DNA from: Callorhinchus milii
Taxonomy: Eukaryota
Direction of reading: 5' to 3'
DNA: 64,000 nucleotides
Assembly: GCF_018977255.1 (NCBI RefSeq)
Contig: NW_024704771.1
Coordinates: forward strand, 868,001-932,000
Shown: positions 1 through 64,000 of the stretch, in pieces
Position numbering within the stretch: the stretch's first letter is position 1
How the letters are laid out: the number at the start of each line of letters is the position of its first letter
Position numbers and translations under genes: made by a program
The notes under the pieces: generated by a model
Database searches by the model: none
What the model saw: only the letters and a program-made list of their open reading frames with translations
Told to the model about the DNA's origin: nothing

Positions 1-329
1 AGTAGATTTTGATGAAACAACAGTGCTTGTGAAAGTTGAAGGTTTGTTGTGTTTAACCTGTACATTTCCCTATTCTAAGCTCATATTCCCACCCCGTCCC
101 AGTCAATATATTTTCCAGCCTCAGAAATGCACCATAATCTCTACCAGAGCCCCGTGTGAACTGCACAAAGTAATGATTTGTCATTCTGGCTCAATGTGGG
201 CAATTGGCTGCCGCGTAACACCCACAAAATACTCAGTCAATTCACTGTACAGTATATTCTGTGAAGGGCTTTGAGTCGTCTCAAAGACGTGATTAGGCTC
301 TATATCAATTTCATTGGAAGGACTCTTGT

Positions 330-520
330 TGTTTGGTTTAGAGGGTTGTGGGTTGAAGCCCCACATCAGCACCTGAGCTCATAGTTCAGGCTGATACCAC
401 ACTCTGTCACTGAAGGACACTCAGTGTTAGAGGCTGACGTTTGGTGAGACGTGAAAATTGACAGTTTGTACCTGTCTGTTCAGGTGGACATTAAAGATCC
501 CATAAACTGATGGAGAATGT
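330..520 (+). mobile_element. Degenerate SINE (Deu-domain/SacSINE-like core)
   Basis: ggttgaagccccac...ctgttcaggtggacattaaagatccc; homologous to 63240-63430 and to the body of 1255-1440. Confidence 0.55.
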
Positions 521-700
521 AGTGTATTGCAGATTAATTGGCCATTCACTTGATGGTGCAAATGACTGTAACCTTAGCCTTCAAAAGCAGTCACTACAAA
601 TGACTAATTAGGTGTAAAGTACTGAATGTTTTGATTTGATCAATTGTTACAAAAGTTCTGCCTTTGTAATTGTTGATAACACAATGTATTACTGTTACAG

Positions 701-976
701 ACCGCAGACGGCTGCCCTTGATTTCCATGGCAGGTTACCAGGACTCGAGAATTAAACTCACGTGTAAATCAAAAGGCTGGTATCCCGAACCTCGTGTAGT
801 TTGGTTTGATAGGAGTGGAGCAGAGGTGAAAGCCAAGACTGAAACATGCACTCAGAGGTCTGAAGACTGTTGGAAATGTGAAAGTAGTATTGATATAACC
901 AGCGATTCTACAGACAGATTCACGTGTCTGACAAGAAACTTTCTGGAGGAAAACGAGGCAAAGATCCAGGTATCAG
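701..976 (+). CDS. BTN gene A IgC (C2-set) exon
   Basis: ttacag|ACC...TCAG|gtcagt, 276 nt. Encodes [18 protein letters not shown]...FTCL, the typical BTN IgC motif (C..GWYPEP.V.W). Confidence 0.93.
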
Positions 977-3900
977 GTCAGTGAAACATTTGCAAAAATA
1001 TAAGCACTTCAATGCAACGTATTACAGTTCATATTGTGATGTGGAACAATCCACAGCAGCTCCCAATGTTCAATCTGAGGCTTTCATTCTGATTTTCTTT
1101 CAGCCAATTTCATTATAGGATAGTTTGCTATTGTAATTGCAAATAATTAATTACACAACAACAAGATACATGTGTATAGCGCCTTTCACGTGGGGAGGAC
1201 ATCCCAAGGCACTGGACAGTGACAGCATTTCATGTATTACTGAAATACAGCAGTCCTGTAGCTCAGTGGTTAGAGCACTCACCTCGCAAGCGAGAGACCT
1301 GAGCTCGATTGTCGGAGACGCTGTCCTTCAGATGAGACGTTGAACCGAGGACTTTTCTGCTCCTGTTCAGGTGGATTTTAAAGATCCTCTGACACTTTTC
1401 ATGAAGGGAAAGAAGTTTCTCCAGGTATCCTGGCCTACAATCCTGCAGATAAATTTGTCATTCACTACATAACTGTTGGTGGACATTGTGTGCAGAAAAT
1501 TGGCTGCCATGTTAGCATACAAATAAACAGTCACTACATATCACTGTAATGCCTGTGAAACGCTTTGAGACTTCATGAAAATGTAATAAGGTTCTATATC
1601 AAATTAAAGAATGAAAGGATTATTATTAAATATGATACAAAATGTTCCTTATGTTACAGAGGTGTTTTTCCACCGAGGCCCAGACTGGCTGGTGGTTTTC
1701 CTTGTGGCGTTCACTCTTGTGCTTGGAGCAGTTGGTGTGTTGATGTTCTTCTGCAGAAAACGATTGAAAAAAGTTAAAGGTAATAAATGATTTTGAGATT
1801 CCCCCAAAATATAATCTTTACTTTCGTCTTTTATATAATCCATAACATAGTGAGGAGAGCACTGGCAACGTCTTAGTGGCAGTGACAAAGGCGAGAATGA
1901 GGGTTTCCGAGGTGTTGGGTGTGAGGTAGGGGCAGCGGCCGTTGATGTGATGGGTGTGAATTAAGGCAGTTTTGATGAGGCAATGCATGTGAGGGAGAAA
2001 GGAAAGCTGGGGATCAAACCACATGCCATGGTTGTCACTGAGAGAATTAGAGAGAGAGGCCGGGGAGGCTGAGGAGGTCAGAGCCAGAAGAGAGGATGTG
2101 TTGGCAGGAGCCAAAGGTGATGGCTTTAGTTTTATCAAAACAAACAAATTGAGACAGATCTTGAAGGAGGCATGAGAGGGGGTGAGATGATATGGAGTTC
2201 CAGAGGGTGGGGGCAGAGAGGCTGAAGGCTCGCCACCAATGTTTGGGTGGGCAAAGCACGGAATATGAAGCAGGCTTGAGGATGCTGAGTAGAGGGAGCG
2301 GACAGGTAGGTAGGAGGTTAGGAGGTTCAGAGGTAGGGAGTCGCAAAGCCGAGGAGGTGAGGTGAGGATCAGGAGCTTGAACTGTCTCCTCTGAGGCATG
2401 CGGAGCCGGGCGATCATGAGGTTGATAGTGTCGCGGTGCCTGGTGCAGGAGAGGACACAGACTTCAGATTTCTGGACAATCTGCAGCCTGTGGAGGAAGG
2501 AGTTGTGGAGGCCGACAAGCAGGGAGTTTGTGTAGTTGAGCCTGGATGTGATGAACGTGTGAATAAGGGTCTCGAGAGAAGTGGCAGAGCCGGGCAATGT
2601 TGCGGAGGTGAGGAAAAGCGAAGCGGGTCATGGCAACGATATGGGGGATGAAGGACTGTTGAGAGATGAGCAGGACACTGAGGTTCCACTTTGGCTCCAT
2701 GATGTGTAGAGGGCAGCCATAAAGGGTGATGCTGTCAGCGCCCGAGTTATGGAGGCACTGACAGGAGCAATGCAGGACGGCCTTGGTCAACTGGAGAAAG
2801 TTAGCTCTCATCCAGGACTTGATGTCTGACAGACATTCTGTGAGGACAGCAGCAATCCTGGAGTCGAGGTGGAGAGGTGGAGTTGGGTGTCATCACATAC
2901 ATGTGGGAGTTGACTCCATGTCTATGGATGATGTCACCAAGAGGGATCTATACTGAGTTCGAGGAAATTTTGGCTCATCCAGGCCTTGATATCTCACAAT
3001 CAACTGGACAGATCATCAGGGACCTGGGGTCGAGAGTAAATTTTGGGTCATCCACATCCATGTGGGAATTAAGTCCATGTCTGTGGATGATGTTGAGGGA
3101 CAGGGTGACTGTGTTGGCCAGTAGTGGGCAGAGGAAGGGCAATTGGTTGGTGAGCAGATGGGGGGGAGGTTGTTGAGGGAGCAGGTGGGGAGGTTTATGT
3201 TATGAGAAGGAAGATGTGGCCGGGTGTATTTTGTTGATTTTTGTTGTTGAATGTGAAAGGCGCAATATAAATGTCATTTTATTGTTATTATTCTCTATTG
3301 TCTCTCACACATAAAGAGAAGTTGTGGGATAAAAGGCTGGAAATGTTAATCAGAATGTGTCTTGTCGTTTCCAAACTGCAGAAGGATTTGCTCACACAGA
3401 GGGATATGAAGATGTGGAATTCTTTGCCCCAGAAATCTGTGGAGAAGGAATCAATGTGAATGTTTAAATTTAAACAAATAAATTCAGATGGATCTTGAAG
3501 GAGGCATGAGAAGGGGTGAGGTGGGATGGAGTTCCAGAGGGTGGGGCCAGAGAGGCTGAAGGCTCGCCCACCAATGTTGGGGTGAGCAAAGCAGGGAACA
3601 TGAAGCAGGCCGGAGGATGCTGAGTGGAGGGAGCGACAGGTTGGTAGGAGTTTAGGAGGTCACAGAGGTAGGGAGGAGCAAAGCGGAGGAGGTGAAGTGA
3701 AGATCAGGAGCTTGAACTGTATCATTTGAGTCATGTGGAGCCGGGGGATGAAGGTCTGTTAAGAGACGAACAGGACACTGAGCTTCCACATTGGCTCCAT
3801 GATGTGTAGAGTGCAGCCATGAAGGGTGATGCTGTCAGTGCATGAGTTATGAGGCCACTGAGCAATGCAGGACGGCCTTGGTCAACTGGAGAAAGTTAGA

Positions 3901-6900
3901 TCTCATCCAGGACTGACAGACATTCTATGAGGACAGCAGTGATCCTGGAGTCGAGGTGGAGTTTGGTGTCATCACATATATGTGGGAGTTGACTCCATGT
4001 CTATGGATGATGTCACCAAGAGGGATCTATACTGAGTTGGAGGAAATTTCGGCTCATCCAGGCCTTGATATCTCACAATCAACTGGACAGATCATCAGGG
4101 ACCTGCAGTCGAGAGTAGATTTGGGGCCATCCACATCCATGTGGGAATTAAGTCATGTTTAAATGAGAGACAGAGACTTGGATAGTAGAAATATTAATGG
4201 CTTTGGGTAAAGAGCAGGGAGTAGGGTTAAAAATATTAAAATTGGTGGAACAGGCTCGTTGGCTGAATTGTCTCCTTCTGTTCCCCTTTTCCTTTCCGAA
4301 AAGCTGATTTCAATTAGAAATAACCTTAAAGCAGAGTCTTTAATGCACTATTATTTTCACTAATATTTAATAAAATATTGTATTAACATTTCTGCTGGAT
4401 TGTGTCCATTACATTTAGGGGAAACGTCCTACAGTTACTGATAAGGACGACACTAACGATTGTGTCTTTCTTTTCCAGTTTATGAAAATCTAAAAAAGGG
4501 ATTTAAAAATCTGGGTAAGTAACAACATTACAAACATCCCCGAGCCTCAGCCTCCCCGAGAGTCAGGTCCTCGGAGACCTGCCACAAGCCCTTCCTGTGC
4601 TCACTGGTGACCTCAGCATTTACATATACACACACACCCAGACATATACACACACATACCCAGACATATACAGACAACAAGCACACACACACACAGACAT
4701 ATGCACACAACACACACACACAGAATCACAGAACAACCTGAACTAAACCCACCTCCTATGGAATAAAGAAACGTGACAATTCTGTGCAGATGAGGAGAAT
4801 CTCACTGTGTTTGACTGGAGAGAGAAAGTGAAACTTACACTTTAACACAAATTAAATCATTCTGATACAATGAATGAATTAAAAAACATGATGTGAACGA
4901 GTCTCTGAATGTGCATTCCATTCGGTTAGATTCTGTTCCAAAATATTGAACATTTACATCTGCGACTTGAAACAATTTACATTGATACAATGCCTCCATG
5001 CGCCGGGTCAGGGTGAAAGGGGAGGTGACCGTACACACGGTTAAAGAGGAAGGTCTTCAGGTGCGATGAAAAAAAAGAGTGGGGAGTGAGATGGAGGGAT
5101 TGAGACAGGGAGTTCTGTGTGTTTGGTGGTAAGTGGTTGAAGACATGGCCACCAATGGTGGGGCGGAGGGGAGTCAGGGATGAGCAGAAAGCCAGAGCCG
5201 CCCAAATAAAGGGGTGGGTAGAGGAGTGGGGTGTGAGCAGGTCGGAGAGGTAGGGAGGTGCTGGACATGAGGTGATTTGTCAGTGAGTGTGAGGATCTTG
5301 AAATGGATCTGTTCAGTGATAGGGAGCCGGTGGAGCCCGGCAAGGGCTGGAGTGACGGGGTTTGGAGTTTGTTGTGGGTAATGTACCAAATGTTAAGGAT
5401 TATTAATATTATCATTATTCACTTTTTGAGATTGTAAATGTTTAATCAGTTTTGTCAGTTTCTACAGTGCCAAAAATCCCCATTCTTAATGTGAATTATA
5501 ACACAAATTGTGAAATAATTTGGTTTGTTTACTGATTTTATTTCCTTCATTTGATGTGAGCACGTATCCTCCTATCACAGTGAGTTTGGAAAGTTTGAGC
5601 TTAAAGGAAAATAAAGAAACTGAATAAAATAAACCAGATAAGTTTGTTAACTTTTTTTCAAAAATTTAAAATTATATTTTCTAAAACCTTTTCTTTTGTT
5701 TTAAAGATAATGAACTGAAATCTGCCAAACAAGGTACAGTACATTGTGTTATTGGCACTAAGTGTTTATGATGGAATTCCATCAGTGATGATGTCCCATA
5801 AGTGAATCAATCAATGACGACTGACTTCAACATTCAAACCGTCTTCACTCAATGACTTTCAGTCTCGTGAGAAACTTTACATTGCTTATTAATATTTGTT
5901 TCTTCCTTTAGACCAAAAATACATGAAAAAAACACTGGGTAAGTTTTAATCTCCTGGAGCGTGAAATAAGTTTCCTTCTCATCGCGCCTCCCCTTGTTTT
6001 AACCGGATGATTCTGGGAAGGGTCAGTGGGAAAGGGGGTTAGTGAGAACTTTGGATAATGATAAGCTGTGAGGTTTCAGCAGGAAAAACATGAGCAATTC
6101 CCCTCAATCCATCCTCTGTGGACCACAAGCCTTGCTTCTGGACAACCCATGTCTAAACATTAGTAAACCCGGGAGCATGGCGCTGGGGAGAGGGTTCATT
6201 CTGTATCAGACAGACACGGAAACTCTACACACAGTTTGTGGAACTCCGAATAGTTTGGTTTGGAGACTCTTAACCCCAGTGATGGGTTTGTGTGTGTGTC
6301 AGACTCTGACCAAAACTAAGTCCATGTGTTTTTTTTAATTGGTGAAAACAAACTCTGATTGGGATTTGGTGAGATCCTGAAGCCTCAGTGCTGAAGGGTT
6401 GTTTATCAGCTGAATCACAAGACTGTGAATAGGTTCAGTGTGTAACAGTGGGGGGTGATTTGTGGAAATAAACAATCAATAAATATATTGTTTCCTTTCA
6501 GAACTGNAAAAACAATTCACCAAATCAGGTACTTGATGGCTTTATCCTCATTTACTGTTGTTGATGTTATTGATGTAGAATTGTGCTGCTGCTCAAAGGA
6601 TCAATTATTATCAACTCTGATAAAGATAATAAATTAAATGTAAGAAATACGATTATATTAAGATTATAAGCAAAGTTTGACGTGAACTTTCAATGTACAG
6701 TTCAGTCATCTCACATCTACAAATGTGATCAGTTTGTCAGACCCTGTAACCTGGAGAGATCTGAACCCAGATATTGAGTTACATCGATAGATTACAGTAG
6801 AACAGAAGAAATGCTGGAGGNAAAAAGCCCAATATCCATCTAGTTTGCCTTCCACCTTCATGGCAGTCACATGCAAATATGTCCCAAACTACCTGTGTAC

Positions 6901-9900
6901 TATATCCCATAACGTTATTTCCTAAAAGAACATTTCTAATCTGTGTTTGAAAGAATCTACTCAATAATAATAATCCTTGCATTTGATATAGTGCTTTTCA
7001 CATCTTCTAGACGTCTCAAAGCGCTTCACACAATGTACAGTAAAGTGAATTTACTGTATATTTGTGAGCGAAATGCTGCAGTCAATTATGTACAGCAGCG
7101 TCCCACAAACAGTCGAGGATTGAAGTGACCAATTTATTATTATTTTCCTTTCTAGAGGGATTATTATCAGGTGTGTGGAGTAAGGAAACTTGCCCATGGT
7201 TTTTCCCTGTGGGAATTGAACCCAGGTTTCTCGCTTGCAAGGGGAGTGCTCCAACCACTGAGCTACAGGACTCCACAGTGTCATTGGTGAGATCATCCTC
7301 TAAGTACAGACTCACCAATGACCTACAAAGTGACCCGATTACCCCACTATTTCCACTTCCTATTGATCTTTTGATACATCCCAACAACAGATTGTCAGGA
7401 ATAACATACATTGAAGTTTACAAAAGATGAAATTATAAGCAAAATCTTATTAAATTAAAACTTCTGTTTCCTTCCAGAGTGGGAGATCGTTGGCAGTTGT
7501 AAATGTAAGTTACCCCACATTACAGGCTGGTTATACACCCCACATTACAGGCTGGTTATACACCCCACATTACAGGCTGGTTATACACCCCACATTACAG
7601 GCTGGTTATACACCCCACATTACAGGCTGGTTATACACCCCACATTACAGGCTGGTTATACACCCCACATTACAGGCTGGTTATAGACCCCACATTACAG
7701 GCTGGTTAGAGACTCTGCGTTGTCAGTGTGCGGAGGAAGTTGCTCTAATTGACGATGTGTAGAAATTATCAGCAAAATGCAGATTCATTAAGTGATTAGC
7801 AAAATATCACTCATAACCTAATTTTCAGTCTAGTTTCCAGTTGTGTAAAGTGCACACATCACATTGTAGATGTGCATCCCAATAAATACCGTATGTGTGA
7901 CAGGACGGGGTGGGTGTAGCAGAGACTGTTGTGTCAAGTGGGCTCACCATTGCGAGTTGTGTTAGTGACACCCTGATAATGAGCTCCTGAGCCCAGCTGA
8001 TAAACTTGTGTTTTCTCTCAGGCTGCAAGGATCTTCTCGTGGGGTTTGGTAAGAGACTTGATTTAATACAATGCTTCATCACTTCGTTGAGACGTCGCAA
8101 AGCGCTTCACAGAATATACTGCAAGGAGAATTGACTATATTTTCTGGGCAAATCGCGGCTGCTAATTGCACACAGACAGCAGTGTCCCACAAACAGTCAT
8201 GGATAAATGACCAAATTACTATTTTTGGGGAAGGAATTATTACCCCCAGAAAGGGATCCACTAATCGACTAACGATCGGGTTCCTACTTGCTGCGAGGTA
8301 AACAGAGGCAAGTGGAGTAAGGAAACTTGCCCAACGTTTCACGCTGCCAGGAACCAAACCCAGTTCCTCTCTTTCTTCCAAGGCGAGTGCTCTAACCACT
8401 GAGCTACAGGACTCTGGAATATTAGTGCAATAAAGAAAATGATTGTGTAATGACGCATAAACACAACTGTATAAAACAACCTCAATTGAACAAGTTGATT
8501 CAAACTAAATTTTCTTTCATTTCCAGTCAAGTCCAGAATCCACAGTTATGCAGGTAAGACATTAATATAGTATAAATGACATAATTCAGAACTGCTCAGA
8601 TCCCACCCCAGATTTAGCACAAAGATGTACAGACAGAAGGTCCCAGCCTGGTCTGTGCTGAGGTATCTGATCTCAGTCGGGGAGGGAGGGGGCTCTACAC
8701 ATGGCCTCAGGGCCCGGATATGGATGGACAATCAGCCAAAGTCACTGTTCCTCAAAACATTCAGGGATTCCTCCCCCACTCCCATCCCAGCCTTTCTGTA
8801 AATACCGGGTGAGGAGAGGATCAGGCTGTGAGGCCCTCAATGGTTGAATAACCAACCAACACTGGCTGTCTAGACTCTCACATGAACAAGTCACTTGAGA
8901 GAGCTACAGACTAGAACCAGACACAGTGAGTGTGAGCACTGAGCCCGACTCCTCCTCATCGCCCTCTGCACGGTCACTGAAGCTGTGATGCCATGTTGAG
9001 GTTGTAGAGATGTCAGTCCAATCCTGTGCCCCAGGCGCTGGGCACAACAGCTGTTAGTGTGTGACTGGAGAATGGTATGTGACTGTACCTGTGGAAGGTA
9101 CTGATAGACCAAATACTACATACACTGTTACTGTATTTACTACATTACATGGTGTCGTACACACTGTCACCTGTCGTAAAATACTGACTTTATATTGTGT
9201 GAAGGAATCGGATTACTGACCAATAACAGTCAGTTGTCATGACTGGATGCTCATGTGATGTCCTCGTGTGAGTCCCTCTTGACTCAGAACATCAGTGTGT
9301 TTCAACTAACGATGACCACATTATGGTGACATGGTGTTTGCCCACAGCAAACTCTGATCTTGTTGTCTGATCAGCAGCCCATATATTTATGTATAACTAA
9401 CCCCCCTCCCCCCCGATCAATCAACCTGTCCACTCAGTTTCAAGATCTAGATTAGTCCACATCGTCTCTCCCAGAGGGACACCGCACCCAAATCACACCC
9501 AGACCTCACCTACGCCATACACAGATCAAACCCAGACCTCACCTACACCAAACCTGTACTACCCAAACCACAACTACACCACACCCAAACCTCACACAGA
9601 CCACACAGGGCACACAGCTACATGTCTTAATGATAACAGCTGACAACATTCTGCTTTCTTACAGGTTACAAGGAGGTTCTCACAGAATTAGGTAAGGTAT
9701 TTGGGTCAGTTTGATAAAGAGCCATTCTGTCACTCCCCTTTCCCCGAATAAATGTTAAAATATATTAATGGGGAGCGGGAGCGAGGAGGGGAATATAAAG
9801 CAGTTTGGGGAACAGAGAAAATGTGACTGGCAAAACCGTATAAAACCATCCTCATCAAATAAATCTATACCAACTGAACTTCCTTTATTTTACAGAAAAG

Positions 9901-12900
9901 ACCCAATTTGGGTTGTACAGAAGTTATGCAGGTAAGATATTTAATATCATATAAAGTGTGAAATTCAGAAATCCTTGACAGACCACAGGGTAACAATCTG
10001 TATCTGCCACCTGTCTACCAACCGTGCGATCCTATCAGTGCACTCTCACAGAGGTAGGAAGGAGCAAAGCCGTTGAAGGTGAAGATGAGATTTTTGAACT
10101 CGTTCCTGTGGAGGATGGGGAGTCAGTGGAGCCGGGCGAGGGTGGGGGTGACAGGGTTTGGGAGAGGACACAAGCTGCAGAATTCTGGATGATACCGCTC
10201 CACAAAGACCCTCACACACACAATCTCACCCTCTCCCACAAAAACATACACGGACATCCCCCACACACATCCTCACCTCCCCCTCCACATACACACACCT
10301 TCACCTGCCCCTCAGACACATCCTGACAAACAACAACTTGGATTTGTATAGTGCCCTCCATACCGGATGGCGTCTCAGAGCGCTTCACAGTAACAGATCC
10401 TGGTGTCAAGTGAGGGGGAAGAAGGTGACCAAAGGCACGGTCAAAAAGAAAGGTCTTTAGCCGAGACCTAAAAGCAGGAAGGGAGGGCACAAGGCGAAGG
10501 GAGTGAGGAAGGGAGTTCCAGAGCCTCAGGGCATAGTGGCTGAAGGCACAGCTGCCAATGGTGGAGCGGAGGAATCGGGGGACAAGGAGGAGGCCAGACC
10601 CGGTGAAGCGAAGGCAACGGGCACTGTTGTGAGGAGAGAGGTCAGAAAGGTCGGGGCAGAGGAGTGGAGGGATTCAAAGACAAGATGGAGGGATCTGGGA
10701 CAGGCAGCCAGTGTTGGTGTCAGTGCTGTTAGTGTTAGTGTTGGTGTCAGTGCTGTTAGTGTTAGTGTTGGTGTCAGTGCTGTTAGTGTTAGTGTTGGTG
10801 TTCAGTGCTGTTAGTGTTAGTGTTGGTGTCAGTGCTGTTAGTGTTGGTGTCAGTGCTGTTAGTGTTAGTGTTGGTGTCAGTGCCGTCAGTGTTAGTGTTG
10901 GTGTCAGTGCTGTTAGTGTTAGTGTTGGTGTCAGTGCTGTTAGTGTTAGTGTTGGTGTCAGTGCTGTTAGTGTGAGTGTTGGTGTCAGTGCTGTTAGTGT
11001 TAGTGTTGGTGTCAGTGCTGTTAGTGTTAGTGTTGGTGTCAGTGCTGTTAGTGTGAGTGTTGGTGTCAGTGCTGTTAGTGTTAGTGTTGGTGTCAGTGCT
11101 GTTAGTGTTAGTGTTGGTGTCAGTGCTGTTAGTGTTAGTGTTGGTGTCAGTGCTGTTAGTGTTGGTGATTCTGTGTTAGTTTTGATTGTTTAATTATGAT
11201 GTGAAGCCGACGTCACTTATTGTAACTCTGCGGTTCCCCTGTGACCCCCTCACGTCGCGGCTTTATACCCACTGCTCGGCCTCGGCTCCGCCCCGCGCTC
11301 TCCTGACTCCACTCCACACCCTCACATCCCCCACAAACACAATCACATCCCCCAACAGACACACCCTCAGCCCCCAACACACACGCTGACACACCGCCCC
11401 ACACACACCCACATCCCCCCCACACATAAACACTCACATCCCCCCAACACAGTCTCACATCACCGCAACACACACCCTCACATCCCCTCCACACACACCA
11501 TCACATTCCCCACCACATACCCACTCATATCCCCCGCCACACATACACCCCCTCACATCCCCCTCACACGCACCCTCACAGCCCCCCACACACGCACGCC
11601 CTCACATCCCTCTCTCACACACAACCTCTCCACACAACCTCTCATCCCCCCAAACATACACCCTCACATCCCCACCGCACCTACATCCTCACATTCTCTG
11701 ACCACATACATCCTCACATCCCCCCCTAACACATACACACTCATATCCCCCGCCCACACACACACACCCTCACATCCCCCCACAGACACACACTCTGCCC
11801 CACAAACACACACCCTTGCATCCCCCTCACACACACCGTTACATCTCCCCACATGCACCCTCACATCCCCCTATAAGCACTCTCACATCCTCCCCACACA
11901 CCCACACCTCCCCCACACACTCATACACCCCCCACCACATACACACCCTCATACCACCCCCAGATACACACCGTCACATCCACCCCCAAACACACCATCA
12001 CATCCCCCCAACACAGACTCACACCAACCCCCAAACACACAACCTCACATCTCCCCCCACACAGACACCTTCACATCCGTCCTGAAACACATCATCACAG
12101 ACGCCCCCACACAGCCACAGTCCCCCCACACAGACTTTCACATCCCCCCCACACACAAACACTCACATCCCCCAACACAGTCTCACACCACTCCAACACA
12201 CACCCTCACATCCCCTCCACACATACACACACACACATCACCCACACACACACACACATCACCCACACACACACACACTCATATCTCCCATCCACGCATA
12301 CACACCTTCACATCCCTTCAACTCAGCCTCACACCACCACCCCACACATACACACCCTCACTTCCCCCACATACAAACCCTCACATTCCCCACACACACG
12401 CTAACATTCCCCCCACATGCACCCTCGCATTCCCCCACACGTACCCTCACCCCCCCAACACACACCCTCACACTGCCCCCCTATACACACCCTCACATGG
12501 CACCCCCACATGCACCCTCACATCACCCGCCACACACACCCTCAAATACGCCCACCCAAACAACCCTCACATCCCTCCCACGGACGCACCCTCAGCCCCC
12601 CGATACATACCCTCACACCCCACCCAAATTCACATCCCCCACACACGCTCACATCCTCTCCACACACCCTCACATCCACCCAACACAGACTCACACCAAC
12701 CCCCAAACGCACAACCTCACATTTCCCCCACACACACCTTCACATCCGACCCGAAACAGACCGTCACAGCCCCAAACACTCTGACATTCCCACATACTCA
12801 CACCTTCACCTTCCCCCCCACACACCCTTACGTCCCCCCCTCACACACCCTCACGTCCCCCCCTTCACACACCCTCACATCCCCCCCCACACACACCCAC

Positions 12901-13597
12901 ACATTCCCCCCCACACAAACCCCTCCCCCACAGACACACAGACTCTCAGCCTTTTTGCGGATTCTGTTCCCAGGAGATGTCGATGTTTTACACAAAGGCT
13001 TCTCTCCCGGTGACGACGCTGAAGATCATCTTATTTATGATTGTAAAGGTGTCCGACAATAATGGTCTGATTCTCCCTCCAGTTACAGTCACTCTGGATC
13101 CTGACACAGCCCATCCCCGGCTCATCCTGTCTGAGGACCTGACCAGTGTGAGACGCGGAGACGAACTGCAGTCGCTCCCTGACTCCCCGAAGAGGTTTAG
13201 TAACTATCCCATTGTCCTGGGATCTGAGGGCTTCACATCGGGGAGACATTACTGGGAGGTGCAGGTGGGCAACAAGTCATGGTGGGCTGTGGGATTGGCC
13301 ACAGAGTCTGTCAACAGGAAACAAGCAATCACATTGTCACCAGAGGATGGGGTCTGGGGGGTGAGGCTGGTGGGTGGGGACTGTTATGAGGCTCTGACAT
13401 CACCCCGCACCCGCCTGTCCCTGACAGTGAGACCCGGGAAGGTCGGGGTTTACATGGACTATGAGGAGGGACAGGTGTCATTTTACAACGCTGACAACAT
13501 GTCTCATCTCCACACTTTCACCCAAACTTTCACTGAGAAACTTTATCCTCTGTTCAATCCCTGGTTTGGTTCTGACCCTCTGACAATCTGTCGGTGA
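701..13597 (+). CDS. Butyrophilin-like gene A, 5'-partial gene model (IgC-TM-8 mini-exons-B30.2); signal and IgV exons lie upstream of the window
   Basis: join(701..976,1660..1779,4479..4514,5912..5938,6502..6528,7478..7504,8022..8048,8527..8553,9665..9691,9896..9931,13083..13597). All exons have ag/gt ends and phase 1, and the frame is open to the TGA. The domain order is the canonical BTN architecture. Confidence 0.88.
1255..1440 (+). mobile_element. SINE fragment: tRNA-like head joined to a Deu-like core
   Basis: TAGCTCAGTGGTTAGAGCA A-box, then gtccttcagatgagacgttgaaccgagg...aggtggattttaaagatcc. Confidence 0.6.
1660..1779 (+). CDS. BTN gene A transmembrane exon
   Basis: ttacag|AGG...AAAG|gtaat, 120 nt. 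Encodes [40 protein letters not shown] (hydrophobic helix followed by a basic stop-transfer). Confidence 0.92.
1850..3200 (-). mobile_element. L2-clade LINE fragments (RT C-terminal region)
   Basis: Minus-strand peptides [23 protein letters not shown] and [11 protein letters not shown] match the intact L2 RT at 52641-53978. Confidence 0.85.
3490..4150 (-). mobile_element. L2 fragment, internally deleted tandem duplicate of ~2155-3070
   Basis: Near-identical blocks (e.g. gatctatactgagtt..gaggaaattt.ggctcatccagg); paralogous ORFs at 2877 and 3956. Confidence 0.8.
4479..4514 (+). CDS. BTN gene A cytoplasmic mini-exon 1 (36 nt, [12 protein letters not shown])
   Basis: Polypyrimidine tract + ccag acceptor, gtaagt donor, phase 1-1. 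Confidence 0.8.
5045..5385 (-). mobile_element. L2 3' fragment
   Basis: Minus-strand peptide [26 protein letters not shown]. Confidence 0.75.
5912..5938 (+). CDS. BTN gene A mini-exon 2 (27 nt, DQKYMKKTL)
   Basis: tttcttcctttag acceptor, gtaagt donor, phase 1-1. Confidence 0.8.
6502..6528 (+). CDS. BTN gene A mini-exon 3 (27 nt, ELXKQFTKS; one N base)
   Basis: tttcctttcag acceptor, AG|gtact donor (weaker), 27 nt, phase 1-1. Confidence 0.68.
6963..7274 (-). mobile_element. tRNA-Ala-derived SINE with L2-type tail
   Basis: Reverse complement has an A box, a TGC anticodon loop and a GGTTCAATTCCC B box; tail gaagcgctttgagacgtc...(att)n. Confidence 0.85.
7478..7504 (+). CDS. BTN gene A mini-exon 4 (27 nt, EWEIVGSCK)
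   Basis: ctgtttccttccag acceptor, gtaagt donor, phase 1-1. Confidence 0.75.
7512..7708. repeat. 25-bp tandem repeat (caccccacattacaggctggttata), ~8 copies
   Basis: Direct inspection; it starts immediately after the mini-exon 4 donor. Confidence 0.95.
8022..8048 (+). CDS. BTN gene A mini-exon 5 (27 nt, CCKDLLVGF)
   Basis: gttttctctcag acceptor, gtaaga donor, phase 1-1. Confidence 0.7.
8057..8414 (-). mobile_element. tRNA-derived SINE, same family as 6963-7274
   Basis: ctctaaccactgagctacaggact head on the reverse strand, plus the shared body and tail. Confidence 0.82.
8527..8553 (+). CDS. BTN gene A mini-exon 6 (27 nt, VKSRIHSYA)
   Basis: ttttctttcatttccag acceptor, CAG|gtaaga donor. It ends in ..YA, like the pre-B30.2 exons at 9896 and 39151. 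Confidence 0.8.
9665..9691 (+). CDS. BTN gene A mini-exon 7 (27 nt, GYKEVLTEL)
   Basis: ctttcttacag acceptor, gtaagg donor, phase 1-1. Confidence 0.78.
   Translation, partial: VTRRFSQN
9896..9931 (+). CDS. BTN gene A mini-exon 8 (36 nt, [12 protein letters not shown])
   Basis: cctttattttacag acceptor, CAG|gtaaga donor, in frame with the B30.2 exon. Confidence 0.8.
10040..10710 (-). mobile_element. L2 3'-end fragments, interrupted by C/A-rich sequence
   Basis: Minus-strand peptide [21 protein letters not shown]; tail ...gcactatacaaatccaagttgttg. Confidence 0.75.
10711..11166. repeat. 27-bp tandem repeat (gtgttagtgttggtgtcagtgctgtta), ~17 copies
   Basis: Direct inspection; it produces the spurious (VSAVSVSVG)n ORFs. 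Confidence 0.95.
11290..12930. repeat. C/A-rich degenerate satellite (cacaccctcacatccccc-like) in the last intron of gene A
   Basis: G-poor + strand with a recurring ccctcacatcccc unit; same family as 39200-50110. Confidence 0.92.
13083..13597 (+). CDS. BTN gene A terminal B30.2 (PRY-SPRY) exon
   Basis: ctccctccag acceptor. Encodes [19 protein letters not shown]...[14 protein letters not shown]...[16 protein letters not shown]...FTEKLYPLF, ending in TGA. Confidence 0.96.
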
Positions 13598-14343
13598 CGG
13601 TTAATGAGGAGGAAAATTTGACTATTATTTCCATGAGGTTTGGATAGTGCCGAGTGTTTGATTCTGTACTTCTCTCTCAGGTTTGAGCTGAGTTTGTGAC
13701 GGGAAGTGAAGGACGGGGCTGAGTGGGGTATCCCTGAGAGACGTCAGCTCCACATTGTATCCCGAACCGGGAAAGCCGTCTGTGGTCAGCGACACTGAGC
13801 TGCTGACACTGACACTGTGCCACAACACCGCACCTGCACATTCCAGTGTCAATACAGTAAACCCCGACTTACAGGACTCCGGGTGTCCGGGATACACAAC
13901 TGGACCAACCGGGATCCACAACAAATATAGTTGTAAAATTTCCGTGAGCCCTCCCTGTGCAGCGTCCCACAGGGTCAGCTCTCCTGTCACACTGAGCAGC
14001 CGCACCGTCCTCACTGGCCTTCACGCTCTGAGACAGGGATATATATCGCTGATATCTTTCTCTCCAGCAATGCCCAGTCTCACAGTCGGGGCTGTGCTCA
14101 GAATCTCACTGAAATCTCCCAAATCACTTTTATATCTATAAACAGGTGCCGTGTTGTTCCCCAGTGAGCGGCCGAGTATCACTGTGTATAAACACTGTGT
14201 ATTTTCAGTGACAGCTTTTATAATCCGTAACATTTCTCACTCACTGTAACAATCTTTAACCCTCACTAAACCGAGGTCACGTCTGTGTGGATATTAATAT
14301 CCAAAATATTGTCATTCACTTACAAAATACTCGAACAATTTAC

Positions 14344-14349
14344 AATAAA
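14344..14349 (+). terminator. Candidate polyadenylation signal of gene A
   Basis: AATAAA followed by a T/GT-rich stretch, at the same position in the 3' module as in the copies at 51742 and 59656. Confidence 0.5.
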
Positions 14350-14418
14350 TTTGTTTTGATATTATTTTATGTCGAATGATTGAACACAATCTGCACACAC
14401 TCCTCATTCTCTGATACA

Positions 14419-14700
14419 CACTCTAACCCTCACCCCGATACACACACCCTAACCCTCACCCCGATACACACACCCTTACCCTCACCCCCTGATACACACA
14501 CCCCTAACCCTCACCCCATGATACACACACCATTGACCCTCACCCCGACACACACACACCCCTAACCCTCACCCCCTGACACACACCCCTAACCCTCACC
14601 CCCTGACTCACACACCCCTAACCCTCACCCCCTGATACACACACCCTATCCCTCACCCCCCGATACACATACCCCTAAACCCTCACCCCCTGACACACAC
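14419..14700. repeat. ~29-bp tandem repeat (ccctaaccctcaccccctgatacacacac)
   Basis: About 9 degenerate copies, just past the gene A polyA signal. Confidence 0.85.
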
Positions 14701-14797
14701 CAAGAGCAACAAATTATATTTTCATAGCGCATTTCACGTCAGGACATCTCAAGGGGCTGTGATGTTAGGAATGCCAACCCGAGCTGGTGGTTGGGAT

Positions 14798-14850
14798 CAG
14801 GAAGTGACGTCCGGCAATGAGTTCACTGGGGATTTTGAAATGGCGCCTCC
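14798..14850. promoter_or_regulatory. Promoter-like motif cluster (ETS-CRE composite GGAAGTGACGT; YY1-like AAATGGCG)
   Basis: Motifs are visible at 14800-14810 and 14838-14845 in a locally CpG-enriched patch; no linked exon identified. Confidence 0.35.
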
Positions 14851-15596
14851 GCGCCTGAAGCTGCCGAACCTTCGCCTCACTGGTCCCTCTCCACCACTCG
14901 TTCCTCCACCTGTGGCCTCAGTGGTCTCTCCCACCTGTTGTACAGATGGGAGATTTGAAATTTCTTGCCCCACCAGTGCCCGCCCACGGACAACCTCGCC
15001 CGGCTTTCATCGACCAAACCTTCAACCCTCCCCGATCACATCTTCCGCTGTTTACCGTGGTTTCCCGTTTCCCGAGGCCCTGCCATTCACTGACTCATGA
15101 GCATGAGGACCATGTGTTGGGACCTTTGGAAGGACTGTCTGTGGTCCACCTCAGGACTCGGGATTTTCCCCTCCCAGCTCCCCTTAAACAGGTGATGGTA
15201 ATAGATTGGGGGAGTGGTGCGGGGCTGAGCCCCTCTAACCCTCATCACCCGCCATCTAAGCACAACTACAGGTTAAACAAACTTCACTTGTTTAGTCTTA
15301 TCAATAATAATCAATCATTGCTTTCCCTTTGTGATCGCTTTTGATGACTATATTCATTTTAATACCTTTCATCTGTTTATTTAATTAAACAATGAAACAC
15401 TAGATACCATTATTAATAATGCAATTGATATAGTGCCTGATAATTACACTGTTGGTGTCCCACCAACAGTGGGGTTTCAAATTATTTAATTATTATTGAA
15501 ATCATTTTGTTTGAATCCTAAACAGATCGGTTTGTGTATGAAAAATAAAATATTTTAAACTCCTTCAAAAATATTAAACTCCAATTTATATTAATA

Positions 15597-16678
15597 ACGC
15601 ACTGTGCCCATTACAGATTTGTTTGCAACCAAAGGATCCAATATGGAAGTCGGAGTCCTGTAGCTCAGTGGTTAGAGCACTCGCTTTGCAAGTGAGAGAC
15701 CTGAGTTCAATTCCAGGCAGAGGGCGAAACCTTACTCCACACAGAGCCTAATAATAATCCCTCCAAAACCAAAAACAATAATAAATTGGTCATTTTCAAT
15801 CTATGACTGTTTGTGGGACATTGCTGTCCGCAAATTGGCTGCCACGTTCGCCCACAAATATGCAGTCCATTCACTTTACAGTGTGTTCTGTGAAGCGCTT
15901 TGGGACGTCTTCCCGACGTGAAAAGCGCTATATCAAATGCAAGTATTTTTTATTATTAATGGAGACTTCAGTGGTAGCATTGACAAACCATTTAACATGC
16001 CATAAGCACTGTGTGTACACCTTAAGCAAAACTGCCATACATGTGCGACGGGTCATAGCTCATGAACGAAAGAAGATCGTATCTAAGCTATGCCAAACAA
16101 CGTGGTTTACAGTGTGATCCAGTAGGTCCTCGAGTTACTGCAAGACTTCCATGTAGACGATACTTGCAGTTTTTCCTTCTCCAGCCATGATGTACAGGAT
16201 TTGAGATCATACCTTTCTGTGTCGAAGTCCAACTGTGTTGTTCTTTGCTCTTCAGTTTCGTTTAATTCGCCTTCTCTCTTTTCATAGGATTTTTATTTGT
16301 CCTTGAAAGGCTTGATCTTTGCTTCCGCATCTTTAATATTAAGAAAATTATTGGGAGGACTCCTGTTGAGAGGAATGAGTGAGAAGACTCAGTGGGAAGA
16401 GTCCTTGTTCGGAGGACTCCTGTGGGAGGACTCCTTGTTGGGAGGACTCCTTTTGCTACTTTATTGCAGAATATAGAATGGTGTGTGATTTTGTTGCAGA
16501 ATACTGTGCATACCGCATATTTTGGTGCTTAAGCTCATCAACAACAGGAGATCCCCGAAAAAAATATGCCCATGACACTCCACACTGCAAGAACTTTCCA
16601 ATGAGGTATAAATCATGTTAATCGGTTGTTGTGTTTTTAGCAGACAAACAGACAGACCTTTTTCTATATTAGTTCAGA
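15597..16678 (-). mobile_element. Non-autonomous Helitron-like element, interrupted by a SINE
   Basis: The reverse complement begins TCTGAACTAATA and shares blocks with 33154-33712 (gtatggcag..ttgcttaagg; ttccatattggatcctttggttgcaa) on both sides of the SINE. Confidence 0.6.
15652..15958 (+). mobile_element. Full-length tRNA-Ala(TGC)-derived SINE with L2-like tail
   Basis: GTCCTGTAGCTCAGTGGTTAGAGCA-CTCGC-TTTGCAA-GTGAG-...GAGTTCAATTCC; the 3' end gaagcgctttgggacgtcttcccgacgtgaaaagcgctatat matches the L2 3' end at ~54060-54105. Confidence 0.88.
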
Positions 16679-16823
16679 TAATAATCGTTGCATTTGATTT
16701 AGCACTTCACAGATTTGAGGCGTCTCAAAGTGCTTCACAGGATATAATGTAAAGTCAATTGACTGAAAAATAAAATATTTAAACTCCCACAGTAACACTT
16801 TATTACAGACACAGAAATACATT

Positions 16824-18106
16824 CAGGCCTTGGGGTGCGCTGATGATGGGGCAGTCGGGGTGGCTGCTCTGGGACAATCATTGACAAGTGTTTTGTGCTC
16901 TGGGTGGAGGAGGCCCAGGGCTGGAGCAGAGGGAAGTTTCTGGAAGGGCCCTGGATAGAGAGCAGACGAGGAGGGTGACAGGAGACAAGAACTGATTGTT
17001 ATAATAATTCTTACATTTGATATAGCACTTTATCACATCTTCCAGATGTCCCAAAGGGCTTCAGACAATATTGTGTAAAGTGAATTGACTGTATTTTGAG
17101 GGCAAAACGTGGCAACCAATTGCACAGAGGTGTTCCACAGTCATGGATTCAGTGACCAAATTCTTTTTTAAGGGATTATTCCCCCCAGAATGCGATTAAA
17201 ACTGGTTCCTATTGACTGCTTGGTAAACAGAGGCGTGTGCAGTAAGGAAAGTTGCCTCAGGTTTCTCCCCACTCGGGTATCGAACACGTGCTCGACAAGA
17301 GCTCAATCTGATATGTAATGTAGAGACAGAGAGAGAGAATAATAGTAACAATAAACCATACATTTGATATAACCACTTAACACTTATTCAACACATCTCA
17401 AAGGGCTTCACAGGATACACTCTAAAGCGAATGTGACTGTATATTTTGTGGGCAAAGCGCAGCAGCCGATTGTGCACAGCAGTGTCCCCACAAACAGCCA
17501 TGGATTGAAGCAACTAAATTATTATTGTTGTTGTAGGGATTAATTCCCCCGGAAAAGTGACCCGGCAATCGACGAACAACTGAGTGAAGTGAGAGAGAGG
17601 GAGTGAGAGAGAGTCAGAGAGAGGGAGTGAGAGTCAGAGAGAGAGCGAGTGAGAGAAAGAGTCAGAGAGAGAAGGAGGGAGTGAGAAAGAGGGCGGGGCA
17701 GGGAGGGCGGGGAAGGAGATGACAGGAAACAGGTAATAAACAGTAACTTGTTGACTTTCCTGTTGTTTCGGGGGAAATGACTGGTTCCTTCCTGTGCACC
17801 GGAAGCTGTCAATGCACAACCCAACCGGGACCTGGCGCTTTGTGTCCGAATTAACCGGTGTCCAACGTTACCCGAATACCGCGGCCGCCATTGTGTGCTG
17901 TTATATCCCGCGGTGACGCTGTGTCACCAACGGGTGGCGCTGCCTCGTGTGGTATGTGGTTCGATGCCGCGGTGACGCTGTGTCACCAACAGGTGGCGCT
18001 GCAGCCACTCCGCACTGTCAGTGATACACCGCCACCATCACAGAGATAGGGCGCTTTCACCCGCGCAGTGCATTGTGGCTCCCGGGCACCGCCATTGCTG
18101 CTGTTC
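16824..18106. repeat. Left arm of an inverted segmental duplication (partner 26507-27960)
   Basis: Reverse-complement match covers unique sequence, SINE remnants, the GA microsatellite and the CpG island, with scattered substitutions and indels. Confidence 0.9.
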
Positions 18107-18340
18107 CTTCTGCTCAGTGTCAGCGACACAAACCCCCGCACAGGCGGCGCTTCCTCTCGTCCCCGTCTCACCCCCTCCCTCTGGGGAAATGTCATCATTG
18201 TTATTATTATTACCTTCTGATCCGGGCCCAGGGGGAGGGTCACAGCCACAAACCTCCCAAACAAGTGGCTTCTGCTGATCTCTGGGTCTGGACACAGCCC
18301 CAAAGCTGAGAGTGGCAGCAGTTTGTGGGAGTGAGCGGTG
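17780..18340 (+). promoter_or_regulatory. CpG-island promoter/5' region of the TRIM pseudogene
   Basis: High CpG density, YY1-like GCCGCCATT, ETS-like CCGGAAG and two CTCF-like motifs, directly upstream of TRIM exon 1. Confidence 0.55.
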
Positions 18341-18949
18341 GAGGGGACACGGCTGCAGAGAGCAGCACCGGAGCTCAGCGGAGGGTCTCACTTGCCCCGT
18401 TTGCCCGGACCTGGTCAAGGGTCCGGTTTCTCTGGTTTGCGGCCACAGCTTCTGCCGCTCGTGTCTCGCAGGGCTTTGGGAGAGGCCGGAGGCTCACTCC
18501 TGCCCGGAGTGGCGCCAGGTGTGTCCGGGAGGGGAGCTGAGAGCAGGTCGACCAATGGATAATTTGGCTGAAAAAGCTCAAAATCTCAGTCTGGATCCGA
18601 AACGGGGAGAAAGGGAACACCGTTGTGACGATCATCGGGAAGAGCTGAAGCTGTTCTGTGAGACGGATAAGAAATTGATCTGTGAGATGTGTCTCATTTA
18701 TGCTGAGGAACAGAATCACAAATCACTCAGTGATGTCCATAGACAAAGCTGCTGAGATCTACAAAGGTACACAAGGAGCGGACTTTATAATGTGACTGCA
18801 ATTCTCTCTCTCTTTCTTGAGCCGAGTGTCTGACACACACGGAAACTATTGCTGTGTTTAAGAGAATCCAAAGCAGGTGGTGATTGAGATATAAGGGAGA
18901 AACTATTTCCACTGGTGGGTGGGTCGTAACCCGAGGATTTATAACAGTT

Positions 18950-19207
18950 AAAAGAAACAGAGGAGAGGTTTTTCCGCACAGCGTTTTTAGTGTCTGGAAT
19001 GCATTGCCTGAAAGGATGGAAGAAGCCGATTCAATAACAACTTTCAAGAGAGAAGCAGATAATTATTTGGGGAGGACAAGTTTGCAGGGCTATGGGGAGA
19101 GAGCGGGGGAGTGGGAGTGATTGGGAAAGCTCTTCTCAAAGAGCCGACACAGACACAATGTACCAAAAGGCCTCCTTCTGTGCTGTATAATTCTATGATT
19201 CTATGAT
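18950..19207 (+). mobile_element. CR1 LINE 3' end
   Basis: RT C-terminus VFSVWNALPERMEEADSITTFKRE, CR1-type 3'UTR and (attctatg)n tail. Confidence 0.8.
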
Positions 19208-19644
19208 ATGTTAACTGCACATGGAATATTGACCTGTGTCCCCGGAGGGACGCACTCTGTTTACAAATCTGTTGACAATTTGACACAGGCCGACAAGAGC
19301 CAAGGCTTGTGTATCCCAGAGTATAAGTCGGGGTATCTATTGAAGTTTAACCAACTAAACGGCATAACCGGCCATTGAGAGCGCTATCTGTCAGACTTCC
19401 CGCTGTGTGTTCTCTCTGGTCACATTGACACAGTTAACAATGTGTTTGTTTTGGTTAATTTCCATTTTGATTACAGGAGAAACTGAAATCGTATTTCAAC
19501 TTGGGTCTGAAGAGAAAGGATGTTGTTTTTCGAGCTTAGTTTGGGCAAAAAGAGAAGATTTCTGCCTTGAAAGTAAGTTGCGTGTGATAAGAGTCAGCAC
19601 TCTCACCTCTGAGCCAGAAGATTGTGGAATCCATCCCCACTACG

Positions 19645-19965
19645 GGCTGTCAGTCGTGTCTCTCTCTTTACTGTGTGATGTCTGGGCTCTCAGTCATGTC
19701 TCTCTATTTACCGTGTGATGTCTGGACTCTCAGTCATGTCTCTCTATTCACCGTGTGATGTCTGGGCTCAGTCGTGTTTCTCTATTTACCGTGTGATGTC
19801 TGGGCTCAGTCGTGTCTCTCTCTTTACCGTGTGATGTCTGGGCTCAGTCCTGTCTCTCTCTTTACCGTGTGATGTCTGGGGTCTCAGACGTGTCTCTCTC
19901 TTTACTGCGTGATGTCTGGAGTCTCAGTCGTGTCTCTCTCTTTAACGTGTCCCGTTGTGATGTCT
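19645..19965. repeat. 38-40-bp tandem repeat (ccgtgtgatgtctgggctcagtcgtgtctctctcttta), ~8 copies
   Basis: Unit starts at 19751, 19789, 19827 and 19865; the array ends just before the TRIM exon 3 acceptor. Confidence 0.92.
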
Positions 19966-20859
19966 GACGCCTCACTTTACAGGAACAGGCGAGGAGTCTG
20001 CAGAACGACGTCAGGGCTGAGTTTGCCGAAATGCACCAGAGCCTCAGTGACACGGAGCAGTGTGTAATGCGAGAGCTCAGAGAGTGAGAGGAGGAAATGT
20101 TATAGGGTTTGAAGAGGCGTTAAAATCTATAGACCCAGAATTAGTAACGTTACAGCGGCAAATAGATGAACAGGTCATGGGGTCCTTTCTGAGGGTAAGA
20201 AAAGGAGATTGTTATTATTTATGTAATAATAGTCCTTACATTTTATACAGCGCCTTTAATTTCCTTTTAATGTCTTAAAGTGATTCACAGTAAAATGTAG
20301 TGACTGTGTATTTTATAGACAAACACAACAACCAATTTGCACAGAAAGTGCCCCACAAACAGCAATGAAGTGAATGAGCAATTGTTTTTGGGAGTAACTC
20401 CCTTCACGTTTCCAGTCGTGTCCGGGATCTTTATCGTCCACCTGAACAGGCGCAACACCACAGGTTAACGTGTCATCCAAAGGACAGCCCTCAGCTCTGC
20501 AAAACTAACAACGTAACAGAGCTCAGCCCTTACACTTCCCTACAAAACACACAGTCACTACACTTTACGGTGAATCCAGTGAAGTGTTTGAGACGTCCTC
20601 CCAATGTGAAAGGCTCTGTACCAAATGCAAAGCTCCTTCTTCTCACCTTGTGTAAAGCTCCCTGAGCGAGTCACCGTGTGGAGATTGTTCCGCACGCGGA
20701 GGGTTAGCTGCTGTGACTCTGACCTCTCGGTGTTTGTTTCATTTCAGGAGGAAGATTCTCGGAAGATCAGGTCTGACGTTCTCTTCAAACAAACTGTTTC
20801 ACTCATTAATGTCAAAGCAGTAACCACGGGATCCACTCTGCTGCCTGTGCCCTTTCTAC

Positions 20860-21190
20860 TGCCACCCCCTCCCCAGCTCCCTGTGTCCCCGACCGGCCCC
20901 ACCCATCCCTCCCTCACTTTTAATGGCCTCCAAGACCTTGATCCTCCTGACCTCAGTGACCTATTAACACTATACCAACCTGTCTGCTCCACCTGCTCCA
21001 TGTCCACAGCCCTACCCACCCCACCACTGGTGGTCGGGGTCTCTGCTTTTCTGCTCCAGCTTCTGGAACTCCAAACCAGAACCCCCCATCTCCCTCCTCA
21101 CCTGTTTGTGTGCAATGAAGTGTTTTGGTACGACCATCTAACGTGAAAGCTCTTTATGAGTGTAAATTGTATAACAAGAATCATAATAAT
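20860..21190 (+). mobile_element. L2 3' fragment
   Basis: cccctccccagctccctgt...gatcctcctgacctcagtgacc; L2/SINE-type tail at ~21140-21190. Confidence 0.6.
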
Positions 21191-21739
21191 AATAATAATC
21201 CTTACAACTGGAATAGCAGCTTTCACTACGGGATGACATCCCGGGATACACTGCAGTGACTGTGTATTTTGTGGGAGAACAAAACACATTGTGTCGTATT
21301 ACTCTTAAGGTAAAATCTTGTGACGTTCTTTGAGATATTTCGATGGTGTGATTTAGCCCGACATCAAAAACAAGGGTTATTATGGTCTGGGCGGGAGCGA
21401 GATGTATCCAGGGGTGATGGGGTTACATTTTATAGGCCGCTTCTCTGGAAAGTGGGAAATTTGGGTGCGTGTCAATCTGCCGAGCTTGGCAGCGTGATCT
21501 TGTCTGAGGTTTTCACCTTTACTTGGCAATGGCATTGCGGGTAAAGTGGTGTGTTCAGCCAAGATACGGAAATATACAAATTGGGTAAATGTGGGGATAA
21601 TTGCAAGTTGTGTAAAGTGTGAAAATTGCACAAATGCACACCGTCGCATTACATAATTGTTTGAATGAGGAACCGACTGGAGAAACCATATCAATGAATC
21701 ACCTAATTCACTACAAATGTCACTGACAGTGCTTTCAGC

Positions 21740-23544
21740 CACTGTGCCCCGAAGCTCTGGATTCCCTCCCTCAATCCCTCCGCCCATTGCCCCCTCCCTC
21801 CACACTTTCAAATCCCATCCAAAGACCTTACATTTTGATTGTGTTCACTGTCACCTCTCCCCTCCCTCTACCCCTGGATCGGGGTCAGACTCCACCTCTG
21901 TCAAGCGCTCTGGGACGCTGCCCCGCGTGAAGGACGCGATATAAATGCAAGTTGTTGAATATAAACTCCAGTCTAATAAGTGGAGACATTGCTATATGGG
22001 GCAGTGCTGCCGCCATCTGGTGGTGACAAGATGAACGGCAGTGGGTTCCAGGACCAACATCTGTCACTGAAGCACTCGCCCAGTCAGTCATCGGGTCCTT
22101 TTCCATGTGGTTTAACGATTCTTTTCACCTCTGTTGTTTCAGACACTCTTCTAAGGGCTTTACTAACGGTTCGACTATTTCTCTTCGACTTGTTTTATAT
22201 TCTCCCTTCATCAGTCCTCTATCACCTGACAGTATTTCTCTACAATGTTGTCAGTCTCCGAATGTTTGCATTTTTCTGGTGTTGGTGGACACAAAGTGCA
22301 GACAGTGGGAAAGGTAAGATTGAAGCCGGACAAAGCCAAACCCCCATGACGGTGGGGATGAGAGTAGAGACAATGATAGACAGCATCAGCTCAGGTAAAC
22401 GTCTCACATCTTCTGATGTTTAAAATGTGAATGATGTACATTTACTGATGCAAAAGCTGACAGTCTGTCATGAACAAGGAATGTCTCTGAGGGATTCTGC
22501 CTGAATATGACAAAGCTGTGCATCAGCCCGGCTCAGTCTGTAACACTCACACCCACACCAGGACTTTCAGCTCACAGTCTTCAGTGACCCTCTGGTACAG
22601 AGCTGAGGGAGTTAATATAAGGTCCTCTCTGTGCCTATTCAGGTGAATATAAAGATCTCACACTACTAATGAATAGAGAACTGTCTCTGTTACAAGAATC
22701 AAATCACTAAAGCTGGTCTGTCAGGGCTGACAGATTCTCCCATTCTGTCCTGAGGAGCAGTCCCTGTCCACACACGGTCTGTGCCCCAACCGCACTCCCG
22801 CCTGCAACTGTCCTGCTCCTCGAGCCCCTCACTCCTCTTTGTGTAATGTTTCTGTCTCTCTCAGCTCCGGCCTCTCCGACTCTGGATCCTGATACCAGGA
22901 CTCTGAGTATTTGGAATTCAGAGCGAGGAAGATTGGGATCGACACAAAATAAGTTTTGAAAAGGTTTCCGTGGGCCTTCGCTGTGTATCCTCCCGTGGGC
23001 TCCCCTCTCCTGTCACACTGAGCAGCCTCACCATCCTCACTGGCCGTCACAGGGGCCGGGGATACCCACTGTCACTCAGATTGTTTGAATCACTGATACA
23101 CTATCTCCTGTTCCTGGGATTCAAACAATTACAAATTATTGGTGTTTTGCAATAAAGCAGTAAATGCCGGGACCGACATTGGAATGACACTCAGCTGGAA
23201 ATTCCGTCTCTCCAGACGGGATCTCCCCCATTGGTCCGGCCTCGAGCCGGGGGTTCAGTGTAATGAGCCACTGTAGCCGCCAGACAGCACAATCAGCACC
23301 AGCACCGCAACAGCTCGTCTGGATTAACATCATTCAGAGCATCAGAGGAACCTGACACCCAATGTGTGGGAGCAAAACGTGAGCCATCTTTGTAAAGCTC
23401 ATCGCCAGCTCATCTCTGTGCTCGTGTTGGGAGAATCTGACTTGCCATCCAGTGTGTGAGCTCACACGCTCTGAGACAGGGATATATATCGCTGATATCT
23501 TTCTCTCCAGCAATGCCCAGTCTCATAGTCGGGGCTGTGCTCAG
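21740..23544 (+). repeat. Segmental duplication unit (L2 tail + TRIM 3' exons + 3'UTR module); partner ~57585-59380
   Basis: Colinear high similarity, e.g. paralogous ORFs 21980/57947, 22829/58686 and 23136/58977. Confidence 0.92.
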
Positions 23545-24310
23545 CATAAGAGAGAGAATCCATCTTACTGCAATTATCAATGCAACGAGCATTATGATTT
23601 GAACAATTGTGATAAAAGCCGTAACAGAGAGTGCTGTCCAGCATTGCAAACTGTCTGCCATCATCTGGGTGTTCCATCCAAATGTTGGCTTGAGTGGTTC
23701 AGCCCCAGGTGGTCCTGTTGTAAGATGTTCAGATGTTTCTGTGAGGTGAATTCCCAGCCCAGTGTAGCCCGCAAGTTTGTGGATGGCAAACGGATATGAT
23801 GTCCGAAGTGGGCGATTGCCTCCAATTCCTCTCGGTATAGGTCCGAGTAAAGCTACACACGAGTGGAGTTACGTATGATGAAGGGATAGAGAATTTGTTC
23901 CCCAATCTGTACTTCGAAATGTAGGGTAAAGCATCCCATAGGCCTGGTCAGGGGGCAATTTTATCTGCCATACTGGAAGGAAGTTTCAGTGGTGACATAA
24001 CAATAAACAGCTTGACCGCGGTATATGTACTCGGTACAAACCCAATGGGAAGTCAGAGAAAGTTGGCATCAAGATGACACTTGTCTAATCATGATGCCGC
24101 AGGTGGATATCTTCCGTGGGGTGGGGCAGGCCCATTTCTGCTGCTTTAAAACACAATCGGTAAGGTCGACCCCTTACCGGGTATCATATACAATGGTAAC
24201 AAAACCAGGTGCAGTTATATACTGTACCCAATGGCCCTGCCTGATTGCTCCTAAAGGATGGAGTTGGTACAGTGTCTCCCTGTCCCTGTTCACTGGCACC
24301 ATTCTCACCC
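23545..24310 (-). pseudogene. Decayed retroviral env-like fragment (TM-subunit ectodomain + transmembrane helix), foamy/class-III-like cysteine pattern
   Basis: Manual minus-strand translation: VPVNRDRETLYQLHPLGAIRQGHWVQYITAPGFV..DLTDCVLKQQKWACPTPRKISTCG..CQL..YCYVTTETSFQYG.NCPL..GCF..VQIG; then, after a frameshift, WTALSVTAFITIVQIIMLVALIIAVRWIL. It carries several in-frame stops. Family assignment is by motif recall only. Confidence 0.55.
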
Positions 24311-25370
24311 CTTCAAAAACAGCCATTGTCACTCCTATCCTTAAAATCCCTCTCGGATCTCAAATTACCTTTCCATCTCCAACCTGCTTTTCCATTCCAA
24401 TGTCCTGGAATGAGTTTTTGCTACCCTGTGTCACTCTCTCCGCTCCCGCCACTCCCTTCGCGAGTACCCCCAATCAGGTTTCTGTGCTGCCCACAGCGCA
24501 GAAACAGCTTTGCTGAAAGTGAATAATGTCATTTTGTCCATCTGTGTCCAGGGCTCCCTCTGCCTCCTTCTCCTCCATGACCTCTCTGCTGTCTTTCAAA
24601 CTGTTGACTGCTCTATCCTTTTGTACCACCTCCCCAGTCACCACACTTGCACTGGCTGCCTGTCCCAGAGAGGATCAACTTCAAGATCCTCACTCTTGTC
24701 TTCAAATCCCTCCACTCCTCTGCACCCCCCGACCTCTCTGACCTCCTCTCTCCTCACAGCAGTGCCCATTGCCTTCGTTCCAAGGAGGGTCTGGCCTACT
24801 CCTTGTCCCCTGAGCCCTCCTCTCCACCCTCGGTGGCTGTGCCTTCAGCCACTATGCCCTGAGACCCTGGAACTCCCTTCCTCACTTCCTTTGCCTCGAC
24901 CCCTCTCTTCCTATTTTCAGATCTCGGCTGAAGACTTTTCTTTTTGACCACGCCTTTGGTCACCTTCCTTCCCCTCCCCCCGGCTCATCACCGGGATCCG
25001 TTTCTTTGTAGTGCTCTGAGACGCCGTCCGGTGTGGAGGCCGCCATATAAATTCAAGTTGTTGTTGTTGAGTCCTACTTGACTAAACTGCCACAATCTCC
25101 CTCTGGAAACTGGTTCTCCTCACCTGTGGGGTACTCCAAGGCTCCATTATTGGCCCCTTTCTTTTATCACTGACACGTTCCGTCTCAGATATGGGGTCGA
25201 CTTCCACATATATGCGGATGACACCCAAATCTACTTTCTTCCTCCAGAATGCCCTGAGGCTCTGGAACTCTATCCCCCCAATCCCTCTTCCTTGCCCTCT
25301 CGCTCAATTTCAAATCCCACCTAAAGGCATTCCTTTTTGATTGTGCTTACAGTCACCTCTCCCCTTCGCT
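24310..25370 (+). mobile_element. L2 fragments
   Basis: FKTAIVTPILK, QGSLCLLLLHDLSAVFQTVD, LHWLPVPERINFKILTLVFK and (ttg)n tail at ~25060; a further fragment with YADDTQ at ~25210. Confidence 0.82.
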
Positions 25371-25902
25371 TCGGGTGGGACCTCTACACACAATCTAATA
25401 CTTTCCCAAATGAGGTGTCCCTCCAGGGAGAGAGTCTGCATTCCAACAATCTCTCTCTGGGGTTTCTATGTGCAGAGGGGATGTGTGGGATCCTCAGATT
25501 GGTTTGGATACTCTCAAGTACGGTGATGGTTGGGGCCAATAGAACATTGTGGAAATATTTGCCCCAAATTGTGGGCTTTTAACTGAGCACATTTTGGATA
25601 AAAGTGCGAGGAGTTGATTGATGTTATTGAGAGGTACATTTTACTGCTAAACTATAATTTTTCACGTCATTGATTAGCAATTAAACATAAAGAAATATCA
25701 CAGATTAGATTGTTGTACAATCAATTATTAATGTTTTCTTTAATATAAACTGCGGGAACGACACAGCGCAGCGCGAAGGGCTGAATGGCGGTTTCCACTC
25801 CGCGCTCCGTGTGAAGGCCTCAAAACAACAGCTTTGCTCACAAAGCTCATCAGTGTCCTGACTGTGGATTACAGGGGGTCACCACCTCCTCTCTCTCAGG
25901 GT

Positions 25903-26331
25903 NNNNNNNNNNNNNNNNNNNNNNNNNNNNNNNNNNNNNNNNNNNNNNNNNNNNNNNNNNNNNNNNNNNNNNNNNNNNNNNNNNNNNNNNNNNNNNNNNN
26001 NNNNNNNNNNNNNNNNNNNNNNNNNNNNNNNNNNNNNNNNNNNNNNNNNNNNNNNNNNNNNNNNNNNNNNNNNNNNNNNNNNNNNNNNNNNNNNNNNNNN
26101 NNNNNNNNNNNNNNNNNNNNNNNNNNNNNNNNNNNNNNNNNNNNNNNNNNNNNNNNNNNNNNNNNNNNNNNNNNNNNNNNNNNNNNNNNNNNNNNNNNNN
26201 NNNNNNNNNNNNNNNNNNNNNNNNNNNNNNNNNNNNNNNNNNNNNNNNNNNNNNNNNNNNNNNNNNNNNNNNNNNNNNNNNNNNNNNNNNNNNNNNNNNN
26301 NNNNNNNNNNNNNNNNNNNNNNNNNNNNNNN
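25903..26331. other. Assembly gap (429 N)
   Basis: Run of N. Confidence 1.
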
Positions 26332-26506
26332 CTCAGAGACTCACACACACAGAGACTAACACACACACACAATCAAATACACAGATTCACACCCACAGAA
26401 ACACACACCCACACACTCACAGACTCACTCACACACACTCATGCACATATACACACAGACATACACTCACAGACAGAAACACACACAGTGTTGCTGACAC
26501 TGACCT

Positions 26507-27960
26507 GAACAGCAGCAATGGCGGTGCCCGGGAGCCACAATGCACTGCGCGGGTGAAAGCGCCCTATCACTGTGTGATGGTGGCGGTGTATCACTGACAG
26601 TGCGGAGTGGCTGCAGCGCCACCTGTTGGTGACACAGCGTCACCGCGGCATCTAACTACATAACGCACGAGGCAGCGCCACCCGTTGGTGACACAGCGTC
26701 ACCGCAGGATATAACAGCACACAATGGCGGCCGCGGTATTCGGGTAACGTTGGACACCGGTTAATTCGGACACAAAGCGCCAGGTCCCTGTTGGGTTGTG
26801 CTGTGAACCGGTTTCCATCCGACGGCTGTCAATCAGCGAAGGGGGCGGGAGGAACGGGACAGAAACGAGGGCGGGGCCGGAGAGGGGAGGAGTCACCACC
26901 ACACATTGATTGACAGGAGCTCCGGGCGGCCAATCAGCAGCCAGAGCGGGGGGGGGGGGGGATTGACAGCTTCCGGTGCACAGGAAGGAACCCGTCATTT
27001 CCCCCAAAACAACAGGAAAGTCAACAAGTTACTGTTTATTACCTGTTTCCTGTCATCTCCTTCCCCGCCCTCCCTGCCCTCTCTGTCCCGCCCTCTTTCT
27101 CACTCCCTCCTTCTCTCTCTGACCCTTTCTCTCACTCACTCTCTATCTCTGACTCTCACTCCCTCTCTCTGTCTCTCTCTCACTCCCTCTCTCTCACTTC
27201 ACTCAGTTGTTCGTCGATTGCCGGGTCACTTTTCCGGGGGAACTAATCCCTACAACAACAATAATAATTTAGTTGCTTCAATCCATGGCTGTTTGTGGGG
27301 ACACTGCTGTGCACAATTGGCTGCTGCTCTTTGCCCACAAAACATACAGTCACTTACGCTTTAGAGTGTATCCTGTGAAGCCCTTTGAGATGTGTTGAAT
27401 AAGTGTTAAGTCGCTATATCAAATGCAAAGATTATTGTTACTATTATTCTCTCTCTCTGTCTCTACATTACATATCTTACGAGCTCTTGTCGCGCACGTG
27501 TTCGATACCCAAGTGGGGAGAAACCTTAGGCAACTTTCCTTACTTCACACGCCTCTGTTTACCAAGCAGTCATTAGGAACCAGTTTTAGGCGCATTCTGG
27601 GGTGAATAGTCCCTTTAAAAAAGAATTTGGACACTGTTTGTGCGATACCTCTGTGTGCAATTGGTTGCCACATTTCAACCACAAAATAACACAGTCAATT
27701 CATTTTACACAATATTGTGTGAAGCCCTTTGGGACGTCTGAAAGATGTGATAAAGTGCTATATCAAATGCAAGAATTATAATTACATTCAGTTCTTGTCT
27801 CCTGTCACCCTCCTCACCTGCTCTCTATCCGGGGCCCTTCCACAGACTTCCCTCTGCTCCAGCCCTGGGCCTCCTCCACCCGGAGCACCGCAACACTTGT
27901 CAATGGTTGTCCCAGAGCAGCCACCCCGACTGCCCCATCATCAGCGCACCCCAAGGCCTG
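26507..27960. repeat. Right arm of the inverted segmental duplication (partner 16824-18106), including a CpG-island promoter facing the gap
   Basis: Reverse complement of the left arm, with an extra ~150-bp GC-box/CCAAT block (~26800-26960) that the left arm lacks. Confidence 0.9.
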
Positions 27961-28194
27961 CCTTCCCTGCCTCCAAAAGGTAACCCCTACCCCCTTCTCT
28001 CACTTCCCTCATCCACATCCTTCCCAACTGAATTAAAAAAGAAATAATTTGGTCACTCAATCCAAGAGTGTTTGTGGGTCACTGTTCGACATGGCGAGCG
28101 GCGGCAGGACAGCGCGGGGAGGAGCCTGGGCCTACCTACCCAGGTTGCGGTGGCAGGGAGTGCAGCCAGGAAGGTGTGGGGGCGGAGTGGGGGA

Positions 28195-29077
28195 ACCGTT
28201 CCCGTCATAGTTTAGTTTTCAGGAGTGTGCCTTCAGCTTCCCTCTCGACTCAGGAGCTGACAGCATCAGCATCCAAGGCCGCACTCTCCACCTCTCAAAG
28301 CCGGTCAGGAACCTCGGGGTTCTGTTCGACCCTGAGCTGTCCTTTCTCCCTCATATCCGCACCACAACTGGCACCGCCTTCCATCACCTCCGGAATGTCA
28401 CCAGACTACGGCACTACCTCACCCCTCACGCTGCTGAAACTCTGGCCCACGCCTTTATCAACTCAAGGCTGGACTACAGGAACTCTCTCCTCGCCGGCCT
28501 TCCCGGCCCTCCCTCCACAAGCTGCAGGTCGTTCAGAACTCTGCAGCTCGTGTACTGTCCGGCACCAGGCTTCGGGACCACATCACTCCCACCCTCGCTC
28601 GCCTCCACTGGCTCCCCATCCCCCAGAGGATTGATTTCAAGATCCTCACCCTCACCTACAAGGCCATTCACGGCCTTGCTCCCTCCTACCTCTCTGACCT
28701 ACTATCCCCCTACCTACCTGCCCGTACCCTCCGTTCCTCTGGCTCCGCTCTGCTCCACATCCCCCGCCCCAACCACCCTACCATCGGTGGCCGAGCCTTC
28801 AGCCTCTCAGCCCCAGGCTCTGGAACTCTATCCCCCAGTACCTTCGCCGCCTCCTCCCTTTCCTCCTTCAAGGCCGGTCTCAAGACCTTTCTCTTTGACC
28901 GTGCCTTCAGCTCCCCTCTCGACTCTCTACCCCCCACTCGCTCCCTCCCTTCCCTCCCCCTGACCATTTCCCCCCTGCTCAGGTCCTGACCCAACTGTAG
29001 AGCGCCTTGGGACGTCCTCCCGACGTGAAAAACGCTCTATAAATGGAATCTTCTTGTTGTTGTTGTTGTTGTTGTAG
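28195..29077 (+). mobile_element. 5'-truncated young L2 copy with (TTG)n tail
   Basis: Nearly identical to the 3' part of 52536-54131; ends taaatggaatcttc(ttg)n. Confidence 0.92.
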
Positions 29078-29289
29078 TTTCCCGGAGCATTTGACAGTGC
29101 TGGAGTCTGACTCCGAGCCAGGGGGAAGAGGGAGGTGAGAGTTGACCAAAGGCACAATCAAAAATAAAAGTCTTTAGGCCTTCACACATACCTAAACCTC
29201 TGAGGTTAATGTCTGCATGTATGTGATGTACAGGTGTAGTGTAGAAAACAACTTTGATATAAACCTACTTATTGTTACAGATAATTACA

Positions 29290-29990
29290 TAGAATTACAG
29301 AGAACATACAGCACAGAAACAGTCTATTCCTCCCATCTGGTCTATGCCGGTGTTTATGCTCCACATGACTGTCCTTCTGCCCTTTCTCAACTGAGCCAAT
29401 CAACATAACCTTCTGCTGCTTTCTCCCTCATGTATTTATTTAGCTTCCCCTTAAACAAGTCTATGCTATTTGCCTTAACTTCTCCTTGTTGCAGCAAGTA
29501 CCACATGCCCACAGCTCTGTGGGTAAAGAAGTTTCTTCTGACTTCCCTGTTTGATTTATTGGTGATTATGTTATTTCGATGGCCGCTGATATCGGTCTCA
29601 ACCACAAGTGAGGTCTCCCCCCCGAGCCTGCCCCGCCATTGAATAAGATCATGGCTGATCTACTAACCTAATTCCATTTACCCGCCCTCTCCCCATATAC
29701 CTTAATGCCTTGAGTTTTTAAAAATCTATCGATCTCAGTCTTGAATAATATGGGGATCAGAACTGTAAACAGTATTCCAAGTGTTGTCTAAACAAGGTTC
29801 GATATTAGTTTAGCATAACTTCCCTACTTTTCATTTTTATACCTCTAGAAATGAACCCCAATGTTTGATTTGTTTGTTTATGACCTTATTAACCTGTGTC
29901 GCTATGTTTAGCGATTTGTGTAACTGTATCCATAGATCCCTTTGCTCCTCTACCCCATTTAGATGCTTATTTTCCAGGCAAATGATCCAA
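29290..29990 (-). mobile_element. CR1 fragments (RT C-terminus and 3'UTR)
   Basis: Minus-strand peptide NREVRRNFFTHRAVGMW..VKANSIDLFKGKLNKYM; shares blocks with 40147-40700. Confidence 0.75.
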
Positions 29991-30760
29991 TATGGAATGT
30001 AGATTGTCACACAGAGACACTCAGACAGACATTGCATCTTTATCTATGCTCATCTGGGAGGACTCCTGTGGGAGGAATCCTCTTGAGACGACTCATTGGG
30101 AGGTCTCCTTAATAAATTTTCTCTCACAGTCTCTCTCTCCCTCTCAGTCTCCCTCCCAGTCCCCCACCCCCAACCTCATTCCCAGCCTCTCTTCTCTCAA
30201 TCCAAGTCTCTCTCCATCTCTCAGTCTCTTTCACTATCTCAGTCTCTCCAAGTATCTCAGTCTCTCTCAGTGTCTTTCTCTCAGTTTCTCTCACTGTGTT
30301 TCTCTCAGTCTATCTGTCTCTCTCTCTCACTATTTCATTTTCTCTCTCTCTGTCTATTTCACTGTCTGTCTGAGCCTCTCTCCTTATCTCGGTCTCTCTC
30401 CCTTAGACTCTCTCGCCATCTGTCCCACATGGGAGGACACGGCTCCCACGACAACGAGAAAAAAGCCATTCATTTGTTGCAGAATATAGATGTATCTCTC
30501 TGAACGGTTTGTGCTTTCGTCTGTCGCGACGTAGTTGCAGAATGCGCTGTATAATTCATATTTTGGGCTTAATTAATGCATTTTTTATTGTAGCTCATCA
30601 ACGATGGGCAATTCCCCCCCAAAAATGCCCATGACACTGCCGGATGCAAGACCTTTCTGATGAGGTATAAATCATGTCTCTACATCACTCGGTTATTGTG
30701 TGTTTGTCGGATACACTGACAGACAGACACACACACAGACATTTCGTCCTTAGTGTAGCT
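29985..30760 (-). mobile_element. Helitron-like family copy with an internal CT-rich microsatellite (~30120-30420)
   Basis: Shares gggaggactcctgtggg, tagctcatcaa, cccatgacact and gaggtataaatcatgt with 16379-16640. Confidence 0.55.
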
Positions 30761-31244
30761 TCTCTTACCAGTTAGAGGTGTAGGTGTTACTGTACCCCTC
30801 ACTTGAGCGCTTTTCTGCTCTTCGGCGAAGGCAAACACACACACAGTGACTGCACACCAACACCACACACTTCACACACTGTTGGGAGCAGCTGAAGGCG
30901 GGAAACTGGGCAGAGAAGAGGCTGTGACCAACAGCACAACATCCACACACGCACTTTCCAGCTTTGGGCACTGGAGTTTATCAGGAGCAGTGATCCTGGG
31001 ACATCATATCTGTCTGAGGGGCTTAAGAGTATCCAAACCAAAGCTGAGATTTCATTGCATCCCACATACACATGGAAATCCCAGAGATACACTGTTGGAA
31101 TGGAGTGTGAACTCTCTCCCTGGAGGGACACATCCTGTTTACCTAATTCTGGAAAGTATTAGGCACAGGTTGGCAATAAACAAGGCTTGGGGTCCCCAGA
31201 TTGTAACTGATGGAGTCTATCCAGCTAAAACCGTATAGCGTATA

Positions 31245-31425
31245 GAAGCATATAATCACATTATACAGCACAGAAGGAGGCCATTTGGCCCATCATGTCT
31301 GTGTGGGCTCTTTGAAAAGTGCTATCCAAATCAATCCCACTCCCCCACTCTCTCCCCATAGCTCTGCAAACTTGTTCTCCCCAAATAATTATCTATTTTT
31401 CTCTTAAACGTTGCTATTGAATCAG
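31245..31425 (-). mobile_element. CR1 3'UTR fragment
   Basis: Reverse complement of the 18950-19207 type tail (tacagcacagaaggaggccatttggccc). Confidence 0.7.
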
Positions 31426-31529
31426 CTTAAACCAGACAATCCTTGCCAAGCTTTCCCGTTGCTCTTTGCTTTATGAAATACAAAGGTTATTATTATATTA
31501 CCACCCGCACCCAGTACAAAGGTGAGGTG

Positions 31530-32225
31530 GTGTCTGACCCCAGCCGGCATCGTGTCTGAATTTCCTTTCTACCACACATCCATTCCCTGATCAGGATCAC
31601 TTTTTTCTACCTTTGCTATATTGCCCACCTCTGTCTGTACCTCACAACCGATGCAGCTGAAACCCTTGTCCACACCTTCAGCAATTCCCGGCTGGACTAT
31701 TCCACTGCCCTCCTCGCTGGTCTCCCCAGCTCCCCCATACACAAATACAACTGATTCAAAACTCTGATGCCCAGATAGTCACTCACACGAAACTCCGTGC
31801 CCCCATCACACCAGTCCTTGCCAGGCTACGCTGGCTCCCAGTCACCGAATGGATTGATTTCAAGAACCTCTCATTTGTTTTCAAATCACTTCATTCCCTC
31901 GCACCTCCCTACCTATCTGACCTGCTTACCCCCCATTCTACCACCCACTGCCTCTGCTCGAATGTCTCCAGCCCGTCTTTCCCTCCATTCCACCATTTGT
32001 GGACATGCCTTTAGCCACTATGCCTTGAGACTCTGGAGCTCTCCCTCAATCCCTCCCCCTGCCCCCTCCCTTCCCACCTTGAAATCCCGCCTGAAGAGCT
32101 TTCTTTTTGATCGTGCTGATGGTCACCTCCCCTCTCCCTCTCCCCGTGGCTTATTGCCACACTCCACCACTGTGCAGCGCTCTGGGTTGCTACACCGCAT
32201 GAAGGTCGCAATGTCAAGTTGTTGT
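31530..32225 (+). mobile_element. L2 3' fragment
   Basis: aaacccttgtccacaccttc..ctggactattcc, KSRLKSFLFDRA and gttgttg tail. Confidence 0.78.
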
Positions 32226-33153
32226 GTATATATGTTTGTAGATGTGTGGAATCTGGGGGAACAGCAGAGGCTCACACCCCAATATAAGTGTCAGCTCATC
32301 ATCCTGTAGATACAGGCTGGCAGAGCCGGGGGACCGTGTAACTGTGCCTGTAAATAAAGGGCGTTGAAACAGGAATTGTGAACTTGTTATGTTGCGTTCA
32401 CAATAAATTATATTCTGTTTTTAAAAATCTGTTTCTGCGACACATCAAATGCTGTTTTAACAGATCTAGGTTTTCGATTCAACCTTGATCATATAGAGAT
32501 GGTCACGGTGTTGCTAATACCTGCACCTGTGTCCTCCCCCACTCCAGGCTCCGCCAATCTATCTCTCTTTCTCAGATCAGATCCCCATCCCCATCTCCAG
32601 CTGATTGAGTTCCAGATCCTTGTTTCACCTTGAAAGCTCTCCTCGGTGTTGCCCTCCCAACCTCAGCAAACACCTCCAACCATACAGATCTGTTACACAT
32701 TAACCTGGAAATCAATCACGTGGGACGTTTTCTGTGGATTGAAGATTATTCCAGAGAAACGTGAGGGTGTAACCAGGGTCTCAGAGCAGGAATGTTAGTT
32801 ACTGACAGCAAGTGATGAGCAACAGTCAACATTAACAGTGAAAATCACAGGACTTTTCCCCACTCGATATTGTAGGGAATATTTGAACTGCCCTTTCCCT
32901 GTTTGTGTGGCTATAGTGTGATTCCCACAGAAACCGAAAGCAGATTAGCCTCTGGATATCGCCATCCCAGACACACTTACTTTTAAGAGTGAAGATTCTT
33001 GTCTTTCAATGCCAAACCTAATCAGGTAAGTGTCAAAAATTGTTTCCTGCAATGATATATTATTTACCATTAAAATAATGCCTTAACTTTACTGTTATTC
33101 TAGTTATACAGTTCACTGGTTTCACTTTTAAGTGCGGTGATGTGGAGCTTAAA

Positions 33154-33712
33154 TCTGTACTAATAAAGACAAAATGTCTGTCAGTCTGTCTGTGTATTCA
33201 CCAAGAACGCAATAACCAATTGAAATAGAGACATGATTTATAACTCATCAGAAAGGTCTTGCAAAGGGGAGTGTCATGGGCATATTTTGGGAGGATCTTC
33301 TATTGATGAGCTATATTAAAAAATGCGTTCATTAAGCCCCAAAATATGAAGTATGCATGGTATTCTGCAACAAAGCAGTGACAAAGGAAATCACACACCC
33401 TTCAAGAGAAATGCATCTATCTACATTAAAAAAGACAAAATGTGGGTCTGTCTGCAAATAATGCATTGCCATAAAGGTTCGATCTATACATGAATGGAAA
33501 GGTCTTGCAAGGAGAAGTGTCATGGGCATATTTTTTTGGGGGGCGAACTCCTATCATTGATGAGCTATGACCTAAACAAACTCACCACACATGTATGGCA
33601 GCTTTGCTTAAGGTGCTTATGGCATATTAAATGGTCTGTCAGTGTATCACTAAAATTTACATTCCATATTGGATCCTTTGGTTGCAAGTCAAGCAACAAC
33701 GGGTACAGATAG
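33154..33712 (+). mobile_element. Non-autonomous Helitron-like element with an internally duplicated 5' part
   Basis: 5' TCTGTACTAATAAA and 3' GCAACAACGGGTACAGATAG, inserted between A and T with no TSD. The paralogous empty site reads tttaaa|tatgaaataaatg at ~54375 (gene C); gene D shows the same empty site at ~62630. Confidence 0.75.
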
Positions 33713-33715
33713 TGT

Positions 33716-34095
33716 GAAATAAATGTGCTCTATTGTCAGGTTTGTGTCAATAGTAAAGCGAGAGCTCTGCAGTCAGTTTATTCCCAGTTTGTGGTTTAAA
33801 CGCTGAGAATTGGAGGCAAGTGAGGGGGAAGGGAATGGGAGCTCCTCTCTGACTTGCACCATGTTGGGGTGAATAAGGAGCGGCTGTGAGGAGGGGGAGG
33901 GGAGGGGCACATTACAGCAGTTACACATAACATGTTTCTTCCCGAAACCATCTCATGTAGACCCCCAGTGTGGGGCCAGGGGGGGCCTCACTGTCACAGT
34001 TAAAGATCCCACATCACTATTCCAACAGAGAAGACAATTTGTTCTGCTGTGGGTGTAAATGCAAAGAACATGTTGTAATTATGTTTTATATTTTA
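33716..34095. promoter_or_regulatory. Conserved non-coding block upstream of the BTN signal exon (copies at 54380-54745 and 62636-62866)
   Basis: The three paralogous copies are nearly identical over >200 bp; contains a RUNX-like TGTGGTTT motif and purine-rich elements. Confidence 0.55.
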
Positions 34096-34185
34096 TTGAT
34101 TATATTTGATCACAAATCTCTGTGTGTAATGATCTGATTTGCTGTGTTGTAACCAGTTCTGATCTCATTGTGAAGGTCCTCGAAG

Positions 34186-34243
34186 ATGAGCTGCAAACAC
34201 TGTATTCAGGTCCTGTGGCTTGTGCTTCCCCTCTCACTGACTG
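34186..34243 (+). CDS. BTN gene B signal-peptide exon ([19 protein letters not shown])
   Basis: Acceptor aaccag at 34156, GAAGATGA start, G|gtaagg donor, 58 coding nt. Confidence 0.88.
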
Positions 34244-37200
34244 GTAAGGAAACACATTGAATCTGTTTGATTTCTGTTGGTGTAAATTGCTGAAGATAAA
34301 GGTAAATGATGTGCACAGACTGGTTGCCGCCTTCCCTCCACAAAATACACAGTCGCAGCACTTCACAGTCTATCCTATGAAGATTTTGAGACTTCTCGGC
34401 GACGTGATAATCATAGAATAATCAGAAAATCATAGAATTATACAGCACAAAAGGAGGCCATTCAGCCCAGTAGGCCAACTCTTTTAAAAGTGCCATCCAA
34501 ATCAATCCCAATCCCTTGCTCTTTCCTCATAGCCGCGCAAACCTGTCCTTCACAAATAATTATTTATAAGGTGCTATATCAAATGTAAGGATTATTATTG
34601 TTATCTCAGCAACAGTCTATTGACAGAGTTTGTCTGAGGCAGTGACTGAAAATCCTATCTGTATCCATTGTTTATTATTAAGCAGAGAAATTCACAGTCA
34701 CTGGCCCGGCCCTCCCTGTCCCAGCCATTGCTGGTTCAGATGTTGTCCTGGACTGTAAGTGTTCCATAGACCTGCCACGAGAGGGTGTGGAGGTGAGATG
34801 GTTCAGGACAAGATACGACTCCCCTGTGCACTTATACAAGGAGGGGCGACAGCAACTGGAAACACAGGATGAAGCCTACAGACACAGAACACAACTGTTT
34901 GTAGAGGAATTTATCAACGGCGATGTGTCTCTCAGACTGGGAGATGTGCGGGTGTCAGATAATGGAGCGTACACGTGTTTTGTTGACTATGCCGGATGGT
35001 ATGAAGAGGCAGTGATAGAGTTGAAAGTTATAGGTCAGTAATGTTTATAATTCATTTTATTTCATGTAATCTGTGTGTACAAACATTCATTATTTGTTAA
35101 TGTTATCTTCAAAATGCAATACTTTATAAAAACAAGAACAAGTTATCATTGGTGTAAATGTATTCAGAATGTTGTGGCCTTCAGTAAAGTTACTGCTCTG
35201 TAATGTCCCGGGTATTAATATTGTCTGATTCACGTCTCCTGTCTTCCAGTTCTTGGCAGTCAGCCTTGGATTCACGTTGATGGGCAGCACAGTGATGGTG
35301 TGAGGCTGCGGTGTGAATCCAGTGGATGGTTCCCAGCACCAGAGGTTCTGTGGTTTGATGATCAGGGAAACAACTTAACAACACTCAGTAACTGGACGGT
35401 CAGAGAGGATTCTAAAGGTCTCTTCAGTGTTAAAGGCCAAATAGAAATCATCCATTCAACCAATAAGATCAGGTGTCTGATTCACAATTCAGAAAATGAA
35501 CAAGAAGGCAAACTCCAAATCTCAGGTCAGTAAGTACACTGAAATATTAACAATAGACTGATAGATATGATGCAGATTTGTACAGCACATGAAGTGAAAA
35601 CGATCAGTCTGGATGATACGGTCCACCTGATTTCATCCTTTCAAAATACCAAACTCACCATCTTCAACAACAGCAACAAATGACATTTGTGAAGTGCCTT
35701 TCATGTCAGGAGGACATCCAGTGTGAGAGGCACTATGCAAAGGTGGTGGACAATCAGGGATTTGGACCCACCTGGGGATTGGGGTCAACATGTGGATGGA
35801 GTTTCACAGAATTGGGGCAGAAGTATGGAGTTAGTAGGCCACAGAGATAGGGAGAAGCCGGGCCATGGAGGGCTTTGAAGGCAATGAACCTATTCATTAC
35901 AACAACAAGATTACATTTGTATAGCACAAATGTAATTTGTTTTACTTGACAATAAAGGTTTGAGATTCATCCAGAAATCACATTTGTAAACTGAAATAGA
36001 TAGATATTAGGAATGATTTCCTTTCCTCTGGCATGGTAATTCTCATTCAAAAATGCTGCCGTTACTTCTTCTCAATAAACTTTCACTAAACTCTTTACAA
36101 ACAGGGCTGCTGCCCCATTTCCAACCTGCCCTTCCTCTCCAAGGTGCTGGAATGAGTTGTCGCCTTGAAGTTCAATTCCTTCCTTTCCCACTATTCCCTG
36201 TATAAGTCTTTCCAAACTGCTTCCTGCTGCTCACAGCATCATTACAGCCCTGGCCAAAGGCACAGGTGATGTTCTCTCTGTCTTTGACCAGGAGACCCTG
36301 TGTCTACTTGTCCTTCTCTATCTCTCGCTCACCTTTCACACTGTTGACCACTTCTCCTCCGTGAATCACCTCACAGATTCTGCACATTATTGGTTTCACT
36401 CCTGTCTGTCCCAGCATCTCCATGTTATCTTATTCAATGGCTTCTCCTCCTGCCCAGTGTATTCACAGATGGTGTTCCTCTCCTTTTCCTTATCCACACA
36501 TTCACCCTTGGAGTCTGGCTCTCAGGGACCGGACTAACGAGACAGCCACAAAGAATGGATTTTATTCTGACATTCCCTTACCAACCACATCACTTTGGTG
36601 CCACTTCAGCTCCAAGACTCCATTTATCTCCTGGGAAAAGTATATGAAAATAATAATCCTTGTATTTGATACTGTATGTTATCATGTATTTGAGATGTCT
36701 CAAAGCCCTTCACAGAATATACTGTAAAGTGAAATGAATGTATATTTTGTGGGTGAGACGCGGCAGCCAATTGCAGACAGCAGTGTCCCACAAACAGTCA
36801 CGGATTGAGTGATCAAATTATTATTATTCTATTGTATTATTTGATGGGATTATTAGCTCTGGAAAGCGATCTACCAATCAATGAACAAGCGGGTTCCTAC
36901 TTACTGCTGGGTAAGCAGAGGCATGTGGAGTTTAAACATTAAACTTGTCTAATGTTTCGTTCTGCCCCGGAATCTAACCCGAATCTTCTCGCACTACACT
37001 ACCAGGACTTCACTTGGAGTGAAGCCTGTGACAGCTACTGAGCTACTGTGTGTAACACAGTCACATGGGGACAAATAAAGGTATTTGTGTTTGACATCAG
37101 AATAGATGTTTAAATGTCTATTTACATTTCTTGACAGACGAGTTCTTTCCCAAAGTGCCAGTGGGTTTGGTGGTTTCCGCACTGCTCTTAGGACTTGCCA

Positions 37201-40200
37201 TATTGGTGCTGAGTGTTCTTGTCGGCTTCAGTGTAAAACAGCGCCGAGAGATCAAAGGTACGTTCCCATCAGTAACATCTCCCATCACAACACTGTTTGT
37301 GTAAGAATGTGCAAGTTCTATAAAACAATTGGTCCCTCCCTTCACTCAGTGACCCCCGCGGCCTGTTTCATGTCACCGCCTGATCCTCCCTCCCCACCAT
37401 CAGCAGCTCAGGCTTTCAGCCTCTCTGCCCCCACTCTCTGCAACTCAAGCCAAGAATCCTTCCGACTTCACCCCCTCCCTCTCCATCACCTCTTTCAAGG
37501 CCTGTCCCATGACCTTCCTCATTCTGCATTTTTATTTAATTTTACCCTCTCCCCCCCACCCCAACCCCAGCTCAGACCCCAGCTCAGACCCCAGGTCAGC
37601 CCCCAGCTCAGACCCCAGCTCAGACCCCAGCTCAGACCCCAGTCAGCATTGTGAGGGCTTTGGGATATCCCAGCTCAGATCCCAGCTCAGAGCCCAGTCA
37701 GCTGTGGAAGGTGCTGTGTAAATGTAAATGTTATTGTAATTCAAACCTCCTGTAATTGTGTTGAGCTGCACTTTGTGTAGTTTCTAACTGTTAATGTTGT
37801 AAACATATAGACTGAGCATTAAACAATACTGGATTCAGGAGCGGTTTCTAACAGTTTTGTTTTGTATCCTCCAGATCTTGAGAAGAGAGTGGGTAAGTCA
37901 TCAAAATAAAATAACAATTTCACGTTGTGATTAACCTCATTCACAAGCTTCACACAAAGCAGACATAGTTCATAGAATCATAGAATTGAACAGCACAAAA
38001 GGAGGCCATTCGGCCCATAGAGTCTGTGTCGGCTCTTTGAAAAGAGCAATGTAATGTCAGTCCCACTCCCCAGCCCTTTCCCCATAACCCGCAAACCCGT
38101 CCTCCTCAAATACCATCCACTGCGTTTTTAAAAGTTGTTATCAAATCAGCCTCGACCGCCCTCTCAGGCGATGCCTTCCAGATCCAATGAGATTAATCCC
38201 GGCCTCTCCAGCCTTTCCTCATAATCAAGGGTTCCCTCATTCCGCAGTTGGCTCTATCCTTCTCACTGTGTACCACCCTATCTAACTTTGTGTCGTCGCA
38301 AACTTGGAAATGGTGCTTGTTATACCCAAGTCCAGATCATTTATGTTATAGTTTGCCAACAAAATACACAGTCACTACACTCTCCAGTAAATCGTGCAAA
38401 ATGCTTATGAGGAGCCAAATCTATTTCAAGGATTATTATTATAGAATAACAACAACTTGCACTTATATAGTGCCCTCCACGCAGGATAGCGTCTCAGATC
38501 ACTGAACAGAGACAGAGCCTGATTCTGAGCCGGGCCGAGGGTGGGGGGGGGGGGGGGGGGGGATGGGGGAGCCGACTATAAGCACAGTCGAAAAGGAAGG
38601 TTTTCAGGTGGGATTTGATAAAGAGGAGAGAGGGGGCAAGGCAGAGGGTTTGAGGGAGAGTGTTCCAGAGTTTCGGGGCGTAGTGACTGAATACACGATT
38701 TCCAATGGTGGAGCGGAGGGCAGTAGACAGGGAAGTAGACAGGTGTATGAGGGATAGAGACTTGAAGGGGTTAATGATAGGGCGGGGCAGCTGTTGTTAA
38801 CACTTTGCTCTGAGAGCCCATATAGACTCGATGGTGAATGGCCTCCTTCTGGGCTGTAAATTTCAATGATTCTATTCCATGAATTATTACAGAGTGTTTA
38901 ACTCCAAACATTGGTCTGTTTCACAGCTTCAACTTTCCCTTTTCCTTCCTCAGACAACATTGGCTTATGAACACACACACATTGAGGGAGAGAGAGAATG
39001 AGTGAGTGTCTCTATAACACAGGGAGTGAGTCAATGAGGGCGGGAGGGAGGGAGTGAGGAGGAGAGTGAGGGAGTGAGAGAAGGAGGGAGGGAGTGTGAC
39101 TGAGTTAGGAGCTGACGAAGGTCTGATCACTTCTTTCTTCTTGATTCCAGGGTTGAAAAGGAAGAACACATATGCAGGTAAGATTCTGAGTGACCAAGAA
39201 ACCATCCCACACATATACATACCCTCACCCCACATCCACTGCCCCCCCACCCAACACACACACCCCACACACATAACCACATATCCCCCAACAAACATAC
39301 CCACACATCCCCCACACGCACACCCTCACATCCCCCCACACAGCCCCTCGCATCCCCCCACACACCCCTCACATCCCTTCATACACACACCTTGTCAGCA
39401 GCCCCATGCACACCCTGACATTCCCTCACACAAACACACTCATCTCCCCCCAAACACAACCTCACCCCCACACACCCTCGCATTCCATTACACACACACC
39501 CTCACATCCCCCCCACACACACCCCTCACATGCCCCCCACCCCACCCCCACACATCCTCAAATCCTCCACACACAACCTCATATCCCCACACTCTCACGT
39601 TCCCCACACAAACCCTCACATCCCCCACACACAACCTCATATCCATCACACGCGCATTCCCTCACAATCCACCTCCCACACACACCCTGAAAAGCCCCCC
39701 ACACACACACACACTCTCACATCCCACCCACACCCCCTTCACACCCCTCCATACACACACTCACATCCCCCCACAAACACCCTCAAACACATAGCCTCAC
39801 ATCCTCCCATAGACTTTCTCAAATTACCCCCCACACACATCCTCACATTGACCCCAACCAACCTCATATTAACCCATACACCCCTCACACTCCCCCCACA
39901 CCACACCCTAAAATTCGCCCCCACACACAGCCTGTCATCCCCCACCCCACACATAAACACTGTCACATCTGCCCGACACGCACACACCCTCATATCCACC
40001 CACACACACCCTCACATCCCCTCAAACACACTCACCCTCACATCCCCCCCACATACAGTACCCTCACATTACCCCCACACACATCCTCACATCCCACCCA
40101 CACACACCCTCATATCCACCCGACACACACTGTCAAATCCCCCCCAAACATAACACAACATGTGGGAGCAGGAGGAGGCCATTCGGCCCTTCGAGCCTGC

Positions 40201-43200
40201 CCCGCCATTCAATCATGGCTGATCTTCTAATCTAACTCCAGCTAATAACCTGACGCTGCCTTATCCCCATATCCCTTAATACCTTTGACAATAAGAAATC
40301 TATCCATCTCAGTCTTGAATATGTTCAAGGACGGAGCGTCAACAGCCCTTTGGGGTAGTGAGTTCCATACATTCACTGCCCTTTGAGTGAAGAAGTTCTT
40401 CCTCAACTCAGTGCGAAAGGGCTGCCTCTGATTTTAAGGTTGTGACCCTGGTTTTAGTTTCTCCAACCGGGGACACAATCTCCCACTATCTACTCTATCT
40501 GCCCTTTGATGATCTTATAGGTTTCTATAAGATCCCCTCTAATTCTTCTATATTCTAGAGAATATAGGCCCAAATTGTTCAGCCTATCCTCGTAACTCAT
40601 CCCCTTCATCCCTGGTACTAACCCAGTAAATCTACGCTGCAGCCCTCCGAGGCAAGTACATCCTTCCTTAAATGAGAAGACCAAAACTGCCCCCAGTATT
40701 CCAGGTGTGGTCTCACCAGAGCCCTATACAGTGGCAGCAACACTTCCCTACTCTTATACTCTAATCCTTTCATAATGAATGCTAACATACCGTTCCCCTT
40801 CCTAATTGCTGCTGCACCTGCAGACTAACTTTCTGTGACTGGTGTACAAGGACACCCGAGTCCCTCCGGACACTGACACATTCCAATCTCTCCCCTTCTA
40901 AAAGATAACCCACTCTACTGTTTTTGCTACCGAGGCGGATGACTTGGCACTTCCCTACATTGTACTTCATCGGCACCTACCTGCCCAGTCACCTCACCTC
41001 TCTATGTCTCACTGCATTGTTTTTAATGTCGTCCTCTGTGTTGACACTTCCTCCTCGTTTTGTTTTGTGTCATCCGTGAATTTAGATATATTAACTTCGA
41101 TGTCCTCATCAGATCGTTGGTGTAGATGGTAAATAGCTGAGGCCCAGGGACTGATCCTTGTGGCACTCCACTGGTCACATCCCACCAATCCGAAAAGGAC
41201 CCGTTTATCCCTAATCTGTGTTTCCGACCCGTTAACCATTCCCCAATCCACGTTAATATGGTCCCCAATTCCATGGGCCCTTATCTTTTGGACTAACCTT
41301 TTATGCGGCACCTTATCGAATGCCTTCTGGAAGTCCAAATAGACCACATCCACTGATTCACCCATATCCACTTTACTGGAAATGTCCTCAAAAAACTCTC
41401 TGAGATTTGTCAAACATGACTTCCCTTTTGTAAAGCCGTGTTGACTCGGCCTAATTATATTGTGCCCTAAATACCGCACTACCACATCCTTAATCAACGA
41501 TTCTAAAATGTTTCCCATCACTGATGTGAGACTAATTGGTCTATAGTTCCCCATCTTTTCCTTTCCACCTTTTTTAAACAGTGGTGTGACATTTGTGATC
41601 TTCCAGTCCATGGGCACTGCTCCAGAATCCAAGGAATTTTGGAAGATCAGACACAGGGCCTCCACTATCTCATACGCTCCTCTTCTCAAACCCTGTGATG
41701 CAAACCATCCGGACCGGGGGATCCGTCACTGTTTAGTGCTCACAGTTTCCCGACACCAATTCTCTGCTGATGGAAATTTCCCTAAGTTGCTCCCTGTCCC
41801 TCACGTCCCCCCCCACCCCACACGCACCCACACGTACTCCCCACACGCACCCTCACGCCCCCCACACGCACCCTCACATACTGCCCACACACACCCTCAC
41901 GCCCCCCACACAAACACCCTCACAACCCCCCACACACACCATCATGAGCCGCCACACACACCCTCACCTCCCCCCAACACACAACCTCACGACCGCCCAC
42001 ACGCACCTGCACGTCCCCCCCACGACCACCCTCACGTCTCCCCCACACGCACCGTCATTACGCCACCACACACCCTCACATCCCCCACACGCAGCCTCAC
42101 GTCTCCCCCACACAAACCTCACGTGCCCCCCACAAGCAGCCGCATGTCCCTCCCACATGCACCCTCACCTCCCAACCACACGCACCCTCACTCACACACG
42201 CATACTCACGAGCCTCACAAATGCACACTCACATTCCTCCACAACCATGACATCCCCCGCACACGCACCCTCACGTTCCTCCATACACACCCTCATGTTG
42301 CTCCACATGAACCCTCACATCCCCCCCACACACACCCTCATGTTCCTCTACACACACACCTGTTCCATCACCCCCACACACACTCACGTCCCATACAAGA
42401 ACCCTCACGTCACCCCCACACACAGACTCACGTACCCCACACACGCACCCTCACGTCCCCCACACATGCACCCTCACGTCCCCCACACACGCACACTCAT
42501 GTCCCCAAGACACGCGCCCTCACATCCCCCCCACATGCACCCTCACATCCCCCACACGCACCCTCACATCCCCCACATGCACCCTCATGTACCTCCACAC
42601 GCACACTCACGTTCTCCCATACGCACACTTACCTCCACCCCACACGCACCCTTACGTCCCCCCCACACGTACACTCTCATGTCCCCCCCACACGAGCCCT
42701 CACATCCCCCACACGCACCCTCATGTTCCTCCACATGAACCTTCATGTCCACCGCACACACACCCTCACGCTCCCCCGCCTACACACGCCCTCACGCTCC
42801 CCCCGACACTAATCCTCATGCCCCCCCCTCCACACACACGCTCACGTGCCCCCCATACACACCCCCTCACATCCCCTCCACACACACCCTCACATCCCGG
42901 CCACAGACACACATTCAGCCCCACAACACACACCCTCACATCCCCCCAACTCATCCTCACACCACCACCTAACACACAAAATCACATCTACCCCCCAACA
43001 AACACCCTCACATCCCCCCACAAACACCCTCACATCCTCCCACACACACCCTCACATCCCCCCACACACACCCTCACATCCCCCACACACACCCTCACAT
43101 CCACTCCCACACACCCTCACGTCTCCCCCCACACATTCCTCCCACACACACCCTCACATGCCCCCACACACACCCTCACATCCCCACACACACCCTCACA

Positions 43201-46200
43201 TCCCCCCACACACAACCTCACATCCCCCACACACACCCTCACATCCCCCCACACACAACCTCACATCCCCCCCACACAGCCTCACATCTCCCCCCACACA
43301 TTCCCCCCACACACACCCTCACATCCCCCCCACACACCCTCACATCACTCCCACACACACCCTCACATACCCCAGAGACACCCTCACATCCCCCCACACA
43401 CACCCTCACATCCACTCCCACACACACCCTCACATCCCCCACACACACCCTCACATCCCCCCCCACACACCCTCACATCCACTCCCACACACCCTCACAT
43501 CCCCCCAACTCACCGTCACATCCCCCCACACAGGCCCTCACATCCCCCGACAAACACCCTCACATCCCCCCACACACACCCTCACATCCCCCCACACACA
43601 ACCTCACATCCCCCCACACACACCCTCACATCCCCCCCACACACACCCTCACATCCCCCCACACACACCCTCACATCCCCCCCACACACACCCTCACATA
43701 CCCCCGCACACACCCTCACATCTCCCCCCAAACATTCCCCCCACACACACCCTCACATCCCCCCCACACACACCCTCACATCCCCCCACACACACCCTCA
43801 CATCCACTCCCACACACCCTCACATCCCCCCCACACACACCCTCACATCCCCCCACACACACCCTCACATCCCCCCACACACACCCTCACATCGCCCCCA
43901 CACCCACACATGCACCCTCACATTCCTCCACACGCACCCTCATGTTCCCCCCACGAAGCACACTCACGTCCCTCACACACGCACCCTCATGTTCCCCCAA
44001 GCGCACCCTCATGTCCCCCCCACGAAGCACACTCACGTCCCTCACACACGCAGCCTCATGTTACCCCACACGCACACTCACGTCCCCTACACATGCACCC
44101 TCGTGTCCCCCGCACACGCACCCTCAGACAGCCTCATGTCAACTCCACACGCACCCTCACGTCAACCCCACACCCAGCATGTCTTGACCCTCACGCAGCC
44201 TCACATCCCTCCCACATGCACCCGCATGTCTCCCGCACAAGCACCCTCACACAGCGACACGTTCACATCACACGCACCCTCACATCCCCTGCACACGCAC
44301 CCTCATGTCGCCTCCACACGCACCCTCAAGCAGCCTCATGTTCACCCCAAATGCACCCTCACGTCCCTCCGCACACGCAACCTCACGTCCCCCCACATGC
44401 ACCCTCACATACCCCCCACAGGCACCCTCACCTCCCCCCAACACGCACCCTCACGTCACCCCCACATGCATCCTCACGTCACACCACACGCACACTCACG
44501 TTCCCCCCCCACACACCCTCACGTCTCCCACACACACCCTCACGTACCCCACACGCACCCTCACGTCCCCACCACACACACCCTCATGTCCCCCCCACCC
44601 GTACACTCTCACGTCCCCCCCACATGCGCCCTCATATCCCCCACACATGTACCCTCACATCCCCCACATGCACCCTCATGTTCCTCCACATGAACCCTCA
44701 CGTCCCGTGCACACGCACCCTCACTCTCCCCCCCCCACTAATCCTCACGCCACCCCCCTCCACAAGCACGCTCACTCGCACCCCCACACACACCCTCACA
44801 TCCCCCACACACACCCTCACATCCACTCCCACACACCCTCACATCCCCCCACACACACCCTCACATCCACTCCCCCACACACACCCTCACATCCCCCCAC
44901 AAACCCCTCACATCCCCCCACACACAGCCTCAGATCCCCCCACACACACCCTCACATCACCCCACACACACCCTCACATCCCCCCACACACCCCTCACAT
45001 CCCCCACACACCCTCACATCCCCCCCACACACACCCTCACATCGCCCCCACACACACCCTCACATCCACCCCACACACACACCCTCACATCCACTCCCAA
45101 CACCCTCACATCCCCCCCACACACACACGCACATCCACTCCCACACACCCTCACATCCGCCCCACACACACTCACATCCCCCCCACACACACCCTCACAT
45201 CCCCCCCACACACACCCTCACATCCCCCCCACACACACACGGACATCCACTCCCACACACACTCACATCCCCCCTACACACACCCTCACATCCCCCCACA
45301 CACACCCTCACATCCCCCCACACACACCCTCACATCCCCCCACACACACCCTCACATCCCCCCCACACATAGCCTCACATCCCCCCCACACATAGCCTCA
45401 CATCCCCCCCACACACACCCTCACATCCCCCCACACACAGCCTCACATCCCCCCCCACACCCTCACATCCCCCACACACAGCCTCACATCCCCCCACACA
45501 CACCCTCACATCCCCCCACACACAGCCTCACATCCCCCCACACATAGCCTCACATCACCTCCACACACACCCTCGCATCCCCCTACACACACCCTCACAT
45601 CCACTCCCACACTCACCCTCACATCCACTCCCACACACACCCTCACATTCCCCCACCACACAACCAATCATATCCCCCCACACACATACACCCCCTCACA
45701 TTCCCCCACCACACAAACCCTCACATCACCCCCACAGACACACCTTCAGACCCCCAACACTTCCCCCCAACTCAGCCTCACCCCACCCCCCAACACACAA
45801 AATCACATCTACCCCCCGACAAACACCCTCACATCCCCCCTCACACACCCTCACACCCCCACACACCCTCACATCCCCCACACATACCCTCACATCCCCC
45901 GCACATACCCTCACATCCCCCACACATACCCTCACATCCCCCACACATACCCTCACATCCCCCCACACATACCCTCACATCCCCCCACACACACCCTCAC
46001 ATCCCCCCACACACACCCTCACATCCCCCCACACACACCCTCACATCCCCCCCACACACACACCCCCACATCCCCCCCACACACCCTCACATCCCCCCAC
46101 ACACCCTCACATCCCCAACACACACACCCTCACATCCCCCCACACACACTCACATCCCCCCACACACACCCTCACATCCCCCCACACACACCCTCACATC

Positions 46201-49200
46201 CCCCCACACACACACCCTCACATCCCCCCACACACACACCCTCACATCCCCCCACACACACCCTCACATACCCCCTCACACACCCTCACATCCCCCCCAC
46301 ACACCCTCACATCCCCCACACACACACCCTCACATCCCCCCTCACACACCCTCACATCCCCCACACACACCCTCACATCCCCCCACACACACACCCTCAC
46401 ATCCCCCACACACACACCCTCACATCCCCCCACACACCCTCACATCCCCCCACACACACCCTCACATCCCCCCACACATACCCTCACATCCCCCACACAC
46501 ACACCCCACACACCCCCCACACACCCTCACATCTCCCCACACACACCCTCACATCCCTCCACACACACCCTCACATCCCCCCACACACACACCCTCACAT
46601 CCCCCCCACACACCCTCACATCCACTCCCACACACCCTCACATCCATCCCCATACACACCCTCACATCCACTCCCACATGAGCCCTCACATTCCCCCACA
46701 CGCACCCTCATGTCCCCCCCACGAAGCACACTCACGTCCCTCACACACGCAGCCTCATGTTACCCCACATGCACACTCACGTCCCCTGCACATGCACCCT
46801 CGTGTCCCCCGCACACGCACCCTCAGACAGCCTCAAGTCAACCCCACACGCAGCATGTCTTGACCCTCACGCAGCCTCACATCCCCCCCACACGCACCCG
46901 CATGTCTCCCGCACAAACACCCTCACACACACCCTCACATCTCCTGCACACGCACCCTCATGTCGCTTCCACACGCACCCGCAAGCAGCCTCATGTTCAC
47001 CCCAAATGCACCCTCACGTCCCCACCACACACACCCTCATGTCCCCCCCACCCGTACACTCTCACATCCCCCCCACATGCGCCCTCATATCCCCCACACA
47101 TGCACCCTCACATCCCCCACACGCACACTCACGTTCCCCCACACGCACCCTCACGTTCCTCCACATGCACACTCACGATTCCCTGCACACGCACCCTCAT
47201 GTCCCCCGCACACGCACCCTCAGACAGCCTCATGTCAACTCCACATGAACCCTCACGCCACCCCCACACGCAGCATGTCTTGACCCTCACGGAGCCTCAC
47301 GTCCCCCCCACAAGCACCCTCACACAGCATCACGTTCACCTCACACGCACCCTCACATCCCCTGCACACACACCCTCATGTCGCCTCCACACACACCCTC
47401 AAGCAGCCTCACGTTCACCCCAAACGCACCCTCATGTCCCCAGCACACGCTCAATCACGTCCCCCCACACGCACCCTCACGTACACCCCACAGGCACCCT
47501 CGCCTCCCCCCAACATGCACCCTCACGTTACCCCCACATGCATCCTCACGTCACCCCCACACGCACCCTCATGTCACCCCCACACGCAACCTCACGTCAT
47601 CCCCACACGCACCCTCACATTCCCCCATACGCACCTTTTTGTCATCCCCATACGCACCCTCATGACACCCGCACAAGCACCCTCACACAGGCTCACGTTC
47701 GACTCACACGCACCCTCATGTCCCCCGCACACGCACCTTCAAGCAGCCTCACGTCCCCCCCACACGCACCCTCACATTCCCCCACACGCACCTTTTTGTC
47801 ATCCCCACACGCACCCTCATGTCCCCCGCACACGCACCTTCAAGCAGCCTCACGTTCACCCCACACGCACCCTCACATTCCCCGCACACGCACACACACG
47901 TCCCCCTACACACGCACCCTCAAATCACCCCCACATGCACCGTCACGTCCCTCTCACAAGCACCCTCACCTCACCTCACCTCCACACGCACCCTCACATC
48001 CACCCCACACGCAGCCTCACATCTCCCCTATATGCACCCTCACATGCCCCGCTACACGCAGCCACGCGTTCCCCCCACACGCACCCTCACGTCCCCCCCA
48101 CACGCACCCGCATGTCTCCCGCACAAGCACCCTCACATCTCCTGCACACGCACCCTCATTTTGCCTCCACATACACCCTCAAGCAGCCTCATGTTCACCC
48201 CAAATGCACCCTCTCGTCCCCCCACACGCGCAGCCGCGCATCCCCCCCACACGCACCCTCACGTCCCCCCCACAAGCAACCACACCTCACCCCCACACGC
48301 ACCCTCACGTCACCCCCACATGCATCCTCACGTCCCCCCCACACGCACCCTCACATTCACCCCACACACAGCCTCACGTCTCCCCCATACGCACCCTCAC
48401 GTGCCCCCCCACACATAGCCACACGTCACACCCACATGCATCCTCACGTCCCCACCACACGCACATTCGTGTCCCCCACACGCACCCTCATGTTCCTCCA
48501 CATGAACCCTCACGTCCCGTGCACACGCACCCTCACGATCCCCCCCCACTAATCCTCACGCCCCCCCCTCCACAAGCACGCTCACGTGCACCCCCACACA
48601 CACTCACATCCCCCCACACACACCGTCACATCCACTCCCACACACGCCCTCACATCCCCCCACACACACCCTCACATCCCCCCCACACGCACCCTCACTT
48701 CCCCCCCACACGCACCCTCACCTTCCCCCCACACGCACCCTCACCTTCCCCCCACACGCACCCTCACATCACCCCCACACGCATCCTCATGTCACCCCCA
48801 CACGCACCCTCACGTCCACCCCACACACACCTTTTTGTCATCCCCACATGCACCCTCAAGTCTCCCGCACACACCCTCACGTCCCACCCACATGAACCCT
48901 CACTTCCCCCCCACCCTACGCACCGTCACGTCACCCCCACACGCAACCTTACGTCACCCCCGCACACGCCCTCTCAAGTCCCCTCTGCACGCGCACCCTC
49001 ACATCCCCACCAAACGCACCCTAACGTTCCTCCACAACACCCTCATGTCCCCCCACACACACTCACGTTCATGCACACTCACACTCACGTCCCCCGCACA
49101 CGTACCCTCACATCCCACCACATGAACCCTCACGTCCCCCCACATGCACCCTCACATGCACCCTCACGTCCCCCCCATACACAACCTGACTTGAGCCCCA

Positions 49201-50771
49201 CACACCGTCACTTCCCCCCCACCCCCCACACGCACACTCACCTCCAGCCCACATGCACCCTCACGTCCTCCCCACGCACACCCTCATGTTCCCACAACGC
49301 ACACCGTCACCTCCCTCCCACACGCACACTCACATCCCCCACACACCCTCATGACCCGCCCACACGCACACTCACATGCCCTCACGTACCCCCACACACA
49401 TCCTCATGTCGCTCCGACATGCACCCTTACTTCCCCCACACACTAACCTCACGTACCCCCACACGCACCCTCACATCCCCCCCACATGCACCCTCTCGTC
49501 CCCCAACACATGCAGCCCCACTTCACCCCACAAGCACCCTTGCTTCCCCCCTACACACCCTCAGCCCCCCACACACCCTCAGCCCCCCCCACACACCCTC
49601 AGCACCCCCCACACACCCTCAGCCCCCCCACACACCCTCAGCCCCCCCACACACCCTCAGCCCCCCACACACCCTCAGCCCCCCCACACTCCCTCAGCCC
49701 CCCCCACACACCCTCAGCCATCCCCCACACACCCTCAGCCCTCTCCACACACACTCAGCCCTCTCCACACACCCTCAGCCCTCCCCACACACCCTCAGCC
49801 CTCTTACACCCTCAGCACCCCCCACATACCATCAGCCCCCCCACACACCCTCAGCCCCCCCACACACACCCCCATACACACACCCTCAGCCCCCCACACA
49901 CACCCTCAGCCCCCCCACACACACCCTCAGCCCCCCCACACACACCCTCAGCCCCCCCCCACACACACCCTCAGCCCCCCCACACACACCCTCAGCCCCC
50001 CCACACACACCCTCAGCCCCCCCACACACACCCTCAGCCCCCCCACACACACCCTCAGCCCCCTGACGCACACCCACACATTCCCCCCCACACAAACTCC
50101 TCCCCCACAGAGACACAGACTCTCAGCCTTTTTGCGGATTCTGTTCCCAGGAGATGTCGATGTTTTACACAAAGGCTTCTCTCCCGGTGACGACGCTGAA
50201 GATCATCTTATTTATGATTGTAAATGTGTCCGACATTAATGGTCTGATTCTCCCTCCAGTTACAGTCACTCTGGATCCTGACACAGCCCATCCCCGGCTC
50301 ATCCTGTCTGAGGACCTGACCAGTGTGAGACACGAAGACGAAGAGCAGCCGCTCCCTCACTCCCCGAAGAGGTTTAGTAACTATCCCATTGTCCTGGGAT
50401 CTGAGGGCTTCACATCGGGGAGACATTACTGGGAGGTGCAGGTGGGCAACAAGTCAATGTGGGCTGTGGGATTGGCCACAGAGTCTGTCAACAGGAAACA
50501 ACCAATGAGGTGGTCACCAGAGGGTGGGGTCTGGGGGGTGGAGCTGTGGGACGGGGTCTATTATGCTCTGACATCACCCCCCACCCGCCTGACCCTGACA
50601 GTGAGACCCGGGAAGGTCGGGGTTTACATGGACTATGAGGGGGGACAGATGTCATTTTACAACGCTGACAACATGGCTCATCTCCACACTTTCACCCAAA
50701 CTTTCACTGAGAAACTTTATCCTCTGTTCAATCTCTGGTTTGGTTCTGAACCTCTGACAATCTGTCGGTGA
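34186..50771 (+). CDS. Butyrophilin-like gene B, complete model, 452 aa (signal-IgV-IgC-TM-2 mini-exons-B30.2)
   Basis: join(34186..34243,34686..35033,35250..35525,37138..37257,37875..37892,39151..39177,50260..50771) = 1359 nt. All junctions are gt-ag and phase 1, with no internal stop. Confidence 0.93.
34415..34560 (-). mobile_element. CR1 3'UTR fragment
   Basis: atcatagaattatacagcacaaaaggaggccattcagccc, the reverse CR1 tail. Confidence 0.65.
34686..35033 (+). CDS. BTN gene B IgV exon
   Basis: 348 nt. Encodes [56 protein letters not shown], a hallmark BTN IgV. Confidence 0.96.
35250..35525 (+). CDS. BTN gene B IgC exon
   Basis: 276 nt. Encodes [25 protein letters not shown]; ttccag/gtcagt sites. 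Confidence 0.95.
36100..36640 (+). mobile_element. Old L2 fragments
   Basis: ccccatttccaacctgcccttcctctccaaggtgctgg matches the 5' part of the L2 at ~52610. Confidence 0.6.
36649..37047 (-). mobile_element. tRNA-derived SINE (family of 15652-15958)
   Basis: Reverse tail and body; degenerate head near 37000-37047. Confidence 0.7.
37138..37257 (+). CDS. BTN gene B transmembrane exon
   Basis: 120 nt. Encodes [40 protein letters not shown]. Confidence 0.92.
37563..37700. repeat. 12-bp tandem repeat (cccagctcagac)
   Basis: Direct inspection. Confidence 0.85.
37875..37892 (+). CDS. BTN gene B mini-exon (18 nt, DLEKRV)
   Basis: tttgtatcctccag acceptor, gtaagt donor, phase 1-1. Confidence 0.75.
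37968..38180 (-). mobile_element. CR1 3'UTR fragment
   Basis: catagaatcatagaattgaacagcacaaaaggaggccattcggccc. Confidence 0.7.
39151..39177 (+). CDS. BTN gene B pre-B30.2 mini-exon (27 nt, GLKRKNTYA)
   Basis: ttctttcttcttgattccag acceptor, CAG|gtaaga donor. Confidence 0.82.
39200..50110. repeat. ~11-kb C/A-rich degenerate satellite (core cacaccctcacatcccccc; ccctcagccccc variant at ~49556-50065) filling the last intron of gene B
   Basis: Continuous low-complexity array, interrupted only by the CR1 at 40147-41795; it generates long His/Pro/Thr pseudo-ORFs. Confidence 0.95.
40147..41795 (-). mobile_element. 5'-truncated CR1-clade LINE (RT) inserted in the satellite
   Basis: [69 protein letters not shown]; frameshifted; CR1 3'UTR near 40150-40330. 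Confidence 0.93.
50260..50771 (+). CDS. BTN gene B terminal B30.2 (PRY-SPRY) exon
   Basis: Encodes [19 protein letters not shown]...[10 protein letters not shown]...FTEKLYPLF, ending in TGA; paralog of 13083-13597. Confidence 0.96.
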
Positions 50772-50909
50772 CGGTTAATGAGGAGGAAAATTAGTCCATT
50801 ATAATGAGGAGCAAAAACCCTCAGCCATTAACTTGATACATTGGGGGTGAAAATATTCTTGGGGGGAGTGGGGGGGAGGGTGTGCACTTTAAAATGGGCA
50901 TCACCCCGA

Positions 50910-51375
50910 CCATCACCCTATACACACCCTCACATTCCCCCCCCACCCCACCGTACCCTCACATCACCCCACACACACACACACTGACATCCCCCCCACA
51001 CACACCCTCACATCCCCCCCACACACACCCTCACATCCCCCCCACACACACCCTCACATCCCCCCCACCACACCCTCACATCCCCCCACACACACCCTCA
51101 CACCCCCCCCACACACACCCTCACATCCCCCCACACACACACACCCTCACATCCCCCCCCCACCCCACCACACCCTCACATCCCCCCCAAACACACACCC
51201 TCACATAACCCCTCCCACACACACACCCTCACATAACCCGCCCCACACACACTCACATCACCCTCAGACTCACCCTCACATTCCTCCCCCACCCCACACA
51301 CAGCCTCACATAACCCCCCCACACACCCTAACACCCATCCCCCCCCCCCCCCCCCCCCCCCACACACCCCCTCAC
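50910..51375. repeat. C/A-rich satellite downstream of the gene B stop codon
   Basis: Same ccctcacatcccc unit, ending in a poly-C run. Confidence 0.9.
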
Positions 51376-51741
51376 ACCTGTGTTGGGAGAATCTGACTTG
51401 CCATCCAGTGTGTGACTCACACGCTCTGAGACAGGGATATATATCGCTGATATCTTTCTCTCCAGCAATGCCCAGTCTCACAGTCGGGGCTGTGCTCAGA
51501 ATCTCACTGAAATCTCCCAAATCACTTTTATATCTATAAACAGGTGCCGTGTTGTTCCCCAGTGAGTGGCCGCGTCTCACTGTGTATAAACACTGTGTAT
51601 TTTCAGTGACAGCTTTTATAATCTGTCACATTTCTCACTCACTGTAACAATCTTTAACCTTCAATAAACCGAGGTCACGTCTGTGTGGATATTAATATCC
51701 AAAATATTGTCATTCACTTACAAAATACTCGATCAATTTAC

Positions 51742-51747
51742 AATAAA
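51742..51747 (+). terminator. Candidate polyadenylation signal of gene B
   Basis: AATAAA at the position homologous to 14344. Confidence 0.5.
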
Positions 51748-52535
51748 TAATGTATCATTTTATGTCCAATCCTTATGCACAGTCTACACACACTCCTCAC
51801 CCTCTGATACACACATCCCTAACCCTCACCCCCTGAAACTCACACCCTGAGTTGTCTTAATTCACTCTCCAACTTACTGTGCAGAGACCACACAGATAAC
51901 ACAGTGCTGAGACACCGAATGCCCACCTCCTCCTCTGACCCTCGTTACTCTCACCGGCAGTGTTTGTTTCTGGTCCAGTTGTTGCCTCTCTCTCCGGCCT
52001 CACCGGCTGCTCCAGGTTTAGGGTTCGCTCCGTGGACTTTCATTGATTTCCCACATTTCCAACTCCATTTTAGAATTTGAGAAACCAGTGACATTGAACT
52101 CAGATCGTGTGGATGTATTCCAGAGGAATAATAACAATAATCCCTCCATTTAATACAGCACCTCATCACATCACTGAGACATCACAAATCGCTTCACAGA
52201 ATATATTGTAAAGTGTATTGACTGTGTGTTCTGTGGGCAAAATACTGCAGCCAATTGCACACAGCAGTTTCCCACAAATAGTCATGGATTGAGTAACCAA
52301 ATTATTTTTTGGGAGAGATTATTGACCACAGAAAGCGATCCACCAATCAACTGTCAACTGGGTTCCCACTTAACTGCTGGTAAACAGAGGTGTGTGGAAT
52401 AAGGAAACTTGTCTAAGATGTAAAGGGGATTGACTGGATATTTTATGAACAAAATGTTCAGGGAGTGAGGAATGGGTGAAGACGCTGTGGAGCATAATCA
52501 CCGCATGGACTGGTTTGACCGAGTTGCCTATTTAG

Positions 52536-54131
52536 TTAAAAACTGCCATCATCACGCCCACCCTGAAAAAACCCTCCCTTGATGCGTCGCAGCTATCAAG
52601 CTACCTGCCCATCTCCAACCTCCCTTTTCTCTCCAAGGTCTTGGAAAGAGTTGTCGCCTCCCAACTGCGCTCTTTCCTCTCCACCCATTCTCTTTTTGAA
52701 CCCCTTCAGTCAGGTTTCCGTGCTGCCCATAGCACAGAAACTGCCCTGGTCAAGGTCACCAATGATATCCTGACTATCTGTGACCAGGGCTCCCTCTGTC
52801 TCCTCGTCCTCCTCGACCTATCGGCAGCATTCGATACGGTCGACCACGCTATCCTACTCCACCGCTTGTCCTCCCACCTCAACCTTCAAGGCACTGTCCT
52901 TGAATGGTTTAGCTCTTACCTTTCCCACCGTCTTCACTTCGTCTCAACGAATGGCTTCTCCTCCACCCCCCGTACTGTCTCATGTGGTGTCCCTCAGGGC
53001 TCTGTCCTCGGTCCCCTCCTCTTCACCCTCTATATGCTCCCCCTTGGTGACATCATCCGCAAACATGGGGTTAACTTCCACATGTATGCGGATGACACCC
53101 AACTCTACCTTTCCTCCTCTACTCTCAACTCCACGACCACCGATGTCCTGACAGCCTGCCTGTCCGACATCGAGTCCTGGACGAGAGACAACTTTCTTCA
53201 GCTCAACGTGCGAAAAACCGAGGCCCTCCTGATTGGCTCACGTCAGCGCCTCCGCACCTCAGGCGCTGACACCATCAGCATCCAAGGCTGCACTCTCCAC
53301 CTCTCAAAGCCAGTCAGGAACCTCGGCGTTTTGTTCGACCCTGAGCTGTCCTTTCTCCCTCACATCCGCACCACAACTGGCACCGCCTTCCATCACCTCC
53401 GGAATATCGCCAGATTACGGCACTACCTCACCCCTCACGCTGCTGAAACCCTGGTTCACGCCTTTGTCACCTCAAGGCTGGACTATGGGAACTCTCTCCT
53501 CGCCGGCCTTCCCGGCACCTCCCTCCACAAGCTGCAGGTCATTCAGAACTCTGCAGCTCGTGTACTGTCCCGCACCAGGCTTCGGGACCACATCACTCCT
53601 ACCCTCGCTCGCCTCCACTGGCTCCCCATCCCCCAGAGGATTGATTTCAAGATCCTCATCCTCACCTACAAGGCCATTCACGGCCTTGCTCCCTCCTACC
53701 TCTCCAACCTACTATCCCCTACCTACCTGCCCGTAACCTCCGTTCCTCTGGCTCCGGTCTGCTCCACGTCCCCCGCCCCAACCGCCCTACTATCGGTGGT
53801 CGGGCCTTCAGCCTCTCAGCCCCGAGGCTCTGGAACTCCATCCCCCAGTGCCTTCGCCGCTTCCTCCCTTTCCTCCTTCAAGGCCGGTCTCAAAACCTTT
53901 CTCTTTGACCGTGCCTTCAGCTCCCCTCTCGACTCTCTTCCTCCTCCTCGCTCCCTCCCTTCCCTCCCCTCACCCTGACCATTTCCCCCCTCCTCTCTCC
54001 CTCCCTTCCCTCCCCTCACCCTGACCATTTCCCCCCTGCTCGGGTCATGACCCAACTGTGCAGCGCCTTGGGACGTCCTCCTGACGTGAAAGGCGCTCTA
54101 TAAATGGAATCTTGTTGTTGTTGTTGTTGTT
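52536..54131 (+). mobile_element. 5'-truncated young L2 LINE with an open 445-aa RT ORF (52641-53978) and (TTG)n tail
   Basis: [58 protein letters not shown] and LHWLPI motifs. Confidence 0.96.
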
Positions 54132-54786
54132 AGTTGCTGTACATTTTTTGACTCCCACGAGACAATTTGACAGTCAGAAAAATCCAATCCCGGTCACACT
54201 TTCATACAGTTTTACCTGTGAAGATTCCTCTCTTTGAGGCAAAACACCAACAGGTAAGTGTCAGAAATTGTTGCCTGAAATGACATTAGATTCTGATTGA
54301 AAAAAATTACTTTATTCTGTATTCCAGTTACAGGAATCACTGGTTTCACTTTCACATGTGGTGATGTGGAGTTTAAATATGAAATAAATGTTCTCTATTG
54401 TCAGGTTTGTGTCAGTAGTAAAGTGGGAGCTCTGCAGTCAGTTTATTCCCAGTTTGTGGTTTAAACGCTGAGAATTGGAGGCAAGTGAGGAGGGAAGGGA
54501 ATGGGAGCTCCTCTCTGACCTGCACCATGTTGGGGTGAATAAGGAGCGGCTGTGAGGAGGGGGAGGGGAGGGGCACATTACAGCAGTTACACATAACATG
54601 TTTCTTCCCCAAACCATCTCATGTAGACCCCCAGTGCAGGGCCAGGGGGGGCCTCACTGTCACAGTTAAAGATCTCACATCACTATTCCAACAGAGAAGG
54701 CAGTTTGTTCTGTTGTGGGTGTAAATGCAAAGAACATGTTGTAAGATCACAGAGTTATTAATTATGTTTTCCATTTTTATTAATTA

Positions 54787-57383
54787 CCGGCTGTACCTGT
54801 CGCAGCTACACTTGCAACCAAAGGATCCACTATGGAATGTAGATTTCAGTATTATTATACTTTATATTATATTTTATATTTGATTATTATACTTTATAAC
54901 AGCAACAACTTGCACTTATATAGCGTCCTTCACGCAGGGTAGTGTTTCACAGCGCTTAACGGGTGCAGCCTGACTCCGAGCTGATCGGTGGTTGGGGATG
55001 GGAGCTGCCGTAAGCACAGTCAAAGAAGAAGATTTTCCAGCGGACTTGAAAAAGGGGAATGGGCACGATGGAGGGATTGAGGGACAGTGCTCCAGAGTTT
55101 CAGGGTGTAGTGGCTAATAGCACCACCACTGATGGTGGGGCAGAGGGTGCGAGGGACGAGTGGGAGACCGGTGCCAGTCAAGCGGATGTGGAGTGGATTG
55201 GGGGGTGAGTGGGTCGGGGAAGTTTTCAACATGAGTGTGAATATCTTGAAGTTGATCCATTCAGTGATGGCGAGTCAGTGGAGCCTGGACAGAACCGGTG
55301 ACATGTTGGTATGGAGTTTGGTCCAGGTCAGTTTTCTGTGGCAGAGTTCTGAATGAGCTGGAGATCTTTTGAATGGTGGACCTGGGGAGGCCGGTGAGGA
55401 GTGTGTTGGAGTATTCCAAGAGGAGGTGACAAACACATGCACAAGGTTTTCGGCTGCATTTGTGATAAGATACCGTCGGAGGCAGGCAATTTGGTGGAGG
55501 TAGAAGAAGGTGGTTCTGGTCAGGGATTGGATGTGGGGGAGGAAGGGCAGTTGGAGGTTGAACTGGATGCCTGAATTGTGCACTGAGACTGAAGGAGAGA
55601 CCAGAGAGGTTGAGGAATTTCGATCCACAGTATTGAAGACATTGACAGACAAGGAGTATGGCTTCCATCTTGTTCATATTCAGCTGCAGGAAGTTTACAC
55701 TCATCCAGGCCTTGATGTGTGCGAGACAACCTGATAGAACATTGGGGACCTGGAGTCATAATAATAATAATAACCATCCTTGCATTTGATATAGCGGTTA
55801 ATGGAGGAGGAAAAGTAGATTTGTGTGTCATCGCATACATGTGGAAGTTTACCCCATGTCAATGGATGACAGTAGAGGAGCATATAGGTAACTAAGATAG
55901 ATGAGGGAGGACGGTGGTGGAGGAGGATGCCATGGCCAACTGTGTCGACTGTGGCGGAGAGATCAGGGAGGATGAGGAGGCAGAGGGAGCCCCGGTCAGA
56001 TAGAGAGAATGTCATTTGTGACCTTGAAAAGCACCGTCTCTGTACTGAGGGCAGAGTGAAAACCAGACATCAGGGGCTCAACGAGGGAATTGGCCTCACA
56101 CAATGCATTGTAGGATTTTGGCCGGGAAGTTTTTGGGAGGTTGGAGATGGGATGGTAGTGTGAGAGACGAGAGAGATCGAGGATGGTTTTTTTGAGGAGC
56201 CCATTATGTAATATATAATAATTCTTGCATTTGATATAGCGCTTTCCACATCTTCTCAATGTCTCAAAGAGCTTCACAGAATAGACTGTAAAGTGAAGTG
56301 ACTGTATATTTAAACCATTACAGTGGTTTTCAGGCAGAGTGGAGCAGCCTGTGGAGAGAGACTGGTCGGTTAGCAAGGAGGAGAGAAGGGGAAGTTGAGT
56401 GACCAGAGATGGGTGGGGAGGGGGTCGAGGCAGCAGGTGGTGACCTCCATCTGGGTGATAGAGACTGAGAGAGAGGGGGAGAATTGGGGGCAAAGGAGTG
56501 TAAGGAGGGGAAAGTGGCAGGAGCCGTGGTGGAGGGAGGAGGCATTGTGGATGGTCTGTGTGAGGTGGAAAGGGACATGGGATGGGGGGAGGGGATAATG
56601 CAGCCAAACAGATGGTTGAGTGGGTGCACAGAGATGGTGATGGACGGTGAAAATCAGCGTCTTTGGATTGTTATTTGCCTCCAGAGTGACTCTGGAGTAA
56701 ATGTCAGTTTTGTTCTGTGAAAAGGGGAGGCAGTAGGTGTGGAGGTGCTCGAGCCACAGATGGCAGTTTATAGTATATTGTTATACTTTTATATTATTAT
56801 TATATTTTATATTATAATTCTTTATATTATATTATTATACTTTATATAAATATGGGAGATTCCTCCCCCAAAATACCCTTAGTTTTCTCTGTCACTAATT
56901 TGTTTCACAATATATTACAACAACAACAACAACAACAAGATTGCATTGATAGAGCGCCTTTCACGTCGGGAGGGCGTCCCAAGGCGCTGGACAGTTGGGT
57001 CGGGACCCGAGCAGGGGGGGAAATGGTCAGTTTGAGCAGAGGGAAGGGAGGGAGCGAGGAGGGGGTGGAGAATCGAGAGGGGAGCTGAAGGCACGATCGA
57101 AGAGCATAGATGTATCTCTCTAGAACAGTGTGTGATTTTCTCTGTCGAAACCTTGTTGCAGAATACGAGCCATACCTCATATTTTGGGGCTTAATTAAAG
57201 TATTTTTAAAATATAGCTCATCAATGATAGGAGTTTGTGGAAACAAATATGCCCATGTCACTCCTACTTGCAACACCTTTCTGATGGGTTATAATCATGT
57301 CACTGTGTCAATCGGTTATTGTGCTATTGGTTTGACACACAGACAAACTCACACAAACATTTCATCTGATTAGTATAGATAGA
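54787..57383 (-). mobile_element. Helitron-like element split by ~2.2 kb of nested minus-strand L2/SINE fragments
   Basis: 3' end (reverse complement ..ggttgcaagtgtagctgcgacaggtacagccgg) at 54787-54850 and 5' end (reverse complement TCTATCTATACTAAT) at ~57383. L2 peptides lie between (ENLVHVFVTS, ETVLFKVTNDIL). The insertion is absent at the homologous site in gene B (~34100). Confidence 0.6.
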
Positions 57384-57466
57384 TGTACAAACACAAATCT
57401 CTGTGTGTAATGATCTGATTTGCTGTGTCGTAACCAGTTCTGATCTCATTGTGAAGGTCCTAAAAG

Positions 57467-57524
57467 ATGAGGTGGAAACACTTTCTTCAGGTCCTATGGC
57501 TTGTGCTTCCCCTCTCACTGACTG
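57467..57524 (+). CDS. BTN gene C signal-peptide exon ([19 protein letters not shown]); no IgV/IgC follows
   Basis: Paralog of 34186-34243 with intact ATG and splice sites; homology to gene B stops at ~57575. Confidence 0.75.
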
Positions 57525-58776
57525 GTAAGGAAACACATTGAATCTGTTTGTTGGTGTTAAATTGCTGAAGGCAATGAAGGCACTGAGCCCCGAAGCTCTG
57601 GATTCCCTCCCTCAATCCCTCCGCCCATTGCCCCCTCCCTCCCCACTTTCAAATCCCATCCAAAGACCTTACATTTTGATTGTGTTCACTGTCACCTCTC
57701 CCCTCCCTCTACCCCTGGATCGGGGTCAGACTCCACCTCTGTCAAGCGCTCTGGGACGCTGCCCCGCGTGAAGGACGCAATATAAATGCAAGTTGTTGAA
57801 TATAAACTCAAGTCTAATAAGTGGAGACATTGCTATATGGGGGCGGTGCTGCCGCCATCTGGTGGTGACAAGATGAACGGCAGTGGGTTCCAGGACCAAC
57901 ATCTGTCACTGAAGCACTCGCCCAGTCAGTCATCGGGTCCTTTTCCATGTTGTTGAACGATTCTTTTCACCTCTCTTTCATTGTTTCAGGCTCTCTTCTA
58001 AGGGCTTTACTAACGGTTGGACTATTTCTCTTAGCGTTGTTTTATATTCTCCCTTCATCAGTCCTCTGTCACCTGACAATATTTCTCTACAATGTTGTCA
58101 GTCTCCAAATGTTTGCATTGTTCTGGTGTTGGTGGACACAAAGTGCAGACAGTGGGAAAGGTAAGATTGAAGCCAAACAAAGCCAAAACCCCATGACGGT
58201 GGGGATGAGAGTAGAGACGATGGTGGACAGCATCAGCTCAGGTAAACGTCTCACATCTTCTGATGTTTAAAATGTGAATGATGTACATTTACTGATGCAA
58301 AAGCTGACAGTCTGTCATGAACAAGGAATGTCTCTGAGGGATTCCACCTGAATATGCCAAAGCTGTGCATCAGCCCGGCTCAGTCTGTAACACTCTCACA
58401 CACACCAGGACTTTCAGCTCACAGCCTCGGATGACCCTCTGGTCCAGAGCTGAGGGAATTAATATAAGGTCCTGTCTGTGCCTATTCAGGTGAATGTAAA
58501 AATCTCACACTACTAATGAATAGAGAACTGTCTCTGTTACAAGAATCAAATCACTAAAGCCGGTCTGTCAGGGCTGACAGATTCTCCCATTCTGTCCTGA
58601 GGAGCAGTCGCTGCCCACACACTGTCTGTGCCCCACACTCCCGCCTGCAACTGTCCTGCTCCTCGAGCCCCTCACTCCTCTTTGTCTAATGTTTCTGTCT
58701 CTCAGCTCCGGCCTCTCCGACTCTGGATCCTGATACCAGGACTCCGGGTATTTGGAATTCAGTGCCAGGACGATAG
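57467..58776 (+). other. Putative chimeric BTN-5'/TRIM-3' gene or pseudogene (possible 99-aa ORF)
   Basis: join(57467..57524,57990..58160,58706..58776) is in frame with gt-ag sites; expression unknown. Confidence 0.4.
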
Positions 58777-59935
58777 GGATCGACACCAAAATAAGTTTTG
58801 AAAAGGTTTCCGTGGGCCTTCGCTGTGTGTCCTCCCGTGGGCTCCCCTCTCCTGTCACACTGAGCAGCCTCACCATCCTCACTGGCCGTCACAGGGGCCG
58901 GGGATACCCACTGTCACTCAGATTGTTTGAATCACTGATTCACTATCTCCTGTTCCTGGATTCAAACAATTACAATTTATTGGTGTTTTACAATAAAGCA
59001 GTAAATGCCGGGACCGACATTGGAATGACACTCAGCTGGAAATTCCGGCTCTCCAGACGGGATCTCCCCCATTGGTCCGGCCTCGAGCCGGGGGTTCAGT
59101 GTAATGAGCCACTGTAGCCGCCAGACAGCACAATCAGCACCAGCACCGCAACAGCTCGTCTGGATTAACATCATTCAGAGCATCAGAGGAACCTGACACC
59201 CAATGTGTGGGAGCAAAACGTGAGCCATCTGTGTAAAGCTCATCGCCAGCTCGTCTCTGTGCTCGTGTTGGGAGAATCTGACTTGCCATCCAGTGTGTGA
59301 CTCACACGCTCTGAGACAGGGATATATATCGCTGATATCTTTCTCTCCAGCAATGCCCAGTCTCACAGTCGGGGCTGTGCTCAGAATCTCACTGAAATCT
59401 CCCAAATCACTTTTATATCTATAAACAGGTGCCGTGTTGTTCCCCAGTGAGCGGCCGCGTCTCACTGTGTATAAACACTGTGTGTTTTCAGTGACAGTTT
59501 TTATAATCTGTAACATTTCTCTCTCAATCACTGTAACAATCGCCCAAGAAGTGAGATCTTTAGCCTTTAAGCCGAGGTCACGTCTGTGTCTGTTCAAGTG
59601 GATATTAATATCCAAATATATTGTCATTCACTTGCAAAAAACTGTCACAATTTACAATAAACCATATTATTATTATTTTATGGCCAATCATTATACACAG
59701 TCTACACACACCCCTCACCCTCAGATACACACATCCCTCACAGTCAGCCCCTGACCCACACCCTGAGATGTCTTAACTCCCTCTCCCCCTTATGTACAGA
59801 GACCACACGGATAACACAGCGCTGAGACACCGAATGCCCACCTCCTCCTCTGACCCTCATTACTCTCTGCTCCAGTGGTTGTTTCTGATCCAGTTGTTGC
59901 TTCCCTCTCCAGCCTCACCGGCTGCTCCATGTTTG
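57585..59935 (+). repeat. Duplicated block: TRIM 3' end + full 3'UTR module (57585-59380 ~ 21740-23544; 59270-59935 ~ 51380-52015)
   Basis: Colinear similarity by inspection; AATAAA at 58992 and 59656. Confidence 0.9.
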
Positions 59936-59941
59936 GGGTTT

Positions 59942-60253
59942 GCTGAGACATCTCAAAATGCTTCAGAGAACATACTGTAATGTGTAGTGACTGTGTGTTC
60001 TGTGGGCGAAACGCTGCAGTGAAGTGTGCACAGCAGTGACCCACAAACAGTCGTGAATTGAGTGACCAAATTAATTTTGGGGAGAGATTATTACCCCCAG
60101 AAAGCGATCCAACATCCAATTATCAACCAGGTTCCTACTTACCGCTTGGCAAAGAGAGGTGTGTGGTGTAAGGAAACTTGTCTAAGGTTTCGCCCCACCC
60201 AGGAATCTCTCACTTGTGAGGCGAGTGCTCTCACCACTGAGCTATAGGACTCT
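59942..60253 (-). mobile_element. tRNA-derived SINE
   Basis: ctcaccactgagctataggactc head on the reverse strand, plus the shared body and tail. Confidence 0.78.
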
Positions 60254-60599
60254 ACTGTTTTCAAGAGGAAGCCGGACCTCCTAAACCTATCCTCACCCCC
60301 TCCCCTTTATGGGGGGCGCAGGCAGGTCAACAACACACAGGATGGGCACACATGTTTGTGACGCTCCCTTTAAGCTCAGTCAGGAGACCTTCCCATGAGG
60401 GAGAGGAGGATTGAATGGAATGGGAGGCAGTAAGGAATGGGTGGGGACTGATGTGGAATATAAACACCGGCACAGACTGGTTTGGCGGTTTCTTTGCTGT
60501 ATATTCTTTGTAAATTGAAGTGTAACTCGATGCTCAGCCCCTGAGGTGCCCGACTGAGACATTTCCCAAACCACTGACGGCGGAAACATTCACAAACTG

Positions 60600-61020
60600 C
60601 GTGAATTACACACAGACCCGGGAATGGCAATCTGTGTTTCCACCTTTTGGGAATATGGTGAATCTGCCCCACGTTGATGCTGTGTTTGCAGAGACTGTCA
60701 TTAATTCTGCCGCTCAGTCTATTCAGTCTGTCACAGCCCGTCAGCAAGTCTCCACTATTCACAGACTCAGACAAAACCAGACTGAGACACACTGTCACCC
60801 ACACTACATTTATTATATCAAGACTCGACTTCACCTCCACACGATGCAGATCAACCAGAACCGCACCTACTCCCAATCCTACCAGCCCCGCACTCACTTG
60901 ATTCCAATGGCTTCCCATCCCCCAGAGGATAGAGTTCAAAATCCTCATCGTCTCCATCAAGGCCCCCCACGGCCTTGTCCCTTCCTCCTTCTATGACCGA
61001 CTGAGCCATTGCCAACCAAA
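60600..61020 (+). mobile_element. Old L2 RT C-terminal fragment
   Basis: atcaagactcgact..aatggcttcccatcccccagaggatagagttcaaaatcctc (LPIPQRIEFKIL-like). Confidence 0.6.
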
Positions 61021-61359
61021 CTGGGCAGAGAGGAAGCACAAAGGCTGTGACAGGACAGCGGAGCCGTCACCGCCGCTCACACAGACTGACACACACAGCG
61101 GGAACGGGAGGCAGTGGCTCCGGACACGACTCTGGGCCTGAGAGCCGCGGTCTGACCACCTGCCACAGGCGGGAAGTGTGTGAAGGGACACAGTGGCCGC
61201 CACACACAGCGAGTCCTGGGGGTCACTGGTTTACCGCACACACCACACAAGTGCGGGAAGGGCGGACAGTGCTCGAGGAGCGAGTCCCGGCAGCTGCTGT
61301 GAACAGTGAACATATAGAGAGATGGTGTGGACATGTTTACGCCACAGAATTCGATAGAA

Positions 61360-61620
61360 TTCAATCCAATATCAGGCAGAGCGAAACCTTGGGCAAATTT
61401 CCTTACAGAGCCTAATAATAATCCCTCCAAAACAAAACAATAATACATTGGTCATTTTCAATCCATGACTGTTTGTGTGACATTGCTGTGTGCAATTGGC
61501 TGCCGCATTTCAGCCACAAATATACAGTCAATTCACTTTACAGTCTATTCTGTGAAGCACTTTGAAACATGTGATGTGAAAAGCGCGATATCAAATGCAA
61601 TGATTATTATATTATTATTA
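61360..61620 (+). mobile_element. 5'-truncated SINE with (att)n tail
   Basis: gcgaaaccttgggcaaatttcc..gtgaaaagcgcgatatcaaatgcaa(tta)n. Confidence 0.75.
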
Positions 61621-62078
61621 TATATTTCTTTGTAGATAGAATACATATTTACACTTTCCTCAAAAAGAAACAAATGCCATAAGAGAATGAAGAAACACAA
61701 CACGTTATTTTACCATTACGGGACGTGACAGCCCCGACCCCTTGTGGTGGGGGGTTGGGGGGGAGGGGCTGCCATTGCGCACTCCACTTTGGTGGAGGGA
61801 CCAAGGCTTCCCCTCCCCCCCCCCCCCCCGGGGATCTGCTGCCCGTTGCGGGATGTGCTCACATTTCTTGGGGGGAACGCTCCCATTAAGCACAGTCGGG
61901 AAACGCCCCGTGTGCACCACAGACATGTGTGACCTGCACACACCCTGATAAGGGCTCTTCCATTTACAGATGTCAACCCAATGTGCACCGTAAACACATA
62001 TAATTACACTAACAAAACACCCCGAGACATCGAACACAAACCATACACTGCAATCAACACACAACCAGTCAACCCCCT

Positions 62079-62411
62079 GTCACTGTGTGAGGTTAGTGAC
62101 TGAGCTCAGTCACTGTGTGAGGTTAGTGACAGAGCTCAGTCACTGTGTGAGGTTAGAAACTGAGCGCCGTCACTGTGTGAGGTTAGTGACTGAGCTCAGT
62201 CACTGTGTGAGGTTAGAAACTGAGCGCCGTCACTGTGTGAGATTCGTGACTGAACTCAGTCACTGTGTGAGGGTAATAATTGAGCTCAGTCACTGTGAGA
62301 TTAGTAACTGAGCTCAGTCACTGTGTGAGGTTAGTAACTGAGCTCAGTCACTGTGTGAGGTTAGCAACAGAGCTCAGTCACTGTGTGAGGTTAGTAACTG
62401 AGCTCAGTCAC
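62079..62411. repeat. 30-bp tandem repeat (gtcactgtgtgaggttagtaactgagctca), ~11 copies
   Basis: Direct inspection; it produces the (RLVTELSHCV)n pseudo-ORFs. Confidence 0.95.
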
Positions 62412-62866
62412 AGGATTAGCCTCTGGGCATCGCCATCCCTGGACACAGGTTTAATGTACTGTTAGTAGTGAAGATTCTTCTCATTCGATGCAAACTCTAA
62501 ACAGGTCAGTGTCGGAAATTGTTTCCTGAAATGAACGATTATTTTACCATTAAAATAATGCCTTAACTTTACTGCGATTCCAGTTACAGAATTCACTGGT
62601 TTCACTTTCACATGTGGTGATGTGGAGTTTACATATGAAATAAATGTTCTCTATTGTCAGGTTTGTGTCAGCAGTAAAGCGGAAGCTCTGCAGTCAGTTT
62701 ATTCCCAGTTTGTGGTTTAAACGCTGAGAATTGGAGGCAAGTGAGGAGGGAAGGGAATGGGAGCTCCTCTCTGACCTGCACCATGTTGGGGTGAATAAGG
62801 AGCGGCTGTGAGGAGGCGGAGGGCAGGAGCACATTACAGCAGTTACACATAACATGTTTCTTCCCC
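62412..62866 (+). promoter_or_regulatory. 5' non-coding exon donor (62504) and conserved block of BTN gene D
   Basis: Homologous to 32940-33150 + 33716-33950 (gene B) and 54200-54610 (gene C). Confidence 0.55.
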
Positions 62867-63239
62867 AGTCTGATTGCTGTCAGGTCACTGGTGTTTACAG
62901 TGTTTCCTGTGAAGCGCTTTGAGACGTCCCTGGATGTAGAAGGTGCTGTGTCAGATGTCAGGATTATTATTCTCCGAGGTCACCTTGACAAGCGCTGAGG
63001 GTTGAAGCTCAGACAAACAGACGGAGACTCTGTGTGAGTTTGGAGCCTGAACCTGCAAAAGGTTCTACTGTTAAAAGCAAATCAGTGTCAGAAATTGTTC
63101 CCCGATGTGAAAAGTTTATTGTTATTAAAAATAATCATTTTATTTTTAGTGTTATCCCACTGACTTGGTTCAGCCGAAACAACAACAACAACTTATATAT
63201 CGCCCTCCACTCAGGGCAGCGTCTCAGAGCACTTGACAG

Positions 63240-63430
63240 TGGTGATGCCTGACTCCGAGCCTGAGTCAGAGGGTTGTGGGTTCAAGCCCCACATTAGGAC
63301 TTTGAGCTCACAGTGTAGGCTGACACTCCACTGCGGTGATCGGGGAGCACAGCATTGTCGGAGGTGATGTCCTTTGGATGTGAGGTTAAGCTGAGGTGCT
63401 CTCTGCCTGTCAGGTGGATGTTAAAGATGC
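63240..63430 (+). mobile_element. Deu-like SINE
   Basis: ggttcaagccccac..taggctgacactccactgc..ttgtcggaggtg..tcaggtggatgttaaagat. Confidence 0.65.
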
Positions 63431-63608
63431 AAATTGCTGTTGTTGTTCCACCTGTTTCAGGCAATTACTTTATTCCCAAAGTTTGGAGGAACACTTTGTT
63501 CAAATGCTGATCTTGATTGTGACACAGATCTGGTCTTATTGTGTGTTATTAATGTAATATGAATTATCTGTTGATTTCCTCGTGTTTCAGTGCTCGATGT
63601 CCTGACAA

Positions 63609-63666
63609 ATGATGGAGAAGATTTTCATTCTGATTTTCCTGTTTGAGATTCCGGCTTCACTTTCTG
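63609..63666 (+). CDS. Signal-peptide exon of a fourth BTN-like gene D (MMEKIFILIFLFEIPASLS); continues beyond the window
   Basis: cgtgtttcag acceptor at 63590, 58 coding nt (same size as in genes B and C), phase-1 G|gtgagc donor, downstream of the conserved BTN 5' block. Confidence 0.7.
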
Positions 63667-64000
63667 GTGAGCAACACTGTCATTTTATTCCAAATCGTCA
63701 CTGTCACATCAACATTGCTATTTATTACAGAGGCAACTAAAATATTAGATCACTTGTCAAAGTAGAGAATAGTTTTGTTTCTGATAAAGAATCCACTCAC
63801 TGTAACTGGAAGCTGGAGCTTGTTATCACTGCAGCTAAACCTGCCCCAGGAAAGTGCTGTATCTGTCAGCTTCCCTCAGTCTATCAGCCCATAACTGTGG
63901 CTGAAAGATCCTCACCAAACCTGGTCTATTCCCAGCTTCTCCTGATCACCTCCCGTTGTTCAGTGGTGAACAACTGTATCTCATTTCTGAGAGAAATGAC

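What the first reader, a model, noticed from the sequence alone, without database searches (positions are those of the whole stretch)
4479..9931. Array of eight symmetric mini-exons (all multiples of 9 nt) builds a tunable cytoplasmic stalk
Seen: exons of 36, 27, 27, 27, 27, 27, 27 and 36 nt, all phase 1-1, add 78 aa between TM and B30.2 in gene A; gene B has only 18+27 nt (15 aa). Two exons end in ..SYA|gtaaga with homologous downstream intron (8554+ and 9932+), which shows tandem duplication. Known: mammalian BTNs have a few 21/27-nt juxtamembrane coiled-coil exons that transmit B30.2 signals, and chicken BG genes expanded 21-nt heptad exons. Inference: an independent 27-nt-based expansion in which any subset can be skipped in frame, changing stalk length or partner choice.
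Basis: partly seen in the sequence, partly recalled or inferred. Interest (0 to 1): 0.7.

Follow-up and report, generated by a model that had tools for sequence, protein, structure and literature searches.

The report
Nine-mini-exon butyrophilin cytoplasmic stalk, elephant shark
An elephant-shark butyrophilin-like immune gene builds its 87-residue helical stalk between membrane and B30.2 domain from nine (not eight) tiny 27/36-nt exons, an enlarged version of the short-exon juxtamembrane region already known from mammalian butyrophilins and also present in gar.

Summary
The exon array is real, but the count is wrong. Gene A has nine phase 1-1 mini-exons (36, 7x27, 36 nt = 261 nt = 87 aa), not eight or 78 aa. 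Chance expectation is about 0.1 such exon, and control sequence gave none.

The window is Callorhinchus milii scaffold MU249860.1, inside a tandem butyrophilin-like/TRIM cluster. Stalk size differs between paralogs:
- Two neighbouring copies keep all nine exons, and gene models join them in order.
- One copy has seven exons.
- A diverged paralog with a UniProt V9K-series entry, probably transcript-derived, has 36+6x27 nt. These match A1-A7 exon for exon.

Exons A8-A9 arose by tandem duplication of A6-A7. They add 63 nt, or 21 aa, which is exactly three heptads.

Gar has 30/27/27/27-nt exons, so the 27-nt unit is ancestral rather than an independent invention.

The 87 aa carry one continuous heptad register (p=0.001) and are predicted helical. 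Their closest solved relative is the human BTN3A1 intracellular domain with its juxtamembrane coiled coil.

Skipping any internal single exon stays in frame but destroys the register, so free "any subset" skipping is unlikely.

Verdict: a new, enlarged member of a known architecture, of moderate to low interest. The scan's notes showed no earlier record of this feature.

The parts
1..41 (+). Gene A: 3' end of the IgV exon (the rest lies upstream of the window)
   Evidence: Reads ..VKVE + G, donor gtttgt at 42. It joins in phase 1 to the IgC exon, giving D-RRRLPL as in protein P0162.
701..976 (+). Gene A: IgC exon (276 nt, phase 1-1)
   Evidence: Pfam PF22705, butyrophilin-type Ig-C, E 5.9e-22.
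1660..1779 (+). Gene A: transmembrane exon (120 nt, phase 1-1)
   Evidence: Hydrophobic segment followed by CRKRLKKVK. The AF2 helix continues from it into the stalk.
4479..4514 (+). Mini-exon A1, 36 nt
   Evidence: Acceptor 7.0, donor 4.6. Present in models P0016, P0162 and P0166. Counterpart of the 36-nt exon of paralog L002.
5707..5733 (+). Mini-exon A2, 27 nt
5912..5938 (+). Mini-exon A3, 27 nt
6502..6528 (+). Mini-exon A4, 27 nt (masked N at 6507, read as X)
7478..7504 (+). Mini-exon A5, 27 nt, the 'EW' exon (EWEIVGSCK)
   Evidence: W-x5-C is also seen in paralog L002 (EWDKYRKCN) and gar (EWSAIQDCA). Paddlefish, bichir and electric ray keep the EW.
8022..8048 (+). Mini-exon A6, 27 nt (CCKDLLVGF)
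   Evidence: Counterpart DCKNQLEQF in L002. Its acceptor flank resembles that of A8.
8527..8553 (+). Mini-exon A7, 27 nt, ends ..SYA|gtaaga
   Evidence: Both flanks are homologous to those of A9.
9665..9691 (+). Mini-exon A8, 27 nt (duplicate of A6)
   Evidence: Present in L001 and L004 copy C2, absent from copy C1.
9896..9931 (+). Mini-exon A9, 36 nt (duplicate of A7 with a 9-nt insertion), ends ..SYA|gtaaga
13083..13597 (+). Gene A: B30.2 (PRY-SPRY) exon including the stop codon
   Evidence: Pfam PRY 5e-25 and SPRY 1e-26. Acceptor ctccctccag, phase 1.
37138..37257 (+). Gene B: transmembrane exon (120 nt)
37875..37892 (+). Gene B: mini-exon B1, 18 nt
39151..39177 (+). Gene B: mini-exon B2, 27 nt, ends ..TYA|gtaaga like A7 and A9
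50260..50771 (+). Gene B: B30.2 exon including the stop codon

Best explanation
[quoted passage not shown] Nine phase 1-1 mini-exons (36, 7x27, 36 nt) are most likely spliced together constitutively. They encode an 87-residue, Lys-rich, largely alpha-helical segment that continues the TM helix. It carries one unbroken heptad pattern with a short kink at a conserved EW...C motif. By analogy with the human BTN3A juxtamembrane region, it most likely forms a parallel coiled-coil dimer that sets the distance, orientation and pairing of the B30.2 domains relative to the membrane and ectodomains. Seven exons (36+6x27) are the older state of this gene group. A tandem duplication of the last two exons added 63 nt, or 21 aa, exactly three heptads, which lengthens the rod without changing its register. 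The stalk therefore appears to be tuned between paralogs (15, 66 or 87 aa) by gain and loss of exons, not mainly by free exon skipping. Shown here: the exons, their conservation, the duplication, the heptad pattern, the helix prediction and homology to BTN3A1. Inferred: dimerisation, constitutive splicing of gene A itself, and the signalling role.
For: Exons versus chance: 9 observed against about 0.1 expected, and 0 in controls. Domains: BTN-type IgC, PRY and SPRY. Species and locus: window 61609-64000 is 100% identical to MU249860.1 of GCA_018977255.1, and the relatives are named C. milii butyrophilins. Gene models containing all nine exons in order: XP_042200686.1 (P0016, neighbouring copy, 95% identical over the stalk) and UPI000457575E (P0162, IgV through the start of B30.2). 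All nine exons with intact splice sites are present in L001 and L004 copy C2; copy C1 has seven. The diverged paralog L002 has 36+6x27 nt, phase 1, collinear with A1-A7, with no detectable intron similarity but 32% peptide identity (E 2e-6). Its protein includes UniProt V9KKS8, and elephant-shark transcripts were deposited with PMC3964593. Gar BTN1A1-like has 30/27/27/27-nt exons. Heptads: a/d positions are 72% hydrophobic against 27% elsewhere, in a single register over 87 aa, p=0.001, with a 3.5-residue periodicity peak. The register is lost on any internal single-exon deletion and kept without A8+A9. AF2 predicts helices 18-84, 87-94 and 97-133 of P0016, with stalk pLDDT of about 67-78. The best solved relatives are BTN3A1 intracellular domains (5hm7, E 7e-51), and the alignment extends into the juxtamembrane helix. 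The BTN3A JM coiled coil governs dimer pairing and signalling (PMC10665462).
Against: There is no transcript evidence for gene A itself. The models with nine exons are computational and come from near-identical neighbours. I did not verify that V9KKS8 derives from a transcript. Among the young copies, exons are not consistently more conserved than introns: A vs L001 gives 1.5% against 4.3% (p 0.001), but A vs C2 gives 2.5% against 2.9% and A vs C1 gives 9.6% against 8.3%. Three of the four exon differences from L001 change the amino acid, so selection on the stalk sequence is not demonstrated. Stalk pLDDT is only moderate, and the model is a monomer. The 7-exon paralog L002 shows a weaker heptad signal (p 0.19). 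Coiled-coil dimerisation was not tested.
Confidence: 0.75

Rival explanations
1. One reading: the nine symmetric exons are alternative cassettes, and cells produce many isoforms by skipping arbitrary subsets to tune stalk length or partner choice.
For: All exons are phase 1-1 and multiples of 3 nt, so every subset stays in frame. Paddlefish BTN1A1-like isoforms X1 and X2 differ by exactly one 27-nt exon. Macaque BTN3A transcripts lacking one 'heptad' exon are reported (PMC6790196).
Against: Removing any internal single 27-nt exon shifts the heptad register by two and collapses the a/d contrast from 0.45 to 0.04-0.27. The retrieved elephant-shark models contain either the full set or read-through truncations, never a partial set. 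The 7-exon stalk of XP_042200745.1 reflects a genomic copy that lacks A8 and A9, not skipping.
Confidence: 0.12
2. Gene A is a young, silent or decaying duplicate. Its mini-exons are intact only because the duplication is recent, and the stalk has no function in this copy.
For: Exon and intron divergence are equal against copies C2 and C1, and most exon changes are non-synonymous. The cluster holds chimeric and relic genes (the chimeric model). The annotation splits or truncates several copies.
Against: The IgC, TM, all nine mini-exons and the B30.2 exon are open, with all 20 splice sites intact. Against L001, exons plus splice sites are three times less diverged than introns. The continuous heptad pattern is preserved.
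Confidence: 0.1
3. Some of the nine are chance splice-site matches, and only a few are real exons.
For: Two donors are weak by my simple matrix (A2 0.5, A4 1.9).
Against: The weak-donor exons A2 and A4 are conserved in all copies and have counterparts in L002. Chance expectation is 0.1. All nine fit a single heptad register.
Confidence: 0.03

Closest known systems
Human/primate BTN3A (BTN3A1/A2/A3) juxtamembrane region
   Same: The layout is IgV-IgC-TM, then several very short exons, then one B30.2 exon (PMC6790196; PMC5829056 describes four small exons 5-8). The JM forms a coiled-coil dimer that controls pairing and phosphoantigen signalling (PMC10665462). BTN3A1 intracellular domains are the best PDB sequence hits, and the alignment enters the stalk.
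   Different: The shark gene has nine exons and 87 aa, against four exons and a roughly 40-residue coiled coil (273-312) in BTN3A. It also has a Cys-rich EW...C-x-CC kink. The ligand and partner are unknown, and orthology to any particular mammalian BTN has not been shown.
Chicken BG genes (cytoplasmic 21-nt heptad exon arrays)
   Same: They are BTN relatives in which tandem duplication of tiny symmetric exons makes a long cytoplasmic coiled coil whose length varies between paralogs and haplotypes (PMC4046983).
   Different: BG exons are 21 (sometimes 24) nt, so one exon equals one heptad. There are many more of them, and BG genes lack the IgC and B30.2 exons. Here the exons are 27/36 nt and out of register with the heptads, and the B30.2 exon is kept.
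Gar (Lepisosteus oculatus) BTN1A1-like XP_069047490.1 and paddlefish BTN1A1-like
   Same: Phase-1 mini-exons of 27 nt lie between TM and B30.2, including an EW exon; gar also keeps the W-x5-C spacing.
   Different: Gar has only four exons (30/27/27/27 nt, 37 aa). The EW exon lies directly before B30.2, whereas the shark genes have two to four more exons after it.

Membership tests
Butyrophilin / butyrophilin-like (BTN/BTNL) genes | IgV plus BTN-type IgC ectodomain exons | tested here: met
   IgC exon: PF22705, E 5.9e-22. Only the last 41 nt of the IgV exon lie in the window, but the IgV is complete in related model P0162.
Butyrophilin / butyrophilin-like (BTN/BTNL) genes | Single transmembrane exon followed by short juxtamembrane exons | tested here: met
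   A 120-nt TM exon and nine 27/36-nt phase-1 exons.
Butyrophilin / butyrophilin-like (BTN/BTNL) genes | C-terminal B30.2 (PRY-SPRY) domain encoded by one exon | tested here: met
   PRY 5e-25 and SPRY 1e-26. Best PDB hits are BTN3A1. The fold matches BTN3A1 and TRIM21 PRYSPRY at rmsd of about 1 A.
Butyrophilin / butyrophilin-like (BTN/BTNL) genes | Linkage to the MHC or extended MHC | not testable with these tools
   Only a neighbouring TRIM gene is seen. The scaffold is unplaced.
BTN3A-type juxtamembrane coiled coil | Heptad a/d hydrophobic pattern in a helical segment next to the TM | tested here: met
   a/d positions 72% hydrophobic against 27% elsewhere, p=0.001. AF2 predicts helices.
BTN3A-type juxtamembrane coiled coil | Forms homo- or heterodimers that control signalling | not testable with these tools
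   Needs biochemistry or a multimer model.
Chicken BG-type heptad-exon array | Exons of 21 nt, one heptad each, in large numbers | tested here: not met
   Exons are 27 or 36 nt and there are nine of them.
Chicken BG-type heptad-exon array | No IgC and no B30.2 domain | tested here: not met
   Both are present.
Alternatively spliced cassette-exon array | Transcripts with different exon subsets | not testable with these tools
   No RNA data could be queried. The retrieved models show only full sets or read-through truncations.

The most novel reading that the evidence does not exclude
The tandem elephant-shark BTN paralogs use stalk length (15, 66 or 87 aa, with the last step exactly three heptads) as a pairing code, so that only length- and register-matched coiled coils dimerise. 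The W-x5-C / C-x-CC kink shared with gar would then be a functional hinge or lipidation/metal site that couples B30.2 ligand binding to the ectodomain. That would make this an early, modular form of butyrophilin inside-out signalling.
Probability: 0.1. Interest if true: 0.55.

Novelty: new member of a known kind. Interest (0 to 1): 0.3.

Why it matters
The short-exon juxtamembrane architecture of butyrophilins, down to 27-nt phase-1 exons and an EW exon, is present in both a holocephalan and a holostean. It therefore predates the split between cartilaginous and bony fishes. Within one gene cluster the stalk has been resized by exon gain and loss, and the latest step preserves the coiled-coil register. 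This offers a natural length series (15, 66 and 87 aa) for asking how the juxtamembrane rod transmits B30.2 events, a live question for human BTN3A1/BTN2A1. It also shows that several NCBI models in this cluster are split, chimeric or misnamed.

Tried and rejected
- **Word-indexed homology searches on the two stalk regions**. These returned only the query clusters plus P0162, so they say nothing about other species.
- **DNA for the electric-ray and horn-shark BTN genes** could not be fetched because the gene ranges are too long. The exon structure in elasmobranchs remains unknown.
- **Exon versus intron divergence among the young copies** gave inconsistent results, and 3 of the 4 exon differences from L001 change the amino acid. 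I do not claim purifying selection from them.
- **MAFFT did not align the stalks of the paralogs correctly**. I relied instead on exon mapping and BLASTP.
- **The Foldseek search was dominated by the B30.2 domain.** Full-length BTN cryo-EM chains aligned only at rmsd above 20 A, so it does not inform stalk geometry.
- **Literature searches** found no paper on shark butyrophilin stalks and none giving 27-bp exon sizes in mammals.
- **The 15-nt and 24-nt candidates at 7156** were rejected because they lie inside a SINE copy.
- **XP_042200745.1 as evidence of skipping** was rejected. Its 7-exon stalk comes from a genomic copy without A8/A9, and the model is chimeric.
Full report
**What is in the sequence**

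Reading 1-12000 and scoring splice sites with a simple vertebrate matrix gives gene A on the + strand:
- the end of an IgV exon (1-41);
- an IgC exon (701-976, 276 nt);
- a TM exon (1660-1779, 120 nt);
- nine mini-exons, A1 to A9: 4479-4514 (36 nt); 5707-5733, 5912-5938, 6502-6528, 7478-7504, 8022-8048, 8527-8553 and 9665-9691 (27 nt each); and 9896-9931 (36 nt);
- a single B30.2 exon (13083-13597).

Every exon is phase 1-1. Pfam confirms a butyrophilin-type IgC domain (PF22705, 5.9e-22) and PRY plus SPRY domains.

The true figures are nine exons, 261 nt and 87 aa. One masked N (6507) lies in the fourth mini-exon and is read as X throughout.

**Is it more than chance?**

At thresholds set by the weakest of the nine exons, the 11.3-kb interval has only 15 acceptors, and nine of them are followed by a donor at exactly 27 or 36 nt with an open phase-1 frame. 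The minus strand of that interval gives 0. About 36 kb of other window sequence, on both strands, also gives 0. Markov simulations give a mean of 0.10 and a maximum of 3 in 300 runs. Two extra candidates at 7156 lie in a SINE copy and were discarded.

**Gene B**

- IgV exon: about 34686-35033.
- IgC exon: 35250-35525.
- TM exon: 37138-37257.
- Mini-exons: only 37875-37892 (18 nt) and 39151-39177 (27 nt).
- B30.2 exon: 50260-50771.

No other candidates lie in its 13-kb interval.

**Origin of the window**

The best protein relatives are all Callorhinchus milii. Window 61609-64000 is 100% identical to the start of locus L004 on MU249860.1 (GCA_018977255.1).

The region is a tandem array:
- L001, just upstream, is a near-identical copy (90-99% nt) with all nine mini-exons.
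- L004, just downstream, holds copy C1 with only A1-A7 and copy C2 with all nine.

**External support for the exons**

- XP_042200686.1 (P0016, from L001) contains TM, all nine exons in order and B30.2. It is 95% identical to gene A over the 87 aa.
- UPI000457575E (P0162) runs from IgV through IgC, TM and all nine exons into the first residues of B30.2.
- A much more diverged paralog 2.9 Mb away (L002; XP_007891622.1, XP_042200723.1 and UniProt V9KKS8) has a stalk encoded by exons of 36, 27, 27, 27, 27, 27 and 27 nt, all phase 1. These are collinear with A1-A7. For example, its EWDKYRKCN and DCKNQLEQF correspond to EWEIVGSCK and CCKDLLVGF in gene A.
- BLASTP of the stalks gives 32% identity and E 2e-6, while the flanking introns share nothing detectable.

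Exon number, size and phase have therefore been held while the sequence drifted. This is the strongest sign of constraint.

V9K-series UniProt entries are, to my knowledge, translations of the RNA-seq transcripts deposited with the genome paper; the deposit itself is confirmed in PMC3964593. I could not verify that link for this particular entry.

**Duplication**

A7 and A9 share about 80 nt of upstream and about 50 nt of downstream intron (84%, E 1e-6). The acceptor regions of A6 and A8 also match (E 0.008). The A6-A7 pair was therefore duplicated in tandem to give A8-A9, with a 9-nt insertion in A9. Copy C1 and L002 lack the duplicate, so seven exons is the older state. The last exon of gene B also ends ..YA|gtaaga.

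**Deeper history**

Gar BTN1A1-like (L003) has mini-exons of 30, 27, 27 and 27 nt, phase 1, the last being EWSAIQDCA. Paddlefish, bichir and an electric ray have an EW motif in the same place. The 27-nt unit and the EW exon therefore predate the split between cartilaginous and bony fishes. The unit is not an independent shark invention.

Published work describes the same layout in mammals. [quoted passage not shown] Chicken BG genes carry the extreme 21-nt version (PMC4046983).

**What the stalk looks like**

- Across all 87 residues a single heptad register puts hydrophobic residues at 72% of a/d positions, against 27% elsewhere (p=0.001 against shuffles). The periodicity peak is at 3.5 residues.
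- In that register, E15-K20 and D22-K27 are possible g-e' salt bridges for a parallel homodimer. This is my own reading of the register printed.
- AlphaFold2 on P0016 predicts the TM helix running on to residue 84, a short helix at 87-94 around the EW...C motif, and a second long helix at 97-133 before B30.2. Stalk pLDDT is 67-78.
- The closest solved sequences are human BTN3A1 intracellular domains (5hm7, E 7e-51), and the HMMER alignment reaches about 55 residues into the juxtamembrane helix. Foldseek agrees for the B30.2 part.
- In BTN3A the juxtamembrane coiled coil (residues 273-312) determines homo- versus heterodimer pairing and is needed for phosphoantigen sensing (PMC10665462).

**Skipping**

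Any subset of exons is in frame. However, a 9-aa exon shifts a heptad register by two. Deleting any internal single exon lowers the single-register contrast from 0.45 to 0.04-0.27. Deleting A8+A9 (21 aa, three heptads) leaves it at 0.41. The duplication that produced the nine-exon form is therefore exactly register-preserving, and the pattern argues that the exons are used together.

I found no elephant-shark model with a partial set. XP_042200745.1 has a 7-exon stalk, but that reflects copy C1, and the model is a 67-kb chimera joined to the B30.2 exon of copy C2. Two models are read-through truncations, one ending after the TM exon and one after A1. The only clean skipping example is a paddlefish isoform pair that differs by its 27-nt EW exon.

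**Caveats**

- No RNA data could be queried, so expression of gene A itself is unproven.
- Among the young copies, exons are not reliably more conserved than introns: 1.5% against 4.3% versus L001 (p 0.001), but no difference versus C2 or C1. Three of the four exon differences from L001 change the amino acid.
- Coiled-coil dimerisation is inferred, not shown.

**Verdict**

It overstates the independence of the 27-nt unit and the freedom of exon skipping.

This is an enlarged member of the known butyrophilin juxtamembrane mini-exon architecture. Paralog-to-paralog resizing (2, 7 or 9 exons) is the main point of interest.

Noticed in passing
window 7512-7708: A near-perfect 25-nt tandem repeat (7.9 copies, 99% matches) starts 8 nt after the donor of mini-exon A5. 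Copy L001 has a related array.
   Followed up: partly
window 10710-11167 and 11315-12922; gene B about 39200-50100: The last stalk intron contains a 27-nt minisatellite (17 copies) followed by about 1.6 kb of degenerate C/A-rich 23-nt repeats that run to within about 160 nt of the B30.2 exon. Gene B and L001 have the same kind of repeat over 8-13 kb, with GC skew down to -0.84. A possible role in splicing or in B30.2 exon exchange is unexplored.
   Followed up: no
window 1780-1794 and 4515-4523; proteins P0163, P0165, P0167: Reading through the TM-exon donor gives ..KGNK-stop, and reading through the A1 donor gives ..LGK-stop. NCBI models of paralogs (XP_042202668.1, XP_042200776.1, XP_007883561.1) end exactly this way. 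B30.2-less forms, analogous to BTN3A2, may therefore be made.
   Followed up: partly
L001 1424-4112 and 10001-32877; L004 2001-69144: There are annotation problems. One BTN gene is split into 'butyrophilin-like protein 2' (IgV-IgC) and 'nuclear factor 7, ovary-like' (TM-stalk-B30.2). XP_042200745.1 is a 67-kb chimera of copy C1's exons with copy C2's B30.2 exon.
   Followed up: partly
window 7478-7504; L002 16980-17006; L003 6277-6303: A W-x5-C motif in the 'EW' mini-exon is shared by elephant-shark paralogs and gar. The shark genes add a second Cys three residues later (C-x-CC or C-x-x-C). Its function is unknown.
   Followed up: partly
window 6976-7273 and 8057-8414: Two copies of a tRNA-derived SINE-like element sit in the stalk introns A4-A5 and A6-A7 (74-80% identical to each other).
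   Followed up: no
window 18279-18752: A TRIM-type RING plus B-box exon lies between the two BTN genes. Earlier notes describe TRIM/BTN chimeric relics nearby.
   Followed up: no
window 52536-53975: A 480-codon open frame with a reverse-transcriptase-like look (..YADDTQLY..), probably a LINE remnant downstream of gene B.
   Followed up: no
window 25902-26331: A run of 430 N (gap or mask), left untouched.
   Followed up: no

What the first reader, a model, noticed from the sequence alone, without database searches (positions are those of the whole stretch)
12895..13618. ~720-bp homogenised tract around B30.2 while the ectodomains are deeply diverged
Seen: identity with ~50069-50792 starts at the edge of the C/A satellite. 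The ~140 intronic nt before the acceptor differ at only about two positions, and identity ends ~20 nt after the stop codon. In contrast, the IgC exons of A and B share only about one third of residues by eye, and the TM and mini-exons barely align. Inference: the signalling exon was recently gene-converted or swapped between old paralogs, so ectodomain and B30.2 evolve as independent modules.
Basis: partly seen in the sequence, partly recalled or inferred. Interest (0 to 1): 0.7.

Follow-up and report, generated by a model that had tools for sequence, protein, structure and literature searches.

The report
Shared B30.2 exon cassette, shark butyrophilins
Two elephant-shark butyrophilin immune genes with very different outer domains carry almost the same last exon, which encodes the intracellular B30.2 sensor domain, because recombination keeps passing this exon between genes of the cluster; this is a real but already familiar way for immune gene families to evolve.

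Summary
Window 12892-13618 and 50069-50792 are 95% identical over 727 nt. The 191 intronic nt hold 4 differences. The exon holds about 30 substitutions plus one in-frame 3-nt indel. The 21 nt after the stop are identical, and homology then breaks. The IgC exons of the same two genes share 35% of residues, with synonymous sites saturated (dS about 2.2, against 0.02 in B30.2).

- Gene B belongs to a family of at least five "B-type" genes of Callorhinchus milii that all carry this B30.2 type. For B against its paralog P0165, tract divergence (4.0%) equals gene-body divergence (4.7%).
- The deeply diverged "A-type" genes (A and its paralog A2) carry the same cassette.
- IgC and B30.2 trees are incongruent.
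- Across five copies the tract is a mosaic: 79 of 120 site pairs fail the four-gamete test, Rm is at least 8, and a PHI-like test gives p=0.009.
- Arrays of one 22-nt C/A satellite flank the cassette.
- A TRIM gene shares only the exon body.
- Amino-acid changes exceed silent ones (pN/pS 0.7-4.3) and fall at ligand-pocket positions, but this is not statistically firm.

This is a new member of a known kind. Earlier reports of this scan describe the same phenomenon on other DNA of this genome.

The parts
700..976 (+). Gene A (A-type butyrophilin), IgC exon. The start is approximate, and the IgV exon lies upstream of the window.
   Evidence: Pfam C2-set_3 E=9e-22. 94% identical to the A2 IgC exon in L001 and 35% identical to B.
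1650..1778 (+). Gene A transmembrane exon (approximate limits).
   Evidence: Hydrophobic stretch. 90% identical to the N-terminus of P0016.
4478..9930 (+). Gene A cytoplasmic linker region holding several mini-exons. Only 4478-4513 and 9895-9930 were verified here.
   Evidence: tblastn of RefSeq model P0016 gives 100% matches of 12 aa at each of the two mini-exons.
11315..12922 (+). 22-23-nt C/A-rich satellite in the last intron of gene A.
   Evidence: TRF: period 23, 69 copies.
12892..13082 (+). Conserved 3' end of the last intron of gene A, the intronic part of the shared tract.
   Evidence: 4 of 191 nt differ from B and 2 of 191 from A2. Also homologous in L003, L004 and L005, but not in L002 or in TRIM locus L006.
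13083..13597 (+). Gene A B30.2 (PRY/SPRY) terminal coding exon, stop codon included.
   Evidence: Pfam PRY 5e-25 and SPRY 1e-26. The acceptor cag|TT is in phase 1. Best solved relative is the human BTN3A1 B30.2 domain, E=2e-52.
13598..13618 (+). First 21 nt of the 3'UTR, the end of the A/B identity.
   Evidence: 0 of 21 nt differ from B, and alignment fails after 13618-13628.
14022..14700 (+). Repeated 3'UTR element downstream of A. It is also present after B, after the TRIM relics and in L001, L004 and L005.
   Evidence: 6.1% mismatch to B 51420-51848. Copies are listed.
34186..34243 (+). Gene B (B-type butyrophilin) leader exon.
   Evidence: tblastn with P0165 and P0156 residues 1-21. Donor seen.
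34683..35033 (+). Gene B IgV exon.
   Evidence: ORF. 84% identical to P0165. Splice sites seen.
35250..35525 (+). Gene B IgC exon.
   Evidence: 96% identical to P0165 and 35% identical to A. Splice sites seen.
37138..37257 (+). Gene B transmembrane exon.
37875..37892 (+). Gene B mini-exon 1 (18 nt, phase 1-1).
   Evidence: 99% identical to the region around the P0165 mini-exon. AG and GT are intact.
39151..39177 (+). Gene B mini-exon 2 (27 nt, phase 1-1).
   Evidence: Homologous to the second mini-exon of P0165. AG and GT are intact.
41816..50093 (+). 8.3-kb C/A satellite in the last intron of gene B. A first block lies at about 39200-40150 and a LINE fragment at 40147-41800.
   Evidence: TRF: period 22-23, 368 copies. 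Variant profile.
50069..50259 (+). Conserved 3' end of the last intron of gene B.
50260..50771 (+). Gene B B30.2 terminal coding exon, stop codon included.
   Evidence: Pfam PRY 3e-24 and SPRY 7.5e-24.
50772..50921 (+). Post-stop sequence of B. Only the first 21-31 nt are homologous to A.
   Evidence: 5.4% mismatch to A2; 93.5% identity to L001 32878-33029. B3 and B4 are seen aligned only over the first ~30-40 nt after the stop.
50922..51376 (+). Second array of the same satellite downstream of the B cassette.
   Evidence: TRF: period 23, 17 copies. P0165 has the same layout at L004 18024-18379.

Best explanation
The window lies in the butyrophilin/TRIM cluster of Callorhinchus milii, scaffold MU249860.1. 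It holds an A-type butyrophilin gene (A) and a B-type gene (B). Their ectodomain, transmembrane and linker exons are old paralogs.

Their last exon is one shared cassette: the last ~190 nt of intron, the B30.2 exon and the first ~21 nt of 3'UTR. This cassette is the normal terminal exon of the young tandem B-type family. A-type genes carry it too, and probably acquired it.

Inferred mechanism: non-allelic homologous recombination between tandem paralogs. It takes two forms. One is crossover in the long 22-nt C/A satellite that fills the last intron, which swaps whole 3' halves. The other is short gene-conversion tracts inside the cassette.

The result is that ectodomain and B30.2 have separate histories, and the B30.2 exon is a patchwork of variants shared among paralogs. 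Amino-acid differences concentrate in the loops that form the ligand pocket in human BTN3A1. This suggests relaxed or diversifying selection acting on a sensor surface.

What is shown: the identity tract, the discordant divergence, the incongruent trees, the mosaic structure and the module combinations. What is inferred: the recombination mechanism, the direction of transfer and the selection.
For: Species and family: the nearest proteins are all C. milii, and the window's own 205-aa ORF is on record on the 4.1-Mb scaffold.

Discordant divergence between A and B: silent divergence in the tract is 1.8-2.1%, against IgC dS of about 2.25.

The B cassette looks native to B-type genes:
- P0165, P0167, P0180 and P0185 pair B-like IgV, IgC and TM with this B30.2.
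- B against P0165 shows 4.0% neutral divergence in the tract and 4.7% in 2877 nt of non-coding gene body.

A-type genes:
- A against A2 differs at 5.6% over 9631 nt of gene body but at 2.4% at neutral tract sites (Fisher p=0.0095).
- Cross-type tract divergence (1.8-4.0%) is no greater than within-type divergence (2.4-4.8%).

Trees:
- IgC gives (A,A2) at 100/100 and a tight B-type clade. B30.2 gives A+P0167 at 89/94 and B+A2 at 84/74.
- The AU test rejects B30.2 of B grouping with that of P0157, whose IgC is ~92% identical to B's (p=7e-78).
- On IgC, the AU test rejects A and A2 grouping with B, P0165 and P0167 (p=0.028).

Mosaic structure: among 16 informative sites, 79 of 120 pairs are incompatible, Rm is at least 8, and the PHI-like permutation test gives p=0.009. 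A shares patches with P0167 (13166-13172, 13347-13407) and with B (13557-13591).

Module shuffling:
- A2 has an A-type body but B's satellite variants and about 9 kb of B's downstream sequence at 96-99% identity.
- All four combinations of body type and tail type exist.
- The TRIM gene P0169 shares only 466 nt of exon body, at 91.6%.

Pocket positions: A/B replacements fall at the positions aligned with BTN3A1 W391, K393, R412 and R418 (pocket residues as listed in PMC4303140).
Against: - Only about 330 neutral sites are available per pair. The A-A2 deficit rests mostly on the intron; synonymous divergence alone is 4%, not different from the gene body.
- The AU test does not reject a B30.2 tree that keeps the five B-type genes together without A and A2 (p=0.066).
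- pN/pS ranges from 0.7 to 4.3, and the best pair reaches only p=0.05.
- Homoplasy under selection could mimic some of the mosaic sites.
- Joins across 7-8-kb satellites on an unplaced scaffold could be assembly errors.
- No transcript evidence was examined for A or B themselves.
- Only 5 of probably dozens of cassette copies were compared at the DNA level.
Confidence: 0.7

Rival explanations
1. A single ancient exon capture with no ongoing exchange. One unequal crossover gave the A-type ancestor a B-type 3' end shortly before the recent tandem expansion, and all copies have since diverged independently.
For: Tract and gene-body divergence are equal for B against P0165 (4.0% and 4.7%). A-A2 synonymous divergence (4%) is close to their gene-body value (5.6%).
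Against: A and A2 have different tails. Their B30.2 exons pair with different B-type genes. Many sites are incompatible and they are spatially clustered. The A-A2 intron shows 2 of 191 differences where about 10 are expected. The TRIM gene shares the exon body only.
Confidence: 0.2
2. An assembly artefact. Chimeric joins or duplicated contigs in a satellite-rich unplaced scaffold create the apparent sharing.
For: Long satellites (1.6-8.3 kb) sit exactly at the junctions. The scaffold is unplaced.
Against: The five copies are all different: 4-8% nonsynonymous divergence, indels and distinct flanks. In gene A only 1.6 kb of satellite separates unique A-type intron from the tract. RefSeq model P0016 splices A-type linker exons to this B30.2 exon.
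Confidence: 0.05
3. No exchange at all. B30.2 is simply under much stronger purifying selection than the fast-evolving ectodomain.
For: B30.2 is the best-conserved domain of the family between species.
Against: Intron and synonymous sites are 98% identical, whereas IgC synonymous sites are saturated. In the tract, nonsynonymous change exceeds synonymous change, the opposite of what constraint predicts.
Confidence: 0.01

Closest known systems
Zebrafish NLR-B30.2 / finTRIM families (Howe et al. 2016, PMC4852459; van der Aa et al. 2009, PMC2657112)
   Same: Gene conversion acts on the B30.2 exon separately from the rest of the gene and across gene groups. It is combined with elevated dN/dS in the hypervariable loops. 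B30.2 exons are shared between different gene families by exon shuffling.
   Different: Here the partners are butyrophilin genes (Ig-TM-B30.2) plus TRIMs in a chimaera. The shared unit includes about 190 nt of intron and is bracketed by satellite arrays. Positive selection is not statistically established here.
Chicken BG (butyrophilin-family) hybrid genes (Salomonsen et al. 2014, PMC4046983)
   Same: In tandem butyrophilin-family genes, the 5' and 3' ends have independent phylogenies. This is explained by unequal crossing-over or deletion that generates hybrid genes.
   Different: BG genes lack B30.2, and their 3' module is a coiled-coil tail plus 3'UTR. The authors saw no homogenisation. Here the swapped module is the B30.2 exon, and short conversion-like patches are also seen.
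Human BTN3A1 B30.2 phosphoantigen sensor (PDB 4N7I, 5ZXK and others; PMC4303140)
   Same: It is the best structural relative (E=2e-52). The fold-defining motifs are conserved, and the variable residues of A and B align with basic pocket positions K393, R412 and R418.
   Different: The shark copies do not keep the basic pocket residues (for example, Y and A stand at the H351 and H378 positions). Phosphoantigen binding is therefore not implied, and the ligand is unknown.

Membership tests
Butyrophilin (BTN/BTNL) gene family | IgV plus IgC (C2-set_3) ectodomain | tested here: met
   The IgC exon of A hits Pfam PF22705 at 9e-22. The IgV and IgC exons of B match C. milii BTN1A1-like proteins at 84-96%. 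The IgV exon of A lies outside the window, but paralog A2 has one.
Butyrophilin (BTN/BTNL) gene family | Single transmembrane segment followed by a short-exon cytoplasmic linker | tested here: met
   Hydrophobic exons at 1650-1778 and 37138-37257. Phase-1 mini-exons.
Butyrophilin (BTN/BTNL) gene family | C-terminal B30.2 (PRY/SPRY) domain encoded by one terminal exon | tested here: met
   Pfam PRY and SPRY, E from 1e-24 to 1e-26, in both genes.
Interlocus gene conversion / concerted evolution of one exon | Silent divergence in the tract much lower than in the rest of the same gene pair | tested here: met
   A-B: about 2% against dS 2.25 in IgC. A-A2: 2.4% against 5.6%, p=0.0095. Not met for B against P0165: 4.0% against 4.7%.
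Interlocus gene conversion / concerted evolution of one exon | Incongruent phylogenies of tract and flanking exons | tested here: met
   AU p=7e-78 and p=0.028. One test was not significant (p=0.066).
Interlocus gene conversion / concerted evolution of one exon | Mosaic tracts: spatially clustered, phylogenetically incompatible sites | tested here: met
   79 of 120 pairs incompatible, Rm at least 8, PHI-like p=0.009 on five copies.
Interlocus gene conversion / concerted evolution of one exon | Non-reciprocal transfer with an identified donor and recipient | not testable with these tools
   This needs all cluster copies, and population or outgroup data.
Diversifying selection on B30.2 variable loops (TRIM5 / finTRIM type) | dN/dS significantly above 1 | tested here: inconclusive
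   pN/pS ranges from 0.7 to 4.3 over 10 pairs. For A-B it is 3.2, Fisher p=0.053.
Diversifying selection on B30.2 variable loops (TRIM5 / finTRIM type) | Replacements concentrated in ligand-binding loops | tested here: met
   Replacements cluster at residues 26-35, 68, 83-104 and 110. They align with the BTN3A1 pocket positions W391, K393, R412 and R418.

The most novel reading that the evidence does not exclude
The B30.2 exon may be a satellite-flanked exchange cassette. Same-orientation arrays of one 22-nt C/A satellite on both sides (upstream 1.2-8.3 kb, downstream 0.35-0.45 kb in B, A2 and P0165) would act as portable homology arms. These arms would let otherwise unalignable genes (A-type BTN, B-type BTN, perhaps TRIM) trade sensor domains by recombination. 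That would make it a germline system for reassorting receptor ectodomains with intracellular sensor specificities.
Probability: 0.2. Interest if true: 0.6.

Novelty: new member of a known kind. Interest (0 to 1): 0.36.

Why it matters
In a chimaera, the earliest-branching living jawed-vertebrate lineage, butyrophilin ectodomains and their intracellular B30.2 sensor are already reassorted by recombination. The same B30.2 pool is shared with TRIM genes. This extends a pattern known from zebrafish NLR/finTRIM genes and chicken BG genes to cartilaginous fishes. It also gives a concrete junction to test, a satellite-filled last intron. It does not reveal a new kind of mechanism, and other reports of this scan have already described the same phenomenon elsewhere in this cluster.

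Tried and rejected
- **B as recipient.** My first reading was that B took its B30.2 from the A lineage, because P0157/P0158, with an IgC ~92% identical to B's, carry a distant B30.2. I dropped this after finding four RefSeq B-type genes with B-like ectodomains and this same B30.2 and equal tract and body divergence for B against P0165.
- **Simple crossover inside the exon making A2.** The A=A2 and B=A2 sites are interleaved, not split into two blocks.
- **Shared LINE fragment as proof of common descent.** The fragment lies in the last introns of B and A2 (93.9% identity). I dropped it as evidence because other copies of this element elsewhere are more similar (96-97%).
- **Robust positive selection.** The A-B value of 3.2 does not hold for B-A2 (0.7).
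- **Linker mini-exons of B by tblastn.** The search failed. They were then found through the P0165 locus.
- **Searches not used.** The genome contigs and viral collections were not searched because they hold no vertebrate DNA. A spliced full-length model of gene B was not searched because it has no reference and would have had to be typed.
Full report
**Observation.** A MAFFT alignment of 12595-13918 with 49769-51092, a global pairwise alignment and blastn all show one uninterrupted tract. A 12892-13618 matches B 50069-50792 over 727 against 724 nt at 95.0% identity.
- Upstream of the tract, both sequences are arrays of the same 22-23-nt C/A-rich satellite. The A array is 1.6 kb (11315-12922). 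The B array is 8.3 kb (41816-50093), with an earlier block at about 39200-40150.
- The tract holds 191 nt of intron with 4 differences.
- Its B30.2 exon has 32 substitutions and one in-frame 3-nt indel.
- The 21 nt after the stop codon show no difference, and the alignment then collapses.
- Both exons hit Pfam PRY and SPRY.
- The IgC exons of the two genes (about 700-976 and 35250-35525) share 31 of 88 residues. Their synonymous sites are saturated: pS 0.71, dS about 2.25.
- The TM exons share 13 of 40 residues.

**Source of the DNA.** The closest proteins are all from Callorhinchus milii. The window's own 205-aa ORF (50154-50771) is on record on the 4.1-Mb scaffold MU249860.1 of GCA_018977255.1. 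More than 100 C. milii proteins, with either butyrophilin or TRIM architecture, have a B30.2 at least 69% identical to this one.

**Gene models.**
- Gene A has IgC, TM and a long linker of mini-exons, then the satellite and B30.2. I verified mini-exons 4478-4513 and 9895-9930 against RefSeq model P0016. Its IgV exon lies upstream of the window.
- Gene B appears complete. Its exons are leader 34186-34243, IgV 34683-35033, IgC 35250-35525, TM 37138-37257, two phase-1 mini-exons (37875-37892 and 39151-39177) and B30.2 50260-50771. Splice dinucleotides are intact at the junctions I inspected.
- A and B differ in sequence and in linker exon number.

**Related loci.** I fetched five paralogous loci from the same scaffold.
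- L001 holds A2 (P0016). Its gene body is collinear with A at 5.6% mismatch over 9631 nt.
- L004 (P0165) and L005 (P0167) hold B-type genes collinear with B. Non-coding divergence between B and P0165 is 4.7% over 2877 nt.
- L002 holds P0156, whose homology to the tract starts only at the exon. L003 holds P0033, whose homology includes the intron part.
- P0165, P0167, P0180 and P0185 combine B-like IgV, IgC and TM with this B30.2 type.

**Divergence.** Five tract copies were aligned: A, B, A2, P0165 and P0167.
- Neutral divergence (intron, synonymous sites and 21 nt of UTR) is 1.8-4.8%.
- Cross-type pairs (1.8-4.0%) are no more diverged than within-type pairs (2.4-4.8%).
- For B against P0165, the tract (4.0%) matches the gene body (4.7%; Fisher p=0.58). 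B's cassette therefore looks native to the B-type family.
- For A against A2, the tract (8 of 334 sites, 2.4%) is lower than the body (5.6%; Fisher p=0.0095). The intron alone shows 2 of 187 (p=0.003).
- The intron is not strongly constrained. It differs from the L003 copy at 10.9%, against a synonymous difference of about 17%.

**Phylogenies.**
- IgC tree: (A,A2) has 100/100 support on a stem of 1.05. B, P0165, P0167, P0180, P0185 and P0157 form a tight clade. The A-B path is 1.9.
- B30.2 tree: A pairs with P0167 (89/94) and B with A2 (84/74), inside a seven-member clade with paths of 0.17-0.28. P0157, P0156 and P0152 lie outside that clade.
- In a wider B30.2 tree, the A/B/A2 group nests among TRIM-linked B30.2 domains.
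- AU tests: B with P0157 on B30.2 is rejected (p=7e-78). A and A2 joined to B, P0165 and P0167 on IgC is rejected (p=0.028). Keeping the five B-type genes together without A and A2 on B30.2 is not rejected (p=0.066).

**Mosaic structure.**
- The five copies give 16 parsimony-informative sites. Of 120 site pairs, 79 fail the four-gamete test, and the Hudson-Kaplan Rm is 8.
- Neighbouring sites are more compatible than in permuted orders (PHI-like test, p=0.009).
- Variants that looked unique to A when only B and A2 were compared are shared with P0167 (13166-13172 and 13347-13407). At the 3' end of the exon, A groups with B (13557-13591).
- The TRIM gene P0169 (L006) matches B over only 466 nt of exon body, at 91.6%. 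It shows no homology in the intron or beyond the exon end. This is the signature of a short conversion tract.

**Larger modules.**
- A2 has an A-type body. Downstream of its B30.2 it follows B's downstream sequence (window 51193-59761) at 96-99% identity.
- Its long intronic satellite carries the CpG-containing unit variants typical of B, which A lacks.
- P0165 and P0167 (B-type bodies) continue downstream into sequence collinear with A's tail, 14022-16825.
- All four combinations of body type and tail type therefore exist. This requires recombination between body and tail, which is where the satellite and the cassette sit.
- In B, A2 and P0165, a second array of the same satellite lies 130-200 nt after the cassette. 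In A, a 403-nt segment related to the TRIM-relic 3' region replaces it. This explains why the A/B identity stops about 21 nt after the stop.

**Selection.**
- For A against B, 29 nonsynonymous and 3 synonymous differences give dN/dS of 3.2 (Fisher p=0.053).
- Over ten pairs, pN/pS runs from 0.7 to 4.3. Comparisons with the more distant copies L002 and L003 give 0.5-0.8.
- Replacements cluster at residues 26-35, 68, 83-104 and 110.
- Aligned with human BTN3A1 (E=2e-52), these include the positions of W391, K393, R412 and R418. K393, R412 and R418 are listed as pocket residues in PMC4303140.
- This fits relaxed or diversifying selection on the binding surface, but it is not established.

**Mechanism (inferred).** Tandem paralogs recombine non-allelically. 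Crossovers in the satellite-filled last intron swap whole 3' halves. Short conversion tracts inside the cassette spread and recombine loop variants, and these tracts also involve TRIM genes. The A-type lineage most likely received a B-type cassette. The alternative, long-standing concerted evolution in both types, cannot be excluded.

**Comparison with the literature.**
- Differential gene conversion of B30.2 against the rest of the gene, together with positive selection in the loops, is described for zebrafish NLR-B30.2 genes and finTRIMs (PMC4852459; PMC2657112).
- Hybrid butyrophilin-family genes with independent 5' and 3' histories, produced by unequal crossing-over, are described for chicken BG (PMC4046983).
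- A 2026 phylogenomic survey lists C. milii butyrophilins but does not mention conversion or recombination (PMC12841164).
- Earlier reports of this scan describe the same B30.2 swapping and diversification on other DNA of this scaffold. I re-tested their claims on this window's copies and did not rely on them.

**Limits.**
- There are few neutral sites per pair.
- Five copies were compared out of many in the cluster.
- No read or transcript data were examined.
- Joins across long satellites on an unplaced scaffold remain unverified.

Noticed in passing
window 12977-13597 and 50154-50771: An ATG about 105 nt upstream of the acceptor opens a frame that runs through the intron into B30.2. It is kept in A, B, A2 and P0165 and lost in P0167. 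Public annotations list such B30.2-only proteins (P0162-P0164, P0025). This could be an internal promoter or alternative first exon, or a gene-calling artefact.
   Followed up: partly
window 18312-18755 (+): A TRIM-type first exon (RING plus B-box, Pfam) lies between genes A and B. tblastn found only two B30.2 exons in the window, both assigned to the butyrophilin genes, so this TRIM has no intact B30.2 in the window.
   Followed up: partly
L002 32054-33725; proteins P0157 and P0158: A gene with a B-type IgC (~92% identical to B's in L002; 89% for the P0157 model; its IgV is ~78%) is modelled with a distant B30.2, only 64-67% identical to A/B. This is either another module swap in the opposite direction or a chimeric Ensembl model.
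   Followed up: partly
window 37756-38000 against L004 13400-13644: The region around B's first mini-exon is 99.2% identical to P0165, against a 4.7% background divergence. This may be a second small homogenised patch.
   Followed up: no
window 14022-14700, 23465-23547, 51420-51848, 59305-59741: A 3'UTR element ending in a 29-nt C/A-rich repeat recurs after both B30.2 exons and after the two TRIM-relic copies. It is a second candidate recombination substrate.
   Followed up: partly
window 21737-23547 against 57578-59387: A 1.8-kb duplicate at 95.9% identity (the TRIM last-exon relic region) lies downstream of each butyrophilin gene. A leader-exon copy lies at 57467-57535.
   Followed up: no
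window 10710-11167: A 27-nt minisatellite (17 copies, 94% matches) lies in gene A's last intron just upstream of the C/A satellite. A2 shares it.
   Followed up: no
window 40147-41800 (-) and 52641-53978 (+): LINE reverse-transcriptase sequence is present at both places. The first fragment sits inside B's intronic satellite and belongs to a young family, with copies 96-97% identical in L004 and L005.
   Followed up: partly
window 41816-50093: B's satellite has higher-order domains. Blocks of the CTCACAT unit alternate with CpG-containing CTCACGT/CACGCAC units, and a terminal 0.5-kb block of a 20-nt CTCAGC variant abuts the tract.
   Followed up: partly

Follow-up and report, generated by a model that had tools for sequence, protein, structure and literature searches.

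Replacement differences and exon exchange between the B30.2 exons of two tandem butyrophilin-like genes in Callorhinchus milii

The window analyzed here, a stretch of 64,000 nucleotides from Callorhinchus milii (elephant shark, a chimaera), carries two tandem butyrophilin-like genes and lies inside a 4.1-Mb TRIM/BTN cluster. The terminal B30.2 exons of these genes, A in gene 1 and B in gene 2, are distinguished by amino acid replacements only. Our results support diversifying selection on the predicted binding face of the B30.2 domain, while the low silent divergence between A and B stems largely from recent exon-level gene conversion between otherwise ancient genes.

An earlier sequence-only reading of this DNA had called the two genes butyrophilins, and their domain content bears this out. 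We found an IgV exon (in gene 2), BTN-type IgC and transmembrane exons, short heptad-type mini-exons and a cytoplasmic B30.2 domain in a single exon; the IgV exon of gene 1 is upstream of the window, outside our view. The gene features, with approximate bounds for the gene 1 mini-exons, are:

670..981 (+), open frame with the IgC exon of gene 1 (BTN-type C2-set_3; Pfam C2-set_3 'BTN3A2-like Ig-C' 8.9e-22)
1632..1778 (+), transmembrane exon of gene 1 (90% identity to RefSeq model P0194 over residues 1-49; GT donor; hydrophobic stretch)
4478..9930 (+), span of nine juxtamembrane mini-exons of gene 1 (27-36 bp)
4478-4513, 5706-5732, 5911-5937, 6501-6527, 7477-7506 (+), gene 1 mini-exons 1-5
8024-8053, 8526-8555, 9664-9696, 9895-9930 (+), gene 1 mini-exons 6-9
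13083..13597 (+), B30.2 (PRY/SPRY) terminal exon of gene 1, exon A, with stop codon (Pfam PRY 5e-25, SPRY 1e-26; AG acceptor; frame open to TGA)
34186..34243 (+), gene 2 exon 1, signal peptide
34683..35033 (+), gene 2 exon 2, IgV (Pfam V-set 2.3e-11; AG/GT borders)
35250..35525 (+), gene 2 exon 3, BTN-type IgC (Pfam C2-set_3 'BTN3A2-like Ig-C' 3.3e-23)
37138..37257 (+), gene 2 exon 4, transmembrane (hydrophobic stretch)
37875..37892 (+), gene 2 exon 5, 18-bp mini-exon (AG/GT borders)
39151..39177 (+), gene 2 exon 6, 27-bp mini-exon
50260..50771 (+), B30.2 terminal exon of gene 2, exon B, with stop codon (Pfam PRY 3e-24, SPRY 7e-24; last exon of the intact 453-aa ORF)

Gene 2 forms an intact seven-exon ORF of 453 aa with AG/GT borders and 91% identity to the RefSeq BTN model P0198. 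In gene 1 the mini-exons follow P0194 collinearly over residues 50-136, with identities of 82-100%, and most of them have AG/GT borders. Exons A and B are each preceded by a polypyrimidine tract and an AG acceptor, are in phase 1 and end in TGA. Splicing of all exons into one transcript, across an 11-kb minisatellite intron, is predicted from the RefSeq models of paralogues (P0156, P0198 and P0194). The top matches are C. milii B30.2 proteins, which form a lineage-specific expansion of more than 100 members at 65-86% identity. Many of these are encoded on one 4.1-Mb scaffold, which also carries many TRIM (A33/NF7-like) and BTN1A1-like genes.

By hand, 19 differing codons had been counted between A and B outside one short indel-containing loop, all of them non-synonymous. 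Global protein and codon alignment (170 comparable codons, one 1-codon indel) returned the same 19, confirmed the three patches named earlier, and added four further replacement codons within the loop (VGGDCYE in A, WDGVYY in B), giving 23 replacement and no silent codon differences. These comprise 32 nucleotide substitutions (13 transitions and 19 transversions; 12, 14 and 6 at codon positions 1, 2 and 3). When the same numbers of transitions and transversions were scattered randomly over the exon in a neutral simulation, a mean of 7.5 silent codons resulted; the probability of obtaining none was 2.5e-4 over the full exon and 1.35e-3 with the loop excluded. Nei-Gojobori counts (Sd 3/123, Nd 29/387; dS 0.025, dN/dS 3.2, Fisher P = 0.028) are less extreme than the simulation, as a synonymous step is allowed in three codons with multiple hits. 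Taken alone, the A-B pair is weak evidence for selection; it is the extreme of a distribution of ten pairs drawn from five close paralogues, which show 0-6 silent versus 16-28 replacement codons and omega of 0.73-3.2. The inference of strong diversifying selection made from this pair stands in its direction, while the lack of silent differences on which it was built overstates the strength.

In the broader dN/dS comparison that had been proposed as a check, omega exceeded 1 in nine of the ten close pairs, the exception being B-N at 0.73. Among gene 2 and its two nearest paralogues, dN was 0.07-0.09 in the B30.2 exon; the Ig exons, whose dS is similar, gave 0.012-0.05. We fitted site models to twelve paralogous B30.2 exons with our own M1a/M2a code, which keeps relative branch lengths fixed and uses NEB rather than BEB. 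The single-ratio model M0 gave an omega of 0.845, and M2a was favored over M1a (LRT 96.3, P 1e-21), placing 58% of sites in a class at omega 0.18 and about 15% in one at omega of about 5. The LRT was 74 without indel-adjacent columns. Recombination is known to produce false positives in site models, and it is clearly at work among these paralogues. Analysis of three segments, each on its own tree, gave LRTs of 44.7, 16.8 and 27.0 and lessens this problem without removing it. A pairwise regional test in the style of Hughes and Nei was weakly positive: dN/dS in a predefined binding set was 1.8 among four close paralogues (with 5% of bootstrap replicates at or below 0) and 0.9 when all twelve paralogues were taken.

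The sequence-only reading had also placed the changes on a ligand-sensing surface, and the positions at which A and B differ agree with this. An AlphaFold model of the exon A domain (pLDDT 96.4) matches the B30.2 domains of TRIM21 and BTN3A1 with TM scores of 0.97-0.98. Among solved structures, the best sequence match is human BTN3A1 B30.2 (PDB 4N7I, 5ZXK; E 5e-52, about 49% identity, 0.9 Å), and we mapped sites by ungapped alignment to this protein together with the 0.9 Å fold match. Differences between A and B are enriched in the beta2-beta3 loop (VL1) and within ±2 residues of the BTN3A1 pocket positions (13 of 23 versus 5.9 expected, P = 0.0017), as well as at high-entropy columns of vertebrate homologues (P = 9e-7). 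Selected sites 41, 69, 82, 85, 103 and 159 align with BTN3A1 W350, H378, W391, M394, R412 and R469, while sites 25 and 29 are within or flanking VL1. In alignment with BTN3A1 and in secondary structure, rather than in measured surface clustering, the changed residues appear to share one binding face. Among the invariant and near-invariant framework residues of the family, A and B part only at V132, which is M in B.

The basic pocket of BTN3A1 consists of H351, H378, K393, R412, R418 and R469 (PMC4303140). It is not conserved in either exon: the six positions read Y42, A69, T84, E103, R109 and N159 for A, and Y, A, R, Y, P and N for B. Neither exon encodes a phosphoantigen sensor of the BTN3A1 type.

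Different domains of the two genes record different histories. Between gene 1 and gene 2, amino acid identity is 34% in the IgC and 32% in the transmembrane exons, whereas the B30.2 exons are 86% identical in amino acids and 94% in nucleotides. The intron segment upstream of the B30.2 exon is 98% identical, with 4 differences in about 190 bp, or 5 in 191 in a MAFFT alignment (2.1-2.6%). This contrast indicates recent exchange of the exon through gene conversion, and silent and intronic divergence is far lower here than elsewhere in the genes. The A/B homology ends 21 bp past the stop codon and, upstream, in a minisatellite. The features in and next to it are:

11315..12922 (+), C-rich minisatellite of 22-23 bp, about 69 copies, immediately preceding the intron segment conserved before exon A (Tandem Repeats Finder; self-BLAST)
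12893..13082 (+), final ~190 bp of intron sequence ahead of exon A, within the converted unit (98% identity to 50070-50259)
41816..50093 (+), the same C-rich minisatellite, about 368 copies over 8.3 kb, taking up the greater part of the final intron in gene 2 (Tandem Repeats Finder)
50070..50259 (+), matching intron segment before exon B

The ~190-bp intron segment also precedes the B30.2 exons of three further loci, L002, L003 and L008, and L008 is a hybrid of a gene-1-like 5' part and a region found downstream of exon B. Among A, B and the paralogues C and D, informative sites conflict (AC|BD 7, AB|CD 4, AD|BC 3), and patches are shared between paralogues in a mosaic. Since many of the differing states are common to other paralogues in such conflicting patterns, the 19 differences outside the loop represent a shuffled family pool rather than 19 new mutations. 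Recent gene conversion of the B30.2 exon had not been seen in the earlier reading.

Such a mosaic could in principle arise without selection, if, after recent homogenization of the exon, short micro-conversion tracts from more distant paralogues had produced the differing patches and A and B lacked silent differences by luck of sampling. In line with this, A and C have an 11-residue stretch and GGDCYE..SPR in common, EEQPLP, G-VY and SPP of B recur in D and N, double substitutions at adjacent positions are frequent, and other pairs do contain 2-6 silent codons. Among four close copies dS is also 3.5 times higher in the predefined binding set (0.097) than elsewhere (0.028), which fits imported older tracts and equally fits selection. 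However, unchanged codons within the patches are identical at third positions, which would not be expected of old imported tracts, and the donor pool itself carries the replacement excess. M2a is preferred even with separate trees per segment, and the variable sites match ligand-contact positions of a solved homologue. We therefore regard conversion alone as unlikely, and conversion is better seen as the vehicle rather than the whole cause. Relaxed constraint, with one or both exons being decaying relics, unspliced or unexpressed, and the replacement excess being noise around equal rates, seems very unlikely. It would account for the RefSeq treatment of exon B, which is modeled alone (P0001, a 205-aa ORF with its start in the intron) and left unjoined to the upstream BTN exons. 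Whole-exon omega of about 0.8 against the more distant paralogue E, exon divergence equal to intron divergence, and last introns occupied by kilobases of minisatellite plus a reverse-transcriptase fragment also point this way. Yet both frames are open with intact acceptors, the gene 1 mini-exons and the full seven-exon set of gene 2 are intact, and zero silent codons where 7.5 are expected rejects omega = 1 for A-B. Substitutions are also strongly non-uniform: the nearly neutral M1a is rejected, most sites fall into the low-omega class, and the invariant and near-invariant framework residues are the same in A and B except for V132.

Repeats and satellites abound in the region, which contains one assembly gap:

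25903..26331 (strand not applicable), assembly gap (N run), intergenic, outside both gene models

An inverted repeat accompanies the gap (16824-18129 versus 27960-26488 by self-BLAST), and one could suspect base-calling or assembly errors, or a collapsed or mis-joined duplicate. This is extremely improbable, since the gap begins 12.3 kb past exon A and 7.9 kb ahead of gene 2 exon 1, neither gene model has an exon overlapping it, and exons A and B both lie in long unbroken sequence. Only the spacing, order and orientation given for the two genes would depend on the scaffold join. Furthermore, all 32 differing positions respect the reading frame and most differing states recur at independent loci of the same scaffold; errors would neither avoid silent positions nor cluster in binding loops.

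The explanation that we consider probable combines old paralogues, a recently copied B30.2 exon and selection for different binding specificities. Gene 1 and gene 2 would be old paralogues, with IgC and transmembrane exons about one third identical, between whose lineages the last exon, ~190 bp of the preceding intron and 21 bp after the stop codon were recently copied. Copying may have occurred by gene conversion or unequal exchange of a unit bounded by the C-rich minisatellites, and would have brought divergence at silent and intronic sites back to about 2-2.5%. On this young background, residues of the ligand-binding face (VL1 and the BTN3A1 pocket-lining positions) would keep or regain different amino acids as selection favors paralogues with different binding specificities, with short conversion tracts moving part of the variation between paralogues. 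The selective agent may be a set of intracellular ligands derived from pathogens or stress, whose binding could be relayed to the Ig ectodomain as in BTN3A1, and the paralogues may, as the earlier reading proposed, be tuned to different metabolites or pathogen products.

Similar combinations are known from other B30.2 families. Teleost finTRIM B30.2 domains are under positive selection with selected sites in variable loops (van der Aa et al. 2009, PMC2657112). Like these and primate TRIM5alpha/TRIM22, the C. milii genes show a large lineage-specific expansion, selected sites foremost in VL1 on the binding surface (here also in the pocket), and a B30.2 exon common to another gene class via exon shuffling. 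Unlike finTRIM and TRIM5alpha, the C. milii carriers, known here from sequence alone, are transmembrane butyrophilin-like genes with TRIM genes in the same cluster; finTRIMs were reported absent from the elephant shark draft in 2009. In zebrafish NLR-B30.2 genes the B30.2 exon is homogenized across gene groups while other domains remain distinct (Howe et al., preprint 10.1101/022061). C. milii likewise joins domain-wise gene conversion to B30.2 amino acid diversity, with an Ig ectodomain and transmembrane segment instead of NACHT-LRR partners and a converted unit bounded by C-rich minisatellites. The peptide-binding region of MHC class I/II offers a further parallel in its replacement excess at ligand-contact codons, gene-conversion background and motifs shuffled between copies, although the C. 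milii diversity is between paralogues of a germline array, not alleles as far as seen, and the domain is cytoplasmic.

Butyrophilins are known above all through human BTN3A1, whose B30.2 pocket senses intracellular phosphoantigens and reports to gamma-delta T cells. The C. milii genes share the overall architecture of BTN3A1, and their selected sites fall at positions lining its pocket, the basic character of which is not kept. If holocephalan butyrophilin-like genes diversify at precisely these positions, inside-out sensing by way of the pocket would be an ancient property of the family, general and evolvable, rather than a speciality of placental mammals. We found no selection analysis of these C. 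milii genes in the literature searched. Diversifying selection on B30.2 is already established from fish and primate TRIM genes, so that the surprise to specialists is moderate; our results add a cartilaginous-fish case to teleost finTRIM and NLR and primate TRIM5, with a B30.2 exon both shuffled between classes and diversified. A bolder and rather doubtful reading is that one hypervariable B30.2 cassette, the exon with ~190 bp of intron bracketed by minisatellites as recombination substrate, circulates in chimaeras, through conversion and unequal exchange, among transmembrane butyrophilin-like subfamilies and possibly TRIM neighbors. It would then form one germline-diversified repertoire of intracellular ligand sensors with cell-surface Ig ectodomain or ubiquitin ligase outputs, and would trace pocket sensing by BTN B30.2 domains, together with the diversification of that sensing, back to the base of jawed vertebrates. 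The paralogues may also prove useful as ready natural variants for ligand searches.

The two genes of the window differ in addition in their number of mini-exons, two in gene 2 and nine in gene 1, and the 175 bp surrounding the 18-bp exon 5 of gene 2 are 100% identical to locus L002.

Exons A (13083-13597, + strand) and B (50260-50771, + strand), the terminal exons of two tandem butyrophilin-like (BTN) genes, gene 1 and gene 2, each encode a B30.2 domain on a single exon (Pfam PRY and SPRY, E 1e-24 to 1e-26). Both have a polypyrimidine tract and an AG acceptor (phase 1) directly upstream and a frame open to TGA, and a search of the whole 64-kb window found no further B30.2 exon. In a global alignment of A and B, 170 codons can be compared and there is a single 1-codon indel. 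Twenty-three codons differ, four of them within the indel loop and 19 elsewhere, and none of these differences is silent, so the count made in the sequence-only reading (19 codons outside the loop, no silent change) was exact. The 32 nucleotide substitutions comprise 13 transitions and 19 transversions and fall on codon positions 1, 2 and 3 in the proportion 12/14/6. If the observed numbers of transitions and transversions were scattered at random, a mean of 7.5 silent codons would be expected; the probability of finding none is 2.5e-4 over the entire exon and 1.35e-3 with the loop left out. The Nei-Gojobori method, which admits three synonymous steps within multi-hit codons, gives pS 0.024, pN 0.075 and omega 3.2 (Fisher P = 0.028).

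The comparison was widened with DNA of eleven further B30.2 exons from the same scaffold; the closest relatives found in UniRef only (P0002-P0006, P0008 and P0010) were compared as protein only. Compared pairwise, the five closest copies (ten pairs) differ at 0-6 silent and 16-28 replacement codons, with omega 0.73-3.18 and above 1 in nine pairs. The A-B pair is the extreme of these ten and not the rule. Site models were fitted to twelve exons on an IQ-TREE codon tree, using our own code, which reproduces the IQ-TREE M0 likelihood, holds relative branch lengths constant and uses NEB. M0 omega was 0.845, and M2a was favoured over M1a (LRT 96.3, P 1e-21), with 58% of sites at omega 0.18 and 15% at omega ~5. 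The LRT was 74 without indel-adjacent columns; three segments fitted on separate trees gave 44.7, 16.8 and 27.0, which answers the recombination problem only in part. The diversifying selection first proposed from A and B alone is supported with more paralogues, in nine of the ten close pairs and in the site models. Among gene 2 and the two paralogues nearest to it (loci L002 and L003), dS is 0.02-0.12 and similar across exons, and dN is 0.012-0.029 in IgC, 0.03-0.05 in IgV and 0.07-0.09 in B30.2, which makes B30.2 the part of the protein that changes fastest.

The AlphaFold model of the A B30.2 domain (pLDDT 96.4) superposes on TRIM21 PRYSPRY and BTN3A1 B30.2 with TM 0.97-0.98 and 0.9 Å. Of the solved structures, BTN3A1 is also the closest in sequence (E 5e-52); residues 3-147 align without a gap, and A position n corresponds to BTN3A1 residue n+309. 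With the basic residues of the BTN3A1 ligand pocket taken from PMC4303140, the correspondence is as follows.

Positions of A and the aligned residues of human BTN3A1
A 41-43: W350, H351, Y352
A 69: H378
A 82-85: W391, V392, K393, M394
A 103: R412
A 109: R418
A 159: R469

A posterior above 0.9 for omega > 1 was obtained at sites 25, 29, 41, 67, 69, 74, 82, 85, 97, 103, 113, 159 and 161-163. Six of these are pocket positions by the BTN3A1 alignment, and sites 25 and 29 are within or next to VL1, the beta2-beta3 loop. Of the A/B differences, those at 82-85, 103 and 109 occupy pocket positions, the one at 160 is one residue from R469, the one at 67 is two from H378, and those at 26-34 are in VL1. 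In a set made of VL1 plus six pocket residues ±2, 5.9 of the 23 differences would be expected and 13 are found (P = 0.0017). Column entropy among 88 vertebrate homologues is twice as high at the differing positions (2.19 bits) as at the rest (1.11 bits; P = 9e-7). A crude DSSP loop/strand count had little to add: 16 of the 23 differences are at non-strand positions, which make up 60% of the domain. The basic pocket is kept in neither copy (Y, A, T, E, R, N in A; Y, A, R, Y, P, N in B), and from this residue content A and B are predicted not to be phosphoantigen sensors of the BTN3A1 type.

Identity between gene 1 and gene 2 is only 34% in IgC and 32% in TM, whereas A and B share 86% at the protein and 94% at the DNA level, and 98% in the adjoining intron, where just 4-5 differences are found in the 190 bp before the two exons. 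This contrast points to recent copying of the B30.2 exon with its immediate flanks between otherwise ancient paralogues. The A/B homology ends 21 bp past the stop codon and begins upstream inside a C-rich minisatellite (22-23-bp unit, consensus about CCCCACACACACCCTCACATCC), arrays of which bracket both exons.

11315-12922: C-rich array
14416-14700: C-rich array
41816-50093: C-rich array in the last intron of gene 2 (8.3 kb, ~368 copies)
50922-51376: C-rich array

In L002, L003 and L008, too, this minisatellite precedes the B30.2 exons, and it may be the substrate of exon-scale exchange. L008 is a segmental duplicate on the same scaffold (L008:5795-34877 matching 1425-10542, 12789-13628 and 51193-58832 of the window). 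It has a gene-1-like 5' part (90-95%), then a B30.2 exon nearer to B (90.6% aa), and 3' of this exon the region found downstream of B in the window (96-99.2% identity). It looks as if ~37 kb, comprising the 3' side of A, a TRIM-like piece and gene 2, was deleted or inserted via exchange between B30.2 exons. A 92%-identical block (14022-14450 / 51420-51848) was considered as a neutral yardstick and rejected; it recurs at 59.3 kb and in L008 and therefore behaves as a dispersed repeat.

These observations are best read as diversifying selection on the ligand-binding face of the B30.2 exon family. Exon-scale gene conversion would keep the background young while selection diversifies the binding face, and it would also carry variant patches between copies. 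One could ask whether such conversion alone produced a mosaic. Parsimony-informative sites among A, B and the paralogous exons C (from L002) and D (from L003) do conflict (AC|BD 7, AB|CD 4, AD|BC 3), and patch states are common to paralogues in a mosaic pattern, which, like the make-up of L008, points to exchange that is still going on. A Hughes-Nei style regional test was weaker than expected, with a binding-set dN/dS of 1.8 for four close copies and 0.9 for all twelve, and dS in the predefined binding set is 3.5x that elsewhere, which fits imported tracts as much as selection. However, third positions are identical in unchanged codons inside the patches, the donor pool itself has a replacement excess, and the per-segment tests are still significant, so we consider conversion alone unlikely.

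Relaxed constraint would be another source of replacement changes, yet neither the reading frames nor the splice sites are disrupted, the framework shows strong conservation and the data reject M1a, which makes this explanation quite improbable. We give even less weight to an artefact, which appears scarcely credible; A and B both lie in unbroken sequence. Diversifying selection accompanied by exon exchange has precedents. Primate TRIM5alpha/TRIM22, teleost finTRIM (PMC2657112) and NLR genes (10.1101/022061) are established cases of positive selection in B30.2 loops and of exon shuffling between gene classes. In zebrafish NLR-B30.2 genes, as in the genes studied here, B30.2 is homogenised across groups while other domains stay distinct (10.1101/022061). 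The 2009 finTRIM paper reported no finTRIM counterpart in an early elephant shark draft (PMC2657112), a 2026 survey that includes C. milii butyrophilins gives no selection analysis of them, and our literature search found no paper treating this C. milii cluster. Of specific interest here are that the exons belong to butyrophilin-like genes, that the changes coincide with the BTN3A1 pocket, and that minisatellites bound the exon unit.

All of the nearest proteins belong to Callorhinchus milii. One 4.1-Mb scaffold, MU249860.1 (GCA_018977255.1), holds the ORF of the window itself as well as several relatives; TRIM (A33/NF7-like) and BTN1A1-like genes, whose B30.2 exons are related, are densely clustered on it. 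Besides A and B, the gene parts recognized are the following.

Within 670-981, + strand: BTN-type IgC exon of gene 1 (Pfam)
1632-1778, + strand: TM exon of gene 1
4478 to 9930, + strand: nine mini-exons of gene 1, 27-36 bp
34186-34243, 34683-35033, 35250-35525, 37138-37257, 37875-37892, 39151-39177 and 50260-50771, + strand: predicted exons of gene 2, the last being B, with AG/GT borders throughout

The order of gene 1 (IgC, TM, nine mini-exons, exon A) is collinear with the protein model P0194. Its IgV exon lies upstream of the window; regex and tblastn searches of the window found no second IgV. The predicted product of gene 2 is intact (453 aa; signal, IgV, IgC, TM, two mini-exons, B30.2) and 91% identical to the RefSeq model P0198. 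Among gene 2 and the L002 and L003 genes, three young paralogues, amino acid identity is 78-88% in B30.2, below IgV (91-93%) and IgC (94-97%); TM is also more conserved than B30.2, and its exon shows 0 silent and 6-7 replacement changes between gene 2 and the other two.

RefSeq seemingly annotates exon B as a stand-alone 205-aa ORF with an intronic start (P0001, 50154-50771), and the relatives P0002-P0005 are likewise publicly modelled as ~205-aa stand-alone proteins starting at an intronic ATG (MSMFYTK...). We rejected this ORF as a real stand-alone protein. These look like truncated gene models, since L002 has lost the ATGs and gene 2 fits a full seven-exon BTN model.

Three runs of N occur in the window, two single letters (6507 and 6821) and a gap (25903-26331); the N at 6507 is inside a gene 1 mini-exon (6501-6527, read as ELXKQFTKS). 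The gap abuts no exon of either gene model; exon A ends 12.3 kb upstream of it, and the first gene 2 exon starts 7.9 kb downstream. It matters solely for the adjacency, co-orientation and 37-kb spacing of the two genes, which rest on the scaffold join. An inverted repeat of ~1.3 kb (16824-18129, + strand, and 27960-26488, - strand; 92-95% identity) has a right arm that ends 157 bp from the gap and contains a copy of the first exon resembling the protein P0184 (26508-26576, minus strand). TRIM-type exon-like pieces (B-box, coiled coil) lie between the two genes at 17959-20194 (+ strand), with 57-80% identity to P0184 residues 1-230; the gap is 5.7 kb downstream, and no B30.2 exon lies between them and gene 2.

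A Pfam search of ten other long ORFs gave reverse-transcriptase fragments and nothing else. Two reverse-transcriptase ORFs are at 52641-53975 (+ strand; RVT_1 1.6e-30), downstream of gene 2, and at 41012-41689 (- strand; 3.1e-16), in the last intron of gene 2 beside the minisatellite. A third BTN-type signal-peptide exon at 57467-57529 (+ strand), which shares 71-74% identity with the corresponding exons of P0155 and P0164, has no Ig exon downstream within the window; the 1.8 kb after it (57578-59387) are a 96% direct repeat of 21737-23547. Two more minisatellites are present in the long intron of gene 1, one with a 27-bp unit x17 (10710-11167) and one with a 25-bp unit x8 at 99% identity (7512-7708).

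Follow-up and report, generated by a model that had tools for sequence, protein, structure and literature searches.

The B30.2 domain is the ligand-sensing domain of antiviral TRIMs and of the butyrophilins (BTNs) that engage gamma-delta T cells, and its sharing between these two families has so far been argued mostly from protein trees. Butyrophilins reportedly gained it through exon shuffling, as Henry, Vernet, Pontarotti and colleagues proposed in the 1990s. In a gene cluster of the elephant shark, Callorhinchus milii, an exon that begins like the B30.2 exon of a TRIM appears to run, after 31 nt, into sequence otherwise found behind butyrophilin stop codons, which raises the question of how a single last exon came to have a TRIM-type beginning and a butyrophilin-type end.

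The window, that is, the whole stretch of 64,000 nt that was analysed, apparently corresponds to about 868001-932000 of MU249860.1. Its RING exon and B30.2 exon have identical or near-identical counterparts among predicted proteins of C. milii. Pfam and homology searches placed three genes on its + strand: a butyrophilin-like gene A, one TRIM and a butyrophilin-like gene B. In the cluster, genes of the TRIM and BTN families alternate and share one strand. All comparisons drew on ~235 kb of sampled sequence (~140 kb of the cluster and 93 kb outside it), and the part of locus L004 lying opposite a run of N in the window (L004 7583-8320; window 25903-26331) was masked in sequence-level analyses. 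The butyrophilin features are the following:

670-981, + strand: IgC (C2-set) domain of gene A (Pfam)
1632-1778, + strand: transmembrane (TM) exon of gene A (homology with P0274)
13083-13594, + strand: BTN-type B30.2 exon of gene A, phase 1 (Pfam PRY+SPRY; stop codon 13592-13594)
34682-35038, + strand: IgV (V-set) domain of gene B (Pfam)
35219-35530, + strand: IgC (BTN-type C2-set) domain of gene B (Pfam)
50260-50768, + strand: BTN-type B30.2 exon of gene B (Pfam PRY/SPRY), encoding P0272 at 100% identity
47154-53771: identical (100%) to locus L006, MU249860.1:915154-921771 (GCA_018977255.1)

The butyrophilin order is kept on one strand, as V-set, C2-set and PRY/SPRY in gene B and as C2-set, TM and PRY/SPRY in gene A, and the paralogue model P0274, in which TM, heptad exons and B30.2 are joined, maps onto gene A. 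The B30.2 exons of genes A and B were the only two full ones that tblastn recovered in the window. The exon in question lies between the two genes:

22371-22864 (~490 bp), + strand: remnant of a TRIM-type intron 5 (its 3' part), interrupted mid-way by a small inserted repeat (nhmmer), attributed below to a second, lost TRIM ("TRIM-b")
22865-22895, + strand: stub, the opening 31 nt of a B30.2 (PRY) exon of TRIM type, in phase 1 and reading APASPTLDPDT

A good splice acceptor (...tctctcag) ends at 22864, directly before the stub, which joins this acceptor to a start motif homologous to those of B30.2 exons. Of the PRY and SPRY that such an exon carries in one piece of ~170-180 aa, 10 codons are left. 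Eight TRIM-type B30.2 exons have starts that match the 47 nt at 22849-22895 at 85-95% (E 1e-9 to 1e-15); the acceptor, ~45 nt of intron before it and the first 31 nt of exon aligned at 85-95% with TRIM B30.2 exons of loci L002, L003, L004 and L007, and the first 115 nt of 22371-22864 matched intron 5 of the L002, L003 and L004 TRIMs in colinear fashion (nhmmer E 5e-5 to 1e-3). Phase 1 is common to B30.2 exons of both types, TRIM and BTN, and 22879-22895 agreed at 16/17 nt with 13091-13107 and 50268-50284, in the first part of the B30.2 exons of genes A and B respectively. The BTN-type exons of both genes share with the stub only this 17-nt core, ACTCTGGATCCTGAYAC, and differ from it in the intron and in the first 9 nt. 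Because its intron and acceptor align with the L002, L003 and L004 TRIMs and not with a BTN-type exon, the stub is, by homology, the start of a TRIM-type B30.2 exon. A chance match of TLDPDT was ruled out by the homology of the 47 nt and of the intron to TRIM exons.

After the stub the sequence switches, between GATCCTGATAC and CAGGACTC, to a block termed X that continues from 22893/22896. It is followed by blocks Z and Y; we assume that X, Z and Y are transcribed as a putative 3'UTR. The segments behind the stub (copy T) and behind the two butyrophilin stop codons are listed here:

13595-13871, + strand: gene A post-stop segment u1, of which the first 34 nt alone are common to gene B
13872-14450, + strand: gene A blocks X (13872-14024) and Y (14022-14450), with AATAAA at 14344 and a 29-nt tandem array next
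22896-23050, + strand: copy T block X, homologous to gene A 13872-14024 and 95-99% identical to the other stub copies
23051-23464, + strand: copy T block Z, with AATAAA at 23151; Z is present in 5/5 stub copies
23465-23547, + strand: copy T block Y, 83 nt only, 97.6% identical to gene A 14022-14104 and the matching part of gene B
50922-51376, + strand: 23-nt C/A-rich minisatellite of gene B, which stands where u1, X and most of Z would otherwise be (TRF and self-BLAST)
51380-52029, + strand: gene B last 41 nt of Z plus Y, with AATAAA at 51663 and 51742

Block X begins 278 nt past the stop codon in gene A, and its homology to the sequence behind the stub is clear (nhmmer E 7e-18; 79.5% over 117 nt, E 1e-22, between 22935-23050 and gene A 13911-14024). 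Missing at the junction, in gene A coordinates, is 13108-13872, ~765 bp flanked by imperfect direct repeats, CCTGACACAG in the exon and CCCGACTTACAG just before X; a loss of this length at such short microhomology is compatible with the stub-X junction. A preliminary description of this DNA had proposed a TRIM-like exon start APASPTLDPDT at 22865, a direct jump into homology to the gene A post-stop sequence at ~13870 and a loss of ~760 bp at short microhomology. The start was confirmed, in phase 1 behind an acceptor, as was the jump, with X at 13872-14024, and the proposed loss fits the interval between the two repeats.

The blocks are arranged as a mosaic, as the same description had stated and as self-comparison bore out. 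Gene A has X and Y without the 414-bp Z, with TCAC microhomology at both edges of the gap; gene B has the end of Z plus Y, and A0, a BTN-type copy in locus L005, likewise retains only the last 41 nt of Z; a complete X, Z and Y stand together at 58737-59944. AATAAA is conserved at Y+322 in genes A and B. In copy T, 23424-23547 corresponds to gene B 51380-51502 at 97.6%, homology to Y stops at 23547, and the sequence after this break is unrelated and gave no match to Pfam.

The complete arrangement at 58737-59944 belongs to a second copy of the same unit. Window 21737-23547 (copy T) is duplicated at 57578-59387 (copy D) with 95.9% identity, including the stub and 1.1 kb upstream of it:

57578-58705, + strand: copy D of the TRIM-a flank fragment and the TRIM-type intron remnant, 95.9% identical to 21737-22864
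58706-59944, + strand: relic in copy D, with the stub at 58706-58736, X at 58737-58892, Z at 58893-59304 and full Y at 59305-59944

Block X of copy D (58737-58892) aligned with gene A 13872-14024 at 73.7% over 156 nt, starting exactly at CAGGACTCCGGGT. The same scaffold carries three more copies close by, two of them in L004 (T' and T2) and one in L005 (D0), and the five stub units are about 96-99% identical to one another. The stub-X junction is identical in T, T', T2 and D, and differs by one substitution in D0. Since the same junction recurs in five copies, a single origin is indicated, and the junction would represent one old event that was later propagated by segmental duplication. Copies T and T' (99.66% identical) may be alleles rather than paralogues.

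To which TRIM, then, did the stub belong? The obvious candidate is the TRIM just upstream, here called TRIM-a:

18349-18766, + strand: TRIM-a pseudo-exon 1 (RING and B-box) of a zinc-binding-protein-A33-like TRIM (Pfam)
19477-19572, + strand: TRIM-a exon 2 (96 nt, coiled coil; tblastn with P0151 aa 141-172, 84%)
19974-20204, ends approximate, + strand: TRIM-a exon 3 (coiled coil; tblastn with P0151 aa 170-200 and 221-250, middle unaligned)
20748-20770, + strand: TRIM-a exon 4 (23 nt), with a near-identical exon and identical splice-site flanks in L001 and L004
21102/21103, + strand: point at which TRIM-a exon 5, intron 5 and B30.2 exon are deleted (synteny with L001 and T2)
21102-22370, + strand: TRIM-a downstream flank, 83% identical to and colinear with L001 15693-16969
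21737-21963, + strand: old repeat fragment marking the left end of D-type copies

Pfam returned both RING and B-box for 18279-18752 (zf-C3HC4_4, 1e-11; zf-B_box, 1e-7), and exons 1-4 are colinear with a paralogue, 18217-20991 corresponding to L001 9867-12521 (within it, 19843-20991 to L001 11305-12521). Compared with L001, the start codon in exon 1 is mutated (ATG>ACG), 1 nt is deleted directly behind it, and another 2 nt are deleted close to the end of the exon. These three lesions are common to T and T2, so they are not sequencing errors; in addition, the last RING Cys is changed to Trp in copy T only. TRIM-a has neither an intact ORF from an ATG nor its own exon 5 and B30.2 exon, both of which are expected of a class IV TRIM, and by its sequence it is a pseudogene.

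The preliminary description had taken the stub for the terminal exon of a TRIM, with a 3'UTR shared with BTNs and a B30.2 region lost internally; in this version the TRIM would be the one at 18.3 kb, and its tail would have been shared all along through an old exon shuffle. Such an assignment agrees with the position of the stub, which lies 4 kb beyond the TRIM exons and has their orientation, and with its TRIM-type, phase 1 acceptor, but it did not survive comparison with the paralogues. In L001, the counterpart of window 21102-22370 (L001 15693-16969) sits past the B30.2 exon, and synteny with L001 and T2 puts the missing exons 5-6 of TRIM-a at 21102/21103, which is 1.76 kb upstream of the stub. 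T2 (L004 12712-13965) keeps exon 5, intron 5 and TRIM-a's own B30.2 exon, which is L001a-like and broken by a 338-bp internal deletion, and it carries the stub too, 2.2 kb beyond this remnant; both remnants are therefore held by one copy. The intron before the stub is of the L002/L003/L004 subtype, and TRIM-a and its own remnant are L001a-like. We consider it very improbable that the stub is the cognate last exon of TRIM-a. Because TRIM-a's own last exons were deleted at 21102/21103, the stub would instead be part of a second, otherwise vanished TRIM, TRIM-b, and TRIM-a appears to have lost its B30.2 exon by a deletion separate from the event that made the stub.

The tail was then compared with the sequence behind other B30.2 exons. 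Among BTN-type exons examined (those of genes A and B, and A0 of L005), 3/3 are followed by Y. Among TRIM-type B30.2 exons (L001 x2, L002, L003, L004, L007 x3), 0/8 are followed by u1, X, Z or Y, and all four segments are absent from the 93 kb outside the cluster. The proposal that TRIM and BTN terminal exons have the same 3' tail thus holds for the chimeric relic only, as none of the eight TRIM-type exons has X, Z or Y; the same absence speaks against the stub having been the last exon of TRIM-a with a tail of its own. The 3' side of the relic appears to be sequence otherwise found behind BTN stop codons, namely X, Z and Y with a poly(A) signal.

The blocks might owe their distribution to something simpler, if X, Y and Z were pieces of a dispersed transposable element that had inserted independently after different genes. 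SINE and LINE fragments are abundant in the region and a repeat fragment lies within the intron remnant, as one might expect on this explanation, yet the order, strand and position of the blocks are constant, always behind a B30.2 exon or stub in the ~235 kb sampled, and neither the other TRIM loci (93 kb) nor the remainder of the ~140 kb sampled from the cluster yielded a further copy. X, Z and Y showed no terminal inverted repeats, target-site duplication, transposable-element protein domain or SINE/tRNA-like head; Pfam gave no match for their ORFs, Rfam gave one sub-threshold chance match only, and no predicted protein similar to the minus-strand ORF of Y emerged from a protein search. Neither dispersed copies nor structural hallmarks of a transposable element were thus seen, in a sample that is small compared with the genome. 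That the blocks are not a dispersed transposon is supported as far as they were sampled, and independent insertion strikes us as scarcely credible. The preliminary description had named a dispersed transposon as the result that would speak against it, and this was not borne out in the ~235 kb.

An intact exon in the cluster bears directly on whether TRIM and BTN exons recombine. Over the B30.2 core (gene A 13091-13561), genes A and B are 93.8% identical to each other, 92-94% identical to the intact L004 TRIM, 91% to the L002 TRIM and 80-89% to other TRIMs. A B30.2 phylogeny with TRIM paralogues had been suggested at the outset; in the ML tree, BTN exons nest among TRIM exons and are not separated from TRIM_L004 and TRIM_L002 (support 84/89). 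The L004 TRIM exon was scored at the informative sites that distinguish TRIM_L002 from BTN_B. The ratio of L002-like to BTN-like sites was 6:0 over the first 80 nt, changed to 9:10 across the middle and reached 2:21 over the last 165 nt, so that the nearest relative switches along the exon (Fisher p=5.9e-5), as in a recombinant mosaic. The 3' part also has a BTN-type 15-nt deletion that the other aligned TRIMs do not have, and the BTN-like tract ends near the stop codon, short of X, Z and Y, which tells against the history favored below. By these sites the intact L004 TRIM is a TRIM/BTN mosaic, a living counterpart of the relic, and because of it we regard TRIM-BTN exchange as real: B30.2 exons of the two families recombine in this cluster, to judge from this alignment. 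The relic had earlier been seen as the footprint of a local exchange between TRIM and BTN; exchange is upheld by the L004 mosaic, but the five copies argue for one propagated event and not a local one.

BTN-type and TRIM-type exons differ in their introns, in the first ~20 nt and last ~30 nt and by a 15-nt indel, so the part common to both is the coding core only. Since family-specific introns and exon ends were kept, gene conversion or non-allelic recombination is a better description than one-off capture. These differences also bear on the direction of transfer. X-Z-Y could first have been a tail of the TRIM-b type, with BTN genes capturing a B30.2 exon together with its tail. The nesting of BTN B30.2 exons in the TRIM clade is in keeping with such a reversal, as are the age of relic X (75% identical to gene A) and the fact that the relic has the most complete X-Z-Y; the limits of the shared core, and the finding of X, Z and Y behind 0/8 TRIM-type exons, the relic aside, weigh against it. 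We judge this reversed direction to be quite improbable.

We therefore favor, as the probable history, that 22865-23547 is a dead chimeric B30.2 last-exon relic, with a TRIM-type start and a BTN tail, that originated in two steps and was then spread by segmental duplication. First, non-allelic recombination or gene conversion within B30.2 coding sequence that is 90-94% identical would have supplied a TRIM-b exon with a 3' part of BTN type and the tail behind it. A ~765-bp deletion between CCTGACACAG and CCCGACTTACAG would then have taken out what remained of B30.2 along with the ~280 nt directly behind the stop codon, and the relic plus its flanks would have been copied by segmental duplication to at least five places. 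Block Y would have been further homogenised among copies, and lineage-specific losses would account for the absence of Z from gene A and for the minisatellite that replaces u1, X and most of Z in gene B and A0. The order and number of steps and the direction of transfer are those that we infer.

A shorter route is conceivable, in which codon ~10 of a TRIM-b B30.2 exon was joined directly to the post-stop sequence of a BTN gene downstream on the same strand, by one deletion or one unequal crossover that removed all the intervening DNA, and no full-length chimera ever existed. Alternation of TRIM and BTN genes on the same strand would make such an event easy to picture, the microhomology at the stub-X junction suits it, and none of the loci examined combines a full B30.2 exon of TRIM-type start with X-Z-Y. 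On the present data its outcome would be indistinguishable from that of the two-step route, however, and the mosaic intact TRIM shows homologous exchange within the exon, which makes the full-length intermediate plausible. On balance we think the one-step route unlikely and retain the two-step origin.

The two ends of the tail differ in their divergence. Between gene A and the relics, identity over X is ~75%, whereas all copies agree at 93-98% over Y; in D0, X and Z are D-like but Y is A-like. X and Y appear to have had different histories, a contrast that the best model explains only by way of an added later conversion; Y may either have been homogenised by conversion or be constrained. We also considered the stub as an alternative, B30.2-less last exon of the butyrophilin gene upstream of copy D. 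This candidate found no support, as the frame after the junction varies between copies and conservation of the stub and X is no higher than that of the flanks. The relic is neutral, without a function of its own, and lies in a pseudogene context.

Similar processes have been described in other vertebrates. In zebrafish, B30.2 exons have been shuffled between immune families, the finTRIM and NLR genes (van der Aa et al. 2009, PMC2657112). There, as in the elephant shark, a single-exon B30.2 moves between unrelated innate-immunity gene families; the elephant-shark TRIM-type and BTN-type exons share phase 1 and a core that is 84-94% identical. The zebrafish evidence comes from protein trees, whereas that from the elephant shark consists of an intra-exon mosaic at the DNA level and a fossil junction. 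In the chicken BG region, hybrid butyrophilin-homologue genes have 3'UTRs that evolve independently (Salomonsen et al. 2014, PMC4046983), and the hybrids were attributed to unequal crossing-over or deletion (PMC4046983). Both regions consist of tandem immune genes on the same strand in which 5' parts and 3'UTRs have independent histories and deletions between short direct repeats occur; in contrast to the elephant shark, where exchange crosses the border between TRIM and BTN and the product is a dead relic, exchange in chicken is within BG genes only, which carry no B30.2. Start-codon loss, frameshifts, internal deletions and the propagation of a lesion by duplication are also features of ordinary unitary or duplicated pseudogenes in segmental duplications, but the relic joins two gene families and thus records recombination. 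A recent survey lists the butyrophilins of C. milii and does not discuss exchange with TRIMs (PMC12841164).

The relic is a new example of an already known process, at nucleotide resolution and in a holocephalan. The stretch itself is non-functional and leaves the accepted picture of B30.2 exchange unchanged. What the cluster contributes is nucleotide-level evidence from a basal jawed vertebrate, in the form of introns and exon ends around a 90-94% identical core, a TRIM exon that is half BTN-like and a fossil junction, and it offers a convenient natural example for dating and measuring B30.2 exchange. It is possible, if doubtful, that the B30.2 last exons of BTNs and of one TRIM subfamily form a single exchanging pool through non-allelic gene conversion; membrane BTNs and cytosolic TRIMs would then share ligand-binding surfaces, and Y, unusually similar in all copies, would be an anchor or regulatory element conserved downstream, either promoting such exchanges or surviving them.

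Annotation of the region also has problems, in that one RefSeq model is chimeric, BTN models are split and a haplotig may have been retained. The RefSeq models of the BTN genes separate the Ig part from the TM and B30.2 part.

A second copy of the TRIM pseudogene and its relic (a TRIM-type B30.2 stub followed by blocks X, Z and Y) lies 74 kb past the window end, in a further part of the BTN/TRIM cluster (L004), where positions 1-7582 (MU249860.1:1006560-1014141) match window 18321-25902 at 99.66% identity. This copy represents a duplication of very recent date or else a retained haplotig, and, like the window copy, it extends into an assembly gap. The region 5' of the window TRIM pseudogene is itself present as an inverted duplicate pair (92-95% identity):

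Window 16824-18129, first member
Window 26488-27960, second member

The inverted duplicate extends into an assembly gap (N run 25903-26331), at which another inverted TRIM copy may begin.

XP_042200689.1 (predicted protein P0154; L004 10001-25515) is a chimeric RefSeq model, fusing pseudo-exon 1 of T2, an L004 copy of the pseudogene and relic, with the middle of the RING exon of the neighbouring intact TRIM. The B30.2 exon of the intact TRIM in L004 (24987-25519) is a TRIM/BTN mosaic and ends two codons short of the BTN exons (TGT>TGA). For the butyrophilins of the regions listed next, RefSeq also gives two separate models, one with the Ig part only and the other with TM+B30.2 or with B30.2 only. 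The start of another butyrophilin copy lies at the window right end; the regions concerned are:

Window 62532-63996 and 1-1249
L005 1-4384

Large, strand-biased minisatellites rich in C/A, with a 23-nt unit (CACACCCTCACATCCCCCACACA), occur in the window and at compared loci:

Window 11315-12922, 39203-40150, 41798-50100 and 50922-51376, C/A-rich arrays
Window 14416-14700, L001 17321-17923 and L003 21700-24032, further C/A-rich arrays

The window array at 14416 has a 29-nt rather than a 23-nt unit. One array spans 8.3 kb, with a GC skew of about -0.8. These minisatellites occupy the intron immediately 5' of BTN-type B30.2 exons, as well as part of the gene B post-stop region, and give rise to spurious long 'PHTHT' open reading frames.

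Repeats were also present, comprising open reading frames for LINE reverse transcriptase and numerous SINE-like elements:

Window 52536-53975 (+), 41012-41725 (-), 2-4 kb and 28-29 kb, LINE and SINE-like sequences
Window 6963-7274, 15652-15958 and 61367-61617, an example SINE-like family

At the compared loci, an HSP70 gene (L001 3472-5376) adjoins a tail-to-tail TRIM pair, and upstream of another TRIM a B30.2 exon is represented by an orphan 3' fragment (L002 7276-7509, minus strand).

Follow-up and report, generated by a model that had tools for sequence, protein, structure and literature searches.

A probable chimeric pseudogene made of butyrophilin and TRIM fragments in an elephant shark BTN/TRIM cluster

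The stretch of DNA analysed here (64,000 nt, hereafter the window) derives from a cluster of butyrophilin (BTN) and TRIM (A33-like) genes in the elephant shark, Callorhinchus milii. UniProt models of C. milii match the Ig exons of one of its genes, gene B (34682-35032 and 35249-35530), with 100% identity. Proteins of C. milii named "butyrophilin subfamily 1 member A1-like" gave the best full-length matches, and the BTN and TRIM matches carry the names C. milii butyrophilin and zinc-binding protein A33-like. None of the NCBI protein models of the newer assembly mapped to the window at ≥96% identity; three annotated BTN paralogs for comparison were taken from loci L001-L003 of contig MU249860.1. 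The window is vertebrate DNA with many transposable elements, and it contains one N gap (25903-26331). Its main features, all on the + strand, are as follows.

Gene A (+), BTN-like, with its 3' part inside the window: IgC-like exon 715-975, TM exon 1632-1778, B30.2 exon 13082-13594
18357-20770 (+), A33-like TRIM pseudogene, exons 1-4, with the RING/B-box exon at 18357-18765; exons 5-6 deleted
21737-23544 (+), copy T, the sister of the duplicated block in gene C, lying 3' of the TRIM pseudogene
Gene B (+), BTN: signal exon 34186-34243, IgV, IgC, TM exon ~37104-37250, B30.2 exon 50259-50768
57467 onward (+), gene C, the candidate locus

Gene C was originally predicted to be an in-frame chimera, in which a BTN 5' non-coding region and signal exon switch at ~57580 into a duplicated TRIM 3' block and are spliced through a hydrophobic 171-nt exon to a TRIM terminal exon; the 99-aa product was proposed to be a newly assembled small membrane protein, possibly a decoy or regulator, with the fallback that the locus might be just a rearrangement relic. 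The pieces that can be recognised in and around it are listed below.

57392-57466 (+), BTN 75-bp block, near-invariant between genes B and C and the three BTN paralogs
57467-57524 (+), BTN signal-peptide exon with an intact phase-1 donor (GT at 57525-57526)
57525-57570 (+), first 46 nt of BTN intron 1; end of homology to the BTN paralogs
57571-57580, rearrangement junction, where BTN intron 1 meets the duplicated block
57578-57800 (+), 5'-truncated 3' end of a LINE-like element
57990-58160 (+), hydrophobic candidate exon; its first ~140 nt are T-rich and non-exonic, its last ~33 nt lie within the TRIM exon-5 relic
58128-58241 (+), TRIM (A33-like) exon-5 relic, start approximate
58242-58705 (+), TRIM intron-5 relic between two relic splice sites
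58706-58776 (+), TRIM B30.2 terminal-exon stump, B30.2-derived in its first ~31 nt (APASPTLDPD) only
58734-60200 (+), BTN-type 3' UTR or flank abutting the B30.2 stump, with AATAAA at 58992 and 59656

The open frame is present exactly as predicted. The ATG lies at 57467-57469 and the signal exon ends in CTG/GTAAGG in phase 1 (the slash marks the splice point), the 171-nt interval, with tttcag/ before it and /gtaaga after it, can be read through in phase 1-1, and the acceptor tctcag/ precedes 58706. The TAG stop at 58774-58776 falls in the last exon, so nonsense-mediated decay would spare the mRNA. Translation of the joined exons reproduces the claimed 99-aa product in full, including the peptide APASPTLDPDTR, and the alternative donor at 58241 (CAG/GTAAAC) is likewise in frame. 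Both AATAAA signals lie downstream on the + strand, although this motif is frequent locally (71 copies across the window).

The splice signals are strong. Scored with approximate matrices typed from general knowledge, the donors reach 9.4 bits (57524), 10.8 bits (58160) and 7.4 bits (58241), and the acceptors 10.8 bits (57990) and 10.1 bits (58706). The first acceptor of at least 6 bits past the signal-exon donor is that at 57990, and no other open AG..GT interval on the window's + strand scores as high as 57990-58160, which outranks the genuine Ig exons. With thresholds of 8 bits on both sites, an open path occurred in 2-4.5% of 200 dinucleotide shuffles. The candidate frame is therefore more than a coincidence of the level produced by shuffling; part of the excess of splice sites is explained by the descent of 58241 and 58706 from a real TRIM gene, of which they are relics, as set out below.

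The left part of gene C is of BTN origin. Positions 57392-57570 show 88-93% identity to the 5' ends of four BTN genes, the nearest relative in the window being the 5' end of gene B with its signal exon (34111-34295, 92%), and the signal exons of gene C and gene B (the latter starting at 34186) share 80% amino-acid identity. The 75-bp block that precedes the BTN ATG probably represents the portion of exon 1 that forms the 5' UTR or core promoter. With the 75 bp, the ATG and the donor GT all in place, gene C does retain the BTN 5' non-coding block and an intact signal exon, as had been claimed. Upstream of 57392 the homology of gene C to gene B is lost; in two intact paralogs the similarity to gene B extends here over 0.5-0.9 kb, and the annotated paralog P0056 also shares just ~100 bp. 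A GTAGTAT-like simple sequence lies upstream in both P0056 and gene C.

The predicted switch from BTN sequence to the duplicated block was located by self-comparison and three-way alignment to 57571-57580, where the BTN paralogs run on into ordinary intron sequence. Such a join could in principle have been produced during assembly, by the merging of reads from paralogous units so that a BTN exon-1 fragment became attached to a TRIM-relic block. The setting would suit an error of this kind, since the cluster is highly repetitive with many units of 85-96% identity, an N gap lies within the window, a LINE fragment sits directly at the junction and the genes of the window are missing from the NCBI protein models of the newer assembly. 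We nevertheless regard an assembly artefact as highly improbable. Both sides of the junction are distinct from all other copies (91-93% identity to BTN paralogs on one side, 96% to copy T on the other), so that neither is a misplaced duplicate of another part of the window; the parental sequences have no long repeat in common at which an assembler might have switched, and there is no LINE at this position in the BTN paralogs; and on its 3' side the block continues unbroken into the BTN-type flank for a further 800 bp.

To the right of the junction, 57578-59384 is 96% identical to copy T over 1816 bp. The LINE-like piece with which the block begins matches a LINE copy at 53810-53953 and has several further copies in the window and the comparison loci; its 5' edge coincides with the boundary of the homology between gene C and copy T. 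Derivation of the block by LINE 3'-transduction was considered and rejected, because copy T and the L001 copy are homologous for 650 bp further upstream. This upstream continuation of copy T (21087-22370) matches intergenic DNA downstream of the TRIM gene in L001.

The exon-5 relic in the block aligns with exon 5 of two TRIM paralogs and ends at 58241/58242 in the ancestral phase-1 exon-5 donor (CAG/GTAAAC); the acceptor that it once had, tttgcag in the paralogs, is gone. At 58706 the TRIM B30.2 exon still has its ancestral acceptor, with 58692-58736 corresponding to the start of exon 6 of P0144 (L001 13257-13301, 93%), and the intron-5 relic between these two sites differs from copy T by 4.3%. 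When 58241 is joined to 58706, the translation reads MVDSISS/APASPTLDPDT and fits the exon5/exon6 junction seen in A33-like TRIMs of several cartilaginous fishes: in a 22-protein set, the joined sequence MVDSISSAPASPTLDPDT matches MINSINSAPASLTLDPNT of P0135 and MIDSISPAPAPLTLDPNT of P0129 with E values of 5e-6 to 2e-5. The last exon was thus rightly attributed to TRIM as far as its origin is concerned, since APASPTLDPDT opens the B30.2 exon of A33-like TRIMs. In sequence and phase alike the pair agrees with a TRIM junction; it is a relic and not a working exon pair.

Only a stump of the B30.2 exon remains. The DNA from 58734 to 60200 shows 88.6% identity to L003 14225-15667, a match that begins 250 bp past the L003 B30.2 stop, and has further homology in gene A (13872-14498) and gene B (51380-52417); in gene A, 58734 onward corresponds to DNA 278 bp beyond the B30.2 stop. 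Since this sequence lies beyond B30.2 stops elsewhere, a deletion of ~0.75 kb removed the B30.2 domain, and since the same deletion is present in copy T it is older than the duplication. Weak similarity of 58780-58890 to B30.2 (E = 0.1-1) was discounted, as the DNA there matches BTN 3' UTR or flank instead.

The TRIM gene adjacent to copy T is itself dead. With 76% identity to P0123, it belongs to the "zinc-binding protein A33-like" group, and an in-frame ATG is missing from the stretch that separates its upstream stop from the RING (HGCREQ, compared with MAGREQ in paralogs). The B-box is frameshifted (NHKS / HSVMSIDKAAEIYK), which brings in a TGA at 18753; exon 2 contains an in-frame stop (FRA*FGQ) and exon 3 a further frameshift; exon 4 is still present at 20748-20770. 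The pseudogene is colinear with the P0123-like TRIM of L001 until 20829-21020 (L001 22544-22354, upstream of exon 5) and then jumps, 21087-22370 corresponding to L001 19225-17935, downstream of the last exon of that gene. This break in colinearity and the jump past the last exon of the paralog imply that the TRIM at 18357 has lost its own exons 5-6, for which reason the block was rejected as the 3' end of this particular gene. The term "TRIM 3' block" is accordingly apt in that the block does hold relics of TRIM-type 3' exons, but they do not come from a live TRIM; the duplicated block is older debris, of a kind normally located downstream of TRIM genes in the cluster.

The hydrophobic interval has a different origin again. 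Within the window, similarity of 57990-58160 to the BTN TM exon or to any other sequence was sought and copy T alone was found. A displaced BTN transmembrane exon was rejected as its source, the TM exons of gene B (~37104-37250) and gene A (~1632-1778) being unrelated to it, and so was a genuine coding exon of an A33-like TRIM, exon 5 being 116 nt long in two paralogs and aligning just with ~58128-58241. Intron 4 of P0144 is an unrelated 85 nt. The T-rich stretch has a T content of 41.7%, compared with 24.6% for the window, and T occupies the second position in 46% of the codons of the interval (F, L, I, V, M), so that the hydrophobicity of 57990-58160 is a consequence of base composition. In gene C the mean Kyte-Doolittle value over 19 residues reaches 2.4 within the hydrophobic run. 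A third copy, 84% identical, lies at L001 18557-17920 in DNA for which NCBI gives no gene call, and its corresponding frame is broken by three stops within 11 codons of its start and by a net frameshift.

Neither known domains nor homologues were recovered for the predicted product. No Ig, BTN-TM or B30.2 exon was found 3' of the gene C signal exon; tblastn with C. milii BTN proteins, in search of the IgV/IgC ectodomain exons, gave no match past 57529; RING, B-box and coiled-coil exons are absent between 57467 and 58706; and in place of an intact B30.2 (PRY/SPRY) terminal exon APASPTLDPD alone survives. Pfam searches returned no family and no interaction domain for the 99-aa product, no family for the second open frame (57913-58161) or the 126-aa alternative product, and no match for either open frame of 57990-58160. 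Among proteins of 54-173 aa in 5.8 billion clusters, nothing matched the 99-aa product at E ≤ 10. A HMMER search of 1.84 billion representatives with a 133-aa ORF retrieved two ORFs and nothing else, P0121 and P0122 (E = 8e-11), which were rejected as homologues because they are artefacts, translated tandem repeats with 8-9 matched stretches.

These results bear on a rival reading of the locus, that gene C is a very young, lineage-specific chimeric gene in which exon shuffling and de novo exonisation have yielded a mature membrane micro-protein of ~80 aa. We consider this quite unlikely. On this reading the BTN 5' block would drive transcription, the BTN signal peptide would target the product to the ER and the exonised T-rich segment would supply one or two membrane-spanning helices. 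What speaks for such a gene is the preservation of its front end (ATG, signal exon and donor intact, 75-bp 5' block conserved), a very strong acceptor and very strong donors with no competing acceptor ahead of 57990, and a hydrophobic run that has stayed uninterrupted in the gene C lineage while copy T gained R, D and R there; new transmembrane peptides arising from T-rich non-genic DNA are also documented (PMC7005711). It would, on the other hand, be a gene without an Ig, B30.2 or other interaction domain, and no such predicted protein occurs in the libraries searched, which cover genomes and assembled read sets.

The pattern of substitution offers it no help either. Between copies C and T, the candidate exon 2 differs by 10/171 substitutions (5.8%), 58161-58241 by 6/81 (7.4%) and the coding part of exon 3 by 6/71 (8.5%), compared with 59/1807 (3.3%) for the whole block and 25/653 (3.8%) for adjacent unique non-coding DNA. 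The candidate exons have thus, if anything, evolved at a higher rate than their non-coding neighbourhood (odds ratio 1.6, p = 0.16), and 9 of the 10 exon-2 differences alter an amino acid. When changes were polarised by the third copy, 4-6 exon-2 changes (3-5 non-synonymous, 1 synonymous) fell on the C lineage, against 2 in the upstream 210 nt. Comparison of the two copies, polarised by the third, therefore reveals no sign of purifying selection on the candidate exons, although the counts are small and, as copy T has no signal exon and is not expected to be constrained, the comparison of C with T has little power to detect constraint confined to C. We would read this substitution pattern as absence of evidence for selection, which falls short of proof of neutrality.

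Against a young gene stand a substitution density no lower than that of the flanks, the ratio of non-synonymous to synonymous change on the C lineage, and the recent and accidental nature of the stop and tail. The TAG at 58774-58776 arose through a T-to-A change found in C alone, the codon being TTG or CTG in copy T and two outgroups; the C-terminal tail and stop differ between C and T, and copy T would read into another tail. A gene C that encodes a newborn, elephant-shark-specific secreted or membrane-anchored micro-protein, too young to display either constraint or homologues, is in our judgement very unlikely.

A good BTN 5' block and good splice signals make transcription and the proposed splicing plausible. 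The BTN 5' block may well drive transcription of gene C, and the RNA may be spliced in the predicted way, the resulting transcript or peptide having no selected function. A related possibility is that gene C is a transcribed non-coding relic, whose spliced RNA, driven by the BTN 5' block, has a non-coding role (for example in promoter competition) or none. The splice sites, the 5' block and the lack of coding constraint are all compatible with it; conservation, however, is no greater than the age of the duplication accounts for, and we think this reading unlikely.

We propose that gene C is probably a non-functional mosaic, a chimeric pseudogene created by rearrangement within the tandemly duplicated BTN/TRIM cluster. 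A BTN copy has retained no more than 75 bp of 5' sequence, the signal-peptide exon and 46 nt of intron 1, and this remnant is joined at 57571-57580, without a common repeat, to a copy of a cluster block made up, in order, of a truncated LINE tail, T-rich unique DNA, a TRIM exon-5 relic, an intron-5 relic, ~10 B30.2 codons and a BTN-type 3' UTR. The 99-aa frame can then be put down to three unrelated accidents. The first is the intact donor of BTN exon 1. The second is a stop-free T-rich stretch situated just upstream of the old exon 5 and in frame with it, which acquired a consensus acceptor while a GTAAG arose within the old exon. The third is the survival of the old B30.2 acceptor, after which the C-specific T-to-A change gives a stop 23 codons on.

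The chimeric gene of the original prediction is accordingly borne out as a structure, a BTN 5' end with its signal exon joined at ~57575 to a duplicated block, and not as a decoy, a regulator or any other new membrane protein. A small membrane protein of recent assembly finds no support when most of the key exon is T-rich and non-exonic in origin, the third copy is broken, and neither a signal of selection nor a homologue is seen; the fallback of a rearrangement relic is to be preferred, with no conservation, homologues or domains to set against it. The alignments and searches demonstrate the anatomy of gene C, the origins of its pieces and the lack of conservation and of homologues. We infer that no functional protein is made from it. 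It counts against a relic that the splice-like sites are unusually good and the upstream 75 bp as well kept as in annotated paralogs, and a very young gene need not have homologues.

If gene C is such a relic, the finding is routine and its value lies in caution and in annotation. Tandemly repeated immune-gene clusters such as those of BTN and TRIM shed fragments, and in-frame genes can be mimicked as a result; a gene call needs more than an undamaged signal exon, splice sites that fit the consensus and a hydrophobic frame free of stops. Gene C also documents the interleaving and decay of BTN and A33-like TRIM units, with their common B30.2 exons and 3' flanks, in a cartilaginous fish. If it were instead a young gene, it would be a clean case of vertebrate gene birth by exon shuffling and exonisation in an immune cluster.

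Set beside the families from which it is derived, gene C shares with C. milii BTN genes (P0001, butyrophilin subfamily 1 member A1-like; P0056, butyrophilin-like protein 8) the 5' block, signal exon, donor and 46 nt of intron 1, and its 3' UTR or flank from 58734 is also BTN-type. It differs from them in having no IgV, IgC, TM, heptad or B30.2, everything between intron 1 and the 3' UTR having been replaced. With the class IV A33-like / nuclear factor 7 TRIMs of cartilaginous fish (P0123, P0129, P0135, P0144) it shares the exon5/exon6 junction, for which the pattern in A33-like TRIMs is M(I/V)xSIS(P/S) followed by APA(S/P)LTLDP(D/N)T; unlike these it has no RING, B-box or coiled coil, its B30.2 is gone after ~10 codons and its exon-5 acceptor is lost. 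Gene C is thus BTN-derived at both ends and TRIM-derived in the middle, and lacks the defining features of both families.

Rearrangements and exon exchange of comparable kinds are known. Human BTNL8*3 is a chimeric BTNL8-BTNL3 gene that arose when 56 kb were deleted within a segmental duplication (PMC3729544), and resembles gene C as a BTN-cluster rearrangement in which 5' exons are fused to the 3' part of another gene with the frame kept. It was, however, formed from two intact homologous genes and keeps its Ig, TM and B30.2 parts, whereas the 3' partner of gene C is dead TRIM debris that contributes no domain. B30.2 domains are single-exon modules that have been shuffled between TRIMs and other families (PMC2657112), but in gene C the shuffled exon is a mere 10-codon stump. 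Thymine-rich non-genic DNA can also give rise to membrane peptides de novo (PMC7005711), and this has a likeness in the T-rich non-coding stretch of gene C, a homologous copy of which is intergenic and which translates into a transmembrane-like peptide. By analogy with such cases, the passage from T-rich DNA to a transmembrane peptide would be the only route by which gene C might be anything beyond a relic.

The 75 bp adjoining the butyrophilin (BTN) start codon on its 5' side are near-invariant across five paralogs, two in the window and three at Callorhinchus milii loci of contig MU249860.1 (L001 to L003), and conservation among these five is higher there than in the signal-peptide codons. 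For two of these paralogs, all homology stops exactly at the 5' edge of the block.

Window 57392-57466: 75-bp BTN upstream block
Window 34111-34185: 75-bp BTN upstream block
L001 314-240, minus strand: 75-bp BTN upstream block
L002 5926-6000: 75-bp BTN upstream block
L003 5926-6000: 75-bp BTN upstream block

The two copies of the duplicated block, one in the mosaic gene C (57578-59384) and one beyond the TRIM pseudogene (21737-23544), have diverged unevenly, by 1.3–2% at both ends and 5.4% in the middle 800 bp, a pattern that gene conversion of the block ends could explain. The gene C junction carries one fragment of the 3' tail of a LINE open frame, a tail that is repeated as many fragments in the window and the fetched loci.

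Window 52536-53975, plus strand: LINE reverse transcriptase open frame, 480 codons
Window 18357-20770, plus strand: A33-like TRIM pseudogene, RING/B-box exon through exon 4
L001 10001-13839: NCBI model P0144, 'zinc-binding protein A33-like', 465 aa

The TRIM pseudogene lacks an in-frame ATG upstream of the RING, its B-box is frameshifted and runs into a TGA at 18753, exon 2 (96 nt, 19477-19572) contains an in-frame stop, and exon 3 is frameshifted. Exon 4 (20748-20770) is intact, and relative to the L001 paralog a deletion of ~3.1 kb took exons 5-6. The annotated model P0144 has no RING and starts in an upstream exon, the same sequence as precedes the pseudogene in the window (17959-18111); this model may be rescuing a gene that has partly decayed.

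In BTN gene B, a C-rich minisatellite of 8.3 kb fills the last intron and reaches the B30.2 exon itself. It consists of about 370 copies of a 22-23-bp unit, CCCCACACACACCCTCACATCC, and has a GC skew of about -0.8.

Window 41816-50093: C-rich minisatellite of gene B
Window 11245-13059: similar array, before the gene A B30.2 exon
Window 50837-51393: similar array, 3' of the gene B B30.2 exon
Window 715-975, plus strand: gene A IgC-like exon
Window 1632-1778, plus strand: gene A TM exon
Window 13082-13594, plus strand: gene A B30.2 exon
L003 13459-13973: B30.2 pseudo-exon with a frameshift, 2.6 kb 3' of the P0056 CDS

The IgC-like exon of gene A shares only about 33% identity with BTN IgC. The TM exon of this gene matches, at 90% identity, the N-terminus of P0073, an annotated C. 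milii protein of 307 aa ('nuclear factor 7, ovary-like'). P0073 consists of a TM, a coiled region and B30.2, with both RING and Ig domains missing, and domain-shuffled architectures are thus present as gene models in the cluster. A second annotated protein, P0056 ('butyrophilin-like protein 8', 249 aa), has Ig domains only and is followed by the B30.2 pseudo-exon; its BTNL-type architecture therefore seems to have originated by decay of the B30.2 exon.
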